Below, in pieces: positions 1 to 64,000 of a stretch of 64,000 nt of DNA. Position 1 is the stretch's first letter. The number at the start of each line of letters is the position of its first letter. Below the pieces are notes generated by a model that was not told the origin of the DNA, did not search any database, and saw only the letters and a program-made list of their open reading frames with translations. Source of the DNA: an uncultured Candidatus Saccharibacteria bacterium (GTDB taxonomy: Bacteria; Patescibacteriota; Minisyncoccia; Phycocordibacterales; UBA9973); the NCBI GenBank assembly GCA_964496425.1, contig CAZBZO010000002.1, positions 66,450 to 130,449 on the forward strand, in the 5' to 3' direction. Made by a program: the position numbers and the translations under genes.

Positions 1-240
1 GAAATCACAACCAATAGTCAGAGCTTAACCTTTGTGGTTGGTGATCAGAATATTTATCCTGAAGGTGCATGCGTACTTAGTGCTGATTTGAATAATGACT
101 GTCGCGTGAACTTGGTAGATTTTTCAATTTTAGCGTTTTGGTATTTAAAACCATTTCCTCCAACACTTGTTGATTTAAATGGTGACGGTAAAGTGACACT
201 GATAGACTTTTCAATAATGGCATTTTATTGGACAGGTTAA
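1..240 (+). CDS. C-terminal end of a dockerin-repeat protein (5' truncated by window edge)
   Basis: Open frame runs from nt 1. Two tandem ~22-aa repeats, DLNNDCRVNLVDFSILAFWY and DLNGDGKVTLIDFSIMAFYW, match the type-I dockerin calcium-binding repeat pattern (D-x-N-x-D-G-x-V-N-x-x-D). Confidence 0.5.
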   Translation, partial: EITTNSQSLTFVVGDQNIYPEGACVLSADLNNDCRVNLVDFSILAFWYLKPFPPTLVDLNGDGKVTLIDFSIMAFYWTG

Positions 241-255
241 CCAAGAATTGTACTC

Positions 256-1176
256 ATGGATCATCATATACAAATATCATATTGGAATAAAGGAAACACT
301 GTATTATTGTGCTGTGCTATTTTAATTTCAATATATTTTTTACCACTCACTCTTCATGCCGCAACACTTTATTTTGAAAAACCAAGTGGTGAATACGGAA
401 TCGGCGATACGCTCGCTGTGCCTCTTAAACTTGATACATCAGGGGTAGCAGTAAATGCGATATCTGCGGAAATCATTTTCCCTGAAGCATTAGTATCAGT
501 GAGTCGTATTCAAGATGCCAATTCGCCAGTGACACTATGGATCGATCCTCCGAAAATTTCCGGAAGCTCACTGTCGTTTGCCGGTATTATGCCTGGCGGA
601 TTTACGAGCGTGATTGAGCCTGAAACAAACACTAATGTGCCGGCAACCATTCTTACGGTTATTATCACGGTTGAAAAAGCAGGAGATGGAGAAATTAATT
701 TTTCCGAATCAAATTTGTATGTAAACGATGGCAAGGGTACTCGTGCCAATCTCTTGGCCATACCGCTTTTGCTTCATTTTAATAAAGAAGGATCAGGTAA
801 GGCGTATGTAATACGGGACAACATTCCACCAGAGGCTTTTACGCCGCTTGTGACAAACGACCCGAATCTCTATGACGGAAAGTACGTACTTATTTGGAAT
901 ACAACTGACAAAGAAAGCGGGATAGCGTATTACGAGGTAAAAGAGGGGAATGGGCCATGGATGCGTGCCCAAAGTCCCTTCGTACTTGCCGACCAAACCA
1001 TGAAAGGGAGTATCAAGGTGAAAGCTGTTGATCAAGCGGGGAATATTCGCATCGGTTCAACTGGCACTGCGCCGCAATTTCCGATTTCAATTTTTATAAT
1101 TCCTGCTCTACTGATCCTTATTCTTCTCCTTATCTTGCGTCGCGTGTATACTAAACATATTCGCAGAAAAATATGA
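256..1176 (+). CDS. cohesin-like domain surface protein with C-terminal TM anchor
   Basis: N-terminal signal peptide. The beta-rich module (GDTLAVPLKLDTSGVAVNAISAEIIFPEALVSV...PVTLWIDP) resembles the cohesin-domain proteins common in CPR. C-terminal hydrophobic helix followed by a basic tail. Confidence 0.5.
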   Translation: MDHHIQISYWNKGNTVLLCCAILISIYFLPLTLHAATLYFEKPSGEYGIGDTLAVPLKLDTSGVAVNAISAEIIFPEALVSVSRIQDANSPVTLWIDPPKISGSSLSFAGIMPGGFTSVIEPETNTNVPATILTVIITVEKAGDGEINFSESNLYVNDGKGTRANLLAIPLLLHFNKEGSGKAYVIRDNIPPEAFTPLVTNDPNLYDGKYVLIWNTTDKESGIAYYEVKEGNGPWMRAQSPFVLADQTMKGSIKVKAVDQAGNIRIGSTGTAPQFPISIFIIPALLILILLLILRRVYTKHIRRKI

Positions 1177-2918
1177 AAAAATTCCTAATTTTTTTAGCTG
1201 TACTTACGATGTCGGTGCTCTTTGTGCCGAAAGTATTTGCTGCATCATTACTCCTCTCACCCTCAACTGGTGCGTATAAAGTTGGCGATTCTTTTTCCGT
1301 ACAGGTGTTCGTGGCAAGCAACGGCACTGCAATCAATGCTGTATCAGGCTTAGTAACCTATCCGGTAGACAAACTCTCGCTTACCAATATCTCTTCAAGC
1401 GGAAGCATTATCAATTTTTGGACGGTCAATCCGATCAAAGAAGTAAATGGTGCCCACTTTGAAGGAGTGGTACTCAATCCTGGCTACACTGGATCAAGCG
1501 GGAAAATAGTTACGCTTAATTTTAAGGTGTTGAAAGAAGGAGTGGCAACGTTACTTTTTTCTTCTGCTGCAATACTAGCGAACGACGGCTTAGGTACCAA
1601 TGTCCTTGAAACAATTGGTAGTGCCACATACTCGCTCGGAGCAGCTGCGCCGATTTCCACCACCCCAGCAGGAGCACTCGTGCCCCTTGCGCCTGTAGTA
1701 TCTTCACGTACGCATCCGGACCCTGAAAAATGGTATCCATCGCGTGATGTTGAGCTTGGTTGGACACTTGAAGAAGGCACGACTGGTGCAGCTGTGCTTG
1801 TCGATGAGCTTCCCAATACCAATCCAGGCACTAAATCGCTCGGTACGATAACCTCATACGCTCAGACGCTTTCCGCTGATGGTGTCTGGTATGCTCACGT
1901 TCGACTTTTAAATAAATATGGTTGGGGTGGAGTGAGTCACTTCCGCTTGCAGACAGATACGGTAGCGCCAAGTTTGTTTACTATTGAAACACAACCAACT
2001 GAAGAACAAGTGCCATTTGTAAAACTTAAATTCACTGCAACTGATGAACTCTCTGGCATAGATCAATACAAAGTTTCCATTGATGGGGGAGAAGAGAATG
2101 TTTGGACAGATAGTGGCACAAGTATTTACATATCCCCGCATCTTACTCCAGGAAAGCATACACTGATTGCCAAAGCATTTGATAAAGCCGGGAACAATCT
2201 TGCAGCGTCGGTGGACTTTGAAATTACCGCAATCGAAAAACCAGTCATTGAAAAATATCCTAAAAATTTGAAAGACGGTGACTTCTTGATACTCTCCGGT
2301 CATTCGTATCCAGACGCTCGCATTGCTATTATCCTCAAACCAACGCTCCAAGAAAGTACGTCATACTTTGGAACCGTTCGCTATCAAAGTGCTGATGTAA
2401 ATTTGATTACCCGAAGTGTGATCGCGGATCGTAATGGTCTCTTTACCTTTGCCTATGACGAACGAGTACACAGTGGTATCTATACCGTTTATGCGATTGC
2501 GGAGCTTGAAAACGGGGCCCAAAGTCTTCCCTCTGACTCTGTCATAATAGTAGTTTCGCAGACGCTTATTGAACGCATTGTCGGGGTTGTTTCAAAGACG
2601 CTTATTCTTCTCATCCCGTTTATTGGCCTCCTGGCGCTCTTGGCAGGACTCATTTGGTATATCTGGTATCGCTATCGACTTTTCAAAAATCGCGTCAAAA
2701 GAGAGGTATATCAAGCAGAGGAAAGCATCCGGTCTGATATTGGGCCAATAGATGAAAAACTTCGTGCAGAAGTGATCTTACTTCGCAAGCTTCATGCAGG
2801 CGAGCCACTCGCAGCTCATGAAGTGGCCTTCTTAGAACAACTCGATCGCGAAATTGCCGCCGCCGCCGGGCATATTATGGAAAAGGTGGAAGATATCAAT
2901 CAGAGCCTCGGTAAATAA
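1173..2918 (+). CDS. large cohesin-like domain surface protein with Ig/FN3-like repeats, C-terminal TM and cytoplasmic coiled-coil tail
   Basis: Signal peptide. Module YKVGDSFSVQVFVASNGTAINAVSGLVTYPVDKLSLTNISSSGSIINFWTV is paralogous to the module in the upstream gene. ATGA start/stop overlap with the previous gene. TM helix near residue 520. Confidence 0.5.
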   Translation: MKKFLIFLAVLTMSVLFVPKVFAASLLLSPSTGAYKVGDSFSVQVFVASNGTAINAVSGLVTYPVDKLSLTNISSSGSIINFWTVNPIKEVNGAHFEGVVLNPGYTGSSGKIVTLNFKVLKEGVATLLFSSAAILANDGLGTNVLETIGSATYSLGAAAPISTTPAGALVPLAPVVSSRTHPDPEKWYPSRDVELGWTLEEGTTGAAVLVDELPNTNPGTKSLGTITSYAQTLSADGVWYAHVRLLNKYGWGGVSHFRLQTDTVAPSLFTIETQPTEEQVPFVKLKFTATDELSGIDQYKVSIDGGEENVWTDSGTSIYISPHLTPGKHTLIAKAFDKAGNNLAASVDFEITAIEKPVIEKYPKNLKDGDFLILSGHSYPDARIAIILKPTLQESTSYFGTVRYQSADVNLITRSVIADRNGLFTFAYDERVHSGIYTVYAIAELENGAQSLPSDSVIIVVSQTLIERIVGVVSKTLILLIPFIGLLALLAGLIWYIWYRYRLFKNRVKREVYQAEESIRSDIGPIDEKLRAEVILLRKLHAGEPLAAHEVAFLEQLDREIAAAAGHIMEKVEDINQSLGK

Positions 2919-2925
2919 ATTTTAC

Positions 2926-3014
2926 TGCGGAGGAGGGGAGATTCGAACTCCCGATCGAGTTTCCCCGACGCTGGTTTTCGAAACCAGTGCCTTCAACCAC
3001 TCAGCCACTCCTCC
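2926..3014 (-). tRNA. tRNA-Ser (anticodon CGA)
   Basis: Reverse complement folds as a cloverleaf: acceptor GGAGGAG/CTCCTCC, anticodon loop UUCGAAA (CGA), long variable arm, T-loop TTCGAAT, discriminator G, CA present. Confidence 0.85.
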
Positions 3015-3119
3015 CTCATTTCATTCGGTCGTCATGGCTTCGTGCCCTACTCGGGCACTCCCTATAGCATGTTCGCTTTCGCTCACATCAGCTATTCCTT
3101 CGCTTGCGCTTCGGATCAG

Positions 3120-3147
3120 ACAGAATCTAAAGCAGTTTAGATTCTGT
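3120..3147. promoter_or_regulatory. 12-bp-stem hairpin (acagaatctaaa-gcag-tttagattctgt)
   Basis: Perfect inverted repeat upstream (in minus-strand sense) of tRNA-Ser. It is immediately followed by a 12-nt copy of the tRNA-Ser 5' end (agccactcctcc, 3148-3159). Confidence 0.4.
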
Positions 3148-3221
3148 AGCCACTCCTCCTTGTATGAATATCTGTCGATACTAGCACTTTTATTAAAAAA
3201 CTGGAATGTTATACTAGGCAT

Positions 3222-3677
3222 ATGAACATTCCGCGCATAGATCATGCGATCATCAACTTTTTCCGCAAGATCTACATTGTCTCTGCTCGTAGTGCGCTTT
3301 TTGTGGTATTTTTTTGGTTCGGGCTTTTGAAAGTGCTTGGCTTGAGCCCGGCAAGTCCGATGGTCCATGCTTTATTTGATAAGACTATTCCGTATGTATC
3401 GTTCGACACGTTTATCATAGCATTCGGGCTTTTTGAAGTATTGATCGGTATTTTATTTCTTATCCCGAAAGCTACCAGACTGGCGATTCCGCTTCTTTTC
3501 ATGCATATGATTATGACTATGTTGCCGCTTTTTGTCTTGCCACATATGGTTTGGACTGCGTGGTTTGTGCCAACCCTCGAAGGGCAATATATCGTCAAAA
3601 ACCTCGTCCTGATCGCTGCGGCGCTCGGTATTGCGTCACAAATGGTTCCCCTGCATCAGACAAGAACTACGAGGTAA
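3222..3677 (+). CDS. hypothetical polytopic membrane protein
   Basis: ATG ORF with 4 predicted hydrophobic helices and no recognisable catalytic motif. Confidence 0.5.
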   Translation: MNIPRIDHAIINFFRKIYIVSARSALFVVFFWFGLLKVLGLSPASPMVHALFDKTIPYVSFDTFIIAFGLFEVLIGILFLIPKATRLAIPLLFMHMIMTMLPLFVLPHMVWTAWFVPTLEGQYIVKNLVLIAAALGIASQMVPLHQTRTTR

Positions 3678-3758
3678 CACATTATCTTGCTGGAGAAGAA
3701 AAAAAATGGTATTGTCTGGGTGGTTTTATGTATGTAGCTAGTAATTGGTAACTATATT

Positions 3759-3830
3759 GGCCTTATCGTCTAACGGTTAGGACATCGGCTTTTCAAGCCG
3801 GTAATCCGGGTTCGATTCCCGGTAGGGTCA
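3759..3830 (+). tRNA. tRNA-Glu (anticodon TTC)
   Basis: Cloverleaf: acceptor GGCCTTA/TAGGGTC (with GU pairs), D-arm GTCT/GGAC, anticodon loop TTTTCAA, T-arm CCGGG-TTCGATT-CCCGG, discriminator A. Confidence 0.85.
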
Positions 3831-3859
3831 CAACATTCAATAAAATTTATTGAAGTCTT

Positions 3860-4609
3860 ATGGATACTATACAAATTATTATTCTCGCGGCTGGACAAGG
3901 GAAACGCATGCAAACCGAAGTGCCGAAAGCCCTTGTGCCATTTCATGGCATGCCGATGATTGACTACGTGCTGCGCGCAGTAAGAGAAAGCGGTCTATCT
4001 CGGAAGCCAATCGTTGTTGTTGGGTATAAAAAAGAAGAAGTGGTCAAGCATGTTGCCGGGCAAGGAATTTGTGTGGATCAAAAAGAAATACTTGGTACTG
4101 GGCATGCTGTGCTTGCTACGGAAAATGATATACCCCAAGACGTGAGTGATATTGTTGTTCTCTACGCTGATGCACCTTCAGTGACTGGCGCCATGGTTGC
4201 CAACCTTGTGGCAACGCACACAGCTGAAAATAAAAATCTTACGATGGCCACAGTAGTTGTGCCTCATTTTGAAGGCTGGTACGAAGTTTTTTATGCGCCC
4301 TTTAGTCGTGTTGTGCGTGATGAATTTGGGAAAATAGTAAAAAATGTAGAGTTTAAAGATGCAACCGAGGAGGAGAAAAAAATTCGTGAGCTCAATCCCT
4401 GCTACTTCTGCTTTAAGAAAGATTGGCTCTTTGAACACTTAAAACTTATTAAAAATGAAAATACACAAGGAGAGTATTATCTGACTGACCTCGTAAAATA
4501 CGCTGCCACAGAAGGCAGTATTGCCTCCGTGACAATTAGTCCAGAAGAGGCACTAGGGGTAAATAGTAAAGTAGAACTTGAACGTTTGGAAGCAATTGTA
4601 AAAAAGTAA
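3860..4609 (+). CDS. sugar-phosphate nucleotidyltransferase (GlmU N-terminal uridyltransferase-like domain only)
   Basis: N-terminal ILAAGQGKRM...PKALVP motif of NTP-transferase family. No left-handed beta-helix acetyltransferase part. Confidence 0.65.
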   Translation: MDTIQIIILAAGQGKRMQTEVPKALVPFHGMPMIDYVLRAVRESGLSRKPIVVVGYKKEEVVKHVAGQGICVDQKEILGTGHAVLATENDIPQDVSDIVVLYADAPSVTGAMVANLVATHTAENKNLTMATVVVPHFEGWYEVFYAPFSRVVRDEFGKIVKNVEFKDATEEEKKIRELNPCYFCFKKDWLFEHLKLIKNENTQGEYYLTDLVKYAATEGSIASVTISPEEALGVNSKVELERLEAIVKK

Positions 4610-4631
4610 TTCCTACGCTTGTACTAGAGAA

Positions 4632-5561
4632 TTATTCTTTTGTATTGTGAAGCCAGAGGTAGATGTCTTCTAGTGCACGCACTGCATCGCCTGCGGCAAT
4701 GTTGTTTTGATGATAGAGGACATCAGTCACGTCTCCGGCTGCCCATACGCCGAGTACGCTCGTTTTTTGAGTTCGAGGGTCAATAACGATAGATCCGACA
4801 GGATTAAGATCAAGAAAGCCTTTGGCAAAAGAAGAATTTGGGATTTGGCCGATTTCTACGAAAATTCCGGTCCCAGTTAGCTTTTCTTCCTGGCCGGTAG
4901 TGGTATGGCGAATAGTCATACCACTTACAAATTTTTCACCAGAGATGTTTAGAAGTTCAATATCAGTAATCGCCTTGAATTTCGGATCTTTTTTTGTTTG
5001 GGCGACGGTGATTTCATCAGCACGAAAAGTGTTACTGCGGTTTAGGAGCGTGACGCTTTTACAATAGGCGAGGAGCTGCGCTGCAGTTTCAAATGCTGCA
5101 TTGCCTCCGCCGACGACAATCACATCTTGATCACTAAAAAGCGGACCGTCACAAGAGGCACAATAGGTGAGGCCTTTGTTTTCAAATTCTGCGGCACCAG
5201 GGATATCAAGTGCACGACGCTTGGAGCCAGAAGCAATCAAGACAGCTCGCGACGATATTGATTCGCCAGAATCAAGGGTGACAGATAAATTACCAGCAGA
5301 TCCTGCTAGTGCGGTCGTTGTGACACTTTCTTTAACTTCTAGAATATCTCCTTGGTATTCCAAGACATGGGATTTGAGATTTTGTGCGAGTGTAGCACCT
5401 TCGATATGAGGAGTACCGATCCAGTTTTGAATGTCAGTAGACACGACAGATTGGCCACCAAACTCACCTGTTACCAAAAGGGTTTTTAGGCGTTTACGGG
5501 CAGCATATACAGCTGCTGCAGAGCCAGCTGGGCCGCCACCAATAATGATGAGATCGTACAT
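4632..5561 (-). CDS. trxB: thioredoxin-disulfide reductase
   Basis: GGGPAGSAA FAD motif, redox-active CASCDG, second dinucleotide fold VVGGGNAA, and GDVTD near the C-terminus. Confidence 0.9.
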   Translation of the reverse strand: MYDLIIIGGGPAGSAAAVYAARKRLKTLLVTGEFGGQSVVSTDIQNWIGTPHIEGATLAQNLKSHVLEYQGDILEVKESVTTTALAGSAGNLSVTLDSGESISSRAVLIASGSKRRALDIPGAAEFENKGLTYCASCDGPLFSDQDVIVVGGGNAAFETAAQLLAYCKSVTLLNRSNTFRADEITVAQTKKDPKFKAITDIELLNISGEKFVSGMTIRHTTTGQEEKLTGTGIFVEIGQIPNSSFAKGFLDLNPVGSIVIDPRTQKTSVLGVWAAGDVTDVLYHQNNIAAGDAVRALEDIYLWLHNTKE

Positions 5562-5652
5562 AAAAAGTATTAAGTATTAGATATAAAGTATTAAGAATAA
5601 ATACACTCGAATTTCGAGCTCATACATTATACACGATACTTTCTACTTGATA

Positions 5653-6837
5653 CTACTTCTTCGGCCTTCGGAGAAAAGCAGGCACAGCACTCCAGTCATC
5701 TGTCGTGTCATCAAAAATGTCGTCTACTATTTTTTCAGGCTTTTTTATGTAGTCGTTTTCGAGCGAATTGTGAATTTGTTTTTTAGGCGTCACAATCAAT
5801 TCATCTTTTTCCAGGATTGGTTGTGTTGTGGAACTTTGAGCGTTACTTTGGAAAAGGCTCTTACGTGGAGAGTCAGTCGGAAAACCAGTTGCGATAACAG
5901 TCACCTTGACTTCACCTTTTTTCAGACGATCATCCTTGATTGTACCGAATATGACTTTAGCATCCTTGTCGATTGATTCGGTAATCACTTTAGCTGCATC
6001 ACCGATTTCGTGGATTGTGAGATCATCGCCGCCTGAGATAGCAAAGAGAACGCCTTTTGCACCATTGATTGAGAGTTCAAGTAGCGGTGAGTTGATAGCA
6101 GTTGTTGCAGCATTTTCAGCCCGTTTTTCACCTGAGGCAGAGCCGATACCCATCAGAGCGCTCCCTGTGTCTACCATGACAGCCTTAATGTCGGCAAAGT
6201 CAACGTTGATGATACCTGGAGTCGTAATCAGATCAGAAATACCCTCAACCGCTTGGCGAAGCACGTCATCGCAGAGAGCAAACGCGTCTTGGAAACTTGT
6301 TTCTCGTCCTGCGATGGCAAGCAAGCGATCGTTCGGGATGACAATGATTGCGTCAACTTCTTTTTGTAATTCTTCAAGACCAGTTTCTGCGATGCGCATG
6401 CGCTGATTGCCTTCGAAGAAAAATGGTTTCGTTACGACACCGACGGTGAGGATGCCTTGTTCTTTTGCGACGCGCGCTACGATCGGAGCTGCACCAGTAC
6501 CAGTACCACCACCCATACCGCAGGCGATAAAGACCATGTCAGCACCTTTGATGACATCTTGTATTTCTGCTTTGGTTTCTTCGGCTGCATGTTTGCCGAC
6601 TTCAGGATTCATACCTGCACCAAGTCCTTTGGTAAGGTTTTTCCCAAGATGGATCTTTTTTTCAGCAAGGGAGTTGTGTAGGTCTTGAGTATCGGTATTC
6701 ATCGAGATGAATTCCACCCCGCGAACCTTAGAATTGATCATGTGATTGAGGGCATTTTTCCCCGATCCTCCAACACCTATTACTTTTATACGGGCGAATG
6801 TTTCAACGGCTGGATTGATTTTAGGCATGTTTTTCAT
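5653..6837 (-). CDS. ftsZ: cell division GTPase FtsZ
   Basis: GVGGSGKNA and GGGTGTGAAPIVA tubulin signature. C-terminal conserved tail peptide. Confidence 0.95.
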   Translation of the reverse strand: MKNMPKINPAVETFARIKVIGVGGSGKNALNHMINSKVRGVEFISMNTDTQDLHNSLAEKKIHLGKNLTKGLGAGMNPEVGKHAAEETKAEIQDVIKGADMVFIACGMGGGTGTGAAPIVARVAKEQGILTVGVVTKPFFFEGNQRMRIAETGLEELQKEVDAIIVIPNDRLLAIAGRETSFQDAFALCDDVLRQAVEGISDLITTPGIINVDFADIKAVMVDTGSALMGIGSASGEKRAENAATTAINSPLLELSINGAKGVLFAISGGDDLTIHEIGDAAKVITESIDKDAKVIFGTIKDDRLKKGEVKVTVIATGFPTDSPRKSLFQSNAQSSTTQPILEKDELIVTPKKQIHNSLENDYIKKPEKIVDDIFDDTTDDWSAVPAFLRRPKK

Positions 6838-6923
6838 TGAAAATTAAGCGTTTTTTGGTTGAGTATACGCTGGCACTCAGGTAATAATTCGTATCCGATC
6901 ATAATAACAGAAAACAAAAAAAA

Positions 6924-6965
6924 GTATACCCCTACCGAATTTTGAAAAATTCGGTAGGGGTATAC
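6924..6965. promoter_or_regulatory. perfect 42-nt palindrome (20-bp stem, 2-nt loop) between ftsA and ftsZ
   Basis: gtatacccctaccgaatttt-ga-aaaattcggtaggggtatac, with no mismatches. Confidence 0.6.
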
Positions 6966-6991
6966 CCCAGCATCCAGTTATTTTCATTTTC

Positions 6992-8158
6992 TTACGGCAA
7001 AAACTGTCGAAAAATATTTTGCAGTGATCGTTTTGTTTCTGCAATAAAACCTGGGCCATTTCGCCCCGGGTTTGAGGCGTGTTCTTTTGCAAGAAGACAC
7101 AAACCAGAAGCGACAAACCATGCAGAGTCTCTGACTTTATGTTTCGATGCGCTAAAAATTTCAGTCGAACCGATTTTTGAAGGCAATCGAAGTAAGGCTT
7201 TTGATAACTCCTCAATCACCGCAATACTTGATCCACCACCAGTGATAATAATACCGGCTGGAAGGAGTCCACTCCGTTTTATTTTTTTCAAATAATTTTC
7301 GATCAATTCAAATATATCTGAAAGACGTGCCTCAATGATTTCATCGAGTTTTTTCTTCGGATAGTTTGAAAGAAAAGTACCGGTTTTGATACCTTCAGCT
7401 TCCTCAAGTGGGATGCGAAAGCCGAGCGCGATGTCGTTGGTGATGTCAGTGGAACCGATTGAAAACACATGCAGTCCGATTAGGAAAGTGTTTTCCCATA
7501 CAGCGATACTGACAGTTTCTGCTCCGATGTTGACAAGCATTGCTCCCACTGAGCGCTGTTTTGACGAAAGAGCGATTTCGCTTGCAGCAATAGGACTCGG
7601 AATCACATCCACTACTTCAATGCCCGCCAAAGTCACTGTGGTCACCATATCGTCAAGGTGTTGGGCAAGGCAGCTTACAACGAGTGTTTTTACTTCAAGC
7701 TTAATGCCCTGCATAGTTTCCGGCCTACCCATAACTTCTTTACCATCAAGTTTGAAGGCGATAGGAGAAACATGGATAATCTTTCGATTTGAAGTAGTAA
7801 TAGACTCTTCGCTTTGGCTTATTGCTTTGGCGATATCAAGACTCGTGACTTCGTTGTTGGCTTTGGAAATAATCGCCTCGCCGTGGCTGATTTCAGACGA
7901 CAGACTCACTCCACCAATAGAAACGAGCGCCCGTTTAATCGGAACTCCCGCAGCTCGTTCTGCTTCGAGCACTGCTTTTTTGATGCTTTTTACAACGTTT
8001 GCACTTTCAACAATATAGCCGTGGCGCATGCCGTGTGAATCTGCGTATCCTGTTCCAATAATGCGCGGTATATCCGAATCTTTCAACCATTCAGCCACCA
8101 CAACGCGTGTTGCGTATGTGCCGACATCAATTCCTACTGTAATGTTTCTGTTTGCCAT
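6992..8158 (-). CDS. ftsA: cell division protein FtsA
   Basis: Actin-fold N-terminus VGIDVGTYATRVVV, positioned immediately upstream of ftsZ. Confidence 0.9.
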   Translation of the reverse strand: MANRNITVGIDVGTYATRVVVAEWLKDSDIPRIIGTGYADSHGMRHGYIVESANVVKSIKKAVLEAERAAGVPIKRALVSIGGVSLSSEISHGEAIISKANNEVTSLDIAKAISQSEESITTSNRKIIHVSPIAFKLDGKEVMGRPETMQGIKLEVKTLVVSCLAQHLDDMVTTVTLAGIEVVDVIPSPIAASEIALSSKQRSVGAMLVNIGAETVSIAVWENTFLIGLHVFSIGSTDITNDIALGFRIPLEEAEGIKTGTFLSNYPKKKLDEIIEARLSDIFELIENYLKKIKRSGLLPAGIIITGGGSSIAVIEELSKALLRLPSKIGSTEIFSASKHKVRDSAWFVASGLCLLAKEHASNPGRNGPGFIAETKRSLQNIFRQFLP

Positions 8159-8168
8159 GTGTAAAAAT

Positions 8169-8564
8169 CTACTTCAATTTGAAGTGGCGAATCCATTTTT
8201 CTTCAAGTCTTTCCATTGTACTACCATGGACGTGTCCTTTCAAATGCAACATGCCGTGGATAAGTAAAAAAAGCGAAAAACTTTTCTCTGTCATCTCAAA
8301 TTTTGGCGCGTCGAGCTTGACTACGGAACGACAAATGACAAGTTCTCCAGAGTGCGGGGAAAGTGGAAAGCTTAAAATGTTCGTGGGTTTATTTTTGCCG
8401 CGAAAAGTGCTGTTGAGTTTTTGGGAAGTTGGTTTTGAAACAAATACAACTGAAAGCTCGTAGCGAGCGCCAAGAATTTTGTTCTTAAATGTGACAAAAG
8501 GCAAGCTCGGAAGCTTGCCTTTTGTTTGTATACTGATTGATACTTTCTGATCGCTTTTGTGCAT
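8169..8564 (-). CDS. ybeY: rRNA maturation endoribonuclease YbeY
   Basis: HGMLHLKGHVHG three-His metal motif. Size 131 aa. Confidence 0.8.
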   Translation of the reverse strand: MHKSDQKVSISIQTKGKLPSLPFVTFKNKILGARYELSVVFVSKPTSQKLNSTFRGKNKPTNILSFPLSPHSGELVICRSVVKLDAPKFEMTEKSFSLFLLIHGMLHLKGHVHGSTMERLEEKWIRHFKLK

Positions 8565-8568
8565 AGGG

Positions 8569-8808
8569 CTAGCGTTCTCGCTCGACGAGTTTTCCGAGCT
8601 TGCGAAGTTTGTCCATATCTTTACGGCGATTGATGCGCTTGAGGGCTACGGTTTTTTGCTTAAGTTTTGAGAGCGCGCGTTCGTTGTAGCGCTTGGATTT
8701 CACTTTGATAAGGATTCCAGACTCTTGCATGCGACGTGTAAAGCGGCGCAGAAGATTTGCTCCGTTTTCATTACTGTTTTTCTTTACTTCAATGTGGGTA
8801 TTAGCCAT
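8569..8808 (-). CDS. rpsU: 30S ribosomal protein S21
   Basis: LRRFTRRMQESGIL...KRYNE pattern typical of S21. Start moved to the internal ATG (MANTHIEV), because the track start is a TTG. Confidence 0.75.
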   Translation of the reverse strand: MANTHIEVKKNSNENGANLLRRFTRRMQESGILIKVKSKRYNERALSKLKQKTVALKRINRRKDMDKLRKLGKLVERER

Positions 8809-8896
8809 ATGTCTTAGAAGATTAGCATAGTGTATTTGAAAATGCAATTGTAGCTTTAAGGAGGTTTGTCGTCGGGCTTACGAAAACATTGAGTGG

Positions 8897-10822
8897 TCAA
8901 AAAAGATCTTCGGGGTTAATTTCAACGGCATAATTTTGCCCAGCAGTCTCGATCGCCGAAAGAAGTTTTGGGTCACGTTCTCCTTTGTGGCGAAGCCCGG
9001 GTGTCGACCAACGGCTTCCATGCACTCGTACAAGCGCATGGAAGCCAACGGCGCGTCCCTTCCGCGCACGTCCTTCAATGATACTTATTTTTTCGCCTTC
9101 AAAAATTTGCATAAGGCGATTTTTTTCTAGATTTTGCGCTGAGGGTTTTCCGCGGAAAGAGAGCTTAATAAGAACGACAAATGGGGGATAGCGTAACCGT
9201 TCTCGAAGCGTTAGTTCTTCTTGATACCATTGCCGTAGATTGCCACTGTTTTTTACGTATAAAATAGGATCATTCGGATTGCGTGTTTGAATAAAAATTC
9301 TCCGTTCTGTGATCGATCGGAGCATGACGAGGAGCTCTAAAATTCGCTCATTGATCCGGTAGCTTGCGATATTAAAAAGGGAATCAAATGATATTACTGC
9401 AGTTGTATCAACACTTTGATTAAGGTAAAAAAGGGCCATTTCAGTGCCAAGGAGTATGCCTCCTTCTGCGCGCTCAAATTGTTTCATAACCTTTTGCGCG
9501 GCGCTTGCGGTACGTACCACTTCGCGATCAATGCGAAAAATTGGGATATGCGGGAAATCTTTTTTTAGTTCATTAAAAACATATTCAATACCTATGCCAA
9601 GCGGTACAAGATTCCAGCTCTGGCACACGGTACATGTACGCGTCGCGTCGAAGTCATGTTGGCAACGGTTACAGGTGTAGATACGTACTCCACTTCGCTC
9701 GTAAAGCACCAGAGGAGTTTGGCACGTTGGGCATGTCACAAGCGTACCGCAGTCGCGGCAGATGGTGGACGTGGCCAATCCCGTACGGAGTGTGAAAAGA
9801 AATATCTTCTTTTTCGACTCATGAGCTTCTTCGATCGCTTCTCGTACTTGGGGTGTAATACTGGAAAACTTTTTTTTAGCAACTGGTGCATTTTGGCTTG
9901 GGTCGATAATAATTTCTTCGGTTGTATGGGACATCCGAAAGACAGGCGCACTTACTTCGCCGATTTCCCTTGAATCAAACTTATACATTGTTTCAGCTCG
10001 TAATAATGTGTCAGCAATAATAAATCTCAGTTTCTGCTCGTGGGCAAAAATTTCAGCAAATATTCGGAAGTCGATAGTGCTTCCGTGCATACTTCTATAT
10101 GCACCCGAACTTTCATGTTCTACGACAATGGTACCGAGATCGAAGCGGGGTATGGAAAGATAGGGTACCGTAGCGATAATAAGGACTGGATGTGTTTCAG
10201 CTGTCGTGCGATTGTATGCTTCGAGTAACTCTTTTTTTGTCCGTTCGCTATGAAAAACGAAAGTATATTGTTCAATGCCGCGACCGAGACTCTCGCTAAA
10301 TGTTTTAATATCAGCGACGGTCGGCAAACAAATAAATACTGATTGTTTGCGTGCAAAGGCTTCTCGTATAAACGTCCGGTAATAAGACAAACGATCATCA
10401 AGCGGTGCCTGAAATATAAGTTTCTCTTGTACCGTGTCTCGAGTTTCTAAAGGTTTCTCAATTTGAGTTGCGACAATCAGCTTTTCATACTGTTCCAAGA
10501 AAAGTGTTGGAATGAGTTCACCAAAGACGGCGCTCGGTGCTCCTAAAAAATAGGAGCACGTTTCTTCGCAGGCTTTAAAAAAACTTTCAGGGAAGTGCGC
10601 CATTCCTTTCACTGAAGTAATTTTTCGAAGATTGAACGCCGAATTTTTAATCGTCGCTTTGGCCGCGCGTACTTCGTGGGTGCCAATAACGAGTGCGTGA
10701 TGAATTTTTTTCCGCACAGGTACGGTTACAATCATACCGGGCACTATGTCCTTTGCCGAAAAATATGAAAGTTCCTCAGTTCGGATTTTAGTGGAAAGTG
10801 GCAAAACGGTGACTTCCTTCAT
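8897..10822 (-). CDS. priA: primosomal protein N' (PriA)-like, Walker A absent and DExH box degenerate
   Basis: Classic PriA Cys4-Cys4 zinc-binding region CRDCGT..CPTCQ..CNRCQ..CTVCQ. No GxGKT found. VVEHESS replaces DEEH. Confidence 0.75.
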   Translation of the reverse strand: MKEVTVLPLSTKIRTEELSYFSAKDIVPGMIVTVPVRKKIHHALVIGTHEVRAAKATIKNSAFNLRKITSVKGMAHFPESFFKACEETCSYFLGAPSAVFGELIPTLFLEQYEKLIVATQIEKPLETRDTVQEKLIFQAPLDDRLSYYRTFIREAFARKQSVFICLPTVADIKTFSESLGRGIEQYTFVFHSERTKKELLEAYNRTTAETHPVLIIATVPYLSIPRFDLGTIVVEHESSGAYRSMHGSTIDFRIFAEIFAHEQKLRFIIADTLLRAETMYKFDSREIGEVSAPVFRMSHTTEEIIIDPSQNAPVAKKKFSSITPQVREAIEEAHESKKKIFLFTLRTGLATSTICRDCGTLVTCPTCQTPLVLYERSGVRIYTCNRCQHDFDATRTCTVCQSWNLVPLGIGIEYVFNELKKDFPHIPIFRIDREVVRTASAAQKVMKQFERAEGGILLGTEMALFYLNQSVDTTAVISFDSLFNIASYRINERILELLVMLRSITERRIFIQTRNPNDPILYVKNSGNLRQWYQEELTLRERLRYPPFVVLIKLSFRGKPSAQNLEKNRLMQIFEGEKISIIEGRARKGRAVGFHALVRVHGSRWSTPGLRHKGERDPKLLSAIETAGQNYAVEINPEDLF

Positions 10823-10888
10823 ATTTACAGCCTAGCATATATTTCCGTTCTTATCGGCAAGAAATGAATATGGTATACTCCGCTGGCA

Positions 10889-11902
10889 ATGGCACTTTTT
10901 ATGAAAAAATTGGGGATCGATCTGGGCACCGCTAACACCTTGGTTTTTTTGCCAGGCAAAGGCATTGTTTTAAACGAACCATCTGTAGTAGCAGTTTCGG
11001 AACAAGACAATCGGATTTTGGCGATTGGGAATGATGCGAAAGACATGATCGGAAAAACACCTGATAGTATTATTGCTTACCGACCAATGAAAGATGGTGT
11101 GATTGCTGACTATCGTGTGACTGAAGCGATGCTCCGCTATTTTATCGGTAAAGCTCTTGGAAAATGGAATCTATTTAAGCCGGATGTGATGATTTCTGTT
11201 CCTGCTGGGGTGACTTCAACGGAGCGCCGTGCAGTAGTAGAAGCAGCATTAAAAGCAGGTGCAAAAAATGCCTATGTCGTAAAAGAGCCGATTTTGGCTG
11301 CAATCGGCGCCGGTATTCCGATACATGAATCATGTGGACATATGATTGTTGATATTGGTGGTGGAACTACAGACGTGGCAGTTATTTCTCTTGGTGGAAT
11401 CGTAGCTTCAACTTCGGTGAAATGCGCTGGGAATAAAATCGATTCAGCTATTGCTGATTATATAAAAAAAACATTCAACCTTGCGATCGGAGATAAAACA
11501 GCAGAGGACGTAAAAATAAAAATCGGTGCCGCAATTCCGCTCGAGGAAGAGCTCACAATGACAATCAAGGGCCGTGATTTTATTCAAGGTTTGCCACGCT
11601 CTGCTCACGTGTCGACCAATGAAATTGTAAAATCAATCGATAAAGAACTCCGCCAGATGATCAAAGCTATCAAAGACGTGCTCCAGGAGACGCCGCCCGA
11701 GCTCGCGTCCGATATTATTGACCAGGGAATTATTATGACCGGCGGATCTTCCATGCTTCGCAATTTTCCTGACTTGGTCTATCGCAAAACAGGTGTTAAA
11801 GCCAAACTTGCCGATGATGCTCTCTATTGTGTGGCAAAAGGTACGGGTATTGCACTTGAACACCTTGATACCTACAAACGCACCATCATTAGCAAGCGAT
11901 AA
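10889..11902 (+). CDS. mreB: rod shape-determining protein MreB
   Basis: LGIDLGTANTLVF actin-like N-terminus, 337 aa. An alternative ATG lies at 10901. Confidence 0.9.
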   Translation: MALFMKKLGIDLGTANTLVFLPGKGIVLNEPSVVAVSEQDNRILAIGNDAKDMIGKTPDSIIAYRPMKDGVIADYRVTEAMLRYFIGKALGKWNLFKPDVMISVPAGVTSTERRAVVEAALKAGAKNAYVVKEPILAAIGAGIPIHESCGHMIVDIGGGTTDVAVISLGGIVASTSVKCAGNKIDSAIADYIKKTFNLAIGDKTAEDVKIKIGAAIPLEEELTMTIKGRDFIQGLPRSAHVSTNEIVKSIDKELRQMIKAIKDVLQETPPELASDIIDQGIIMTGGSSMLRNFPDLVYRKTGVKAKLADDALYCVAKGTGIALEHLDTYKRTIISKR

Positions 11903-11929
11903 AGCTGCCTCGCTGCTCTTAAATTTATT

Positions 11930-12616
11930 ATGGAATTTTGGGACCAGGAAAATATCGCGAAGACACTACACCATGCCTATATTATAGAAGGCGCATACGA
12001 TAGTGCACTTCCAAAGCTTCATGGACTTTTTGATCGTTTGCAATTTCCAATACAAAACAATCCTGATTTTTACCCTTTGACGTACAAAACATTTAGCATT
12101 AATGATGCTCGGGATTTGAAAAAAAGTGATGCGGAAAAAAGTTCGGGAGCCAACAGAAAAATTTTTGTTATATCATTTTTGTCTATAACAAACGAAGCCC
12201 AGCACGCTTTACTTAAAACACTTGAGGAGCCGCAAGTAAATACACATTTTTTTATTATTACTCCACGGATCGATATTTTTCTGCCCACGGTTCTTTCTCG
12301 GGTTCAAATTGTGCATACGGATCCACTCTACGAAGCTTCTAAGGCTGCACAGGATTTTCTGCGGAGTACGCCGCCTCTGCGCATAGCTCAGGTCACGAAG
12401 CTTATTGCTAAATACAAAAATGCGGAAGACGGAGAGGAGTTGAAAGCCGCTGTCCGAGCCCTCTTGTCTGAAGTGGAAGCTATTGTAGCGAAAGATTTTA
12501 ACGCTTCAAGGGAGGCAGCCAATAAATTGAAGCTTATTGACCAAGCACGATCCTATGTTGGGGATAGGGGAGCTTCAGTGAAGATAATTTTGGAGCATCT
12601 TGCCCTCACTTTGTAA
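11930..12616 (+). CDS. DNA polymerase III delta-prime (clamp loader) subunit-like
   Basis: NALLKTLEEP and SR(V/C)Q motifs of clamp-loader AAA+ lid region. No Walker A. Short (228 aa). Confidence 0.55.
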   Translation: MEFWDQENIAKTLHHAYIIEGAYDSALPKLHGLFDRLQFPIQNNPDFYPLTYKTFSINDARDLKKSDAEKSSGANRKIFVISFLSITNEAQHALLKTLEEPQVNTHFFIITPRIDIFLPTVLSRVQIVHTDPLYEASKAAQDFLRSTPPLRIAQVTKLIAKYKNAEDGEELKAAVRALLSEVEAIVAKDFNASREAANKLKLIDQARSYVGDRGASVKIILEHLALTL

Positions 12617-12670
12617 ATTTGACAAATAAGCCAATAGAGACGAGAATGGGCTCAAACAAAAAAATAGATT

Positions 12671-13018
12671 ATGGAATCGAAAACCTACCAGCTTAAGGTT
12701 TTCGAACCAAGTTTTGAAAACCAAAAAAAGAAAATAATAAAAACTTTTTGTTTCTCATTTGAAGATCAAAAGAATGGGAGCAAGCTTTTGGATATTGAAT
12801 ATTTCCAAGACCTGATAGGAAAATTCGATAAGCCCGTCAATAAACACTTAGATAAAGGCTATACTTTAATCCTAGCTTGTAAAAATTTCTCTGAAGATCA
12901 ATTGGCAACTTATTTTAAGGTTCCAAACGTGAAGAAATATCATCATAAATATGTTAGCGTAGAAGAACTGAAAAATATTCATCAAAAAAAATTTATTGTT
13001 ATTCAATCCATATCTTAA
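12671..13018 (+). CDS. hypothetical protein (AT-rich orphan)
   Basis: ATG ORF of 115 aa, lysine-rich. About 30% GC versus about 48% in flanking genes. Confidence 0.4.
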   Translation: MESKTYQLKVFEPSFENQKKKIIKTFCFSFEDQKNGSKLLDIEYFQDLIGKFDKPVNKHLDKGYTLILACKNFSEDQLATYFKVPNVKKYHHKYVSVEELKNIHQKKFIVIQSIS

Positions 13019-13057
13019 GAGCCAAAATGTATAATTGCAATTGGCTCTTTCTTTTTG
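13018..13057 (+). terminator. intrinsic terminator hairpin overlapping frr promoter
   Basis: aagagccaa...ttggctctt stem followed by tcttttt. -35 TTGCAA and -10 TATACT lie inside and after it. Confidence 0.5.
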
Positions 13058-13070
13058 CTATACTCAGCAT

Positions 13071-13622
13071 ATGGCATACAATTTTTCATCTCTTAAAGCT
13101 GATCTTGTGAAAGTAAGCGAACGTCTTGCTAAAGAATATTCTCAAATCCACACCGGACGAGCGAGCCCAACTCTCTTAGATGGTGTCACGATAGATTCGT
13201 ATGGCGCACAAACTCCGATTAAGAACGTCGCTTCGGTCAACATTGAAGACCCAAAAACGCTTCGAGTCGTACCGTGGGACAAAATGCACAATAAAGAAAT
13301 AGAGAAGGCAATCATTGCTGCAAATCTTGGATTATCAGTCGCGCCTGACGATCAAGGTTTGCGGGTGATCTTCCCGCAGCTCACAACTGAGACGCGGCTA
13401 AAACTCGTGAAGATACTCAAAGAAAAACTTGAAGAAGCCCGAATCGCACTTCGTAAAGAACGCGACGGTGTTTGGAATGATATCCAAGATATGGAGCGCG
13501 ATGGTGCTATGTCGGAAGATGATAAATTCCGCGGCAAAGATGAGCTTCAAAAATATATTGATGAAGCCAATGTCGGTCTCGAAGCGCAATTTTCTAAAAA
13601 AGAAACTGAGGTCATGAATTAA
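13071..13622 (+). CDS. frr: ribosome recycling factor
   Basis: HTGRASPTLLDGVTIDSYGAQTPIKNVASV matches Frr. Start re-set to ATG (MAYNF) downstream of the terminator hairpin. Confidence 0.9.
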   Translation: MAYNFSSLKADLVKVSERLAKEYSQIHTGRASPTLLDGVTIDSYGAQTPIKNVASVNIEDPKTLRVVPWDKMHNKEIEKAIIAANLGLSVAPDDQGLRVIFPQLTTETRLKLVKILKEKLEEARIALRKERDGVWNDIQDMERDGAMSEDDKFRGKDELQKYIDEANVGLEAQFSKKETEVMN

Positions 13623-13623
13623 T

Positions 13624-14742
13624 ATGTCCGTTATTATCTTTATTTTTATTCTTCTTATTCTCGTCCTGGTGCATGAGCTCGGGCATTTTATTTTTGCCAA
13701 GCGAGCTGGTGTGCGCGTAGATGAATTTGGTTTTGGCTATCCGCCACGCGCGGTCAAACTTTTTACCTGGAAGGGGACTCTCTTTACGCTCAACTGGCTG
13801 CCGTTTGGTGGCTTTGTTAAAATCTTCGGAGAAAATCCCGATCCTCTAAGCATGTCTGGACCAGACAAGGAAAGCGCCCTTATTCACAAGCCACGCTATG
13901 TGCAAGCGCTTGTTTTGTTTGCCGGCATACTGTTCAATATTATTCTGGCCTGGATATTATTTTCTGTTGGTTTTATGAGTGGTATGCCAACCTCCGCTGG
14001 TGCAGCACCTGCTGGAGTTGATATTCGTGATCCGAAACTTCTTGTCGTCGATGTCGTAGCTGGTTCGCCAGCAGCAGAGGCTGGACTTCAAACAAAAGAC
14101 CAAATCATTTCACTTGCGACAGAAACTGAAACAGTGGGGGATATAACAGTCCCCGCAGTTCAGAGTTTTATTTCTTCCCACGGAGATACACCGATTACGG
14201 TAACATATGTTCGCGACAACGATGTGCAGACGGTAAGTATTACGCCGAAGACGGGGATTTCTTCAGAGCCTGACACAGCGGTCATCGGAATCAATATGGA
14301 TTTTGTTGGTACGGTCAAGCTCAGTGTGCCTCGGGCTCTGTGGGAAGGGGCCAAACTGACCGTGCATGTATTGGTTGCGACCGTGGTTCAATTTTATACA
14401 CTGATCCATGATGCAATTTCTGGAAAAGGAAGTTTGGATGGGATTGCAGGCCCGGTCGGCATTGTCGGTATTGTTGGCACAGCGTACGAGTTTGGAATTA
14501 TTTATCTACTTTCATTTACTGCGCTCATTTCCATCAACCTTGCAATCATCAACCTCATACCATTTCCTGCGCTCGACGGTGGACGACTCTTCTTCCTTCT
14601 CATAGAAGCTATCAAAGGCTCACGCATCAATCCTAAAATCGGAAATATCGTAAACCTGATCGGTTTCGGGCTCCTTATTCTTCTTATGCTTTTTGTGACC
14701 TACCACGATATTGTGAATTTGATCAAAAATCATGCCGGTTGA
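13624..14742 (+). CDS. rseP: RIP site-2 zinc metalloprotease (RseP family)
   Basis: HELGHF zinc motif in the first TM, a PDZ segment, and LDGG motif in the C-terminal TM region. Confidence 0.85.
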   Translation: MSVIIFIFILLILVLVHELGHFIFAKRAGVRVDEFGFGYPPRAVKLFTWKGTLFTLNWLPFGGFVKIFGENPDPLSMSGPDKESALIHKPRYVQALVLFAGILFNIILAWILFSVGFMSGMPTSAGAAPAGVDIRDPKLLVVDVVAGSPAAEAGLQTKDQIISLATETETVGDITVPAVQSFISSHGDTPITVTYVRDNDVQTVSITPKTGISSEPDTAVIGINMDFVGTVKLSVPRALWEGAKLTVHVLVATVVQFYTLIHDAISGKGSLDGIAGPVGIVGIVGTAYEFGIIYLLSFTALISINLAIINLIPFPALDGGRLFFLLIEAIKGSRINPKIGNIVNLIGFGLLILLMLFVTYHDIVNLIKNHAG

Positions 14743-14778
14743 TACAATTGCTATCATGTGGTATTCTTATGTCACTTC

Positions 14779-14802
14779 GACCGCCGTGCGGTCTTTTTTA
14801 TA
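14779..14802 (+). terminator. intrinsic terminator
   Basis: gaccgc-cgt-gcggtc hairpin followed by a T run after rseP. Confidence 0.5.
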
Positions 14803-14826
14803 GAATAATCAAAATACAAAAAAAGA

Positions 14827-16578
14827 ATGGAAATTCGAAACATCGCAATTATCGCCCACGTTGACCACGGCAAAACAACCCTCACTGACATGCTCATGAA
14901 GCAATGTAACATGGTAGAAGAGGGCGTCACCATGGATTCAAACACGCTCGAGCAGGAGCGCGGCATTACCATATACGCCAAAAATACTTCGGTCATGTAT
15001 AAGGGCACAAAAATTAACATTGTTGATACGCCTGGACACGCTGACTTCGGATCTGAAGTGGAGCGCGTGCTCCGTGCTATCGACTCCGTACTCCTTTTGG
15101 TGGACGCGCAAGAAGGACCGATGCCGCAAACTCGTTTCGTACTTAAAAAATCTCTCGAGCTTGGCCTCCAGCCTATTTTGGTCATCAATAAAATTGACAA
15201 GCCAGCTGCCAATCCTGATCGCACACACGAAGAAGTGCTTGAGCTTTTCCTTGAGCTTGGTGCAACCGATAAGCAAATTGATTTCACGACCGTGTACGCG
15301 ATTGGGCGCGCGGGTATTGCGAAACGAAAACTTACAGATGAATCTACTGATCTCATGCCGCTTCTCGACGTCGTGCTCGAAGAAGTGCCAGCTGCATCCG
15401 GAAAAGAAGCGGAACCATTTCAAGCCCAAGTTTTCAATCTTGCGTATGACAACTTTCTTGGCCGCTTAGCGATTGTTCGGATCTATCAAGGCACGGTTAC
15501 TGATGGTAGTACTATTATCGTGAAAAAAGCCGACGGAGAAAGTCGTACAGCTCGCATTACTAAGATATATACTTTTTTGGGATTAACACGTAAGGAAGTC
15601 AAAGAAGCAACTGCTGGAGATATTGTTATTATTGCAGGTATTCCTGATGTGTATATCGGTGAGACTCTCTGTATGGATTCATCAGTTCTGCCCCTTTCTG
15701 CCATCGGTATTGATGAACCGACAATCTCCCTTAACTTCATGGTAAACGACTCACCGTTTGCCGGCCGCGAAGGAAAGTTTGTCACTTCACGCCAGATCCG
15801 GGATCGCTTGGTGCGAGAGCTTGAAGTGAATGTGGGGCTTAAGGTTGATTTCAATAACAACGACTATTTTACTGTGTATGGTCGCGGCGAACTCCATATT
15901 GCTGTGCTTTTGGAAAATATGCGCCGTGAAGGATATGAAGTACAAGTGTCTCAACCACAAGTAATCGTTAAAGAAGAAAATGGCGAGAAAGTTGAGCCGT
16001 ACGAAGAAGTAATTGTCGATGTGCCAACTGCCGCGAGCGGAACTGTGATTGAAAAACTCACGAAGCGCCGAGGATTACTCCAACATATGCAGGAGAAAGA
16101 GGGAATTACTCGCGTAATATTTGAAATGCCGACACGCGGGCTTTTGGGATATCGCGGACAATTTATCATCGACACGAAAGGCGAAGGTATTTTATCGTCT
16201 CGCTTTATTGGATTTAAGTCATATGTGGGAGAAATTAAAAAGCGAGAAGTTGGATCTATGACTTCCATGATGGCCGGCAAAGCAGTAGCATTTGCGCTTT
16301 GGAATCTTCAAGAGCGCGGACTTTTGTATGTTGAGCCAGGCAATGAAGTCTATGAAGGCATGGTTATCGGCAATGTCACGAAGGGCGATGATCTTGCGGT
16401 CAATCCGATCAAAGGAAAACAGCTTACCAACATGCGCGCTTCAGGATCAGATGAATCTATTTATCTCAAACCGGCCTACGTCTTATCGATTGAGCGGGGA
16501 CTTGAAGTTATGTCCGGGGATGAATTTTTGGAGATAACTCCTGCGTCTGTCCGGCTACGTAAAAACCTCAAAAAATAG
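14827..16578 (+). CDS. typA: translational GTPase TypA/BipA
   Basis: AIIAHVDHGKTTL G1 motif, DTPGHADF G3 motif, 583 aa with BipA-type C-terminal domain. Confidence 0.95.
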   Translation: MEIRNIAIIAHVDHGKTTLTDMLMKQCNMVEEGVTMDSNTLEQERGITIYAKNTSVMYKGTKINIVDTPGHADFGSEVERVLRAIDSVLLLVDAQEGPMPQTRFVLKKSLELGLQPILVINKIDKPAANPDRTHEEVLELFLELGATDKQIDFTTVYAIGRAGIAKRKLTDESTDLMPLLDVVLEEVPAASGKEAEPFQAQVFNLAYDNFLGRLAIVRIYQGTVTDGSTIIVKKADGESRTARITKIYTFLGLTRKEVKEATAGDIVIIAGIPDVYIGETLCMDSSVLPLSAIGIDEPTISLNFMVNDSPFAGREGKFVTSRQIRDRLVRELEVNVGLKVDFNNNDYFTVYGRGELHIAVLLENMRREGYEVQVSQPQVIVKEENGEKVEPYEEVIVDVPTAASGTVIEKLTKRRGLLQHMQEKEGITRVIFEMPTRGLLGYRGQFIIDTKGEGILSSRFIGFKSYVGEIKKREVGSMTSMMAGKAVAFALWNLQERGLLYVEPGNEVYEGMVIGNVTKGDDLAVNPIKGKQLTNMRASGSDESIYLKPAYVLSIERGLEVMSGDEFLEITPASVRLRKNLKK

Positions 16579-16594
16579 GATTTGTTCAGTTTTG

Positions 16595-16623
16595 TTGACT
16601 ATATTTTTATATTGTGTTATGAT
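16595..16623 (+). promoter_or_regulatory. sigma70-like promoter TTGACT-17-TATGAT
   Basis: Consensus-like hexamers with 17-nt spacer in an AT-rich intergenic region. Confidence 0.45.
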
Positions 16624-16697
16624 GCATCTGCAATAGAAAGCAAAAAATACTTGATTTTTAAGGCTTAAAACCATTTAAAAAATTCAAACGTTATTTA

Positions 16698-16726
16698 TTG
16701 ACTGTTGTAAACAATAATGATACTAT
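16698..16726 (+). promoter_or_regulatory. sigma70-like promoter TTGACT-17-TACTAT
   Basis: Second tandem promoter about 40 nt upstream of the 16766 start. Confidence 0.45.
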
Positions 16727-16765
16727 AGAAGTTCAGCTTTAAAAATCTAAAGAATTTTTTAAAAA

Positions 16766-17794
16766 ATGCCTACAATAAATTTTAAACCCAAACAAGTTAC
16801 CAAAAGAATCCTATCTCCACTCCAGGATCGAGCCTATGATGTCGTTGAAAACCGTTTTGGTTTGGCCAATGACGCGGAGCGTAAGACACTCGAAGCGATC
16901 GGAAAAAAATATGGAATTACTCGTGAACGCGTGCGACAGATTGAGCACGCAGCTCTTGCGCTTATTCGAAAATCAAATGAATACAAACAAGAAAATGAAG
17001 TATTCGGTGAAATAAAAAAACTCATTCACGAGCTTGGCGGCATTGTTCCAGAGGAAAATTTTCTTGCCTCACTTTCTAAAGATCCGATGGTACAAAATCA
17101 TGTGCATTTTTATTTGGTGCTCGGTGATGATTTCACAAAACATAAAGAGGATGACCATTTTGAATCTCGCTGGAGTGTGAATGATGAAATCGCGCAAGAT
17201 GTTCATGAATCCTTGCAGCGCTTGTATGCCAGTCTGTCTGATGACGAACTCATTTCAGAATCTGAAATCATCGGCCGTTTTCTTACGCACTTGAAGGATT
17301 CGTCTGATAAATATCGCGATGAAGAAATAGCCCGTCGCTGGCTCGGTCTTTCTAAAAAAATCGCCAAAAATCCACTCGGCGAATGGGGGAAAGCTGATTC
17401 TTCAAATGTCAAAACTCGCGGCGTTCGTGACTATGCGTTTCTCGTGATGCGAAAGCACGGTTCACCAATGCATTTCCATGAAGTAGCTAAAGCGATTTCT
17501 GATACATTTGGCAAAAAGACTCACGTTGCCACATGTCACAATGAGCTTATTAAGGATCCACGTTTTGTGCTCGTCGGCCGCGGTATGTATGCCTTGTCTG
17601 AATGGGGATACAAAACAGGTATTGTTCGGGACGTCATCAAAGAGATCCTTAAAAAGGAAGGTCCAATGCGAAAGGAGGACATCGTGGAGCGTGTCATGAA
17701 AGAGCGCTACCTCAAACGAAACACAATTTTGGTGAATCTTCAAAATCCAAAATATTTCAAAAAAACAAAAGACAAACTCTATACTGTTGCCTAA
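16766..17794 (+). CDS. DNA-binding protein with N-terminal sigma-70 region-4-like HTH and C-terminal HARE-HTH (RpoE-delta-like) winged helix
   Basis: LEAIGKKYGITRERVRQIEHAALALIRK matches the sigma70 r4.2 pattern. The C-terminal segment HFHEVAKAI...DPRFVLVGRGMYALSEWGY resembles the HARE-HTH of RNAP delta. Confidence 0.55.
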   Translation: MPTINFKPKQVTKRILSPLQDRAYDVVENRFGLANDAERKTLEAIGKKYGITRERVRQIEHAALALIRKSNEYKQENEVFGEIKKLIHELGGIVPEENFLASLSKDPMVQNHVHFYLVLGDDFTKHKEDDHFESRWSVNDEIAQDVHESLQRLYASLSDDELISESEIIGRFLTHLKDSSDKYRDEEIARRWLGLSKKIAKNPLGEWGKADSSNVKTRGVRDYAFLVMRKHGSPMHFHEVAKAISDTFGKKTHVATCHNELIKDPRFVLVGRGMYALSEWGYKTGIVRDVIKEILKKEGPMRKEDIVERVMKERYLKRNTILVNLQNPKYFKKTKDKLYTVA

Positions 17795-17800
17795 GAGCAG

Positions 17801-17836
17801 CCAAAACAAAAGCCCCGATCGGGGCTTTTGTTTTGG
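17801..17836 (+). terminator. intrinsic terminator
   Basis: caaaacaaaagccccgatcggggcttttgttttg perfect hairpin with T run. Confidence 0.6.
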
Positions 17837-17874
17837 CTATTAACGATTTTTCGAATTCACAGTATACTGAGACT

Positions 17875-18345
17875 ATGCGGACGTACAATAGAGGAATCAT
17901 TCTCACTTTGATACTCATTGTGATTGGGTTTGTTTTGGTGCTCACACTCATCGGGTTTTTTCGTACCGGCACGCTTGATAGCAAACTCAATTTCACCGTT
18001 AAATCGATCCTTAAGGAGCCCTGCGGTTTAAGTATCAAAACTCCGCATCTTCATGAAAGCGTAACATTTCCGCTTGAAATCACGGGTTATATAAATGGCT
18101 GTGGCTGGGAACCCCGGGACGACCGTGCCGGCACTGTAGTACTTTATTCTGATCACGGTATGCCACTCACGCCTCCAGTCACGCTTCTTATGCCGCCACA
18201 GGCAGAGCGTGAACCGTACTACTTTGAATCAATCATAAACATTGTGCCTCCGAGTGGTACAAAAGAGGGAATACTTATTTTTGAAAACAATCGCGGTAAC
18301 GGTCTTTCTCCTGAATTTGAGGAATATGAAATATCATTTAAATAA
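17875..18345 (+). CDS. hypothetical membrane-anchored protein with Ig-like (Gmad2-like) ectodomain
   Basis: N-terminal TM, then a beta-rich domain. Start set at the ATG (MRTYN), because the track start is non-ATG. Confidence 0.45.
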   Translation: MRTYNRGIILTLILIVIGFVLVLTLIGFFRTGTLDSKLNFTVKSILKEPCGLSIKTPHLHESVTFPLEITGYINGCGWEPRDDRAGTVVLYSDHGMPLTPPVTLLMPPQAEREPYYFESIINIVPPSGTKEGILIFENNRGNGLSPEFEEYEISFK

Positions 18346-18430
18346 GCCTTCTGTAATACGGGAAGCTATATTATACTTACAAATACATGACACACTGTCT
18401 GCAAGTTAATCATAAATTTTCTTTGTTTAT

Positions 18431-19717
18431 ATGGATATAGTATTTGCTATTATTTCTTGGATATTTTTTATTATTGGCAAGCTCGCTATTGTGTGGGGGC
18501 CGATTTTGGCGCTCTACATTGCCTTTGAGTTTTGGCACCATTTTGTGGTGGACCGGTTTATTTCTGGCATCACCTGGAGTTTGCTTGAAGTGGAAGTGCC
18601 ACGCGATATTTTAAAGTCTCCACTTGCCATGGAACTTATTTTCTCCAACGCTATGTACCAGATGAGTAACAAAGGACTCTGGGAGGTGTGGATACAAGGT
18701 GCGGTCCATCTCTGGTTCTCTTTGGAAATCGTTTCGACCGAAGGTCGAGTGCATTTTTATATTCGCACAGCAGATCGTATCAAGCCGCTTTTGGAAGCAC
18801 AGATTTATGGTCAGTATCCGCAAGCCAAAATTGTTGAAGTAGAAGATTATACGTTGAGAGTGCCGTACGATGTTCCGAATGATGATTGGTACATGTGGGG
18901 GTGCGAATTTAAACTTGCCGACGGAGATTTTTATCCGATCAAAACCTATGTCAACTTCGGCCTTGATGAAAATCCAAAAGAAGAAGAAAAAATCGATCCA
19001 CTCACGCCGACTGTAGAATTCCTCGGTTCGCTCACGAAAGGGCAACATATTTGGACGCAGATTATCGTGCGGGCAACAGAAAAACACTATCATCAGCACG
19101 GCACGCTCTTTAAACACCATGGCTGGGTAGAGGAAGGCAATCATTTTCTTAAAGAAATTATGATCCCGTATACCAAAAAGGGTATCAACTACGACGGGAG
19201 TACATCAACCGAAATCCGTATGCCAAAAATTGTGGAAGATAAAGTTAAAGCAATCAAAGAAAAACTTGAGAAAATCGGTTTTGACTGTGGTATTCGAGTG
19301 ATCGTCCTATCAGAAAAAAAATATGTTACACAGGACGCTTTCAACAATCTTCGCCGCGCTTCGCGTCTTATGTATCGTCAATACACAGATCCAGATACAA
19401 ATCGCTTAGAGAGAGTAAAACCAACACAATTTGATTCGCCATTCGCTGATCCAACAGGGAAAAGTTTAAAATTTATAAAACACCGCATGCTGTTTTGGTA
19501 TCGTACTCGTACTTTTTTCCATCCAGCATTTTGGTATGCAGTAAAGTATCCAGCGTTTGTTAGTGCGTTTTTTCCTTCCCATCGGCCTGAACCATTTGTC
19601 CTCAATTCAGAGGAGCTTGCAACACTCTTTCATTTCCCTGGCCAAGTATCGCAAACACCCACATTTAAACGTTTGGAGTCTCGCACTGCAAAACCTCCGA
19701 CCAATCTTCCTATTTAG
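18431..19717 (+). CDS. hypothetical large membrane-anchored protein
   Basis: 428-aa ATG ORF with N-terminal TM hairpin. Typical GC content. Aromatic-rich C-terminus. No recognised motif. Confidence 0.55.
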   Translation: MDIVFAIISWIFFIIGKLAIVWGPILALYIAFEFWHHFVVDRFISGITWSLLEVEVPRDILKSPLAMELIFSNAMYQMSNKGLWEVWIQGAVHLWFSLEIVSTEGRVHFYIRTADRIKPLLEAQIYGQYPQAKIVEVEDYTLRVPYDVPNDDWYMWGCEFKLADGDFYPIKTYVNFGLDENPKEEEKIDPLTPTVEFLGSLTKGQHIWTQIIVRATEKHYHQHGTLFKHHGWVEEGNHFLKEIMIPYTKKGINYDGSTSTEIRMPKIVEDKVKAIKEKLEKIGFDCGIRVIVLSEKKYVTQDAFNNLRRASRLMYRQYTDPDTNRLERVKPTQFDSPFADPTGKSLKFIKHRMLFWYRTRTFFHPAFWYAVKYPAFVSAFFPSHRPEPFVLNSEELATLFHFPGQVSQTPTFKRLESRTAKPPTNLPI

Positions 19718-19719
19718 CT

Positions 19720-20721
19720 ATGCCGCCTGACCCACTCTTTAAAGAAAAACTACCGTCATTTATGCCAGCTAAAAGTGTTCTGATCAATCGCTACAGCATC
19801 GTAGTTGCCATTTGTGTACTACTCGGCTTACTTTGGTACCATACCTCAGCGAAGGCGCCAGTAGAATTTCAAGCCCCCGTCACGTTTACAATTGTCTCTG
19901 GAGAAAGTCTGCATGCGATTAGTACGCATTTAAAAGAGCAGCATCTTATTCGCTCAACCGCGACATTTGAGATTTTTGCGATGCTCTTTGGTAGTGATCA
20001 GCATATCAGTGAAGGAGATTATTATTTTGAACGTGCCATAGGAAGTATCGAAATAGCAAGAAGGATTGCCACGGCTGACCGGCATATAGAACCGATCAAG
20101 GTGACTCTGCCGGAAGGCCTCACACGAAGCGAAATGGCAGTAGCCTTAAGTGAAAAACTACCAGACTTTGATGAAGCAGTATTTTTAGCCTCTACAAAAG
20201 AAGACGAAGGATATTTGTTTCCTGATACGTATTTCTTTTTCCCAAGCACAACCACCGAAGAAGTCATACTGCGTCTCAAAAATGCTTTTACTGAGAAAAT
20301 AGTATCACTTGAAGGAGATATTATTCAATCAGGTCATACGCTTCAAGATATTGTGATTATGGCGTCGATAGTAGAGAAGGAAGCAGGGAGTGGAGTGGAT
20401 CGTGCAATGATTTCGGGTATTCTTTGGAAACGACTTTCTCTTGGCATGCCGCTTCAAGTGGATGCTAGTTTTCTTTTCATTAATGGCAAATCATCAGTAG
20501 AGTTGACCCAAGATGATTTGGCTATTGATTCGCTTTACAACACCTATAAATACAAAGATTTGCCGCCTGGGCCCATTGCCAATCCTGGTCTGGCGGCACT
20601 TGAAGCAGCGATATTTCCGCAAGAATCACCTTACCTTTTTTATCTCCATGACAAAAATGGTATGATCCATTACGCCGAGACGTTTGAGGGGCATAAGCAA
20701 AATAAAGCTCTCTTTCTATAA
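19720..20721 (+). CDS. mltG: endolytic murein transglycosylase MltG (YceG family)
   Basis: N-terminal TM and YceG-like C-terminal region (DSLYNTYKYKDLPPGPIANPG). Confidence 0.8.
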   Translation: MPPDPLFKEKLPSFMPAKSVLINRYSIVVAICVLLGLLWYHTSAKAPVEFQAPVTFTIVSGESLHAISTHLKEQHLIRSTATFEIFAMLFGSDQHISEGDYYFERAIGSIEIARRIATADRHIEPIKVTLPEGLTRSEMAVALSEKLPDFDEAVFLASTKEDEGYLFPDTYFFFPSTTTEEVILRLKNAFTEKIVSLEGDIIQSGHTLQDIVIMASIVEKEAGSGVDRAMISGILWKRLSLGMPLQVDASFLFINGKSSVELTQDDLAIDSLYNTYKYKDLPPGPIANPGLAALEAAIFPQESPYLFYLHDKNGMIHYAETFEGHKQNKALFL

Positions 20722-20737
20722 TCCAAATTTTAAAACA

Positions 20738-22174
20738 ATGGAAACAAAATACTACTATACAATCGGTCTTGAAATCCATGCTGAGCTCAACACTGAGACC
20801 AAAATGTTTTGCGACTGCAAGAATGATCCAGAGGAGAAACGCCCCAATGTAAATATTTGCCCAGTCTGTATGGCCCACCCTGGATCTTTACCGGTCATCA
20901 ATAAGGGTGCTGTAGAAAATGTGATTAAAATCGGACTTGCAGTAGGAGGCGTGATTGCTGATTTTACAGAATTTGATCGAAAAAACTATTTCTATCCTGA
21001 TATTCCCAAAGGCTATCAGATTTCTCAGTACAAGTATCCAATCGTTTCAGGCGGTCATCTTGCTGGGATGGCGATTAGAAGAGTGCATCTCGAAGAAGAT
21101 ACTGGCACATCAAAACATGACCATGGTGACTATTCGCTTCTTGATTTTAACCGCGCCGGTGTTCCACTCTCCGAGCTTGTGACCGAGCCGCATACATTCG
21201 GGTCGATCGATGAAGCTGCAAAAGCTGCACTTGTTTTTGCCAGAGAATATCAGCTGACTCTTATGTACTTGGATGCATCAAAGGCTAATATGGAAAAAGG
21301 GGAAATGCGCGTGGAAGCAAATATTTCAGTATCTAAAGAGAAAGATGTCCTCAATCCTCGACGTGTAGAAGTAAAAAACCTCAATTCATTTAAAAGTGTA
21401 GAGCGCGCTATTGCCTATGAGCTTACTCGGATGGTTGAGCTTTTTGAAGATGGAAAAGAAATAGAGATTGTTCAGGAGACTCGAGGCTGGGATGAACAAA
21501 AACAAAAAACATTTTCGCAGAGAAGCAAGGAAAATCTCGAAGATTATCGCTACTTTGCCGATCCTGATCTGCCAAAGCTCATGCTCTCTGAAGTCTGGAA
21601 CACAGAATCACTCCGTGCATCTCTGTCTGAGCTCCCGGGTGCCAAGCGAGATAGGTACAAAAACACATTTGGTATTAAAGACGAAGATATTGAGAGTTAT
21701 ATTGGGGACTTTATACTGTCAGATTTTTTTGAAGACGTGGTGACTGAGCTCGGAGAGGATACGGAAAAAATAAAAATTGCTTCAAACTATATTACTTCTG
21801 ACATGCTCGGACTTTTGAAAAAAAACGAAAACTTAAAAATACCACATGCACACAACTTTGCTGAGCTTATTGCCATGATCTCGGCGGGGGATATTTCTTC
21901 GCGAGCTGCCAAAGATATCTTGGCGATGATTGTGGAAGAAGATGAATCACCTCGAAAAATAGCGGAGGAAAAAGACTTACTTCAGAAAAATGATGAAAGT
22001 GCACTCACTGAAGTCGCCAAAAAAATTATCACTGCAAATCCCAAAGTGGTCGAAGACTACAAAGGCGGTAAGGAAACTTCACTTCAGTTCTTTGTGGGTC
22101 AGATGATGAAGGAAACGAAAGGCGCCGCCAATCCTGCTGTCGTAGCAAAATTATTTAAAGAATTATTGTCCTAA
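20738..22174 (+). CDS. gatB: Asp/Glu-tRNA amidotransferase subunit B
   Basis: YYTIGLEIHAELNTETKMFCDC...NICPVCMAHPGSLP GatB N-terminus. Start re-set to ATG (METKYY). Confidence 0.9.
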   Translation: METKYYYTIGLEIHAELNTETKMFCDCKNDPEEKRPNVNICPVCMAHPGSLPVINKGAVENVIKIGLAVGGVIADFTEFDRKNYFYPDIPKGYQISQYKYPIVSGGHLAGMAIRRVHLEEDTGTSKHDHGDYSLLDFNRAGVPLSELVTEPHTFGSIDEAAKAALVFAREYQLTLMYLDASKANMEKGEMRVEANISVSKEKDVLNPRRVEVKNLNSFKSVERAIAYELTRMVELFEDGKEIEIVQETRGWDEQKQKTFSQRSKENLEDYRYFADPDLPKLMLSEVWNTESLRASLSELPGAKRDRYKNTFGIKDEDIESYIGDFILSDFFEDVVTELGEDTEKIKIASNYITSDMLGLLKKNENLKIPHAHNFAELIAMISAGDISSRAAKDILAMIVEEDESPRKIAEEKDLLQKNDESALTEVAKKIITANPKVVEDYKGGKETSLQFFVGQMMKETKGAANPAVVAKLFKELLS

Positions 22175-22177
22175 CAT

Positions 22178-22609
22178 ATGATATACCTTCTCATACTTGT
22201 CCTCACATTTTTCATCAGTCAGACACTGAAATTCATCATACGGTATTTCTCATCGAGTACGAAAATTGATCGAGGGATCGTCTGGACATATATCTGGGCA
22301 ACAGGCGCGCCGAGTACACACAGTGCGATGCTTGTCGCTGGGCTTACGATGCTCTATCGTGATACTGGCTTCTCAGCACTTTTTGCATTTTGCGTGCTAG
22401 TAGCTGGTGTGTTTATGTACAATTTAGTGGCTGACCGGACACGAGAAATAATTGAAGAGAAATTCTTTGCCGAAGGAGATGAAGCTGAACGGAAAATCGT
22501 GGCTACCGGAAGAGTGCTAGATATTTCCGGACACAGTTTCTTTGATATTATTACAGGAATCATTACCGGATTTGTGTCAGCGCAATTATTATTAAATTTG
22601 TTACAATAG
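22178..22609 (+). CDS. divergent PAP2 / DUF212 family membrane protein
   Basis: TGAPSTHSAM matches the GGMPSSHSA motif of the YuiD-like family. 3-4 TM helices. Confidence 0.6.
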   Translation: MIYLLILVLTFFISQTLKFIIRYFSSSTKIDRGIVWTYIWATGAPSTHSAMLVAGLTMLYRDTGFSALFAFCVLVAGVFMYNLVADRTREIIEEKFFAEGDEAERKIVATGRVLDISGHSFFDIITGIITGFVSAQLLLNLLQ

Positions 22610-22613
22610 AGAC

Positions 22614-23696
22614 ATGGAAAATAAAAAAATCAGAGTTGGTATCAACGGTTTTGGGCGCATTGGTCGGGCATTTTTGAAGATCGCCTGGGAGCGGCCAGAG
22701 ATAGAGATTGTGGCCTTAAATGACTTAGGCTCGCTTGAGGCTATGGCATATTTACTAAAATACGACACCGTTTATCGTACTTGGAATCATGACATTCGTA
22801 CACGTGGGATCGAGGGTGAAGCCGCAACCAAAGAAGTCAAAGCTGGATCACTTTTTATAAAAAATTCTAATGGCGAGGAAAAAGAAGTCGTGGTGTTTGC
22901 TCAAAAAGATCCCATCAATATTCCATGGGGAGATGTTGGCGTTGACGTGGTAGTAGAATCTACTGGATTTTTCACGAACTACGACAAGGCCAAAGCGCAC
23001 ATTGATGCTGGTGCGAAAAAGGTAGTTATCTCGGCTCCCGCCAAGTCTGGTGAAGATGCCAGCGTGAAAGGTGAGACAATCCTCCTTGGAGTGAATGAAA
23101 ACAAATTTGGCACCTGTGATATTACTTCCAATGCTTCTTGTACAACTAACGCTGCTTCGCCCCTCATTGCAATTCTCCACGAATCAATCGGTATTGAAAA
23201 AGCAATGCTCAACACCGTGCATGCGTATACTGGTACTCAAGCACTGGTAGATGGTCCATCAAAGAAGGATTTGCGAGAAGGCCGTGCAGCTGCACAAAAT
23301 ATTGTGCCGTCTTCTACGGGCGCCGCTATTGCTGTCACTAAAGCATTTCCTGAGCTCATTGGACTTTTTGACGGTATTTCCATCCGAGTGCCAGTGCCTG
23401 CCGGATCTATCGTCGACGTAACCTTTATCGCCAAACGCGATACGACAGCGGAGGAAGTGAATATGATTTTGAAAAAAGCAGCGAGCGATCCACATTGGAG
23501 TAAGGTGTTTGCGGTGACGGAGGAAGCACTAGTTTCTTCTGATATTTTAGGCAACTCTCATGCCTCGATCGCTGATCTGGCTATGACGCGAGTCGTCGGC
23601 GGCAATCTAGTCAAAGTGCTTGGCTGGTATGACAACGAAATGGGGTATACCTATACGCTTGTGGATCATGTGATAAAAACTGCTAAAAGTTCTTAA
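22614..23696 (+). CDS. gap: type I glyceraldehyde-3-phosphate dehydrogenase
   Basis: INGFGRIGR NAD motif and SNASCTTN catalytic Cys region. Confidence 0.95.
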   Translation: MENKKIRVGINGFGRIGRAFLKIAWERPEIEIVALNDLGSLEAMAYLLKYDTVYRTWNHDIRTRGIEGEAATKEVKAGSLFIKNSNGEEKEVVVFAQKDPINIPWGDVGVDVVVESTGFFTNYDKAKAHIDAGAKKVVISAPAKSGEDASVKGETILLGVNENKFGTCDITSNASCTTNAASPLIAILHESIGIEKAMLNTVHAYTGTQALVDGPSKKDLREGRAAAQNIVPSSTGAAIAVTKAFPELIGLFDGISIRVPVPAGSIVDVTFIAKRDTTAEEVNMILKKAASDPHWSKVFAVTEEALVSSDILGNSHASIADLAMTRVVGGNLVKVLGWYDNEMGYTYTLVDHVIKTAKSS

Positions 23697-23726
23697 CAAA
23701 GAGTTACAAAAAGCGCATTAATTCCT

Positions 23727-24107
23727 GTGAAAAAAATATTTCCCAAGCTTATAATCATCGGTATTATTCTTGCAGGGGTTTCTGTTGGTCGTGGTGTGGG
23801 AGATTTTTTACTTCTCCTTGGCCTTCTTTTGATAGTTATTGGCACTATTGTCATACTAATAAATATTGCTAGAAAAAAACAATTTAAAAAACTTGCTATC
23901 ATCGCTATAGTAGTAATTCTCGTATGTCTCCCGGTAATCCCCGTAAAAAATAACTTAGATTTTCATGATGCAGCTATATGTCAAAATGTTCCAACAGAAA
24001 AAAGGTGTGCAGAGTATATACACCGTAGTTTGATTTTCTTATTATTAGCTCAAATATCTGAATTATCTATCAGAAACTATTCTGGTGGGATACACATGGA
24101 TGAATAA
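23727..24107 (+). CDS. small 3-TM membrane protein with Cys pair (AT-rich island member)
   Basis: 126 aa with three hydrophobic helices, then AICQNVPTEKRC. Confidence 0.4.
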   Translation: MKKIFPKLIIIGIILAGVSVGRGVGDFLLLLGLLLIVIGTIVILINIARKKQFKKLAIIAIVVILVCLPVIPVKNNLDFHDAAICQNVPTEKRCAEYIHRSLIFLLLAQISELSIRNYSGGIHMDE

Positions 24108-24110
24108 ATT

Positions 24111-24347
24111 ATGATAAAAACAATTATTGCCATCATTATTGTCGTGGGGGTATGGTATGCTTGGAGTCATCCTGTTGTGCCGTATAAAGGGGAGAAGGTG
24201 ACCTTGCAATCAATAGTTATGCCTTTGGTAAAAAATCATACAGTTGAAATTGGCTGTACGATGGAAGCTAAGATCTGTTCAGATGGTTCTTCGGTTGGTC
24301 GCCAAGGACCAATGTGTGAATTTGAGAAGTGCCCGGGAGAGGAGTAA
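24111..24347 (+). CDS. small single-pass membrane Cys peptide
   Basis: 78 aa with an N-terminal TM, then four Cys (CTMEAKICSDGSSVGRQGPMCEFEKCP). Confidence 0.4.
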   Translation: MIKTIIAIIIVVGVWYAWSHPVVPYKGEKVTLQSIVMPLVKNHTVEIGCTMEAKICSDGSSVGRQGPMCEFEKCPGEE

Positions 24348-24348
24348 A

Positions 24349-24522
24349 ATGGAAAGAAGAACCAAAATCATATTTTATATAGTGGTTGGTATACTTATAA
24401 TTTTATTTTTCATGCCTTTGATTCATTTTAAATCAAGTTCTGAATGTATTTACCCGCCTTGTAGTGGTATAAATACGCATGTATCTTTGTACAGTATAAT
24501 TCGTGAGATACTAAAGTCATGA
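24349..24522 (+). CDS. small single-pass membrane Cys peptide (57 aa)
   Basis: ATG directly after the previous stop. TM, then SECIYPPCSGINTH. The track ORF is extended upstream into the previous gene. Confidence 0.35.
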   Translation: MERRTKIIFYIVVGILIILFFMPLIHFKSSSECIYPPCSGINTHVSLYSIIREILKS

Positions 24523-24716
24523 AAATTCCTTTAGTATTTAAAATCTGTCTTTGCCTGATAATATTAGTTGTGGTGTCATGGTTCTTACCCCTTATTCCAT
24601 TAAAACAGGCTAGTATAATTCCTTGTGTGGGTACCTCATGTATTCCTACACAAACCCATGATCGTATGGTTACACTAAAGCAATGGATTCACGAGAAATT
24701 TTTCATAATCTCTTAA
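24519..24716 (+). CDS. small single-pass membrane Cys peptide (65 aa)
   Basis: TM, then PCVGTSCIPTQTH. 4-nt overlap with the previous gene. Confidence 0.4.
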   Translation: MKIPLVFKICLCLIILVVVSWFLPLIPLKQASIIPCVGTSCIPTQTHDRMVTLKQWIHEKFFIIS

Positions 24717-24722
24717 TATTGT

Positions 24723-24881
24723 ATGTCAAAAAGATTCAAAATTAATCTTATAGTACTTCTCGTTGCTATAGTAATCTTAGTAATAGCGTTTAAACCGACC
24801 GGATTGAGTTGGAGAGATTATCTCCATATTCCTCAATGTCTTTTAGGTTGCGTGTATACTAATAACTCTCGCGTAATTTAA
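24723..24881 (+). CDS. small single-pass membrane Cys peptide (52 aa, below track cutoff)
   Basis: Manually translated as MSKRFKINLIVLLVAIVILVIAFKP...PQCLLGCVYTNNSRVI. TAATG junction with the next gene. Confidence 0.3.
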   Translation: MSKRFKINLIVLLVAIVILVIAFKPTGLSWRDYLHIPQCLLGCVYTNNSRVI

Positions 24882-25384
24882 TGTCAAAATCATCTAAAAT
24901 TTTTCTGGTCGTCTTTAGCTTATTATTAATTGCTGGTATTTTGCTTTTAACTTCATTTGGTAGAAAAATGATAATTCATACCTCCGTAGGCTACGAGTCC
25001 ATTAAGTTTACTGAATCAATAAAATGGAAGCTCATTGAAGAAATAAAATGGAATCCCTTAACATCAAAACTACATAGCCCTAACAAGCAACTAACTGTAA
25101 CAGATATGGAAGCTGCGCAACAATATTTGAACGAGAAAAAACTCACAGCAACTATTAGCGATAAAATCCCAACAATTGAAATTGGTATCTATGATAACAG
25201 ATCTATCGTCCTAGAAGGCTCATCGTGTTGGGGAGGAGATTACTGTCCAAACAATGAAATAACGTGGATAGCTTTCTATAAAGAGCCTATCCCTGAGAGT
25301 GAGTGTGGATCCTCTGTGAGCGGTGATCCAATTATTACCGTAGCGTGGGGCCCGACATATCATGGCTGTTCACCTGTTCACTAA
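24881..25384 (+). CDS. signal-anchored secreted Cys-rich protein
   Basis: 167 aa, N-terminal TM/signal, SCWGGDYCPNN and GCSPVH motifs. AT-rich. Confidence 0.45.
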   Translation: MSKSSKIFLVVFSLLLIAGILLLTSFGRKMIIHTSVGYESIKFTESIKWKLIEEIKWNPLTSKLHSPNKQLTVTDMEAAQQYLNEKKLTATISDKIPTIEIGIYDNRSIVLEGSSCWGGDYCPNNEITWIAFYKEPIPESECGSSVSGDPIITVAWGPTYHGCSPVH

Positions 25385-25463
25385 TCTATGAAACTCATTT
25401 TCTTAACAAAAAATTATCAATGGTTCGAATAAGTACATTCGCTATATTTACACCAAAAGAATT

Positions 25464-25982
25464 ATGAAAATTTACATTGGCACCGATCACACAGGATTTG
25501 AGCTCAAGGAAAAACTAAAACCATTTTTAGTATCACTTGGGCATGAAGTGGAGGATAAGGGTGCATTTACATTTGATCCCAACGACGATTACCCAGACTT
25601 TATCCGGCTAGTTGCAGAAAGTGTTGGCCAAGCTCACTTTGGTGAAACTCTTCCTTATAAAGTAATGCTTGATACAGCAGGAATTATTTTAGGCGGTTCA
25701 GGTCATGGAGAAGCTATGGTTGCCAATCGAATACCTGGAGCACGCACAGCTGAATTTTATGGACCTCGACTTCCAGTCGAAGCCGTGGATGTGTCGGGGC
25801 GTAAAAGCGAAGATCCGTTTGAGATTGTGCGTTTGTCGCGTAAACATAACAATGCAAACATTCTCTCTATTGGTTTTCGTTTTGCCTCTGAAGATGATAT
25901 AAAGAAGGCGATCGAGATATGGCTTTCGACACCATTTGAAGGAGGCCGACATGAGCGTCGTGTGCAGAAAATTGATCTCTAA
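25464..25982 (+). CDS. rpiB: ribose-5-phosphate isomerase B (RpiB/LacAB family)
   Basis: MKIYIGTDHTGFELKEKL N-terminus and GGSGHGEAMVANR motif. Confidence 0.85.
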   Translation: MKIYIGTDHTGFELKEKLKPFLVSLGHEVEDKGAFTFDPNDDYPDFIRLVAESVGQAHFGETLPYKVMLDTAGIILGGSGHGEAMVANRIPGARTAEFYGPRLPVEAVDVSGRKSEDPFEIVRLSRKHNNANILSIGFRFASEDDIKKAIEIWLSTPFEGGRHERRVQKIDL

Positions 25983-26018
25983 CTACTTACTATTTTCTAT
26001 TAACTATTTACTATTCTC

Positions 26019-26711
26019 ATGATCGAAATCATTCCGGCAATACTGCCACAAGATTTAAAAGAACTTCAAACTAAGATCGCGCTTGTCAAAGATTACGTGC
26101 AAACTGTGCAGGTGGATTTTTGCGATGGTGTATTTGTGCCGTCGCGCACCTGGCCGTACGCCGGCAAAGATGAAGAATTTTTCCATCAGATTTTAAATGA
26201 AGAAGAAGGAATGCCGTATTGGGAAAACGTGGACTTCGAATTCGACCTCATGATTGCAGATGCGACCGCGCAAGCAGAAACATTTACTAAGCTTGGGGCA
26301 CGACGCATCATATTTCATATTGAAGGTGTACCTACTGTTCGCGAATATCTCGAAGGACTCGATTCATATACACGTGATATTACAGAAATAGGACTTGCTA
26401 TCAACACAAGTACTCCACTCTCCGAAATCATTCCGCATATCAACAATATTGATTTTGTACAATGTATGGGTATTTCACAGATCGGTTTTCAAGGCAATCC
26501 ATTTGATCCGAAGGTTATTGAAAACATCGCTACACTTCATAAAGAATATCCTGACTTAATAATCAGTGTTGATGGTTCAGTGACGCTGGTGACTGGTAGA
26601 GAATTGGTAAAAGCTGGGGCAACGCGGCTTGTTTCAGGCTCAGGCATATTTAAGGCTGAAAATATACCCGCTACCATTCAAGCATTTCAAATGCTCGATC
26701 AGGATTTGTAG
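26019..26711 (+). CDS. ribulose-phosphate 3-epimerase family protein
   Basis: DFCDGVFVPS, MGISQIGFQGNPF, VDGS and SGSGIF align with the Rpe motifs DVMDGHFVPN, SVNPGFGGQ, VDGG and AGSAIF. Confidence 0.65.
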   Translation: MIEIIPAILPQDLKELQTKIALVKDYVQTVQVDFCDGVFVPSRTWPYAGKDEEFFHQILNEEEGMPYWENVDFEFDLMIADATAQAETFTKLGARRIIFHIEGVPTVREYLEGLDSYTRDITEIGLAINTSTPLSEIIPHINNIDFVQCMGISQIGFQGNPFDPKVIENIATLHKEYPDLIISVDGSVTLVTGRELVKAGATRLVSGSGIFKAENIPATIQAFQMLDQDL

Positions 26712-26741
26712 AATTTCTGGAGTGGTTCTGGTATACTCTGT

Positions 26742-27617
26742 GTGCAAACATGTATGGAAACTCTTACTGATCAACAAACAAAAGACCTCACGCTAAAGGC
26801 CAATGAAATTCGCCAGTCAGTTCTGCGTTCGCTTTTATCCACTGGAGGCTCAGGGCACACTGCAGGACCGCTCGGTATGGCAGATATTTTCACCGCACTC
26901 TATTTTCACCTCATGAAGCATGATCCAAAGCGGCCTGATTGGTCAGAGCGTGATAGGCTCGTACTCTCCAACGGCCATATTTGCCCAATACTCTACGCCA
27001 CCATGGCTCATGCGGGATATTTCCCTCTAGAAGAGCTCCTTACGCTCCGTAAGCTCGGCTCCCGTCTTCAAGGCCATCCACATCGTGAATATCTTCCCAT
27101 GCTTGAGACATCGTCCGGGCCGCTCGGCTCTGGACTTTCGCAAGCGGCTGGGATGGCGCTTGCCGATAAAATTGATTTTGGAGTGAAATCATCTCGGAAT
27201 ATTTTTTGTCTTATGAGCGACGGTGAACTTCAAGAAGGTAATACTTGGGAAGCAATACAGCTGGCCGGTAAATATCGCTTGCACAATCTTGTCGCTATTA
27301 TTGATCGCAATAACATTCAGATCGAAGGTAACACTGAAGACATCATGCCGCTTGAACCCTTGGCTGCTAAATGGGAAAGCCACAACTGGCATGTGCAAGA
27401 GATAGACGGGCACAACTTCAACGACATCGTGGGCTCGGTGATGCGATCAAAAGCAGTATTTGAAAAGCCATCAGTGATCATTGCGCGCACCATTCCCGGC
27501 AAAGGCGTATCTTTTATGGAGCGTGATTATAAATGGCATGGCCGTCCGCCAACAAAAGAGGAAGGGGAGAAAGCATTAACAGAACTCGAATCTATCCGCT
27601 TGGCGATGACAAACTAA
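26742..27617 (+). CDS. transketolase, N-terminal (thiamine-diphosphate binding) subunit
   Basis: GHTAGPLGMADI, LSNGH and GDGELQEG thiamine-PP motifs. 291 aa (split-type transketolase). Confidence 0.85.
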   Translation: MQTCMETLTDQQTKDLTLKANEIRQSVLRSLLSTGGSGHTAGPLGMADIFTALYFHLMKHDPKRPDWSERDRLVLSNGHICPILYATMAHAGYFPLEELLTLRKLGSRLQGHPHREYLPMLETSSGPLGSGLSQAAGMALADKIDFGVKSSRNIFCLMSDGELQEGNTWEAIQLAGKYRLHNLVAIIDRNNIQIEGNTEDIMPLEPLAAKWESHNWHVQEIDGHNFNDIVGSVMRSKAVFEKPSVIIARTIPGKGVSFMERDYKWHGRPPTKEEGEKALTELESIRLAMTN

Positions 27618-27618
27618 T

Positions 27619-27828
27619 ATGAAAATACTTCTTACATTTATTATTATTGGCGGAGCAGTTGCACTGTTGTATTATTTTTTTTATACCGACCATAAGCCAA
27701 TTGATTTGCAGATACAAGAGCCAATAACCGTGAAGTGCGAGAAGGCAATGCAGACCATGCGATTTGATAGTCCAGAATCGAGCAATCAGTATTATATCGA
27801 TTGTTTGGCAGGGAAATTTGAAAACTAA
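27619..27828 (+). CDS. small single-pass membrane protein with Cys pair, located between the two transketolase halves
   Basis: 69 aa, TM, then VKCEKA...YIDCLAG. AT-rich. 1-nt spacing on both sides. Confidence 0.35.
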   Translation: MKILLTFIIIGGAVALLYYFFYTDHKPIDLQIQEPITVKCEKAMQTMRFDSPESSNQYYIDCLAGKFEN

Positions 27829-27829
27829 C

Positions 27830-28858
27830 ATGCTTAACCCAAATCAAAAACTAAATCCAAATATTTTTGCAGATGATGTAGAGCAGATTCCGATCCGCCA
27901 AGGCTTTGGTGAGGGGCTTTTAGAAGCTGGTACGAAAGACAAAAATGTAGTTGGTCTTTGTGCAGACCTGACTGAAAGTACCAAGATGAATCTTTTTGCC
28001 GACAAGTTTCCTGAGCGGTTTATCCAAGTAGGGGTAGCAGAGCAAAATCTTGTCACGGTAGCTTCAGGTATGGCAGCAATGGGCAAAGTTCCATTTACGA
28101 GTTCATATGCGATGTTTAGTCCGGGACGCAACTGGGAGCAGATCCGCACTACTTGTGCCTACAACGACCGCAAAGTTATCATCGTAGGCTCGCATGCCGG
28201 CATTTCTGTGGGACCAGACGGTGGCACGCACCAGGCCATCGAAGATATGGCTATTATGCGCGCTATGCCTCATATGATAGTCCTTTCACCGTGCGATAGT
28301 ATGGAGGCCAAAAAAGCCACCCTTGCTCTCGCTGACGCAACCAATAGCAAACCAGCCTATATACGTCTCGGTCGCGAAAAAACTCCTATTATGACCACGG
28401 TAGACACGCCGTTTGAGCTTGGTAAGGCACAAATCGTTTGGTCACCAGAGGGCACTTCCGACTCCGCAGAAGGCTCCGTCGTGACAAAGCCGCAAGTGGG
28501 AATTATTGCCACTGGCGCACTTTTGCATAAAGCATTACTCGCTGCGAAAGACCTTGAGAGCGAAGGAACAAAAGTTAAAGTTATGAATCTTGCCACAATC
28601 AAGCCTCTTGATGAAGAAGCAGTCATTGCACTTGCAAAAGAATGTGGAAAAATTGTGACAGTTGAAGAACACCAAATCGCCGGTGGTATGGGATCTGCTG
28701 TGGCAGAATGCCTCGCACAAAACTTTCCTGTACCAATCGAATTTATCGGCGTACGAGATCTCTTCGGTCAATCAGGAACTCCAAAAGAGCTTATTGAACA
28801 CTATGGGATGGGAAAAGATGCGATCAAGAATGCAGTTACTAAGGTTCTAAAACGCTAA
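27830..28858 (+). CDS. transketolase, C-terminal (pyrimidine-binding/C-terminal domain) subunit
   Basis: FGEGLLEAG and CADLTESTKM pyrimidine-binding region. Start re-set to the ATG (MLNPNQ) after the stop of the small ORF. Confidence 0.85.
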   Translation: MLNPNQKLNPNIFADDVEQIPIRQGFGEGLLEAGTKDKNVVGLCADLTESTKMNLFADKFPERFIQVGVAEQNLVTVASGMAAMGKVPFTSSYAMFSPGRNWEQIRTTCAYNDRKVIIVGSHAGISVGPDGGTHQAIEDMAIMRAMPHMIVLSPCDSMEAKKATLALADATNSKPAYIRLGREKTPIMTTVDTPFELGKAQIVWSPEGTSDSAEGSVVTKPQVGIIATGALLHKALLAAKDLESEGTKVKVMNLATIKPLDEEAVIALAKECGKIVTVEEHQIAGGMGSAVAECLAQNFPVPIEFIGVRDLFGQSGTPKELIEHYGMGKDAIKNAVTKVLKR

Positions 28859-28864
28859 TCTAAA

Positions 28865-29218
28865 CTAATTACTGATATTGCGGCACTCCTCACGTAGCAT
28901 TGACAGGACTAGCGAAAAGCTTTCATACCATTCTTCCTTAACTTTTAAATTTGCGAAAAGATTTTGATAGCGTTCAGATTCTCGGTCTAGTTGTTTTGCT
29001 ACTTCCCTCAAGCGTGCTTCACCGACGGTAAGATCATTGTTGTGAACTAAATTTTTAATCCGAATTAAGGATTGATCTAGCTGTCCCTCTATGTTACTTC
29101 TTGATTGTGAGATTTTTTCAAGCTCAATAAAATACTTTTGAATGGTAGCATCGAGCTCACGTAATATGTCCACAAACTTTTTAAGCGGGTTTTGGTTTTC
29201 GAAACTATTTTCCTCCAT
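28865..29218 (-). CDS. hypothetical coiled-coil protein
   Basis: 117 aa, charged heptad-rich, 2 nt downstream of the pfkB-family gene. Confidence 0.4.
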   Translation of the reverse strand: MEENSFENQNPLKKFVDILRELDATIQKYFIELEKISQSRSNIEGQLDQSLIRIKNLVHNNDLTVGEARLREVAKQLDRESERYQNLFANLKVKEEWYESFSLVLSMLREECRNISN

Positions 29219-29220
29219 TT

Positions 29221-30216
29221 CTATATCTCTTTCACCTTATAATCCTCCGGGGCATTTTTGATATATTCTTCAAGCTTCTCCCGAGAGAGAAGACCTTTTT
29301 GTGCACCAACTTGGAGAGTGACCGACATTGCATTGATCGGTGCCCATAGAAGAGCCTCGGCGAAGCTTTTACCAAGTACTAGGGCAGAAGCGAATGTGGA
29401 AGTAAATGCATCTCCGGCGCCAGTACGCTCAAATGGTGCATGTGGATAGACAGGTACAAAGTAAGACTTTTCTCCATCATATGCATAGGCACCTTTGATA
29501 CCGTCGGTAAGCAAAATCTTTTTTGGCCCAATTGCACGGAGCATTTCCATCAGTTTTTTATGGTCTTTTTCTGTACTATTTAAAATACGCTGTGCTTCCT
29601 CGACATTGCAAGAAAAAAGCTCAGTGTGCTCATAAATTGTTTTTGTTTTTTCAATACCGAGCTTCATTTGAAATGTGCCGGGCTGGTAGACCAGTTTGGT
29701 ATTTGGATGGTTTGATAAGTATTCTGCTATTTGTTCGTGATATGGCGCAGAGTTTGACGCAAGGGAAGAAAGATACATCCACTTGGGTTCTGGAAGATCC
29801 ATGGGAAAAGAGTAGGGGAATTCGGTGTGTTTCACTAAGATTGTGCGTTCGACGTCGTACCAAAGGACATAGTGATAGTTGGAAGCGTAGCCGGCTTCTG
29901 TCTTCATATAGTCAGTATGAACACCATTTTTAGTGAGCTCTTCAAGATTGCCGTGGCCGATCAAGTCATCGCCAATGTAGCTCATGAGATAGCTTTTTAC
30001 TCCAAGACGGGCAGCTGATACGGCAGCGTTGGCACTGTTACCTACTGCGCGCATAACTTCAGCAGATTCGTATGGCACTTTGTCGCCAAATCGGACGCAA
30101 AGCTTGCAATGTTCTTGATCAAGATCACACGTAGCTTCAGCGTCTTCGAGTCTGATAAACGGTTCGGTGACAACATCACCGATAGCAACAAATTCTATTT
30201 CGTTTGGTGTATTCAT
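29221..30216 (-). CDS. PfkB-family carbohydrate/nucleoside kinase
   Basis: GAGDAFTSTFASAL ATP-binding signature of the ribokinase/PfkB family. Confidence 0.8.
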   Translation of the reverse strand: MNTPNEIEFVAIGDVVTEPFIRLEDAEATCDLDQEHCKLCVRFGDKVPYESAEVMRAVGNSANAAVSAARLGVKSYLMSYIGDDLIGHGNLEELTKNGVHTDYMKTEAGYASNYHYVLWYDVERTILVKHTEFPYSFPMDLPEPKWMYLSSLASNSAPYHEQIAEYLSNHPNTKLVYQPGTFQMKLGIEKTKTIYEHTELFSCNVEEAQRILNSTEKDHKKLMEMLRAIGPKKILLTDGIKGAYAYDGEKSYFVPVYPHAPFERTGAGDAFTSTFASALVLGKSFAEALLWAPINAMSVTLQVGAQKGLLSREKLEEYIKNAPEDYKVKEI

Positions 30217-30255
30217 ACCCTCTATTTTAGCCTGTATCGCCAGGTTTCCATAGTC

Positions 30256-30284
30256 TTGACTAAAAAGATAAAATAGTGTACAAT
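30256..30284 (+). promoter_or_regulatory. sigma70-like promoter TTGACT-17-TACAAT
   Basis: Near-consensus hexamers about 55 nt upstream of the 30341 ATG, in a divergent intergenic region. Confidence 0.5.
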
Positions 30285-30340
30285 ACTGCCGAAAACTCTA
30301 ACTCTACATACATTTTTTCATCTTTTAAAACAAAAAAACA

Positions 30341-31510
30341 ATGATACAGAAAATCTTTTTACTTGCTCTTTTGGCACAAATGCTGTCAGGAGTGCTTGCC
30401 GCACAGGAAAATGAATACCAGATAATTGATTCTATGCCGAGCATTGCAGGACGTGGCGTAGTAGACATGAAAAGCTTTAGTTATGCTGCTACGGTGGTTA
30501 ATGGTGAGAAGCTTGACGAGGTTTCTATTGGAGAGCTTAAAAATAAGCAGGACTCAATAATTACTGTAAACTCAAAACTTGTGTTTATTTTGCCAAGCCA
30601 TACTGCGAATTACAAAAAACACAGCAGGCCAATGTTTGCTGATTATGCTTTAGTAAAAAATATAAATGGACATTTTATTCTATGGCGTGACGCAAAGGAT
30701 AAAACCGCTGTACCAAGAATATTCAAATATGGAAACCAAGTACCACTACAGGGAAAAAGTATTTCGCTTGAAGATTTTTTAAAGGTAGATAGCGTAGATG
30801 ACAAGCGAATACTCGGAGCTCTGGACTTAGAGAAAGTTATTTTTTATGAAATGATTTTCAAAAAGCCAGGACCCGATCTTGCTATTTGGCAGACTGCTAT
30901 GACGCAATACGATACTGTAGGAGATAAGGTGTACCGAACAATGCGACTAATAAACTTTATTAATGCATCCGATACCGTTGGACTCACTAGTAGAAGTACG
31001 GCAGCATTGATTGAATTGGTACCATCAGTTTGGAGTAATCAGTTGAACAAATTCGTTGCTCTTTCTGAAACTCCATGGAGGAGTAAAGCTAAAACAAAAA
31101 GACTTGCTTTAGACATTGCCTTCAATGCTGATTCAGAAAATCCTCCAAAGAGTAAAGGTAGGGATAAATCTTCTGATAAATCACAAGGTGGTGAAAAAGA
31201 TAAAGATGAAACAATAGTCCCAATCCAACTGATTGAAGCAAAAAGTAATTCTTTTATCGTTAAGATTGATCCTGTACAGAAGGCCAAAAGTTATATAGTC
31301 ACCATAGCCACTGACGAAGATATGAAAAATAAAGTGTCAGATCAAAAAGCACAAGGAATGTTGAATAGAGTATCTCTTAATGAGGAAAATGGTAAAAAAA
31401 TAATAGCGAACACTACTTACTATATTCAATACAAAGGATACTCAGGAGATGAAGGATCGGGAGATCTTGTTTTTACAAGTGATGTCTATACCATCAAAAG
31501 TGGAAAATAA
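30341..31510 (+). CDS. hypothetical secreted protein
   Basis: Cleavable-looking signal peptide (LLALLAQMLSGVLAAQ), 389 aa, lysine-rich low-complexity middle region. Confidence 0.5.
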   Translation: MIQKIFLLALLAQMLSGVLAAQENEYQIIDSMPSIAGRGVVDMKSFSYAATVVNGEKLDEVSIGELKNKQDSIITVNSKLVFILPSHTANYKKHSRPMFADYALVKNINGHFILWRDAKDKTAVPRIFKYGNQVPLQGKSISLEDFLKVDSVDDKRILGALDLEKVIFYEMIFKKPGPDLAIWQTAMTQYDTVGDKVYRTMRLINFINASDTVGLTSRSTAALIELVPSVWSNQLNKFVALSETPWRSKAKTKRLALDIAFNADSENPPKSKGRDKSSDKSQGGEKDKDETIVPIQLIEAKSNSFIVKIDPVQKAKSYIVTIATDEDMKNKVSDQKAQGMLNRVSLNEENGKKIIANTTYYIQYKGYSGDEGSGDLVFTSDVYTIKSGK

Positions 31511-31526
31511 GTAGTTTGATATTTGC

Positions 31527-31558
31527 AGAAGGCGTTTCGTTAGAAGCGCCTTCTTTTT
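31527..31558 (+). terminator. intrinsic terminator
   Basis: agaaggcg...cgccttct stem followed by ttttat. Confidence 0.5.
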
Positions 31559-31583
31559 ATTTTATAAATGCTATAATTTCCCC

Positions 31584-33287
31584 ATGAAAGAAGAAATTAT
31601 GAAGTTTTTCAAGGGCGATATTGCTGATGACGACAACACACTTTTAGCCTATTCGCACGATGCAAGCTTGTTTGAAGTCCGTCCAAAGCTTGTGCTTTTT
31701 GCCAAAGATTCTCTTGATATTCAAAACCTCGTGAAATGGGCAGGGGAGGCAAAATCACGCTATTCCGACCTATCTATTACTGTCCGCGCAGCCGGTACCT
31801 GCATGTCTGGTGGTCCACTCAATCATTCAATCATCCTCGATACCAACAAATACATGAATGCCATAAAAAGCGTTCGCAAAGTGGATCCATACATGATCAA
31901 ACCACTTTTCCCAGGCAGTGTACCTGTCGAGATAGTGGGGGAAGCTATTGTAGAGCCTGGATGTTTTTATCGAGATTTTGAAGCAAGCACACTCAAGCAA
32001 GAGCTCTTGCTTCCATGTTTTACCGCTTCAAAAAGTATTAATGCCGTCGGCGGCATGGTTGGTAACAATTCAGCCGGCGAGCTGACGCTTCGCTATGGCA
32101 AAACAGAAGATTATGTTTCGCAACTTAAAATTGTCCTTGCTGATGGCAACGAATACACGGTAAAGCCACTTACAGAAAGTGAATTTCAATTAAAGATTAC
32201 TCAAAAGGATTTTGAAGGCAATCTGTATCGTTCGCTGTACGATCTTTTGCGAAAAAACCAGGAGCTTTTGGAGAATGCTAAGCCAAATGTTTCCAAAAAT
32301 TCTGCTGGCTACTATCTTTGGAATATTTTAGGGAAAAATCAAAACGGGGAAACTATGTTTGACGTCTGCAAGCTCATTGTCGGATCGCAGGGTACGCTTG
32401 GTATTGTGACTGAGATCACATTTCGTTTGATCGAAACACCTAAAAATATGAAACTTGCAGTCGTATTTCTTAAAGATTCAAAAAATCTTGGTAAAATTGT
32501 TGACGAGATTCTTCTCAGTCATCCGATTTCAGTCGAATCCTATGATGATAAGACTTTCAAGCTCGGAGTACGCTTTTTTCGCGACTTCGTACATGCGAAA
32601 GGTGTATGGGGAGCGCTTCGTTTTGGACTTTCATTTATGCCTGAGTTTGCTATGAATCTTTTTGGTGGTATTCCAGCGTTAATACTTTTGGTAGAGTATG
32701 ATGGAAAAACACCCGGAGAAGTAGATGCAAAGTGTAAAGCACTAAAAACCAGTCTGGCCGCGTTTCCTGTCAAAATTCATATCACTAAAAATCCAAGAGA
32801 GAGCGAGAAGTATTGGACATTTAGACGTGACAGTTTTGCACTTCTCCGAAAGCATGTGGCGCATATGCGCACCGCACCTTTTATCGATGACATCATAGTC
32901 AACCCGGAGTTTCTACCTGACTTTCTGCCTAAAATTAATGCCCTCGTGCAACAGTATCCTGATCTCACCTATACTATCGCTGGTCATGCCGCAAACGGTA
33001 ATTTCCATATTATTCCATTAGTACCTGAACACGACACTGATCTCAAAGAGACGGTGCTGGAGCTTTCTAAAAAAGTCTATGATTTGGTGTTGTCATACAA
33101 AGGCTCGATAACAGCAGAGCATAACGACGGCATTATTCGCACTCCATTTTTAAAACAAATGTATGGCGAAACTATTTGCGCTCTTTTTGAAGCAACCAAG
33201 AAAATATTTGATCCGTCGGTCATTTTCAATCCTGGTAAAAAAGTTGGTGGTACCGAAGCAGACCTTGTAAACGCTTTTAAGCCCTAA
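31584..33287 (+). CDS. FAD-linked oxidase (PCMH-type FAD-binding, GlcD/D-lactate dehydrogenase-like)
   Basis: FAD_binding_4-like N-terminal region (ITVRAAGTCMSGGPLN) and a large C-terminal oxidase domain. 567 aa. Confidence 0.7.
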   Translation: MKEEIMKFFKGDIADDDNTLLAYSHDASLFEVRPKLVLFAKDSLDIQNLVKWAGEAKSRYSDLSITVRAAGTCMSGGPLNHSIILDTNKYMNAIKSVRKVDPYMIKPLFPGSVPVEIVGEAIVEPGCFYRDFEASTLKQELLLPCFTASKSINAVGGMVGNNSAGELTLRYGKTEDYVSQLKIVLADGNEYTVKPLTESEFQLKITQKDFEGNLYRSLYDLLRKNQELLENAKPNVSKNSAGYYLWNILGKNQNGETMFDVCKLIVGSQGTLGIVTEITFRLIETPKNMKLAVVFLKDSKNLGKIVDEILLSHPISVESYDDKTFKLGVRFFRDFVHAKGVWGALRFGLSFMPEFAMNLFGGIPALILLVEYDGKTPGEVDAKCKALKTSLAAFPVKIHITKNPRESEKYWTFRRDSFALLRKHVAHMRTAPFIDDIIVNPEFLPDFLPKINALVQQYPDLTYTIAGHAANGNFHIIPLVPEHDTDLKETVLELSKKVYDLVLSYKGSITAEHNDGIIRTPFLKQMYGETICALFEATKKIFDPSVIFNPGKKVGGTEADLVNAFKP

Positions 33288-33295
33288 GGCTAAAA

Positions 33296-34303
33296 CTAGG
33301 CTCGTGTCCAAAGATCACTGACTGAATCTGAGTTGTGGAGATTGTCGACGATTTGTGCGAGCAACCGTGATACGGAAATAACACACAATTTTTTCCCGGA
33401 TTTTTTCACGGCTTCAATAAAAGTTTTAGGCACTGGCACGGTATCAGTAACCCAAATTTCTTTAAACTTCGATTCTGTCATGTTCTCGAGTGTTTCGTCG
33501 CCAAAATCTGCATGGGTTGCGGCTGCATAAAAATTTTTGATCCGCGGATGCTCTTTGTAGACGGCATCAGCTGCTTTTCGAAGTGTGCCAAATGTACTAA
33601 TAAGATCATCCACAAATACCACATCTTTTATTTTGTCTGAAATAGTACCGTAGGTATACACCTTCATTACTGTTGTATTTCCGTTTTTTAAATCTCGCTC
33701 CTTGTCAGCAATGATAATTGGAGTACCAAGTTTGTTTGCGATCTTGCGACAATATTTTGCTCCCCCCATATCGCCAGTTGCGATAGCGACTTCGGAAAGA
33801 TTTGGGAAACGTTTTTTTATTTCGTGTATGATGAGCGGTGTGGTATCGGCATTTTCCATCGGAGGGTTTTCAGTGCGGCTGGCTGGGTTGTGGAGTTTGC
33901 ACACAACGAGATGGTCCGCTCCAGCTGCTTTTAAAAGATCAGGAAAAAAGCTTACCATAGGAGGCTCGCGATCTTCGAGATTTTCGACATCTTGCCGTTG
34001 GTGAGGGAGTTTTGGTAAAACAACTGTTATTTTATGGGGTCCTCGTGCTTTGATCGCACGAATAAAACGCAAGTAATCCATAAGCCAATAATCAATATTG
34101 CCACCACATTGGCTCGTGAATATTACAAAAACATCTCGTCCACGTACTGTTTCCAATTGATGTGGCATCCGTTCGCCATCAGGAAATAGTTTGGTTTCAT
34201 GCGTGGCTGGTCGCTCTTTCAATAATTTAGCAATCGTATCTCCTAAAGTAGTATCGCTGCCAAACACAAAAATTTGTTTTGGGTAGGGGTGTTTGATATT
34301 CAT
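33296..34303 (-). CDS. prs: ribose-phosphate pyrophosphokinase
   Basis: Two PRTase-type domains, VVDDLISTFGT PRPP-binding loop, 335 aa. Confidence 0.8.
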   Translation of the reverse strand: MNIKHPYPKQIFVFGSDTTLGDTIAKLLKERPATHETKLFPDGERMPHQLETVRGRDVFVIFTSQCGGNIDYWLMDYLRFIRAIKARGPHKITVVLPKLPHQRQDVENLEDREPPMVSFFPDLLKAAGADHLVVCKLHNPASRTENPPMENADTTPLIIHEIKKRFPNLSEVAIATGDMGGAKYCRKIANKLGTPIIIADKERDLKNGNTTVMKVYTYGTISDKIKDVVFVDDLISTFGTLRKAADAVYKEHPRIKNFYAAATHADFGDETLENMTESKFKEIWVTDTVPVPKTFIEAVKKSGKKLCVISVSRLLAQIVDNLHNSDSVSDLWTRA

Positions 34304-34415
34304 GTAAGTATTTTCGTACCAAAAGAGTATATCATATCATCTAAAAATCAATGCCCATTTCGGGTAGATATCCGTTGACTCAAAGGTTCTTCTTTGATAT
34401 ACTCCCAAAACCAAT

Positions 34416-35069
34416 ATGTTAACCCTGAAAGCAGACATACGAGATCCCAAGGTAAATCTTGCAGATCTTCGAAAGAGCGGCAAAATGCCGGCTGTTTTTT
34501 ATGGACTCAAAAAGACCTCCACTGCGATTAGTCTTTCACAGAGCGCATTTCAAAAAGCTTGGAAGGAAGCCGGTGAATCTACGGCTATTTCACTTGAAAC
34601 CCCCAACGGTACCCTTGACGTGATGATTCATGATGTCAACATCGACCCTATGAAAGGCCGTCCGATACATGCTGATTTTCTCGTGATTGATACTTCGAAA
34701 GCTATTGAAGTCGGTGTGCCGCTTGAATTCGTCGGTATATCAGAACCTGTCAAAAACGGCAGTGGTATTCTGGTCAAAGTTATGCACGAACTTGAAATTA
34801 GCGCACTTCCAAAAGACCTACCGCATTCAATTGAGATTGATATCAGTGTTATGGGTGCTATCAACGACCAGATCACCGTGGAAGATATCAAACTTCCTCA
34901 CGGCGTCACTGCGATTACAAAACTCACCGAAGTTGTGGCCCTGATCTCTGAAGCAAAAGAAGAAAAAGAAGAAGACGTAGCGCCGGTGGATCTCTCTGCG
35001 ATTGAAGTAGAGAAAAAAGGTAAAAAAGAAGAAGATGCTGTTCCTGAAGATGACAAAAAGGCCTCCTAG
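34416..35069 (+). CDS. rplY: 50S ribosomal protein L25 / general stress protein Ctc (long form)
   Basis: L25 N-terminal beta-barrel region (PAVFYG) plus an acidic C-terminal extension. Confidence 0.85.
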   Translation: MLTLKADIRDPKVNLADLRKSGKMPAVFYGLKKTSTAISLSQSAFQKAWKEAGESTAISLETPNGTLDVMIHDVNIDPMKGRPIHADFLVIDTSKAIEVGVPLEFVGISEPVKNGSGILVKVMHELEISALPKDLPHSIEIDISVMGAINDQITVEDIKLPHGVTAITKLTEVVALISEAKEEKEEDVAPVDLSAIEVEKKGKKEEDAVPEDDKKAS

Positions 35070-35082
35070 AGGCCTTTTTTCT
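35056..35082 (+). terminator. intrinsic terminator
   Basis: ggcctcctagaggcc hairpin followed by tttttt. Confidence 0.6.
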
Positions 35083-35137
35083 AAGTCCAAATAAAAGACC
35101 GTAACATCAATCGTTCTCACACGTCTTATATGGTACA

Positions 35138-36568
35138 ATGTATCTTATGAGAAATCGTTTTTTTGCGTATATGTTGCTCATCGTGATGGCTGTGGGCCTT
35201 GTTATTTCTTCTGTTGGTATTCCTGCACTCGCCCAAACCACTTCTGGCACACAATTGCAAAGTGCTGAACAACAAAAAGCAGCACTTCAAGCAGAGCTCG
35301 CAGGTCTTGAAAAAGAAATTGCCGAGAAAGAAGCGTTGTTAAAGCTGCAGCAAAACCATTCAGGTACACTCTCGGGTGAAATCGCCGCGCTGACTACTCA
35401 AATCAATAAAAAAAAGCTCGATATTAAAGCAAAAAATCTTGTTATTCAACAGCTGGGCGGTGAAATCACTGAAAAAGGTAAAACCATCCGATCACTGGAA
35501 GAAAAAATCGCTATTGAAAAGGAATCTCTGGCACAATTGATACGCAAAACCAACGAAATCGACAAGCATCCGTTGATCCATATTGTCATGTCGAGCACCA
35601 ATTTGTCGGATTTTTACAACGATGTTGCTGCGTACAATTCTTTGAAGGCATCAGTCAATGATTCGGTCAATGAAATTAAGGGAGTTAAGCAAGTGACGCT
35701 GACCGAAAAAGAGCAACTTGAGAAAAAACAAAGTGAAGAAATGGACGTCAAAGCTGCACTTGAAGATGCGCAGCGCACCGTAGAAAAAGATCAAGCCAAT
35801 CAGAAACAACTTCTTTCAATCAGTAAGAACAAAGAAACAGAATACAAAGCGTTGGTTGCAGAACGTCAGAAAAAAGCTGCCGAGATCCGTACGCGGCTAT
35901 TCCAGTTTTCAAGTGGCGCTGCTGTGCCGGCAATACAATTTGCTGATGCAGTACGGTATGCTGACGTGGCTTCAAAAGCTACCGGTGTTCGTAGCGCTCT
36001 CATCTTAGCTATTGTGAAGCAAGAAACTGATTTTGGAAACAATACTGGATCTTGTTATCTCACAAATCCAGTGACGGGTGCAGGAGCAGGTGCCAATACA
36101 GGGTCTCCATTTCCAAATGTTATGAAGCCAACACGCGACGTAGCTCCATTTTTGGAAATTATGCAAGGACTTGGCCGTGATCCATACAAAACACGCGTAT
36201 CCTGTCCGGTTGGAGCAACATTCGTCAATACAACAGTGGGGTATATCAATCCTTTTGGGTATGGAGGCGCCATGGGCTATACGCAGTTTATTCCTTCTAC
36301 CTGGAAGCTTTTCCAATCTCGAGTGGCCGCTGCTGTGGGCAAGGCAGTTCCAGATCCTTGGGTAGCAACTGATGCTTTTGCCGCTACAGGGTTATATCTA
36401 AAAGACTTAGGTGCAGGTGCTCAAACATATTCTGCAGAAATTGGTGCTGCCTGTAGATATTATGGTACTGGAGGAACTACCTGTGCCTATGGAAAAAGTG
36501 TTATGGCGATCGCTCAAGGGCTCCAGGACGACATAGATTATGTCAACCAGTACGGAGTTGCAAAATAA
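35138..36568 (+). CDS. membrane-anchored coiled-coil protein with C-terminal MltB-like lytic transglycosylase domain
   Basis: N-terminal TM and a long coiled coil of about 250 aa. C-terminal [14 protein letters not shown]...[10 protein letters not shown] motifs match the MltB/SLT family (G-x-MQF-x-P-x-TW). Extended -10 tgnTACAAT lies 8 nt upstream. Confidence 0.65.
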
Positions 36569-36593
36569 ATATTTCGTGCTACTATACACAGAT

Positions 36594-36815
36594 ATGAAAA
36601 AAGACGTACATCCGAAATATTTTCCTGCTGCCAAAGTGACCTGCGTATGCGGTCAGGTATTTTCTGTTGGCTCAACGCTTGAAGATTTTACTGTTGAAAT
36701 CTGCAGTGCGTGCCACCCATTTTATACAGGCAATGAAAAAATACTTGATACTGCTGGACGCGTAGACAAATTCAAAAAGCGCAAAGTTGCTTCTGATCTC
36801 AAAAAAGCTAAATAG
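36594..36815 (+). CDS. rpmE: 50S ribosomal protein L31
   Basis: MKKDVHPKY start and zinc-binding CVCG...[10 protein letters not shown]. Confidence 0.85.
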
Positions 36816-36895
36816 CGAATCTTACAAAAGTCGCTCTATCTCGGGCGGCTTTTGTATTGTACGTGAGTTTGAGTTATGCTGAACTAGGTAAATAT

Positions 36896-37867
36896 ATGTC
36901 ATTTGATTTAGAAGAAACAAAAAAGAACTACAAAACGACTTATCTCGCCGAACAATACGAGCATCTTCTGCGTGAAGAAGAAAAAGTACAAAGCTTACTG
37001 ACAAGTGACCCTTCCATGGAAGAACTTGCGGCGGAAGAGCTTGGAACTATTCGCGAACAAAAAGAAGCCATTGAGCGACAAGTAGAAGAGATACTTAAAA
37101 GCGAAGAAGTCGCTGAGGAATTTCCCAACGAAATCATTCTTGAAGTCCGTGCTGGCGCGGGAGGGGATGAAGCATCGCTTTTTGCCCGTGAAGTTGCCGA
37201 AATGTATACCAAGTACGCAGACAAAGTGGGTTGGGAATGGAAGACACTCTACGAATCAGAAAGTGCCGCCGGCGGCTACAAAGAAGCTTCGTTTGAAATC
37301 CATGGACGTGAAGCCTACAAAAAAATGCGCTTTGAAACAGGAGTGCATCGTATTCAGCGCATCCCGGCCACAGAAAAAAACGGCCGCATCCACACTTCGA
37401 CTGCGTCAGTGGCCGTGCTTCCGATCCGCAAGAAAGTAACCGTGGAGATCAATCCAGTGGACTTGGAAATGGAATACTCACGCTCGGGTGGTGCTGGTGG
37501 ACAAAACGTCAACAAAGTAGAAACAGCAGTGCGGCTCATCCACAAGCCGACCGGTATTGATGTGCGTTCTACGAGTGAGCGTAGCCAGCTCAAGAATCGC
37601 GAAAAAGCTATGTCGATTCTTTTGGCCAAACTCCAACAGCTCAAAGAAGAGGAAGAAGCTAAAAAATATTCTGCAGATCGTAAAAGCCAAATCGGCACGG
37701 CTGATCGCAGCGAGAAAATCCGTACCTACAACGGCCCCCAAGATCGCGTGACTGATCATCGTATCAAACAATCCTGGCACAATTTGCCTGGCATATTTTT
37801 AGGCAACATCGACCCAATCATTGAAGCGCTTGAATCTGGGACAGTCGGGGAAGTGGAGGAGGAATAG
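36896..37867 (+). CDS. prfA: peptide chain release factor 1
   Basis: GGQNVNK hydrolysis motif and RIPATE tripeptide anticodon motif (PxT, RF1-type). Start re-set from TTG to ATG. Confidence 0.9.
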
Positions 37868-37911
37868 AATAAATTTCTAAAACATAGACCTAAGCATATT
37901 CACAAAGTGGG

Positions 37912-38158
37912 TTGACAAGCAGGTCGTATGGGAAGATACTAGTGTTAATTTATTGTTCACCAAAAACTTTTCGAACATGAAAAGAAAAAATTCAGTACGT
38001 GGTCCGGATGCACAAAGTTCTGCATCCTGCAAGCAAAGTAAACTGAAAGAAGAAAAAGGTTTAACTTTGTTTACCATCAGTCAAAATCATCCACATTAGG
38101 TGGTATTGGGCACAGCGTAGGGGGAACACTTCATTGTGTTTCCCCTAAATTTTTATTT
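37912..38158 (+). ncRNA. candidate small RNA transcription unit (promoter TTGACA-17-GATACT to hairpin terminator)
   Basis: About 430-nt non-coding gap between prfA and the RRM gene. Near-consensus -35, internal hairpins (ggatgca-caaagttc-tgcatcc), and a terminal ggggaacac-ttcatt-gtgtttcccc stem followed by TAAATTTTTATTT. Strand assumed from the promoter and terminator. Confidence 0.3.
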
Positions 38159-38303
38159 ATCCCCATCATTGTAATTTTTGCCTTTCTATGTCATATTAAC
38201 TACAAGTAGTTTCCAACGTTAATGTTTTGTCGAACGTGCGTAGGGTAATTACATTACTAAGTGTTAAGTTTTGCGAAAGGGTAATGCCTTACGCGATAGA
38301 AAA

Positions 38304-38630
38304 ATGGCTAAAAAGCTCTATGTTGGTGGTTTGCCTTACAGCACTACCGACGCTGAACTCAAATCCCACTTCGAAGGTGCTGGATCTGTTTCATCAGCAA
38401 CTATTATCATGGACAAGATGTCTGGTCGTTCTAAAGGTTTCGGTTTCGTAGAAATGGAAAACGATGCCGATGCTGACAAGGCAATCTCAATGTTTAACGG
38501 TGCTGATTTCGGTGGCCGCAAGCTCACAGTCAACGAAGCTCGCCCGCTTGAAGCTCGCCCTCCACGTTCTGGTGGATCAGGTGGCTACGGTGGCGGTCAT
38601 GGTGGCTCTAGTGGACGCCGAGACTACTAA
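38304..38630 (+). CDS. RRM-type RNA-binding protein with Gly-rich C-terminal tail
   Basis: RNP2 LYVGGL and RNP1 KGFGFVEM motifs. RGG/GYGGG tail. Confidence 0.8.
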   Translation: MAKKLYVGGLPYSTTDAELKSHFEGAGSVSSATIIMDKMSGRSKGFGFVEMENDADADKAISMFNGADFGGRKLTVNEARPLEARPPRSGGSGGYGGGHGGSSGRRDY

Positions 38631-38650
38631 TACTTTCAAACTTAGAAAAT

Positions 38651-38675
38651 ACCCTGACATGTGTCAGGGTATTTT
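38651..38675 (+). terminator. intrinsic terminator
   Basis: accctgacatgtgtcagggt hairpin followed by atttt. Confidence 0.55.
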
Positions 38676-38678
38676 CGT

Positions 38679-38707
38679 TTGCGGGGAAAGGCTAATTTTG
38701 TTATAGT
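38679..38707 (+). promoter_or_regulatory. sigma70-like promoter TTGCGG-17-TATAGT upstream of tRNA-Ile
   Basis: Hexamers with 17-nt spacing, about 45 nt before the tRNA 5' end. Confidence 0.4.
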
Positions 38708-38751
38708 AGTGCGAGTTCAAGAAATGGACGCGTTTTGTTGTTTTTAAATAT

Positions 38752-38826
38752 GCGTGTGTAGTTCAGTGGTAGAACGCTGTCCTGATAAGACAGAGGTCGA
38801 AGGTTCGATTCCTTCCACACGCACCA
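38752..38826 (+). tRNA. tRNA-Ile (anticodon GAT), CCA encoded
   Basis: Acceptor GCGTGTG/CACACGC, anticodon loop CTGATAA, T-arm GAAGG-TTCGATT-CCTTC, 3' ACCA. Confidence 0.9.
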
Positions 38827-38937
38827 GCGGGGAGCAGGCAAACTGCTTTGCCTGCGAGAAGGAATCGAAAGACTTTTCGTTCGCTGTGTTAACAGAGCGA
38901 AAAGTACCTGCGACCGTAGGGCGAGATTCCTTCACAC
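38827..38937 (+). ncRNA. unassigned structured element between tRNA-Ile and the atp operon (two strong hairpins plus a long-range GAAGGAATC/GATTCCTTC pairing)
   Basis: GCAGGCAAA-CTGC-TTTGCCTGC 9-bp hairpin and an imperfect hairpin of about 14 bp (CTTTTCG..CGAAAAG). The 3' end GATTCCTTCACAC copies the tRNA-Ile T-arm/acceptor 3' strand. Does not fold as a canonical tRNA. Confidence 0.3.
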
Positions 38938-38944
38938 AAACATT

Positions 38945-39196
38945 ATGGATCTAAAACAAAAACCTTGGTGGCGGGATTCGCTTATGGTATTTGGTAAAGT
39001 GACCACGTGGGTCGCAATACCGATCGTCATGGCTTTGTTTCTCGGGAAATACCTTGACCGTGCTTTTGGTACCGAACCTTGGATATTTCTTGGACTTACT
39101 GGACTCGCATTTTTTGTTTCCATTTTCGGCATTCTCAAAGTTATAAAAGATTATTTAAAAACACTTAAAGACGAAGACACGACCACTCATGCATAA
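38945..39196 (+). CDS. AtpZ/AtpI-like small membrane protein (ATP synthase gene 1 family)
   Basis: 83 aa with two TM helices. LGKYLDRAFGTEPWIFLGLTGLAFF matches the PF09527-type pattern. First gene of the atp operon. Confidence 0.5.
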   Translation: MDLKQKPWWRDSLMVFGKVTTWVAIPIVMALFLGKYLDRAFGTEPWIFLGLTGLAFFVSIFGILKVIKDYLKTLKDEDTTTHA

Positions 39197-40118
39197 CGAA
39201 GAAGAAATTGTTCATACGACAGAAGCCAGTGAAATTGCTCACGCTGAAGGTGATGCAGCACATGGTGAAATTGCTCATGAAGTCACCATCTTTGCAGAGC
39301 CGATCACGCATATCGGCAACTTTACTGTTACCAACGCACTCCTCACCAGCTGGATCGCTGTCGGCATCATCATCATACTTTGTGTGGCAGTGCGCTTAAG
39401 CATCCGGAAGGTGCCTGGCAAGCTTCAAACATTTTTTGAAGTTATCATCGAACAAACACTCAACCTCACCGATCAGATCACCGGCAACCGCGCCAAATCC
39501 CTCAAAGTCTTTCCCATCGCGATGGCGGTGTTTTTCTTTATCCTCATCAACAACTGGCTCGGTATTTTGCCGCTTGGAGCATTTGGCCTGGTGGCAGAAC
39601 ATGGCGGTGAGAGCGCTTTTTTGCCATTTTTACGAAGTGGTACAGCAGATATCAATACCACGCTCGCCCTTGCAGTCATGGCAGTCATCGGCTCAAATGT
39701 CTTTGGAATCCTTTCGATCGGCGCCTGGAAAACATTTAACAAATATGTTAATCTAAAGGCGCTCGGACGCATCTTTACTGATGTGCGCAAGGATCCGAGT
39801 GTTTTAATGGTGGCGCCGGTCATGTTCTTTGTCGGTATCCTTGAACTCGTCGGAGAAGCCGCCAAAGTCGCCTCATTGTCGTTTCGTCTTTTCGGAAACG
39901 TCTTCGCTGGAGAAGTGCTTTTGGCCTCGATGGCGGCACTCCTAGCGTACGTACTCCCAATACCATTTCTCGGACTTGAAATATTTGTGGGACTGATTCA
40001 GGCGCTCATATTTTCAATGCTCACTCTGGTCTACTTTGCGATTGCATCGGAGGATCATGAGGCGCACGAGGAAGAGCATCATGAAAAACACGAGCCTGCA
40101 TTACATCAGACCGCGTAA
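39189..40118 (+). CDS. atpB: F0F1 ATP synthase subunit a
   Basis: Polytopic protein with the conserved Arg in LSFRLFGN, in operon context. Confidence 0.85.
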   Translation: MHNEEEIVHTTEASEIAHAEGDAAHGEIAHEVTIFAEPITHIGNFTVTNALLTSWIAVGIIIILCVAVRLSIRKVPGKLQTFFEVIIEQTLNLTDQITGNRAKSLKVFPIAMAVFFFILINNWLGILPLGAFGLVAEHGGESAFLPFLRSGTADINTTLALAVMAVIGSNVFGILSIGAWKTFNKYVNLKALGRIFTDVRKDPSVLMVAPVMFFVGILELVGEAAKVASLSFRLFGNVFAGEVLLASMAALLAYVLPIPFLGLEIFVGLIQALIFSMLTLVYFAIASEDHEAHEEEHHEKHEPALHQTA

Positions 40119-40149
40119 TCAATTTATTATAAGTATTATTAATTATTAA

Positions 40150-40410
<261 letters not shown>

Positions 40411-40476
40411 TAAGCCAAAAGCGAGTAGGGAATTGGGAAAGCATCCCTCTCTTCCCTGATCGCTATTTATTCTTAT

Positions 40477-40974
40477 ATGGATTCTCTCATCACAACATTT
40501 CACATTGACTGGAAGATCATGATCGCTCAGGCGATCAACTTTGCAATTGTCTTTTTCGTCATTTGGCGCTTTGCCATCCGGCCGATCAAAAAGCTGATGG
40601 ATGAACGCACTGCCACGATCGACAAAGGTCTCGCAGATGCCAAAGTCCAGGCTGAAATACTTGCTCGGACTGAGACTGAATACCAGGCAATGCTCACTCA
40701 AGCTCGTAAAGAAAGCCAAGAGATCGCGGCCAAAGACAAAAAGGAGCGCGAGATTGAACATGCCAAAGAGACGGAAAAGACTCGTGCCGAAGTCGCTCGC
40801 ATGATTGAAGAAGGACGCAAACAAATAGAGCTTGATAAAAATAAAATGATGACGGAGATCAAAAGTGAAGTCGCAGACCTGGTGATCGCCAGTACTGAAA
40901 AAGTCCTCGGTAAAGCCGTGACCCCGCATCTTGATAAGGAGATAGTTAAGGAAACCATCAAGGAATTAAAATAG
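40477..40974 (+). CDS. atpF: F0F1 ATP synthase subunit b
   Basis: N-terminal TM followed by a long charged helix. In operon position. Confidence 0.8.
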   Translation: MDSLITTFHIDWKIMIAQAINFAIVFFVIWRFAIRPIKKLMDERTATIDKGLADAKVQAEILARTETEYQAMLTQARKESQEIAAKDKKEREIEHAKETEKTRAEVARMIEEGRKQIELDKNKMMTEIKSEVADLVIASTEKVLGKAVTPHLDKEIVKETIKELK

Positions 40975-40975
40975 T

Positions 40976-41218
40976 ATGTCAAAAGGATTTAAAATTATTG
41001 GAATAATTTTAGGACTTATTATTTTAATGTTGTTGCCAATTTTCCCTGTTAAAGTAAGTTCATCCATTGAACATCCTTGCGCAAAAGAAGAGACAAATAG
41101 TGCATCATTTTTACCATCTATGCCTACGTGTTATGACTCTGAAACCCTTTTTGTAAGCCCTTTAATCCATATTATTAAACCCGGGTACCAAAAGTACTAC
41201 TTCGATTTCAGTAAATAA
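40976..41218 (+). CDS. small single-pass membrane Cys protein inserted between atpF and atpH
   Basis: 80 aa, TM, then EHPCAKEE...MPTCYDSE. AT-rich. 1-4 nt spacing to neighbours. Confidence 0.35.
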   Translation: MSKGFKIIGIILGLIILMLLPIFPVKVSSSIEHPCAKEETNSASFLPSMPTCYDSETLFVSPLIHIIKPGYQKYYFDFSK

Positions 41219-41222
41219 AAAC

Positions 41223-41636
41223 ATGTCTAAACGAATTAAAACAACTGAAATCGCTCGAGCTTTGTTTGAAGAAGCTAAAGGTAAAGATCATACAGCAGTA
41301 GATCTGCTTACGACAAACACAGTTAAGCTTTTGGCTAAAGGTGAGCTTGCGAAAGATGGCGAAGCCGTACTTCAAGAACTCGAACGACTGGAAAACGATG
41401 AAGCCAAGATCGTCCAAGCTGAAGTGGAAAGCAAAGGTTCACTCGGAGAACATGAATCAAAAGAGATAGAAGATTTTATCCACCACAAGTTTCCACATCA
41501 CCATGTCAGTCTGAGTCATACCGTAAACCCAAATATTATCGGCGGAGTGAAGATCAAAATTGGCGACGAAGTCTGGGATCTTACCCTCAACCGTCAACTT
41601 TCAAATTTAAAAACCCATTTAGTCACCGAAGTCTAA
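41223..41636 (+). CDS. atpH: F0F1 ATP synthase subunit delta (short form)
   Basis: Operon position, 137 aa, C-terminal IIGGVKIKIGDEVWD matches delta/OSCP. Confidence 0.7.
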   Translation: MSKRIKTTEIARALFEEAKGKDHTAVDLLTTNTVKLLAKGELAKDGEAVLQELERLENDEAKIVQAEVESKGSLGEHESKEIEDFIHHKFPHHHVSLSHTVNPNIIGGVKIKIGDEVWDLTLNRQLSNLKTHLVTEV

Positions 41637-41666
41637 TTTAATTATTCATAATTCACCAAAAGTCAC

Positions 41667-43172
41667 ATGTCCAATCAAAACTACGTTGTCGAAAGTCTCA
41701 AAAAGAAAATAGCTGATTTCTCCACCAGTCTGAAAGGGGAGAAGGTCGGCCGCGTCGTCGAAGTCTTCGACGGTATTGCCCGCGTCTCCGGTCTCTCTGA
41801 TGTTAAAGCATCCGAAATGGTGAACTTCGCATCAGGCGCCGTGGGTGTGGCACTCAACCTCGAAGAAGATTCCGTGGGTGTGATTGTGCTTGGTGACTTT
41901 TCCAAGATCAAAGAAGGTGAAGAAGTGAAGTCCACAGGCAAGATTCTTGAAATCCCTGTCGGTGATGCGCAGATTGGACGAGTGCTCAACGTGCTCGGTG
42001 AGCCGATCGACGGACGTGGTGCAGTCAAAGCCGACAAACAGTATCCGATAGAGCGTGTGGCCTCTGGTGTTATTACTCGCCAGTCAGTCACTCAGCCTGT
42101 GCAGACTGGTATCAAGGCTATTGATGCACTCATCCCGATCGGCCGTGGTCAACGCGAGCTTTTGATCGGAGATCGTCAGACAGGAAAGACTGCTATCGCT
42201 ATCGACACTATTCTCAACCAAAAAGGTCAGAACCTTATCTGTGTCTATGTATCGATTGGCCAGAAGGACTCTAAGCTCCGCAAAATAGAAGCTCGTCTTC
42301 GCGACGCGGGAGCGATGGAATACACCATCATCGTCTCAGCTGGTGCCTCAGAGCCGGCAGCACTTTCATATCTCGCACCATACGCGGGTGTTTCGATCGC
42401 AGAATACTTCATGGACAAAGGCCAAGATGTGCTGATCATTTACGATGATCTTTCGAAGCACGCTGTGGCCTACCGCGAAATCTCGCTCCTGCTTCGCCGC
42501 CCGCCAGGTCGTGAAGCTTTTCCAGGAGACGTCTTCTACCTCCACTCACGTTTACTTGAGCGCGCATGTCGTCTCAACAAAGACTATGGCGGCGGCTCGA
42601 TCACGGCGCTTCCGATCATTGAGACTCAAGCCGGTGACATTACGGCTTACATTCCGACCAACGTCATTTCTATTACTGACGGACAAATATTTTTGGAAAC
42701 TGATCTTTTCTACAAAGGCGTGCGTCCTGCGGTCAACGTCGGAAACTCCGTTTCTCGTGTGGGTTCAAGTGCGCAGATCAAAGCCATGAAAAAAGTGGCA
42801 GGAACTTTGAAGCTCGACCTCGCACAGTTTCGTGAACTCGAAGCTTTCTCACAATTTGGCTCTGATCTTGATGAAGCTACACGGAAGACTCTCGATCGTG
42901 GCCGCCGCGCTGTAGAGCTTTTGAAACAACTTCAATACTCACCAGTCGTCGTCGAAAAACAAGTGGTGATCATGTATGCGCTTACCCGCGGGTATATCGA
43001 TGACGTGGCAGTCGATCGCTTGAAAGAATTCGAATCCGGCCTCGTCGACTACGTAAGCTCTCATGCCAAAAACTTTATGACCGAAATCCGCGAAAAAGGT
43101 ATGTGGAGCGATGCCGAAGAGGAGAATTTGAAGAAAGCGATAGGGGAGTATAAAGGGACATTCAATAAATAA
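41667..43172 (+). CDS. atpA: F0F1 ATP synthase subunit alpha
   Basis: GDRQTGKT Walker A and the alpha-subunit signature regions. Confidence 0.97.
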
Positions 43173-43176
43173 TTTT

Positions 43177-43572
43177 ATGGTGCCATTTTTTGAAAGCTTC
43201 CTTCATAAGCTTGGTATTAAAATCGAAGCAAATAAAGGAGATACTTTTAAAAATATTGATAACAAAAAAGGAGTATTCATTGTTGGGGATAATAATAAAG
43301 TTTCTGTAAACATGAAAAAAGATGAATTAAAAGAAAAACTCGAGCAAATACTTAACCTGGCAGATCCGCGATATTTTGAATTTTTGAGAAAAAATAATCA
43401 AGTATCAATCTTGTTAACTAATGATGAACTCTCAACTTTAAAGGAGATAGAGTACTCTCTTCTTAGTAATAAAATAGTGAGACTCGAAAGTAATGGTAAT
43501 ATGATGCAAAACAGACCAGACGGTAAAATGAGAACCGGTTGGGTTATTTATAAGTTACCAAGCTTTGATTAA
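43177..43572 (+). CDS. hypothetical soluble protein inserted between atpA and atpG
   Basis: 131 aa, about 28% GC. 4-nt gaps on both sides. Confidence 0.45.
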   Translation: MVPFFESFLHKLGIKIEANKGDTFKNIDNKKGVFIVGDNNKVSVNMKKDELKEKLEQILNLADPRYFEFLRKNNQVSILLTNDELSTLKEIEYSLLSNKIVRLESNGNMMQNRPDGKMRTGWVIYKLPSFD

Positions 43573-43576
43573 CTAA

Positions 43577-44488
43577 ATGGCATCAACGAAAGAAATAAAA
43601 CGTCGAATAAAATCGATTAAAAATACCAAGAAGATCACCAAGGCCATGGAGCTGGTGGCGGCTTCGAAGATGCGTAAGGCTGTGGGCAGTACGCTTGCTT
43701 CGCGCGCCTATGCAGGATATTCATGGGAAATACTTCAGTCACTTTCGCAAGCAATAGTAGACAGCGTCCATCCACTTTTCCAGACTCGTGAATCAAAGCG
43801 TGAGCTCATCATCCTCATCACTTCCAACCGTGGCCTCTGCGGCGCCTACAATGCGCAAATCATCCGCAAAGTGGTTGCTCGACTCCGAGATGCAGGAAAT
43901 AAAGACGAGCAGATTGACTTCATCACCATTGGCAAAAAAGGCGACGCAGCACTGCGACGTCTCGGCGCTACTGTCATCGCTTCTTTTACAGAGCTTGACG
44001 GTGTTTCACTTCGCGCTATTACGCCAGTCGTAGAGCTTGCTATGAATGAATTTGAAAAAGGCACCTACGGACGTGTGTCGGTGGCCTACACCGACTACAA
44101 GTCAGCGATTTCTCAAATCCCGCAAATCCGTCCGCTCTTGCCGATCTCCAAAGCTGACCTTCAAGCTGTTATCGAATCTGCGGCTGATACATCATCAAAA
44201 AACACTTCTCTTACCCCGAATGTACAGCCTACCAACTACCTTTTTGAGCCTTCGTACTCGGTGCTCATCAATTCTCTGGTTGAAAAACTCGCCCGTATGC
44301 AGGTCTACCAAATGATGTTAGAATCAGTCGCAAGCGAAGAATCGTCCCGTATGGTGGCTATGAAAAATGCTTCTGACGCAGCAGGGGAAATGATTGACGA
44401 TTTGACCTTGATATTCAACAAAGCCCGCCAGGCAAGTATTACCAAAGAAATATCAGAAATAAGCGCCGGTATGGCGAGTGTGAGTTAA
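43577..44488 (+). CDS. atpG: F0F1 ATP synthase subunit gamma
   Basis: MASTKEIKRRIKSIKNTKKITKAMELVAASKMRKA gamma N-terminus. Confidence 0.9.
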   Translation: MASTKEIKRRIKSIKNTKKITKAMELVAASKMRKAVGSTLASRAYAGYSWEILQSLSQAIVDSVHPLFQTRESKRELIILITSNRGLCGAYNAQIIRKVVARLRDAGNKDEQIDFITIGKKGDAALRRLGATVIASFTELDGVSLRAITPVVELAMNEFEKGTYGRVSVAYTDYKSAISQIPQIRPLLPISKADLQAVIESAADTSSKNTSLTPNVQPTNYLFEPSYSVLINSLVEKLARMQVYQMMLESVASEESSRMVAMKNASDAAGEMIDDLTLIFNKARQASITKEISEISAGMASVS

Positions 44489-44490
44489 TT

Positions 44491-46550
<2,060 letters not shown>

Positions 46551-46562
46551 TATTTTTACACG

Positions 46563-47006
46563 ATGTCATCTAATGAATTTGGTGAAATAACAAATCCAGG
46601 GGGAGAGGGTCACAAGAAAACACCTGAACAGGAGCTCTATCTTCTTTGCCAAAGTGGTTTAACTACTGGGAATGTTTTACCACCTGGGTTTGAATTGGAT
46701 GAAGGTGCTACGCTCTACTATAAATCTCACCATATTGATGAGATGAAATCACTTTTAGATGAGATAAGGCAATTTTCTTCACAAAATAAAATTGAGAAAA
46801 TTTTAAATCCTGTTAATAATGCAGAAGATAGTGTTCAAAATATCATTGCACAAATTCAAAGGAACATAGATTTTTCAGAAAGAGTAAATAGCGAGATTAA
46901 AATAAACCCTCCCAGGGTAGAAAATAAACTTACTGTCGAAGAACGAGAAAAAAGAAGGCAAGCAACGATAAATAAATTGAGAAAAAACAATGATAAAAAC
47001 TCTTAA
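46563..47006 (+). CDS. hypothetical soluble protein inserted between atpD and atpC (overlaps atpC start by 17 nt)
   Basis: 147 aa, AT-rich, with a C-terminal KR-rich coiled segment. Confidence 0.45.
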   Translation: MSSNEFGEITNPGGEGHKKTPEQELYLLCQSGLTTGNVLPPGFELDEGATLYYKSHHIDEMKSLLDEIRQFSSQNKIEKILNPVNNAEDSVQNIIAQIQRNIDFSERVNSEIKINPPRVENKLTVEEREKRRQATINKLRKNNDKNS

Positions 47007-47448
47007 ACTTAAAATTGTCACTCCAGAACGTACAATTCTCGAAGAAGATGTCGAGCAGGTGACCTTACCGACCTCGGAAGGGGAAATTACGGTACTACCT
47101 GGTCATGTGCCTCTCATTTCTACACTTCGCTCAGGCGAGATAGTCGCCAAGAAAGATGGTGAGTATATTCCAATGGCTGTTGTCGGAGGGTTTATAGAAG
47201 TCAGACCCACCTCCGCACAAGGCTCTGGCGTGGCAACGGAAGTTGCCGTGCTTGCAGATTATGCCGAATCTATCTCTGCTATTACTGAAGACGAGATCGT
47301 AAAAGCCAAAGCGCGTTCAGTAGAGCTCGCCAAGCTCGCTGAAAACAAAGAGCATGTCGACTTCGAACACTTTGCGACTGAACTTGAACGCTCACTTACC
47401 CGTGTGAAAATCGCCGATAAGTGGCGTACAAAAAAGTATCGTAAGTAA
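46990..47448 (+). CDS. atpC: F0F1 ATP synthase subunit epsilon
   Basis: N-terminal beta-sandwich region (LKIVTPERTILEEDVEQVTLPTSEGEITVLPGH) with a helical C-terminus. Confidence 0.85.
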   Translation: MIKTLKLKIVTPERTILEEDVEQVTLPTSEGEITVLPGHVPLISTLRSGEIVAKKDGEYIPMAVVGGFIEVRPTSAQGSGVATEVAVLADYAESISAITEDEIVKAKARSVELAKLAENKEHVDFEHFATELERSLTRVKIADKWRTKKYRK

Positions 47449-47477
47449 ACCGCACTCTGGAAAGAAGACGAACATTA

Positions 47478-47506
47478 TTGACATTGAAGTTAATTCATGC
47501 TATTAT
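47478..47506 (+). promoter_or_regulatory. sigma70-like promoter TTGACA-17-TATTAT
   Basis: Consensus -35 and near-consensus -10 with 17-nt spacer, 8 nt upstream of the 47514 ATG. Confidence 0.5.
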
Positions 47507-47513
47507 CTCGCGC

Positions 47514-49364
47514 ATGAAAAACACATTAATAGGGAGCCTTCTTGTAACCGCAGTTCTTATCAGCCCTCTCTCAGTACTTGCAGAAAATCACACACTCACT
47601 ATTAACGTCGATACGAGTACCTCAGTAGCCGCGCCAAAGTACTTTTCTGGCTTCAATACCAACGAAGTCAAGACCACATGGACTTATAATGACCCGCTTT
47701 TTCAAAGTGCAGTAAAAAAGCTCTATCCCAAGACTCTTCGCTGGCCAGCAGGAGGAGCTGCCAGTAAGTTTGATTGGCGTACGGGAGATATCACGAGCGC
47801 ATTTATCGAGCGTTCTGTTGCACTCGGACTGAGTCTTCCAACAAAGCTTGAAGATGATTATGAAACGCAAGCAGAGAGCCGCAGTAAACTCGGCGTAGAT
47901 TTAATTGAATTTTCTGACCTCGTTTTAAAACCAAATAAAGCTTCAGCTACTATCATGATCAACAGTCTGACTGACTTTCCAGAACTTCCGGGAAGCGACT
48001 ATGCAGCATCTGCTCGCGACCTGGCAGCATACGCACGAGATAATGGTGTACCTGTTGAATATTGGGAGCTCATGAATGAGCCCTATCTAAAAAACAAGCT
48101 TCTCTTTTGGGATTTGATCGGCATTGAGCTTGGTATGAGCAAGGATGGAGGCGAGAGCCTTGGGCATTACAACGGCCGTGTCTATATGGCATGGACAAAG
48201 ATTTTTTCTGATGCTATTAAGTCACAAATACCTGCAGCAAAAACTGTTGTCATGTTTGCACCTGGTAAGCTTGCTGATCAGACATATAAAGGAGAGACGG
48301 ATCTCGACTACCAAACACATTTTAATGATGCCATATGGGAATATGGACAAACAAACGGAACTTTCTGGAACGCTATGTCATTTCACTGGTACCCGTGCTA
48401 CCCAATCTATGAAGGCGAAGAGACTATGGAGGGAGCAGAAAAATGCTTGAATGGAAACATTAAATATCTTGAAAGCACGATTGGAGACTATTATATTCCT
48501 AAAAATACTGAGTATTTAGGTAATGCGAATATGCCGATAATTATCACCGAGACCAACGTTTCACCAGATAGTCCAATCATGGGTACACTTTTCAATACCG
48601 TATATATTTCTGAAATGCTTGGACGTCTCAGTGCATACCCCCAAGTAAAAAGTATTAACATCCAAAGTATGGCTGCAAATGGCGCCATACATTGGGGAGC
48701 TTTTCGCTTATTGAATCAGGGATATTGGGCCGATGTTTCAGAAGATACCTACGCGTCAACGCCAGAAAATATTTTACCAAAGGCCCAACCGTTTTTTGAT
48801 GCAGGCCTCGTATCCTTCACCTCACAATATACTGACGCAGGACGAGAAACTGGTGTTATTGACCTCAAGAACGTACCGACGCTTCCTGATTTTGCTACCA
48901 ATCCTGCTTTCTCAAATTATAAAATTATCAATACAATTAACGGCGAAGCTTTAAAATTCGTCAATGAAATATTTTTTGATGCAAAATCTTCTTTCCCGAT
49001 ATCAGTGACGAGCGGCACACAAGCGACAGTCATGTACGGTGAACAGCCGCAATTGCCCGTAGCGACTGACATCGGTGGAAGTATTACCGTAGGTGATGCA
49101 CTCTATATGCGTGGCTTTCTATCGCGCACTAATGTTCGAAGAATTCTTATTACCAACAAGTCCGGAGATACTCACACCGTAAGCATCAATTGGGCAGGTA
49201 TACCACCAACCACAAAGGTAACGCATATATCTATCTCAAATCCTGATAAACTTTTGAAAAATACAGATGCCGCACCAACTTCAGTGACATCAACAACTAC
49301 AAGTATCCTTACACCGGTTACTATCGGACCATATTCGGTAAACGTCATTAACTTGAAAAAATAG
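47514..49364 (+). CDS. secreted clan GH-A glycoside hydrolase (GH5-like TIM barrel)
   Basis: Signal peptide. WELMNEPY (acid/base Glu in NEP) and IIITETNV (nucleophile Glu) motifs. C-terminal beta-sandwich region of about 200 aa. Confidence 0.6.
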   Translation: MKNTLIGSLLVTAVLISPLSVLAENHTLTINVDTSTSVAAPKYFSGFNTNEVKTTWTYNDPLFQSAVKKLYPKTLRWPAGGAASKFDWRTGDITSAFIERSVALGLSLPTKLEDDYETQAESRSKLGVDLIEFSDLVLKPNKASATIMINSLTDFPELPGSDYAASARDLAAYARDNGVPVEYWELMNEPYLKNKLLFWDLIGIELGMSKDGGESLGHYNGRVYMAWTKIFSDAIKSQIPAAKTVVMFAPGKLADQTYKGETDLDYQTHFNDAIWEYGQTNGTFWNAMSFHWYPCYPIYEGEETMEGAEKCLNGNIKYLESTIGDYYIPKNTEYLGNANMPIIITETNVSPDSPIMGTLFNTVYISEMLGRLSAYPQVKSINIQSMAANGAIHWGAFRLLNQGYWADVSEDTYASTPENILPKAQPFFDAGLVSFTSQYTDAGRETGVIDLKNVPTLPDFATNPAFSNYKIINTINGEALKFVNEIFFDAKSSFPISVTSGTQATVMYGEQPQLPVATDIGGSITVGDALYMRGFLSRTNVRRILITNKSGDTHTVSINWAGIPPTTKVTHISISNPDKLLKNTDAAPTSVTSTTTSILTPVTIGPYSVNVINLKK

Positions 49365-49384
49365 GTTCAAATAAGTACTCAAAA

Positions 49385-49414
49385 ATGCCACCTGACAAAT
49401 AGGTGGCATTTTTG
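49385..49414 (+). terminator. intrinsic terminator
   Basis: atgccacctgacaaataggtggcat hairpin followed by ttttg. Confidence 0.6.
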
Positions 49415-49429
49415 TTATACTAGCCCGGC

Positions 49430-50320
49430 ATGTATACCATAATTCTGTTTTATAAATACGTAAAAATCAAGGCTACTCATGAGGAGATGGTTAAACAGCG
49501 GGCTGTGTGCGAAGCTCTAGGTCTTTTTGGGCGGATGATTGTGGCCGAAGAGGGGATCAATGGCACGTTTGAAGGCACGACTGAAAATATTGAAAAGTAT
49601 ATTACCTGGATGAATGGGCGGAAAGGATTTATGGACATCCATTGGAAAAAAAGTGCTGGTACTGGAGAGGCATTCCCAAGATTATCTATCAAAGTACGAA
49701 ATGAAATAGTTTCGCTCCATTTGGGCAAAGAAAAAGATATTGATCCTCGGAAGTTTACTGGAGCGCATTTGAAACCCGAAAAACTCAAAGAGTGGTATGA
49801 CCAAGGCAAAGAGTTCTACATCGTCGATATGCGAAATAGTTACGAACTCAAAGTAGGTAAATTTGAAAATACTGTTTTCCCCGGTATGGAGAATTTTCGG
49901 GATTTGAAAGAAAAAGTGAACGAAATAAAAAATCTCAAAGATAAAACAGTGCTCACCGTCTGTACAGGAGGCGTGCGGTGCGAAAAAGCCTCTGGATATC
50001 TGAAACGAGAAGGGTTTACTGATGTCCATCAGCTAGATGGAGGTATTGTGTCTTACATGGAAAAATATCCTGGCCAAGATTTTAAAGGATCTCTTTATGT
50101 CTTCGACAATCGTATTACTATGCATTTTGATAAGCCGGAAACTCATGAAGTGATTGGTGTATGTGGACGATGTGGAGAAAAATCCGAGCATTACATAAAC
50201 TGTGGCAACCAACTCTGCCATGAGCATATTATTTGTTGCGAGCAGTGCGTAGAAGCACATGCTGGAATCGGCTATTGCTCAGACAGTTGCAAAGAAGTGA
50301 GTTCTCCACAGATTGCATAG
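49430..50320 (+). CDS. trhO: rhodanese-domain tRNA U34 hydroxylase TrhO (YceA/UPF0176) with Cys-rich C-terminal extension
   Basis: ILFYKY...CEALGLFGRMIVAEEGINGT N-terminal signature, rhodanese active-site Cys (CTGGVRCEKA). The C-terminal CGRCGE...CGNQLC...CCEQC..C..C cluster is an extension. Confidence 0.75.
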   Translation: MYTIILFYKYVKIKATHEEMVKQRAVCEALGLFGRMIVAEEGINGTFEGTTENIEKYITWMNGRKGFMDIHWKKSAGTGEAFPRLSIKVRNEIVSLHLGKEKDIDPRKFTGAHLKPEKLKEWYDQGKEFYIVDMRNSYELKVGKFENTVFPGMENFRDLKEKVNEIKNLKDKTVLTVCTGGVRCEKASGYLKREGFTDVHQLDGGIVSYMEKYPGQDFKGSLYVFDNRITMHFDKPETHEVIGVCGRCGEKSEHYINCGNQLCHEHIICCEQCVEAHAGIGYCSDSCKEVSSPQIA

Positions 50321-50416
50321 TAAAGGCTTTCTCGGCATAGTATACTTTACAAATAAGGTCGAAGAACTTTATGGCGACAGTCGCTATAAAACAATTTTTT
50401 AAAACAATATATTACT

Positions 50417-50818
50417 ATGGCAAAAAAGTTAGCAATGATTTTTGGAGTAGTGTTCGTACTTGTTGGCTTGCTTGGATTTATCAATAATCCGATAGTCGGT
50501 GCGGAGGGTATTTTCAATACAAATATGCTCCACAATATCGCGCATTTGCTTATTGGTATTGTCCTTATCCTTGTAGCCAAAAAAGAAAGCACGGCAGTAC
50601 TGTGGATGAAAATCTTCGGTGCAGTCTATCTACTTTTGGCGGTACTCGGCTTTATGGTGGTTTCAAAAGGTGGCGACATGATTCTCAATCTTGTTGCAGT
50701 CAACGCCGCAGACAACTGGCTCCATGTCGTCCTCGGTGTAGTACTCCTCATCGTCGGCTTTATGGCTGGCAAAAGTACAACGCAGGGACCAGCAATGAAC
50801 TCTTCTTCAAATATGTAA
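50417..50818 (+). CDS. hypothetical 4-TM membrane protein (DUF4383-like)
   Basis: 133 aa with four hydrophobic helices and a conserved LHN..HL pattern. Confidence 0.5.
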   Translation: MAKKLAMIFGVVFVLVGLLGFINNPIVGAEGIFNTNMLHNIAHLLIGIVLILVAKKESTAVLWMKIFGAVYLLLAVLGFMVVSKGGDMILNLVAVNAADNWLHVVLGVVLLIVGFMAGKSTTQGPAMNSSSNM

Positions 50819-50845
50819 CATGTAGAGTTATTTCTCTCGTAAAAA

Positions 50846-50870
50846 CCCCGACTACCTATCCGGGGTTTTT
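50846..50870. terminator. bidirectional intrinsic terminator between convergent genes
   Basis: aaaaaccccg...cggggttttt has an A tract and a T tract flanking a GC stem. Confidence 0.55.
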
Positions 50871-50934
50871 ATATTAAAAAAGCACTTACAATATGTAATA
50901 CGTAAGCGCTTGTAGGGATAATATAAATTTTCTT

Positions 50935-51588
50935 TTATAAATAAAATATATTTGATTCCCAAATATACAGAGAATGATTTTGTATCCAATAATTTTTTAA
51001 GTCTTTTGGCATATTTTTTTCAAACTCAGGATGGGTGATAAATATATATTTATTAAACTCACCAAATGAACTTGAATAAAGGACTTGCCGAAGTAGCCCA
51101 TTATACTTCTCCAGTGTTTTTTTAGCGTTGAATTTATCATCCGGATCGCTAAAAAATGAATTGCTTAAAATCTCTTTTACTACTAATGGTTGGAGAAGTA
51201 TTAGAGAAAATTGCCGCGCACTAGTTTCTGCACGCGGTAAATCTGAGGTCCATATAACAGCTGGACCTAAATTTTTCTCTTTAAATCTCTCCGCAGCCAC
51301 TTTTACTTCTTTTTTCCCAAACTCCGTGAGTTGGAAACAATCATCAAGATATTCGGGTTGGACAACAAAAGGATAGATCGTAAGCATGGTAGTAGGATTT
51401 CGTTCATATGCATTGTACAACTTTCCTAGAAAAAGTACAGTGGCAAGGATATTAAAATTTTGGTAGTATTCTGATACAACTAAATACGCATCAAGAGTGG
51501 TGGGGAAAGCCTTGGCTTGTAGATCCATCCAGCAACTTGTCCAAAAGATAAAGTGCTCCATCCAAGCCCCTTGCAGGGAAAGATACAT
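50935..51588 (-). CDS. hypothetical protein (lone minus-strand AT-rich gene)
   Basis: 217 aa with no TM and no recognised motif. Start uncertain; internal ATGs at MEHFIFW and MDLQAKA. Confidence 0.45.
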   Translation of the reverse strand: MYLSLQGAWMEHFIFWTSCWMDLQAKAFPTTLDAYLVVSEYYQNFNILATVLFLGKLYNAYERNPTTMLTIYPFVVQPEYLDDCFQLTEFGKKEVKVAAERFKEKNLGPAVIWTSDLPRAETSARQFSLILLQPLVVKEILSNSFFSDPDDKFNAKKTLEKYNGLLRQVLYSSSFGEFNKYIFITHPEFEKNMPKDLKNYWIQNHSLYIWESNIFYL

Positions 51589-51618
51589 CTTACTAAATCT
51601 CTCCTTGCAGAGATTTTT

Positions 51619-52677
51619 ATGTTTTTAAATAATAAAACCTATACAACAGAGTCAGTTACCGGCGGACATCCAGATAAAGTTTGTGATCAGATTTCAGATG
51701 CGATCTTGGATGCCTGTGTAAGCCAAGATCCATTATCACGAGTAGCTGTAGAATGCCTCGGTAGTCATGGGCTGCTTGTCATTGGCGGAGAAATTACCAC
51801 TCGGGCGAAAGTGGATTATAAAGCTATCGCCGCTACTTTATACAAAGATATCGGCTACGACGATGAATTAGAAATTGTCTCGCATCTTTCAGAACAATCG
51901 CCTGACATCGCTCAAGGTGTTGATCGAGAAGGAGCAGGAGATCAAGGCATGATGTATGGATATGCTACCAACGAAAATGATAGTTTTTTACCCGAAGGTT
52001 ATGTCCTTACTCAAAATCTCGCACGACAACTAGAAATGGTGAGGAAAAATAAAACAGTAGCGTGGCTTAAGCCGGATGGTAAAACTCAAGTGACAATGGA
52101 AAATGGCAAGGTAGCGACGATTTTGGTCAGTGCTCAGCACGAGAAAGGAATAGATGCGGCAACGGTGCGCCATGCCCTCATCGAACATGTCATCAAGCCG
52201 ATGGTTAACATTGACCTTGCTGATATAGAAATACTCACAAACCCAACAGGGACTTTCGTTAGTGGTGGTTTTGAAGCCGACTGTGGCGTGACTGGACGAA
52301 AAATTATGGTGGATAGCTATGGTGGTCTTGCTCCTCACGGCGGCGGGTGCTTTTCAGGTAAAGATGCTACAAAAGTTGATCGTTCTGGGGCATATATGGC
52401 TCGTTTCGCAGCAAAAAACCTTGTCGCCAAAGGTTTTGGTAATCAAATCATTGTTTCAGTCGCATATGCAATCGGTAAAGAAGAACCACTTATGTTGCAA
52501 GCTATCGATGAAAAAGGTACCGATCTATCTGAAGTTTTAAAAAAGAATTTTGATTTCAGACCTCGCGCAATTATCGAGCGTCTAGCGCTTCGTAATCCGA
52601 TTTATCAAAAAACTGCTACGTATGGCCATTTTGGTATCAAAAACGTACCGTGGGAAGCTTTGGTTGACTTGGCATGA
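51619..52677 (+). CDS. metK: S-adenosylmethionine synthetase
   Basis: TTESVTGGHPDKVCDQISDAILDA N-terminal signature and GGGCFSGKD. Start re-set to ATG (MFLNNK). Confidence 0.95.
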   Translation: MFLNNKTYTTESVTGGHPDKVCDQISDAILDACVSQDPLSRVAVECLGSHGLLVIGGEITTRAKVDYKAIAATLYKDIGYDDELEIVSHLSEQSPDIAQGVDREGAGDQGMMYGYATNENDSFLPEGYVLTQNLARQLEMVRKNKTVAWLKPDGKTQVTMENGKVATILVSAQHEKGIDAATVRHALIEHVIKPMVNIDLADIEILTNPTGTFVSGGFEADCGVTGRKIMVDSYGGLAPHGGGCFSGKDATKVDRSGAYMARFAAKNLVAKGFGNQIIVSVAYAIGKEEPLMLQAIDEKGTDLSEVLKKNFDFRPRAIIERLALRNPIYQKTATYGHFGIKNVPWEALVDLA

Positions 52678-52694
52678 TGCTATAATTATCCGTA

Positions 52695-53390
52695 ATGGAA
52701 ATAAAAAAACGAAAAGTTGCTATTTTCGATATTGACGGTACAATTTTCCGTTCTAGTTTACTTATTGCACTTATCGAAGGCTTGATCGAGGCTGGGATGT
52801 TTTCTCCAAAGATCAGAAAGGAATACGAAAAAGAGTTGAATCGTTGGCAAGACAGGAAAGGGGAGTATGAGGACTATATTTTAAAAGTCGTCGAGGCTTT
52901 TATGGTGCACGTAAAAGGGCTTCCGTTTGAATCATTCGAACAGGTCGCAAAAAAAGTTGTGCAAGAAAACCAAGACCGAATATATCGCTATAGCCGTGAT
53001 TTGATCCGTGATCTGAAAAAGAAAAAATACTTTTTACTTGCAATATCTCAGTCTCCGTGGGGCATTGCCAATATATTTTCCAAAAATTTAGGGTTTGATA
53101 AAGTCTATGGACGTTTTTATGAGCTTGGACCATCAGATCAATTTACCGGAAAAATTATTGATGAGCATTTGATCGCCAACAAAGGCACGATCGTAAAGCG
53201 CGCCATAGAAAAAGAAAATCTCACACTTCGGGATTCAATTGGGGTCGGAGATACAGAAGGGGATATTGCTATGCTCGAACTTGTCGAAAATCCCATTTGT
53301 TTTAATCCAAATATGAAACTCTACCGCACTGCGAAACGCCAAGGCTGGAAAGTCGTTGTCGAGCGCAAAGACGTTATCTATACTTTGTAA
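52695..53390 (+). CDS. HAD-IB family hydrolase (phosphoserine phosphatase-like)
   Basis: Motif I DIDGTI, motif III/IV GVGDTEGD. Confidence 0.7.
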   Translation: MEIKKRKVAIFDIDGTIFRSSLLIALIEGLIEAGMFSPKIRKEYEKELNRWQDRKGEYEDYILKVVEAFMVHVKGLPFESFEQVAKKVVQENQDRIYRYSRDLIRDLKKKKYFLLAISQSPWGIANIFSKNLGFDKVYGRFYELGPSDQFTGKIIDEHLIANKGTIVKRAIEKENLTLRDSIGVGDTEGDIAMLELVENPICFNPNMKLYRTAKRQGWKVVVERKDVIYTL

Positions 53391-53421
53391 GGCACTTTTT
53401 CTTCGTGGTATACTCAACTGC

Positions 53422-54168
53422 ATGAATGAATCCACCGGTACGCTTTATGTTGTAGCTACACCTATCGGTAATCTTGAAGACATAACACTTCGGGCGCTTA
53501 CAGTACTTGGAAGTGTGGATCTAGTGCTTTCAGAAGATACTCGAGTAACAGCCAAACTCTTTGCAGCGCATTCGATACAAAAAAAACTCATACGCTACGA
53601 CTCGCACAGCAAGAGCGATTTTTCAGACAAAATGGCAGTATTGCTCACTGAGGGAAAAAATATTGCTCTTGTGTCTGATGCGGGTACGCCGGGCATATCT
53701 GACCCAGGAATGCTTTTGGTACACACCATTCGAGGGAAATATCCGACAATCCCAATTGTCGCTATTCCGGGACCGTCCGCCGTTACAGCAGCCCTTTCCG
53801 CAAGCGGACTTCCTGCATCGGATTTTCTTTTTTTAGGCTTTTTGCCTCATAAAAAGGGGAGACAAACGTTGCTTCAAGAAACCAAAGATTCAAAACGCAC
53901 CGTGGTGCTGTATGAATCACCACATCGGATCTTAAAACTGCTTGATGAACTAGAAAAAATAATCGAAGGCACACGAACTGTTATTATCGGTAGAGAGCTA
54001 ACAAAACACTTCGAAGAATTCATCTCGGGTACCGCATCAGAACTTAAAATATTTTTTGCAAAAAATCCTGAAAAAGTGCGAGGGGAATTTGTCGTGATGA
54101 TAGAAGCTCTTGGAAAATTACCACACAGTACAAGTCCCAAAAAATCGAAATACCCACCAAAATATTAA
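53422..54168 (+). CDS. rsmI: 16S rRNA (cytidine1402-2'-O)-methyltransferase
   Basis: GTLYVVATPIGNLEDITLRAL...SEDTR tetrapyrrole-methylase-fold N-terminus. Start re-set to ATG. Confidence 0.85.
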   Translation: MNESTGTLYVVATPIGNLEDITLRALTVLGSVDLVLSEDTRVTAKLFAAHSIQKKLIRYDSHSKSDFSDKMAVLLTEGKNIALVSDAGTPGISDPGMLLVHTIRGKYPTIPIVAIPGPSAVTAALSASGLPASDFLFLGFLPHKKGRQTLLQETKDSKRTVVLYESPHRILKLLDELEKIIEGTRTVIIGRELTKHFEEFISGTASELKIFFAKNPEKVRGEFVVMIEALGKLPHSTSPKKSKYPPKY

Positions 54169-54206
54169 ATCTTTCATTTTATCTCTTTGTATCGTATACT
54201 TATTCC

Positions 54207-54416
54207 ATGATCGGACAGGCCAAAATACTGCTTGTATTGGGAGCGCTCGCTTCAGTCGTATCTTTCCTTGGGCTTCCAGAGACTATCAAAAAGATTGCAT
54301 TACTGGTCTTAGGTCTCGCTGTAGCAGTCTTGGCGCGCCTTATTCTTCGCAGATTGCACATGCTTGAAGATAAGAAGGATATTAACAATAGTACATACAC
54401 TGAGCATCGGATATAA
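54207..54416 (+). CDS. small 2-TM membrane protein
   Basis: 69 aa with two hydrophobic helices. Confidence 0.35.
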   Translation: MIGQAKILLVLGALASVVSFLGLPETIKKIALLVLGLAVAVLARLILRRLHMLEDKKDINNSTYTEHRI

Positions 54417-54455
54417 ACCTAACATATAGCAATTTATTTGCTGTACAAAATATAT

Positions 54456-55664
54456 ATGGAACAACGAAAATTTACATCGCGATTTAGATTGGTTGCAGGT
54501 ATTTTACTTGCACTTGTTTTTGTTGGAGGTATATATGTTGGTGTGCACGGGCGAGAAGCTTTAGCAAAAATTACTTCGCTTTCTGCTGTTGAATCTGAAA
54601 CCGCAGATTTCACTTCTTTTTGGAAAGTTTGGAATATTATAAACGAAAAATATCCCAATGCTTCAGGCGTGAGTTCACAAGAGCGAGTCTATGGTGCTAT
54701 TAAAGGCCTCGTCGAATCGCTCGAAGATCCATATTCTGAATTTTTTACGCCAGAAGAAACGAAAGATTTCCAGGATCTTATCAACGGCTCATTTGGGGGT
54801 GTTGGAATTGAAATCGGCGTGAAAGAAAAAACTCTCACTGCAATGTCTGTGCTGCCAAATACTCCAGCGGAAAAAGCCGGAATACTTGCAGGCGATAAGA
54901 TTTTAAAGATTGATGCTACTGCGACAAGTGATCTGTCTATAAATGGAGCAGTTAACCTTATTAAGGGTGAAGAAGGGACAACGGTAACGCTTACTATTTA
55001 TCGCGAAGGAGAAAGTGTGACTCGAGAGATTGCTCTGGTGAGGGCTAAAATCATCGTGCCCACACTTTCCACCGAACTTCGTTCTGATGGCATATTTGTG
55101 ATTGAATTTTACAATTTCGACTCGCACGCTATTTCCGAATTCAAAACTGCAGTTTTGGCATTTGCAAAAACTGGGTCAAAAAAACTTATTATTGATTTGC
55201 GAGGAAATCCGGGAGGTTTTTTGGATGCAGCAATCGATACTGCAAGCTGGTTTCTGCCAGCAGGAGAGGTGATTGTTCGTGAAAATTTTGGCCCAGACGA
55301 ACCTGAAACTATATATCGCAGCAAAGGATACGCCACACTACAAGGTAAAAATATAAAAATTGAAATACTTGTTGATGGAGGTTCGGCTTCAGCGTCAGAA
55401 ATTTTTGCAGGAGCACTCTCTGAGCATGGTGTCGCTGATTTAGTAGGAGAGCAGACATACGGAAAAGGTTCAGTTCAGGAACTTATCGGCATTACTGGAG
55501 AAACTTCTCTTAAGCTGACTATTGCCAAATGGCTTACACCAAAAGGTATTTCTATCTCAGAACAAGGCTTGACCCCAACCTACGTAGTACCTTTTACGGA
55601 TAATGATGCAACTCTCGCGATTGACCCTCAGCTTAACAAAGCTATTGAACTCTTAAATCAATGA
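54456..55664 (+). CDS. ctp: carboxyl-terminal processing protease (S41A)
   Basis: N-terminal TM, PDZ (GILAGDKILKID), DLRGNPGG and catalytic GGSASASEIFAG. Confidence 0.85.
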   Translation: MEQRKFTSRFRLVAGILLALVFVGGIYVGVHGREALAKITSLSAVESETADFTSFWKVWNIINEKYPNASGVSSQERVYGAIKGLVESLEDPYSEFFTPEETKDFQDLINGSFGGVGIEIGVKEKTLTAMSVLPNTPAEKAGILAGDKILKIDATATSDLSINGAVNLIKGEEGTTVTLTIYREGESVTREIALVRAKIIVPTLSTELRSDGIFVIEFYNFDSHAISEFKTAVLAFAKTGSKKLIIDLRGNPGGFLDAAIDTASWFLPAGEVIVRENFGPDEPETIYRSKGYATLQGKNIKIEILVDGGSASASEIFAGALSEHGVADLVGEQTYGKGSVQELIGITGETSLKLTIAKWLTPKGISISEQGLTPTYVVPFTDNDATLAIDPQLNKAIELLNQ

Positions 55665-56101
55665 AAGTAATTTTACGAAAAGATATTCCAAAACTTGGAA
55701 AAAAGAATGAGATAAAAGAAGTGCCGGAAGGGTATGGGCGGAATTTCCTTTTACCAAACGGCTTAGCGGATATCGCAACACCTCAGGCTATTGCTGAAAT
55801 CGACAGAGTAAAAAATATCAAAAAAGTTGAAAAACAAGTAGAAAGAAACCTTCTCCTAAAAAATCTCCATGACTTGGAAAACATTGTTGCGACGATCCAT
55901 GTTGAAGCAAATGAAAAAGGTAATTTATTTAAAAGTATTCACAAGGAAGACATTGCAAACGAACTTAAGAAAACACATCGGATCGAAGTTGATCCAGATA
56001 CTATTTTACTCCCTACGCCACTCAAGTCTCTCGGAGAGTATAAAATCGAAGTCCTCGTTATGGACAAAAAAGGAACTTTTACTCTGATAGTTAAAAAATA
56101 A
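55661..56101 (+). CDS. rplI: 50S ribosomal protein L9
   Basis: MKVILRKDIPKLGKKNEIKEVPEGYGRNFLLP N-terminus. Confidence 0.9.
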   Translation: MKVILRKDIPKLGKKNEIKEVPEGYGRNFLLPNGLADIATPQAIAEIDRVKNIKKVEKQVERNLLLKNLHDLENIVATIHVEANEKGNLFKSIHKEDIANELKKTHRIEVDPDTILLPTPLKSLGEYKIEVLVMDKKGTFTLIVKK

Positions 56102-56103
56102 AA

Positions 56104-56126
56104 CCCCGTAACGGGGGTTTATTTTT
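56104..56126. terminator. bidirectional intrinsic terminator (rplI / rpmA convergent)
   Basis: aaaccccgtaacgggggtttatttttt. Confidence 0.6.
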
Positions 56127-56137
56127 TAGATATTGTC

Positions 56138-56410
56138 TTAAATAACGTGTACGGATTTTTTTACGCTCTTACTGCCGTCAAAGTGAGTTTTTCTTTTGTT
56201 GTCAAAACGGACCGTTCCTTCTTTGAGTGCATATAAGGTATGGTCTTTGCCCATCCCGACATTTTTGCCTGCCACAATAACTGTGCCACGTTGTCGGATA
56301 ATAATAGAACCAACTCCTGCTTTTTCTCCAGCGTAAAGTTTGGTACCAAGGTACTTTGGGTTTGAATCTCTTAGGTTTTTGGCGGATCCGCCTGCTTTTC
56401 TATGTGCCAT
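56138..56410 (-). CDS. rpmA: 50S ribosomal protein L27
   Basis: [16 protein letters not shown]...[10 protein letters not shown]...GKDHTLYA. Start re-set to ATG (track start is extended upstream). Confidence 0.9.
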
Positions 56411-56462
56411 AGTGCTATATTTTTTAGACTTTACGTAATATAATACAACCTGTAATTGCGCT

Positions 56463-56849
56463 ATGACTATACAGGAAATAGGCCAAAAAATCAAGCATAG
56501 AGCTAAAAGTAGGCAAGGAAACGACTTTTTGCTAGTGGCGACCCTTATATGTGTGGCTCTGACGGCATTTCTTCTTGGTCGTATTTCGCTTAGAAGCGAA
56601 GGGAAGCCAGAAGTGGTGATACAAGGTGCGCCACTTGATTTTCTTTCGGCACAACAAGCAAAAGTACCGTTTACGGAGGGAACAGGGTCAGCGTCTAGTC
56701 CTCTTGGAGCTATTTTTGCCTCAAAGAATGGTACTAAATATTATTTTAATGGCTGCTCCTCTCAAGTGAAAGAAGAGAATAAAATATGGTTTACTTCCGA
56801 AGACGAAGCACTCGCTGCAGGATTTACCAAATCAAGTACGTGTAAATAA
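56463..56849 (+). CDS. hypothetical signal-anchored protein with C-terminal Cys pair
   Basis: 128 aa, TM near the N-terminus, then ...GCSSQV...SSTCK. Confidence 0.4.
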
Positions 56850-56855
56850 TTTCTT

Positions 56856-57725
56856 ATGAAAATACTAAAACTAATCGCTCCCATACTGATACTTACTTGT
56901 GTTGGAATTTTTTTCATTTCCGATGATACTCAAAATATAGTACTTGAAAATAAAGTTGTTAAAAATATTTTAAGTAAAGATTTCGGATTTAATTTCCATA
57001 GTAAATTTGAAGAGATTTTAAGTACACTTCCCGGACCACTAAAAAAGATAGTCGGGGATGGGGAAGTGCCTGCTTCACTTTCTGCATCTCTTATTATCAA
57101 TGCTACGAACGCGGCGCGCATGCAAAATGGAAACTTGCCAGCTCTGGCTACCAATCCTGAGCTTTCCGCGTCGAGTGAAAGCAAAGTAGATGATATGTTC
57201 ATTGGCCAATACTTTGAGCATGTTTCTCCATCAGGCATTTCTGTTGCCGAACTTACGACAACCGCTGGATATGAATACATTGTTGTGGGAGAAAATCTTG
57301 CCTTGGGCAATTTTCTAACAGAACAGGCAATCGTGGACGCCTGGATGGCGAGCCCTGGCCATCGCGCAAATATTTTAAATGATCGATATACAGAAATTGG
57401 CGTTTCGGTGAAAAAAGGCATCTATGAAGGCCAAGAAGTTTTCATCGCAGTTCAACATTTTGGCCTCCCACTTTCTACGTGTCCGGAAATAAATACTGGG
57501 CTCAAAAACACCATTACCGAGCTCGAGAAGGAAGTAGCTGACTTAGAGGTTGAGCTTGCGAGCCAGAAAGCCCAGATTGATGCCGAAGAGGGAAATGCAA
57601 AAAAAGAAATAGAAGCGTATAACGAAACTGTTGATATTTATAATAAAACGATTGCTGTTTTGAAAATACAAATCGCAGCATACAATTCGTCAGTCACTGC
57701 CTTCAATGCTTGTCTAGCGGGGTAG
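56856..57725 (+). CDS. CAP (SCP/PR-1-like, YkwD-type) domain protein with C-terminal coiled coil
   Basis: N-terminal TM. CAP-domain motifs GHRANILN, YTEIGV and central EH. C-terminal heptad-rich segment of about 80 aa. Confidence 0.7.
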   Translation: MKILKLIAPILILTCVGIFFISDDTQNIVLENKVVKNILSKDFGFNFHSKFEEILSTLPGPLKKIVGDGEVPASLSASLIINATNAARMQNGNLPALATNPELSASSESKVDDMFIGQYFEHVSPSGISVAELTTTAGYEYIVVGENLALGNFLTEQAIVDAWMASPGHRANILNDRYTEIGVSVKKGIYEGQEVFIAVQHFGLPLSTCPEINTGLKNTITELEKEVADLEVELASQKAQIDAEEGNAKKEIEAYNETVDIYNKTIAVLKIQIAAYNSSVTAFNACLAG

Positions 57726-57830
57726 GGCGCCTTTACTCTAGGGTGAATGTCGCACAATATATCTTTTGCGACATACAACAGCGAAAATATAAAGGGTAAA
57801 ATAACCCTGGGTAAAAGCTCTCCAACTTCT

Positions 57831-58088
57831 CTACTCAGTAGCTGCAGTCTCAGAGGGCTCGTTTTCAGTATTTCCTACTGAAGATATTTTCTCCTTAATA
57901 CTTTCATAAAAATGAATGGCTGCATTTTTAGCAACTTCACTGGCATAGGCTAGATTTGACTGACTCGCTGGTTTTTCAACTACATCTTTAATCTCTATAT
58001 TGAAATACCCCAATACAAGCAGTACTGCTACGATAATGAGTACGATACTTAAGATTCCTCCTTTTTCTTTTGCTTGTGTGCCTTTCAT
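57831..58088 (-). CDS. small single-pass membrane protein
   Basis: 85 aa with a TM helix, immediately downstream of the M23 gene (1-nt gap). Confidence 0.35.
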   Translation of the reverse strand: MKGTQAKEKGGILSIVLIIVAVLLVLGYFNIEIKDVVEKPASQSNLAYASEVAKNAAIHFYESIKEKISSVGNTENEPSETAATE

Positions 58089-59396
58089 CTAGTTGTAATA
58101 TATCATGCTGGATTGAATCGGCGGCCAATATTGCATTGGGTCCAAATAGGCGTTTATTGCGGCTACTGGTTGTGTGTAAATTTTGCCACTGCAGGCTTTA
58201 CTCGGAACCTGTGATACCTGTACGGCATTGTGCGGAAAAAGCGATACGTGGAGATGTGGTCCAGTAGAATAGCCCGTAGAGCCCGTATAGGCCACCACTT
58301 GGCCTCCTGAGACCCTATCGCCGGCTTTGGCTTTTACAAGCGATAAATGAGCATATACGCTTGTTAAACCATTGTCGTAATCAATAAGGATCCAATTGCC
58401 ATAGGACGCTCCTGGGCATGCTAAATCGGTGTTTCCAGCCCCTATAACGGTGCCAGAGGCCATGGCTTTAGCTCCTGTGCCGACCGCAGCCCCAAAGTCG
58501 ACTCCGTTGTGCGACCCAGATACGTACAATCGTTGTGCAGCAACAGTTTTGCCGAAAAGTTGAGTGATTTTTACTGTATCTGTTGGCCAGATAAGCGGCG
58601 CACTTCCAGCGAGTGGAAGGCTTCCTGGCTCGAGGATAAATTTGAGTTGGGATTCAAAAGAACGCACATCTTGTTCAAATTGGGCTTTGCGGGCGACTTT
58701 ATCTGCAAGAAGTTTGGCATAATTGGATTCCTTGGCTTTTGTTTCTTGAAGTAAGTCAGCTTTTTCAGCAGCAGTTTGATCAACAATTTTTTTCTGATCT
58801 GAGCGATCGTTTTGTAAAGATATAAGTTCTGCTTTGGTTGTTTCGATCTTCTCTTTGTTTGTGATGAGCTCTTTTTTCACACCTTGTAGGGTCTGTATGT
58901 GATCATCAACTTCCTTTTGAAATAAGATTAAATTCCCTATTTCTCGCCATGATTCTGATACCTTATCCTGTGATAAAAATATTTCAAGAAAAGTTTTATT
59001 ATCCATGCTATGAAGTTTCTGTATGCCTTTTATAAGCGCATCTCTTTGTTGTTCAATTAGCTCAGATTTTGAAAGTATAGTATCGGAAAGTTCCCCAATG
59101 CTCGCATTTGCTGAGCTGATTTTTGTTTCAGTCACTTTAATGTCTGTAAGAAGCTTTTTCTTCTGAAGATCAAGGGTGGCGATCGCAGTATTGAGTGATT
59201 TTTTGTCTTTACCAACTTTATCAAGTTCACCTTGATACTGCGCAATCTCTTTTTCAAGTGCAGCAATCTCTGCGGTTTTAGAAGTGATTTGAGCCTGTAA
59301 CTCACTTGCCGTTTGCGCAAAAATGCGTTGTCCAAAAAGCGCAAGAGTTATGACACACACAAAAAATACAAGCTGTACACACTGATTCCATTTCAT
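58089..59396 (-). CDS. M23 family metallopeptidase with N-terminal coiled coil (EnvC-like architecture)
   Basis: Signal peptide, coiled coil of about 250 aa, LytM motifs HNGVDFGA and GSTGYSTGPHLH. Confidence 0.8.
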   Translation of the reverse strand: MKWNQCVQLVFFVCVITLALFGQRIFAQTASELQAQITSKTAEIAALEKEIAQYQGELDKVGKDKKSLNTAIATLDLQKKKLLTDIKVTETKISSANASIGELSDTILSKSELIEQQRDALIKGIQKLHSMDNKTFLEIFLSQDKVSESWREIGNLILFQKEVDDHIQTLQGVKKELITNKEKIETTKAELISLQNDRSDQKKIVDQTAAEKADLLQETKAKESNYAKLLADKVARKAQFEQDVRSFESQLKFILEPGSLPLAGSAPLIWPTDTVKITQLFGKTVAAQRLYVSGSHNGVDFGAAVGTGAKAMASGTVIGAGNTDLACPGASYGNWILIDYDNGLTSVYAHLSLVKAKAGDRVSGGQVVAYTGSTGYSTGPHLHVSLFPHNAVQVSQVPSKACSGKIYTQPVAAINAYLDPMQYWPPIQSSMIYYN

Positions 59397-59443
59397 ACCT
59401 TTATTGTACCTTGCGCCGTCAAAGGATTCAAATTGAATGAATG

Positions 59444-60808
59444 TTACTTAAGTGCGTCAATCGCTGTTTGAATTCTTTTTTTGCTCTCGGTAATCCCCAA
59501 AATTTCCATAAGCATAAACGGATCAGGAGATTTTTCGCGACCAGAAAGAGCATAGCGAAGTGGCCAAAGCACTTCTCCCCTCCCTGACTCCTCGGCATAG
59601 GGCCAGAGCAGATTGCGTACCTCATCTGATGAAAGGTTGTTACTCTGATCATGTATGAGGGAAAGTATTTTTTGTAAATGAATTTTAGTTTTTTCAATGC
59701 CATTTTCCGTATCTTTTAGAGATTTCCAAAGTAAATCTATAGCGGGGTATGTGTCAGATGATTGAAAAAAATAGCGCAACTCCCCTGCCCTAGCCATTTC
59801 AGCCACATCGCCAAGAGTTAGTATCCGGTCTTTAATAATTGGCACAATTTTTTGGAATGCTTCTTTAGTAAAACTAGGAAGATTTTTTATTTCGTCTGGC
59901 AACCATTCAAATATCATTTCACTGCAGTCGGCCTCTGGCAATAATTTTATATGTTCTTTATTAAACCATTTTAGTTTTTCTTCATTGAATACGGCTGGAC
60001 TTTTTTGCACCTTAGATAATTCAAAAGAAGCGATCAGCTCATCGTGGCTAAATATTTCCTGCTCTGTGCCAGGATTCCAGCCGATGAAGGCAACACCATT
60101 TAATATTGCTTGCGGAAGAAACCCCTTATCTCGATAGGAAGTAAGTGCTTGAGCGCCACGACGTTTGGAGAGCTTAAGCTTGTCTGGTCCTAAAACGAGT
60201 GGTAAATGAGCATAGATTGGCGTTGGGGCACCAAGAGCACGTTGAATCAAGATCTGCCGCGGAGTATTTGATGTATGATCTTCTCCGCGAATGACATGAG
60301 TTACTCCGGCTAAAAAATCATCCACAACAACAGCAAAGTGAAACAGGGGCTCTTGTAGATTCTTAGCTAAAACGAAATCGCCGAGATCCGTGGTGTTCAT
60401 GGTGACGTCCCCTTTTACCTCATCTTTAAACGTTATATCAATATTAGGATTTCGAAACCTGACAAGTTCTTTCATTGTTCCGCTCCCATCTTTTGCCTCT
60501 TCCTTTGACAGATACGCTGTGCCTTCCGCAATCATTTTTTCTAGATACGACTGATGCGTACTTACATGTTCTGACTGGCGATAAAATTTGTCATGCGTGA
60601 GCCCGAGCCAGGTAAGACTTTCGAGGATATTTTCTTCATATTCTTTTTTGCTTCGTTCACGATCGGTATCTTCAATACGAAGAACAAACGTCCCTCCGTT
60701 TTTTTTGGCATATAAATACGAAAAAATTGCCGTTCGGTACGTACCGATATGGAGAAGTCCAGTCGGACTCGGGGCAAAACGTGTGATTACTTTTTGTGGC
60801 TCATTCAT
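59444..60808 (-). CDS. gltX: glutamyl-tRNA synthetase (probably non-discriminating, given gatB)
   Basis: TRFAPSPTGLLHIG HIGH region and KLSKR (KMSKS). Start re-set to ATG (MNEPQKV), because the track start is a TTG overlapping murG. Confidence 0.9.
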   Translation of the reverse strand: MNEPQKVITRFAPSPTGLLHIGTYRTAIFSYLYAKKNGGTFVLRIEDTDRERSKKEYEENILESLTWLGLTHDKFYRQSEHVSTHQSYLEKMIAEGTAYLSKEEAKDGSGTMKELVRFRNPNIDITFKDEVKGDVTMNTTDLGDFVLAKNLQEPLFHFAVVVDDFLAGVTHVIRGEDHTSNTPRQILIQRALGAPTPIYAHLPLVLGPDKLKLSKRRGAQALTSYRDKGFLPQAILNGVAFIGWNPGTEQEIFSHDELIASFELSKVQKSPAVFNEEKLKWFNKEHIKLLPEADCSEMIFEWLPDEIKNLPSFTKEAFQKIVPIIKDRILTLGDVAEMARAGELRYFFQSSDTYPAIDLLWKSLKDTENGIEKTKIHLQKILSLIHDQSNNLSSDEVRNLLWPYAEESGRGEVLWPLRYALSGREKSPDPFMLMEILGITESKKRIQTAIDALK

Positions 60809-60812
60809 ATTT

Positions 60813-61937
60813 CTAATCGTGCGATAGCGCAATCTTAATAAGCTCTTCTGCGATATTCATTGCAGCATCACCACCAGAAAATGTAAGTGCTGCCTCACTC
60901 ATTGCTGTATGCTTTACAGGATTTTCAATTATCTTATCGATTTCTGATGAAAGAATATGGGCTGTGAGATTATTTTCTTCTATCACAATACACGCTCCCG
61001 CTCGCGCATAATTGAATGCATTCTTGAGTTGATGGCTGCCATTTGATGAAGTAATTGGGATGATAAGAGATGGAACTCCCCATGAAGCTATTTCAAATAT
61101 AGTTGATCCAGCGCGAGAAATCACAAGCGAAGCTGCGCCGGCAGCCATTTTAAGCTCGAGCTCGTTTAAAAATCCGTACTGTCGATAACGGTTTGTATGC
61201 TGGCTTTTTTCAAGCACAAGCCCGGCCCGCTCCGATACTTCTTTCATATTTTTAATACCAACTTGATGTATGACTTGATAGCGTTCAAGAAGCTCTGGGA
61301 GGGTGTCTAAGACAACATTGTTGATAATTTCAGCCCCAAGCGAGCCGCCGATAACCACAAGCACTGGGAGCGAAGCGTCAAATTGGAAAAATTCTGATAC
61401 ACCTTCCTTGATCCCCTTTCTGATAGCCATTCGTATTGGTTGGCCTGTCAATGCTATTTTTTCTTTTGGAAAAAAGGCTCCTGCTTCGGCATACGAAAGG
61501 GCGATTCGCACAGCAAATTTTGCACTCCATGCATTTACTCGCCCGGGATGAGAATCAGATTCGTGAATAAAAACAGGTATACGTAGAATACGCGCTGCAC
61601 AGACGACAGGAAACGAAGCATAACCACCCTTGCTGAAGACAACATCGGGATAAATGCGAAAAAGAGTGAGGAGAGCACCAATCGTGCCAAAAAATATTTT
61701 GAATAAATCAAAAAAGTTCGCAACTGAAGCGTAGAGGCGACGCTTTCCGGAAGAGACATATATAAACGTGACGTTGTTTTCAAACAGTGCCTTCTTGTCG
61801 TACGCTGCATTTGAAAGATAAAACAACTTTGCTCCAATAATCTTTTCGCGATCAACGATTTGATTGACTCTCTCAGCAACGGCGATAATAGGATAGAAAT
61901 GTCCACCCGTGCCTCCCCCTGTAAATACGATTCTCAT
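60813..61937 (-). CDS. murG: UDP-GlcNAc:lipid I GlcNAc transferase MurG
   Basis: MRIVFTGGGTGGHFYPIIAV N-terminal G-loop. GT28 fold, 374 aa. Confidence 0.9.
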   Translation of the reverse strand: MRIVFTGGGTGGHFYPIIAVAERVNQIVDREKIIGAKLFYLSNAAYDKKALFENNVTFIYVSSGKRRLYASVANFFDLFKIFFGTIGALLTLFRIYPDVVFSKGGYASFPVVCAARILRIPVFIHESDSHPGRVNAWSAKFAVRIALSYAEAGAFFPKEKIALTGQPIRMAIRKGIKEGVSEFFQFDASLPVLVVIGGSLGAEIINNVVLDTLPELLERYQVIHQVGIKNMKEVSERAGLVLEKSQHTNRYRQYGFLNELELKMAAGAASLVISRAGSTIFEIASWGVPSLIIPITSSNGSHQLKNAFNYARAGACIVIEENNLTAHILSSEIDKIIENPVKHTAMSEAALTFSGGDAAMNIAEELIKIALSHD

Positions 61938-61984
61938 AAAAGGAAATTAATTTAGGATTAAAAAGTGGGATGATATTCGACGTA

Positions 61985-63094
61985 TTAAGCTTTTGTCGTT
62001 CGCTCGTGTTTTGAAATATGCAAGACGATGCCAACAGCTGCAAGTGAAATAAGAAGTGAAGTACCTCCGTGGCTGACAAAAACGAGCGGTACTCCGGTGA
62101 GTGGAAAGACTCCAATAATTGCTGCAATATTCAAAAATGACTGCGTAACAATCAGTATAACAATTCCCGTAACCAAAAGTCTACTGAAGGCATCGGGGGC
62201 ACGATACGCGATTCGAAGCCCTCGTAAACCAAATGCGACAAACAAAAGGACTAAGATTGATGCTCCGACAAACCCGAATTCTTCTCCAACAACTGCGAAA
62301 ATCGAATCCCCTTGCGGCTCTGGCAGGTAGCTAAATTTTTGTATGCTCTGGCCGAATCCACGTCCAAATACTCCACCGGAACCAACAGCGATTAATGATT
62401 GCTGAAGCTGATACGAAGACCCTTGCGGATCATGCGTTGGATTTAAAAATGTATGTACCCGATCACGTACATATGGCACAAAAAATGTCAGGCTTAAGAA
62501 GCCCACCACACAGACAATAAATAATCCAATAAGATACTTCCATGGCAATCCACTAATAAATAGCAGCACAAGTCCGGTTGTAAACATCAAAATCAAACTT
62601 TTTGTATCAGGCTGCTTTAGGAGTACGACAATCATCACAAGCATAAGTCCCAAAAGCGGTAGGGCCGAAAGCTTCATATCTTTAAATTTATGTTTGACCC
62701 AGGAAAGCCAGGCCGCAAGGTACATGATGAAAGCAAATTTGAGACATTCTACTGGCTGGAGCGATACTGGGCCAAGGGCTAGCCATCGTCGAGCGCCGCC
62801 ATGTGAAAATCCGAGACTTGGTACAAACACAAGCATCGTAAGTAAAAGTGCGCCAATAAAAAAATAAAATGCATACGACCGCCAAAAAAGATACGGAATC
62901 TTTGAAGTAATAAGCATGGCGATACAGCCTCCAATGAGTCCTAGTACCAGTTGATTGAAAAGAACACCAAAAAATTCGTTTTCGTTTTTTGCAAGCACGC
63001 CAAAAGATGCCGAGATAAACATAAAAATACCAGTTACGACGATAGCGATGACAATGCCGAGAAAAAAAGTATCGCTGTGGGTATTTTTAACCAT
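61985..63094 (-). CDS. ftsW: SEDS-family peptidoglycan glycosyltransferase (FtsW/RodA)
   Basis: 10-TM SEDS topology with conserved PEPQ/DSIFAV region. Sits between mraY and murG as in dcw clusters. Confidence 0.8.
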   Translation of the reverse strand: MVKNTHSDTFFLGIVIAIVVTGIFMFISASFGVLAKNENEFFGVLFNQLVLGLIGGCIAMLITSKIPYLFWRSYAFYFFIGALLLTMLVFVPSLGFSHGGARRWLALGPVSLQPVECLKFAFIMYLAAWLSWVKHKFKDMKLSALPLLGLMLVMIVVLLKQPDTKSLILMFTTGLVLLFISGLPWKYLIGLFIVCVVGFLSLTFFVPYVRDRVHTFLNPTHDPQGSSYQLQQSLIAVGSGGVFGRGFGQSIQKFSYLPEPQGDSIFAVVGEEFGFVGASILVLLFVAFGLRGLRIAYRAPDAFSRLLVTGIVILIVTQSFLNIAAIIGVFPLTGVPLVFVSHGGTSLLISLAAVGIVLHISKHERTTKA

Positions 63095-63097
63095 AGC

Positions 63098-64000
63098 TTA
63101 TATGAAAACTAAAATAATGCCGACGACTGCGCAAAAAACGGAAATAATCCAATACCGCATAGTGACTTTGTAGTTGGGCCAGCCGATGGCCTGAAAATGA
63201 TTGTGAAGTGGTGAGACAAGAAAAACTTTTTTTCCATTACGCCATCGTTTGGATAAAAGCTGGATAACGACTGAGAGACTGGTGACAATGAGCGGCAAGG
63301 CGATAATGACAAGTACTCCGACTTGTCCAGTCAGGAATGCCACGACGACGAGTGTTGTGGTAAGGCCCATCGTCCCGGTTTCCGAAAGAAAAAATCGTGC
63401 CGGTGGAATATTAAACCACAAAAATGCCAGGAGACCCCCGACAATGACCATGCAAAAAGCTGCGAGGTCGACTTGATTGTTATAAAATGCAATCAATGCA
63501 TACGAAGAGTACATGACAGTAAATATTCCTCCTGCGAGTCCATCCACACCATCAATAATACCGCCTGAGTACATACCCACCATGAAAATAACAAAAATTG
63601 GAATGAAAAAAATTCCGAGTGGAAGTGTGCCAAAAAACGGAATAATGATTGCGCTCATGTCGAGCTTGATGTAGAACCACCAGGCGCACATGATTGCGAC
63701 AAGTCCGATAACCAGCAAGCGTTTTGATAGTGACAACCCCCCGCCGATATGAGTGCCGCGATCATTGCATACCAAGTAATCATCAAAAAGTCCGATAAGC
63801 GAAGTGAATAAAAGCACAGCGAGTGGCAAGAGAGTTTGGTTACGAGAAAGAAAACTTATTTTTTCAGTAAGTTCGCTTGGGAAAAAAAGAGAAAATGTCG
63901 CCACGCCAATCGTAGTCACGAGTACGCTTCCCCATACCACGATACCCCCCATGCGAGGAGTTTTCCGCTCCTCGTCATTGTGGATTTTCTGAGAATACGG
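63098..64000 (-). CDS. mraY: phospho-N-acetylmuramoyl-pentapeptide transferase MraY (5' end beyond window)
   Basis: GGIIDGVDGLAGG matches the DGLDGLA motif. The frame stays open upstream of the first Met to the window edge (ERKTPRMGG matches the conserved KRGTPTMGG). Confidence 0.8.
   Translation of the reverse strand, partial: PYSQKIHNDEERKTPRMGGIVVWGSVLVTTIGVATFSLFFPSELTEKISFLSRNQTLLPLAVLLFTSLIGLFDDYLVCNDRGTHIGGGLSLSKRLLVIGLVAIMCAWWFYIKLDMSAIIIPFFGTLPLGIFFIPIFVIFMVGMYSGGIIDGVDGLAGGIFTVMYSSYALIAFYNNQVDLAAFCMVIVGGLLAFLWFNIPPARFFLSETGTMGLTTTLVVVAFLTGQVGVLVIIALPLIVTSLSVVIQLLSKRWRNGKKVFLVSPLHNHFQAIGWPNYKVTMRYWIISVFCAVVGIILVFI

Follow-up and report, generated by a model that had tools for sequence, protein, structure and literature searches.

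Heterogeneous small membrane protein genes at operon junctions include one new paralogous family

The window, by which we mean the whole 64,000-nt stretch of DNA that was analyzed, carries genuine lineage-restricted genes for small membrane proteins between its housekeeping genes, with four inserts lying within the ATP synthase operon. A sequence-only reading had united five of these open reading frames (ORFs 27619, 40976, 54207, 56463, and 57831, named here by their first position) with a tandem array as one family-like set. The best explanation, and a probable one, is that several kinds of genuine small genes were lumped together: (a) one true family of paralogous bitopic proteins, with three or four tandem copies after the GAPDH gene and 40976 at atpF/atpH; (b) unrelated lineage-specific singletons, comprising 27619, 57831, and the ATP synthase operon inserts 43177, 44491, and 46563; and (c) unrelated small membrane protein genes that are syntenic and conserved, namely, 54207 and 56463. 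Overall, these are heterogeneous, real, operon-embedded small surface or membrane proteins that include a new small family, to which only 40976 belongs among the five flagged ORFs.

Properties of the flagged ORFs

All five ORFs were confirmed at the positions given, and their lengths far exceed what chance would produce. Public gene callers predicted all five ORFs, the exact products of all five are present in the protein collection, and Kyte-Doolittle hydropathy confirmed the N-terminal hydrophobic helix attributed to each. The remaining shared traits held in part. A Cys pair (C-x(n)-C) past the helix is found in 27619, 40976, and 56463, but 54207 and 57831 lack cysteine altogether; 54207 is a two-helix hairpin; and 27619, 40976, and 57831 are AT-rich relative to the window mean GC of ~0.43, whereas 54207 and 56463 are not. 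Spacing said to be always in single digits proved so on both sides only for 27619 and 40976 (Table 1). No match to Pfam, NCBIfam, PHROGs, or PADLOC reached a curated cutoff for these ORFs.

Table 1. Small ORFs at gene junctions in the window. Gaps are to the upstream/downstream neighbor; P is the first-order Markov probability, from simulation of each junction, of an ORF at least as long as observed.
ORF	Coordinates	Strand	aa	Features	Location	Gaps (nt)	GC	P
Array member 1	23727..24107	+	126	Three TM helices; C-terminal half (from 23874) is family	GAPDH|RpiB
Array member 2	24111..24347	+	78	TM; four-Cys ectodomain	GAPDH|RpiB
Array member 3	24349..24522	+	57	Family member; C-x4-C loop	GAPDH|RpiB
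Array member 4	24519..24716	+	65	Family member; C-x4-C loop	GAPDH|RpiB
Array member 5	24723..24881	+	52	MSKRFKI N terminus; TM; C-x3-C; marginal family member	GAPDH|RpiB
Array member 6	24881..25384	+	167	MSKSSKI N terminus; TM; four ectodomain Cys	GAPDH|RpiB
27619	27619..27828	+	69	Bitopic; TM 3-21; C40/C62; singleton	TktN|TktC	1/1	0.36	≤0.0002
40976	40976..41218	+	80	Bitopic; TM 7-25; C35/C52; family member	atpF|atpH	1/4	0.32	≤0.0002
43177	43177..43572	+	131	Soluble ORFan	atpA|atpG		0.30	<0.0002
44491	44491..45183	+	230	ORFan; N-terminal TM; four Cys; acidic ectodomain	atpG|atpD		0.34
46563	46563..47006	+	147	Soluble ORFan	atpD|atpC		0.33
54207	54207..54416	+	69	Two-helix hairpin; no Cys	rsmI upstream, S41 protease gene downstream	38/~21-39	0.44	0.02
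56463	56463..56849	+	128	TM 23-41; C98/C127	rpmA (divergent) to CAP-domain gene	~52/6	0.42	≤0.0002
57831	57831..58088	-	85	Bitopic; TM 11-29; no Cys; singleton	M23 peptidase gene stop to convergent gene	0/105	0.37	0.0014

A small family of bitopic proteins

The N terminus of the family is basic, often MSKxFKI, and leads into one TM helix, a juxtamembrane motif, (F/L)(L/V)P(I/L)(I/L)PVK, after which come a short Cys loop of the disulfide type, in many cases C-x4-C, and a tail of the VSL(Y/K) type. ORF 40976, a member of this MSKxFKI/LPxIPVK/Cys-loop family, was the top nontraining match of a hidden Markov model (HMM) built from the array alone (E = 1.5e-5 among 20,727 ORFs), and three array members are its genuine paralogues. 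All-against-all blastp and HMM comparison related 40976 to the array and left the other four flagged ORFs unrelated to the array or to one another, so that the proposed kinship of the set is confined to 40976.

The array, located between GAPDH and RpiB, holds three to four family copies. Member 1 matches 40976 by blastp (E = 4e-4) and scores 49 bits against the family HMM, for which it was itself a training sequence; an unrelated 68-aa ORF stands in its place in the sister contig L178. Member 3 was the first nontraining match (E = 0.006) of an HMM trained solely on foreign members (L153 and L161), and member 4, which overlaps member 3 by 4 nt, was assigned to the family by blastp and HMM. Member 5, like 40976 over the first 21 nt, was the top nontraining match of the enlarged family HMM, yet at an E value of only 0.17. 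Membership was not detectable for member 2 (family HMM E = 2.6, not significant), and member 6 falls outside the family by HMM and has no homologue among 183 sequences compared.

When 1.84 billion representatives were searched exhaustively with a profile, only 11 matches came back, one of them spurious, giving a family of about 10 clusters. Three lineages carry the family at atpF|atpH, and others have it at GAPDH|RpiB or RpiB|Rpe; L001, which is apparently related, lacks it at atpF|atpH. At this junction, an orthologue of 40976 (P0023; 64 aa aligned at 58% identity) is present in L179 and L180, and another family member (P0022) in L181. Comparison of 40976 with the L179 orthologue gave a dN/dS of ~0.19 with saturated dS, relative to 0.20 for atpF and 0.18 for atpG. 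The recurrence at atpF|atpH in three lineages is not easily explained by random gain and loss and could reflect functional linkage or targeted insertion.

Singletons, conserved genes, and variable junctions

ORF 27619 exactly plugs the gap between two transketolase halves, a gap with a median of 79 nt elsewhere, and has no homologue in 80 related TktN loci. Its L170 orthologue is 93% identical at the amino acid level, and with a dN/dS of 0.038, compared to 0.028 and 0.048 for the flanking transketolase halves, 27619 is under strong purifying selection. Array member 2 behaves similarly, with a dN/dS of 0.043 against its L178 orthologue and 0.045 for GAPDH. No relative of 57831 was found among the related loci compared; it is predicted as a gene in every population contig.

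The suggestion that the flagged ORFs are insertions fails for 54207 and 56463, which are both syntenic conserved genes. An HMM built from the positional orthologues of 54207 in L001 (13947-14210) and L009 (17108-17356) ranked 54207 first among 21,399 ORFs (E = 3.3e-5), and 56463 has homologues in the same rpmA/CAP context in L001 (16336-16815; E = 3e-9) and L107 (12148-12588; E = 6e-12). The C terminus of 56463 forms a "sunset-like" Cys...Cys module: as in sunset domain proteins (NF051437), a ~40-aa C-terminal module with conserved Cys near both ends and a motif like KYY-x-x-C...(I/V)(Y/W)F...A...G(Y/F)...C is preceded by an N-terminal TM helix. However, 56463 covers only half of the NCBIfam sunset model at 23 bits, under the 27-bit cutoff, and its L001 orthologue has no match to the model.

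In the window, ORFs occupy four of the seven ATP synthase junctions (gaps of 248, 404, 697, and 439 nt), compared to median gaps in related loci of 9 to 93 nt over the seven junctions and 9 to 88 nt for the four filled here. ORF 43177 has no family matches and no homologue across 34 related atp loci; a single-sequence AF2 model of 44491 was confident only in the TM helix (mean pLDDT, 41); and 46563 overlaps atpC by 17 nt. In relatives, junctions were filled at 33/46 (GAPDH|RpiB), 15/65 (RpiB|Rpe), 13/77 (Rpe|TktN), and 18/69 (TktN|TktC) loci, and the same site was either empty or held different cargo, unrelated between genomes. Among 117 junction ORFs in relatives, 91% were AT-richer than their flanks and 34% encoded a TM helix; ordinary metabolic genes and toxin-antitoxin pairs were also present. 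The wider pattern is one of accessory AT-rich ORFs occupying junctions within conserved operons, younger occupants being AT-rich (GC of 0.30 to 0.38) and conserved ones having host GC.

Origin of the junction ORFs

The sequence-only reading had offered an expanding surface microprotein repertoire or a mobile cassette-like gene type. One real family, both tandem and dispersed, is weakly consistent with the former, as is the predicted anchored form of most junction ORFs in the window, but the five ORFs do not form a single family. How ORFans arise in bacteria is still an open question (PMC12315717). De novo birth, in which spacers of T-rich transcribed sequence near ribosomes expand, give TM-prone peptides, and come under selection ("TM-first"), has a precedent in yeast (Vakirlis et al. 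2020, PMC7005711), and the lineage-specific ORFs here resemble those proto-genes in being AT/T-rich, homologue-free, hydrophobic-helix ORFs in formerly intergenic space. Their intergenic-like GC, strong TM bias, and tight fit between the stop and start codons of their neighbors all agree with such a birth. We nevertheless regard it as unlikely. Empty junctions in relatives measure just 9 to 90 nt, so that 200 to 700 nt of new DNA needs a source, and no noncoding precursor was identified; the setting is a bacterial operon rather than yeast intergenic transcripts. Moreover, paired cysteines and a dN/dS of 0.04, a constraint as strong in two ORFs as in core enzymes, mark mature proteins, and three of the atp inserts differ from simple TM peptides, two being soluble and one having a ~200-aa ectodomain.

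Mobile promoterless cassettes that home in on the stop/start junctions of strongly expressed operons, whether integron-like or dependent on some unknown site-specific mechanism, strike us as quite unlikely, and nothing singles the ORFs out as such. Part of this idea stays alive because junction occupancy and cargo differ strongly among related genomes, and one family occupies two unrelated operons. Furthermore, L179 and L181 agree closely in atpF (93% identity in DNA, 94% in protein) but are unalignable from ~20 nt inside the small ORF to ~10 nt into atpH, a pattern that looks like either cassette replacement or very fast divergence; the first 21 nt are identical between 40976 and L181 P0022 despite dS saturation elsewhere; and an imperfect direct repeat of ~30 nt flanks the 107-aa insert of L181. 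Like integron gene cassettes, the ORFs are promoterless, single, tightly packed, and in one orientation, with content that varies among relatives and probable expression from an upstream promoter. Unlike cassettes, they are dispersed among essential genes rather than gathered in a single array, and we found no attC-like inverted repeats, attI, or shared boundary motifs. The check for short flanking repeats, direct or inverted, was negative, matched flanks scored no higher than mismatched ones in a test of 25 inserts (11.5 versus 11.7; P = 0.68), and no integrase, transposase, or other recombinase appeared among the window ORFs covered by a nonexhaustive Pfam scan. In addition, both 27619 and array member 2 have been inherited stably under host-like constraint, and the metabolic and toxin-antitoxin cargo in relatives is what generic permissive sites would be expected to hold.

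For 40976, its position among stator genes in three lineages, its coupling-type spacing, and conservation no less than that of the adjacent b and delta subunits (local identity to L179 of 58%, versus 47% for AtpF and 31% for AtpH) raise the idea that it is a small subunit of the F-type ATP synthase, or a factor in its assembly, specific to the clade. KdpF, CydX, and AtpI/AtpZ are small accessory membrane proteins encoded inside membrane complex operons, and 40976 is likewise a tiny single-pass gene amid a complex's structural genes. Such a role is very unlikely, however, since paralogues of 40976 adjoin GAPDH, RpiB, and Rpe in a sugar metabolism cluster, and 23 of 27 related atp loci do not have the family; among the four in which atpF|atpH is filled, only L179 and L181 hold it, with wholly different ectodomains despite the near-identity of atpF. 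There is also no homology to the accessory proteins above, and the ATP-synt_B and AtpI families show no similarity to 40976.

Finally, AT-rich spacers open by luck and overpredicted by gene callers would yield short, AT-rich ORFs mostly without homologues or curated family matches, but this is exceedingly improbable, as stop codons abound in AT-rich sequence, ORFs filling 97 to 99% of the gap hardly ever arose in simulated junctions (P ≤ 0.0002, five junctions), both ORFs with close orthologues are strongly constrained, and 40976, 54207, and 56463 have orthologues or positional homologues; a chance origin is refuted for these three, 27619, and array member 2. Most of the ORFs also show coding-type GC1 > GC2/GC3 (e.g., 0.50/0.34/0.28 in 57831 and 0.40/0.23/0.27 in 43177).

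Proposed expression and relation to known CPR proteins

With several kinds of genuine small genes as the preferred reading, most of these ORFs lie 0 to 6 nt from a housekeeping neighbor or overlap it, and signals of their own are not evident, which makes operon cotranscription with coupled or reinitiated translation probable. They would thus share the transcription of constitutively expressed operons. None of the genes here shows a Shine-Dalgarno-like motif in its upstream sequence, so we infer coupling from spacing alone. Judged by the positive-inside rule together with Kyte-Doolittle hydropathy, the majority of junction ORFs in the window have a predicted N-in/C-out anchor and an even count of ectodomain cysteines, and their products may accordingly be pictured as exposing small disulfide-stapled ectodomains on the cell surface. 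The repertoire would shift via whole-ORF gain, loss, and replacement at a restricted set of permissive junctions in operons, a turnover that would involve no dedicated cassette mobility machine.

The host is a Paceibacterota (CPR) bacterium with a tiny, streamlined genome. Novel TM and secreted proteins are overrepresented in CPR genomes, as is an MdbA-like disulfide oxidoreductase (Meheust et al. 2019, PMC6744442), which the extracytoplasmic cysteines here fit, and 53% of novel Patescibacteria families in the FESNov catalogue are TM or signal peptide proteins (PMC10849945). Like those families, the present proteins are short, lineage-restricted, unannotated, and presumed to be at the cell surface, mostly with one TM helix or signal sequence. 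The 40976-type family is previously undescribed but of a kind already known from CPR. It differs from the catalogued families, which are CPR-wide, in its restriction to about 10 clusters and in its recurrence at particular junctions within the ATP synthase and pentose phosphate gene clusters.

Small, heterogeneous ORFs embedded in housekeeping operons

We confirmed the coordinates of all five small ORFs that a sequence-only reading had singled out as a dispersed set of short membrane proteins (27619, 40976, 54207, 56463, and 57831, named by their starts), and each encodes an N-terminal hydrophobic helix. The other properties ascribed to the set applied to some members only. A cysteine pair in a short ectodomain follows the helix in 27619, 40976, and 56463, whereas 54207 and 57831 do not show this arrangement; 54207 encodes two helices and is therefore a hairpin without an ectodomain, and the helix of 56463 is preceded by a 22-residue basic N terminus. 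Likewise, 27619, 40976, and 57831 are AT-rich, whereas 54207 and 56463 have host-like GC contents in this very gene-dense window of ~43% GC. Two ORFs only, 27619 (1 and 1 nt) and 40976 (1 and 4 nt), had single-digit spacing on both sides: 57831 starts 0 nt past the stop codon of an M23 peptidase gene but is separated by 105 nt from the convergent gene at its other end, 56463 and rpmA diverge, and 54207 is flanked by gaps of 38 nt and ~21 to 39 nt.

ORFs of the observed lengths were rare by chance in first-order Markov simulations of each junction (P ≤ 0.0002 for 27619, 40976, and 56463; P = 0.0014 for 57831; P = 0.02 for 54207). Their own frame also scored best for 14 of 14 ORFs in a codon-model frame test, although this support is weak and partly circular because the other frames contain stop codons. 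Identical copies of the small proteins are also encoded by a 205-kb NCBI contig and by several near-clonal metagenome contigs, 99.7 to 100% identical to the window; the population contigs L081 to L088 and L171 to L177 fall in the same identity range. More distantly, AtpA of the window is 75 to 79% identical to the AtpA proteins of MAGs labelled Parcubacteria, Paceibacterota, or Minisyncoccia, which assigns the window to a CPR bacterium. We conclude that the small ORFs are real genes of several kinds that lie within housekeeping operons; the original observation was confirmed in part, and its interpretation is partly supported.

Positions of small ORFs and neighboring features (window positions unless a related locus, L, is named)
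Feature	Position	GC	Description
ORF 27619, TktN-TktC	27619-27828	0.36	TM 3-21
ORF 40976, atpF-atpH	40976-41218	0.32	80 aa, TM 7-25
ORF 54207, after rsmI	54207-54416	0.44	helices 5-23 and 29-47
ORF 56463	56463-56849	0.42	TM 23-41
ORF 57831	57831-58088	0.37	TM 11-29
Array members 1 to 6	starts 23727, 24111 (to 24347), 24349, 24519, 24723, 24881		tandem small ORFs after GAPDH
ATP synthase operon	39189-47448		
atpA-atpG insert	43177-43572	0.30	131 aa, soluble
atpG-atpD insert	44491-45183	0.34	230 aa, TM plus four Cys
atpD-atpC insert	46563-47006	0.33	147 aa, soluble
Transketolase, N- and C-terminal genes	26742-27617, 27830-28858		split transketolase
P0023, family protein, atpF-atpH in L179 and L180	L179 845-1405		186 aa, 58% identical to 40976 over 64 aa
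P0022, family protein, atpF-atpH in L181	L181 2168-2377		69 aa
P0026, family protein, RpiB-Rpe in L182			
Family members in L153 and L161/L163/L169			directly after GAPDH
Four-helix-bundle, GIY-YIG, and GxxExxY ORFs of more distant relatives, atp junctions	L013 7931-8281; L016 12793-13089, 14875-15303; L018 13981-14382		read from sequence
GxxExxY-type ORF after atpD, L013 and L016	L013 15229-15657		142 aa, near-identical in both
Bro-N-like gene plus RelE/XRE-like toxin-antitoxin pair, atpG-atpD	L030 5918-7481		read from sequence
holB-frr ORF	12671-13018	0.29	115-aa soluble ORFan
ORF without Pfam match at E ≤ 0.001	18431-19717		428 aa
ORF without Pfam match at E ≤ 0.01	30341-31510	0.36	389 aa
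ORF without Pfam match at E ≤ 0.01	47478-49364		628 aa
ORF at window edge	34-240		68 aa

One flagged ORF belongs to the array family

The proposal that the flagged ORFs are family-like did not hold up: all-against-all blastp searches and family HMMs related only 40976 to the array members, and 27619, 54207, 56463, and 57831 did not score against the family profile. By blastp, 40976 matched residues 51 to 74 of the 23727 ORF (E = 4e-4) and, more weakly, the 24349 and 24519 ORFs. In leave-out tests against 20,727 six-frame ORFs from the window and related loci, an HMM built from three array members only ranked 40976 first (E = 1.5e-5), which places it in the MSKxFKI / LPxIPVK / Cys-loop family by a profile built without the candidate. 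Second place went to an ORF from another metagenome (L153), located between GAPDH and RpiB (E = 5e-4), and an HMM built from foreign sequences only ranked array member 3 (24349) first (E = 0.006).

When 1.84 billion cluster representatives were searched exhaustively with the family profile, only 11 matched at E < 1e-3, 10 of them plausible and one a spurious repeat protein. The family consensus consists of M-(S)K-x-F-K-I, one TM helix, (F/L)(L/V)P(I/L)(I/L)PVK, a Cys loop that is often C-x4-C (e.g., CIKAPC or CIYPPC), and a VSL(Y/K)-type tail. Where their context could be recovered, members sit in atp or pentose-phosphate clusters of Paceibacterota-like type, and the family was found at three junction types. 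Overall, the find comprises one small new family and a number of singletons, a type of gene known to be abundant in CPR genomes.

Conservation of the unrelated ORFs

An orthologue of 27619 lies in L170, a related locus with 81% DNA identity to the window; the two proteins are 93% identical. The pair differs by 22.5 synonymous and 6.5 nonsynonymous changes (dN/dS = 0.038), and the transketolase halves on either side give dN/dS values of 0.028 and 0.048. No 27619 homologue was detected in 80 related TktN loci, in which the median TktN-TktC gap is 79 nt. The split transketolase itself was kept in all 69 related loci where both halves were seen, with the TktN-TktC junction serving as a variable insertion site (gaps up to 3.5 kb). 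A similar level of constraint was observed for array member 2, which is kept on the sister contig L178 with a dN/dS of 0.043 (versus 0.045 for GAPDH), while the ORFs on both of its sides are replaced by unrelated ones.

Positional orthologues of 54207 were found directly after rsmI in L001 and L009 and have the hairpin motif lGiW-A--PFLgFP in common; an HMM of these two orthologues ranked 54207 first among 21,399 ORFs (E = 3.3e-5). Homologues of 56463 in L001 and L107 each have a divergent rpmA on one side and a CAP-domain gene on the other, sharing with 56463 the C-terminal motif KYY-x-x-C...N+(I/V)(Y/W)F...A..G(Y/F)...C. Although 56463 resembles the NCBIfam sunset domain (NF051437), its score of 23.0 bits, over model positions 23 to 41 of 42, falls below the 27-bit cutoff, and its L001 orthologue did not match this model at E < 0.1. 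Apart from this match, Pfam and NCBIfam searches with the small ORFs returned sub-threshold noise only. No relatives of 57831 were found among the related loci compared. A type IV pilin or minor pilin identity was rejected for 57831, as the ComGG model scored 17 bits against a cutoff of 40; the class III signal peptide motif G-F-T-L-x-E is absent from its sequence.

Variable cargo at operon junctions

Low-GC ORFs occupy four of the seven internal junctions of the ATP synthase operon, of which the sequence-only reading had listed only the first; the flanking atp genes have GC contents of 0.41 to 0.52. In operon order, the four filled junctions span 248, 404, 697, and 439 nt, versus median gaps of 9, 23, 54, and 88 nt in 34 related atp loci. 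Except for the 40976 orthologue in L179, the inserts had no homologue in these 34 loci. Among these loci, three or four junctions were filled only in L003, L013, and L016, and L179, an incomplete contig, has two filled. AF2 modeling of the 230-aa insert gave a mean pLDDT of 41, with the TM helix alone being confident.

The cargo of the relatives, as read directly from the sequences, is diverse. Small multi-TM proteins were read at the atp junctions of L001, L003, and L179; four-helix-bundle (23S rRNA intervening-sequence type), GIY-YIG, and GxxExxY proteins at those of L013, L016, and L018; and a NUDIX-like protein at one of L019. At the pentose-phosphate junctions of related loci, 33 of 46 were filled for GAPDH-RpiB, 15 of 65 for RpiB-Rpe, 13 of 77 for Rpe-TktN, and 18 of 69 for TktN-TktC. 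The rpiB-rpe junction of L159 holds an ORF read as having a type IV pilin-like N terminus (MKLKRGFTLLELLVVIAIIG...). Among 117 unique same-strand junction ORFs of the relatives, 91% had a lower GC content than their flanks (mean difference, -7.7 points), and a TM helix was encoded by 34%. Conserved members are host-like in GC and lineage-specific members AT-rich, a contrast compatible with recent capture as well as with de novo origin and subsequent amelioration (cf. PMC7005711 and PMC12315717).

Possible cassette exchange and tests for mobility

Between the window and L179, 40976 shows no less conservation than its neighbors (AtpF is 47% and AtpH 31% identical), with a dN/dS of ~0.19 relative to 0.20 for atpF and 0.18 for atpG, although dS is saturated. 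The presence of its family is not conserved across related atp operons: members were found in the window, L179/L180, and L181; the atpF-atpH gap is <150 nt in 23 of 27 related loci, and L003 and L013 have unrelated ORFs there. A search with AtpH for a sister atp operon returned only the self match. L179 and L181 share 93% DNA identity through atpF, after which their alignment stops ~20 nt into the small ORF and resumes ~10 nt into atpH; very different family members occupy this junction in the two contigs. The first 21 nt (ATGTCAAAAGGATTTAAAATT) are identical between 40976-40996 and L181 2168-2188, where synonymous sites are otherwise saturated, and array members 5 and 6 begin with similar DNA. 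This shared start may be kept by constraint on translation initiation, or it may mark a site of recombination. The similarity of the 40976 5' end to the atpH start (15 of 20 nt) was judged insufficient because Lys-rich, AT-rich starts are common.

The recurrence at atpF-atpH and the abrupt L179/L181 break leave room, at low probability, for cassette exchange or for an ATP synthase-associated role. Assignment of 40976 to the F-type ATP synthase subunits b/b' or AtpI/AtpZ was not supported, since it had no Pfam match at E < 1, including to PF00430, PF05405, and PF09527; the true atpF and atpI/Z are distinct genes. We also give a low probability to a reading in which the 40976 family serves as a hypervariable module for surface display, with a fixed 5' end and a swapped ectodomain part, and Paceibacterota operon junctions form an ORFan nursery. 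Such a module would keep the ~21-nt start region and TM helix constant at atpF-atpH, GAPDH-RpiB, and RpiB-Rpe, in highly expressed operons, and the ectodomain-coding part would be exchanged by recombination among paralogues. Cargo does vary between genomes, and no cassette recurred, identical or nearly so, at a second site. If correct, the display reading would mean cassette exchange for surface variation in an episymbiotic CPR bacterium without a dedicated recombinase; the nursery reading would mean that ORFans are born or captured at junctions and tried out under ready-made expression.

The flanks gave no support to an integron-type or other site-specific mobile cassette, which would be bounded by attC-like inverted repeats or direct repeats: no relevant direct or inverted repeats were found around the array, the atp inserts, or 27619. 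The idea of a target-site duplication was prompted by similar sequence on both sides of 27619 and by a 107-aa ORF at atpH-atpA of L181, which is missing in L179 and is flanked by an imperfect direct repeat of ~30 nt (2761-2790 and 3116-3147) comprising the atpH 3' end, its stop codon, and spacer. For each of 25 inserts, the 36 nt preceding its start were then compared with those preceding the start of the following gene. Matched pairs did not outscore mismatched ones (11.5 versus 11.7; P = 0.68), and the duplication idea failed as a general rule; the L181 insert alone had a convincing repeat (99th percentile). Pfam scans of ~40 window ORFs revealed no integrase or recombinase, and PHROGs and PADLOC searches for phage and defense families gave no matches.

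Expression and implications

Terminator-like sites within the operons were no commoner than in shuffled sequences, and promoter-like matches in the AT-rich inserts are of no evidential value. Spacings of 0 to 6 nt or overlaps, and an apparent absence of dedicated signals, suggest that the small ORFs are expressed by read-through and translational coupling. Most of the small proteins in the window appear to be anchored in the N-in/C-out orientation and to carry cysteines in even numbers in the ectodomain, which fits the enrichment of an MdbA-like oxidoreductase in CPR (PMC6744442) and the reported overrepresentation of novel TM and secreted proteins among Patescibacteria (PMC10849945).

In annotation, small AT-rich ORFs located between housekeeping genes of CPR bacteria deserve to be treated as real; two of them are as constrained as transketolase and GAPDH. 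Guilt by association would be misleading for these ORFs because a position inside an atp or pentose-phosphate operon need not imply a role there. Despite extreme genome streamlining, ~1.8 kb of the ATP synthase operon is spent on four lineage-specific ORFs, an outlay suggesting that small surface proteins matter to the lifestyle and that it is at operon junctions that the landing or birth of ORFs is tolerated. With ~110 related loci in which the flanking genes are identical and the cargo differs, the system offers a clean comparison for ORFan origins (transfer, divergence, or de novo birth), and the unusually clear positional pattern merits a targeted comparative study.

Other features of the window

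The junction pattern also extends beyond the flagged range, given the ORFan, without a Pfam match, between holB (DNA polymerase III delta') and frr (ribosome recycling factor). Three longer ORFs of 389 to 628 aa likewise had no Pfam match at the thresholds listed in the table. The ORF at the window edge encodes repeated D-x-N-x-D-x-x-V-x-x-x-D motifs, like dockerin/EF-hand repeats, and is probably the C terminus of a larger surface protein cut by that edge.
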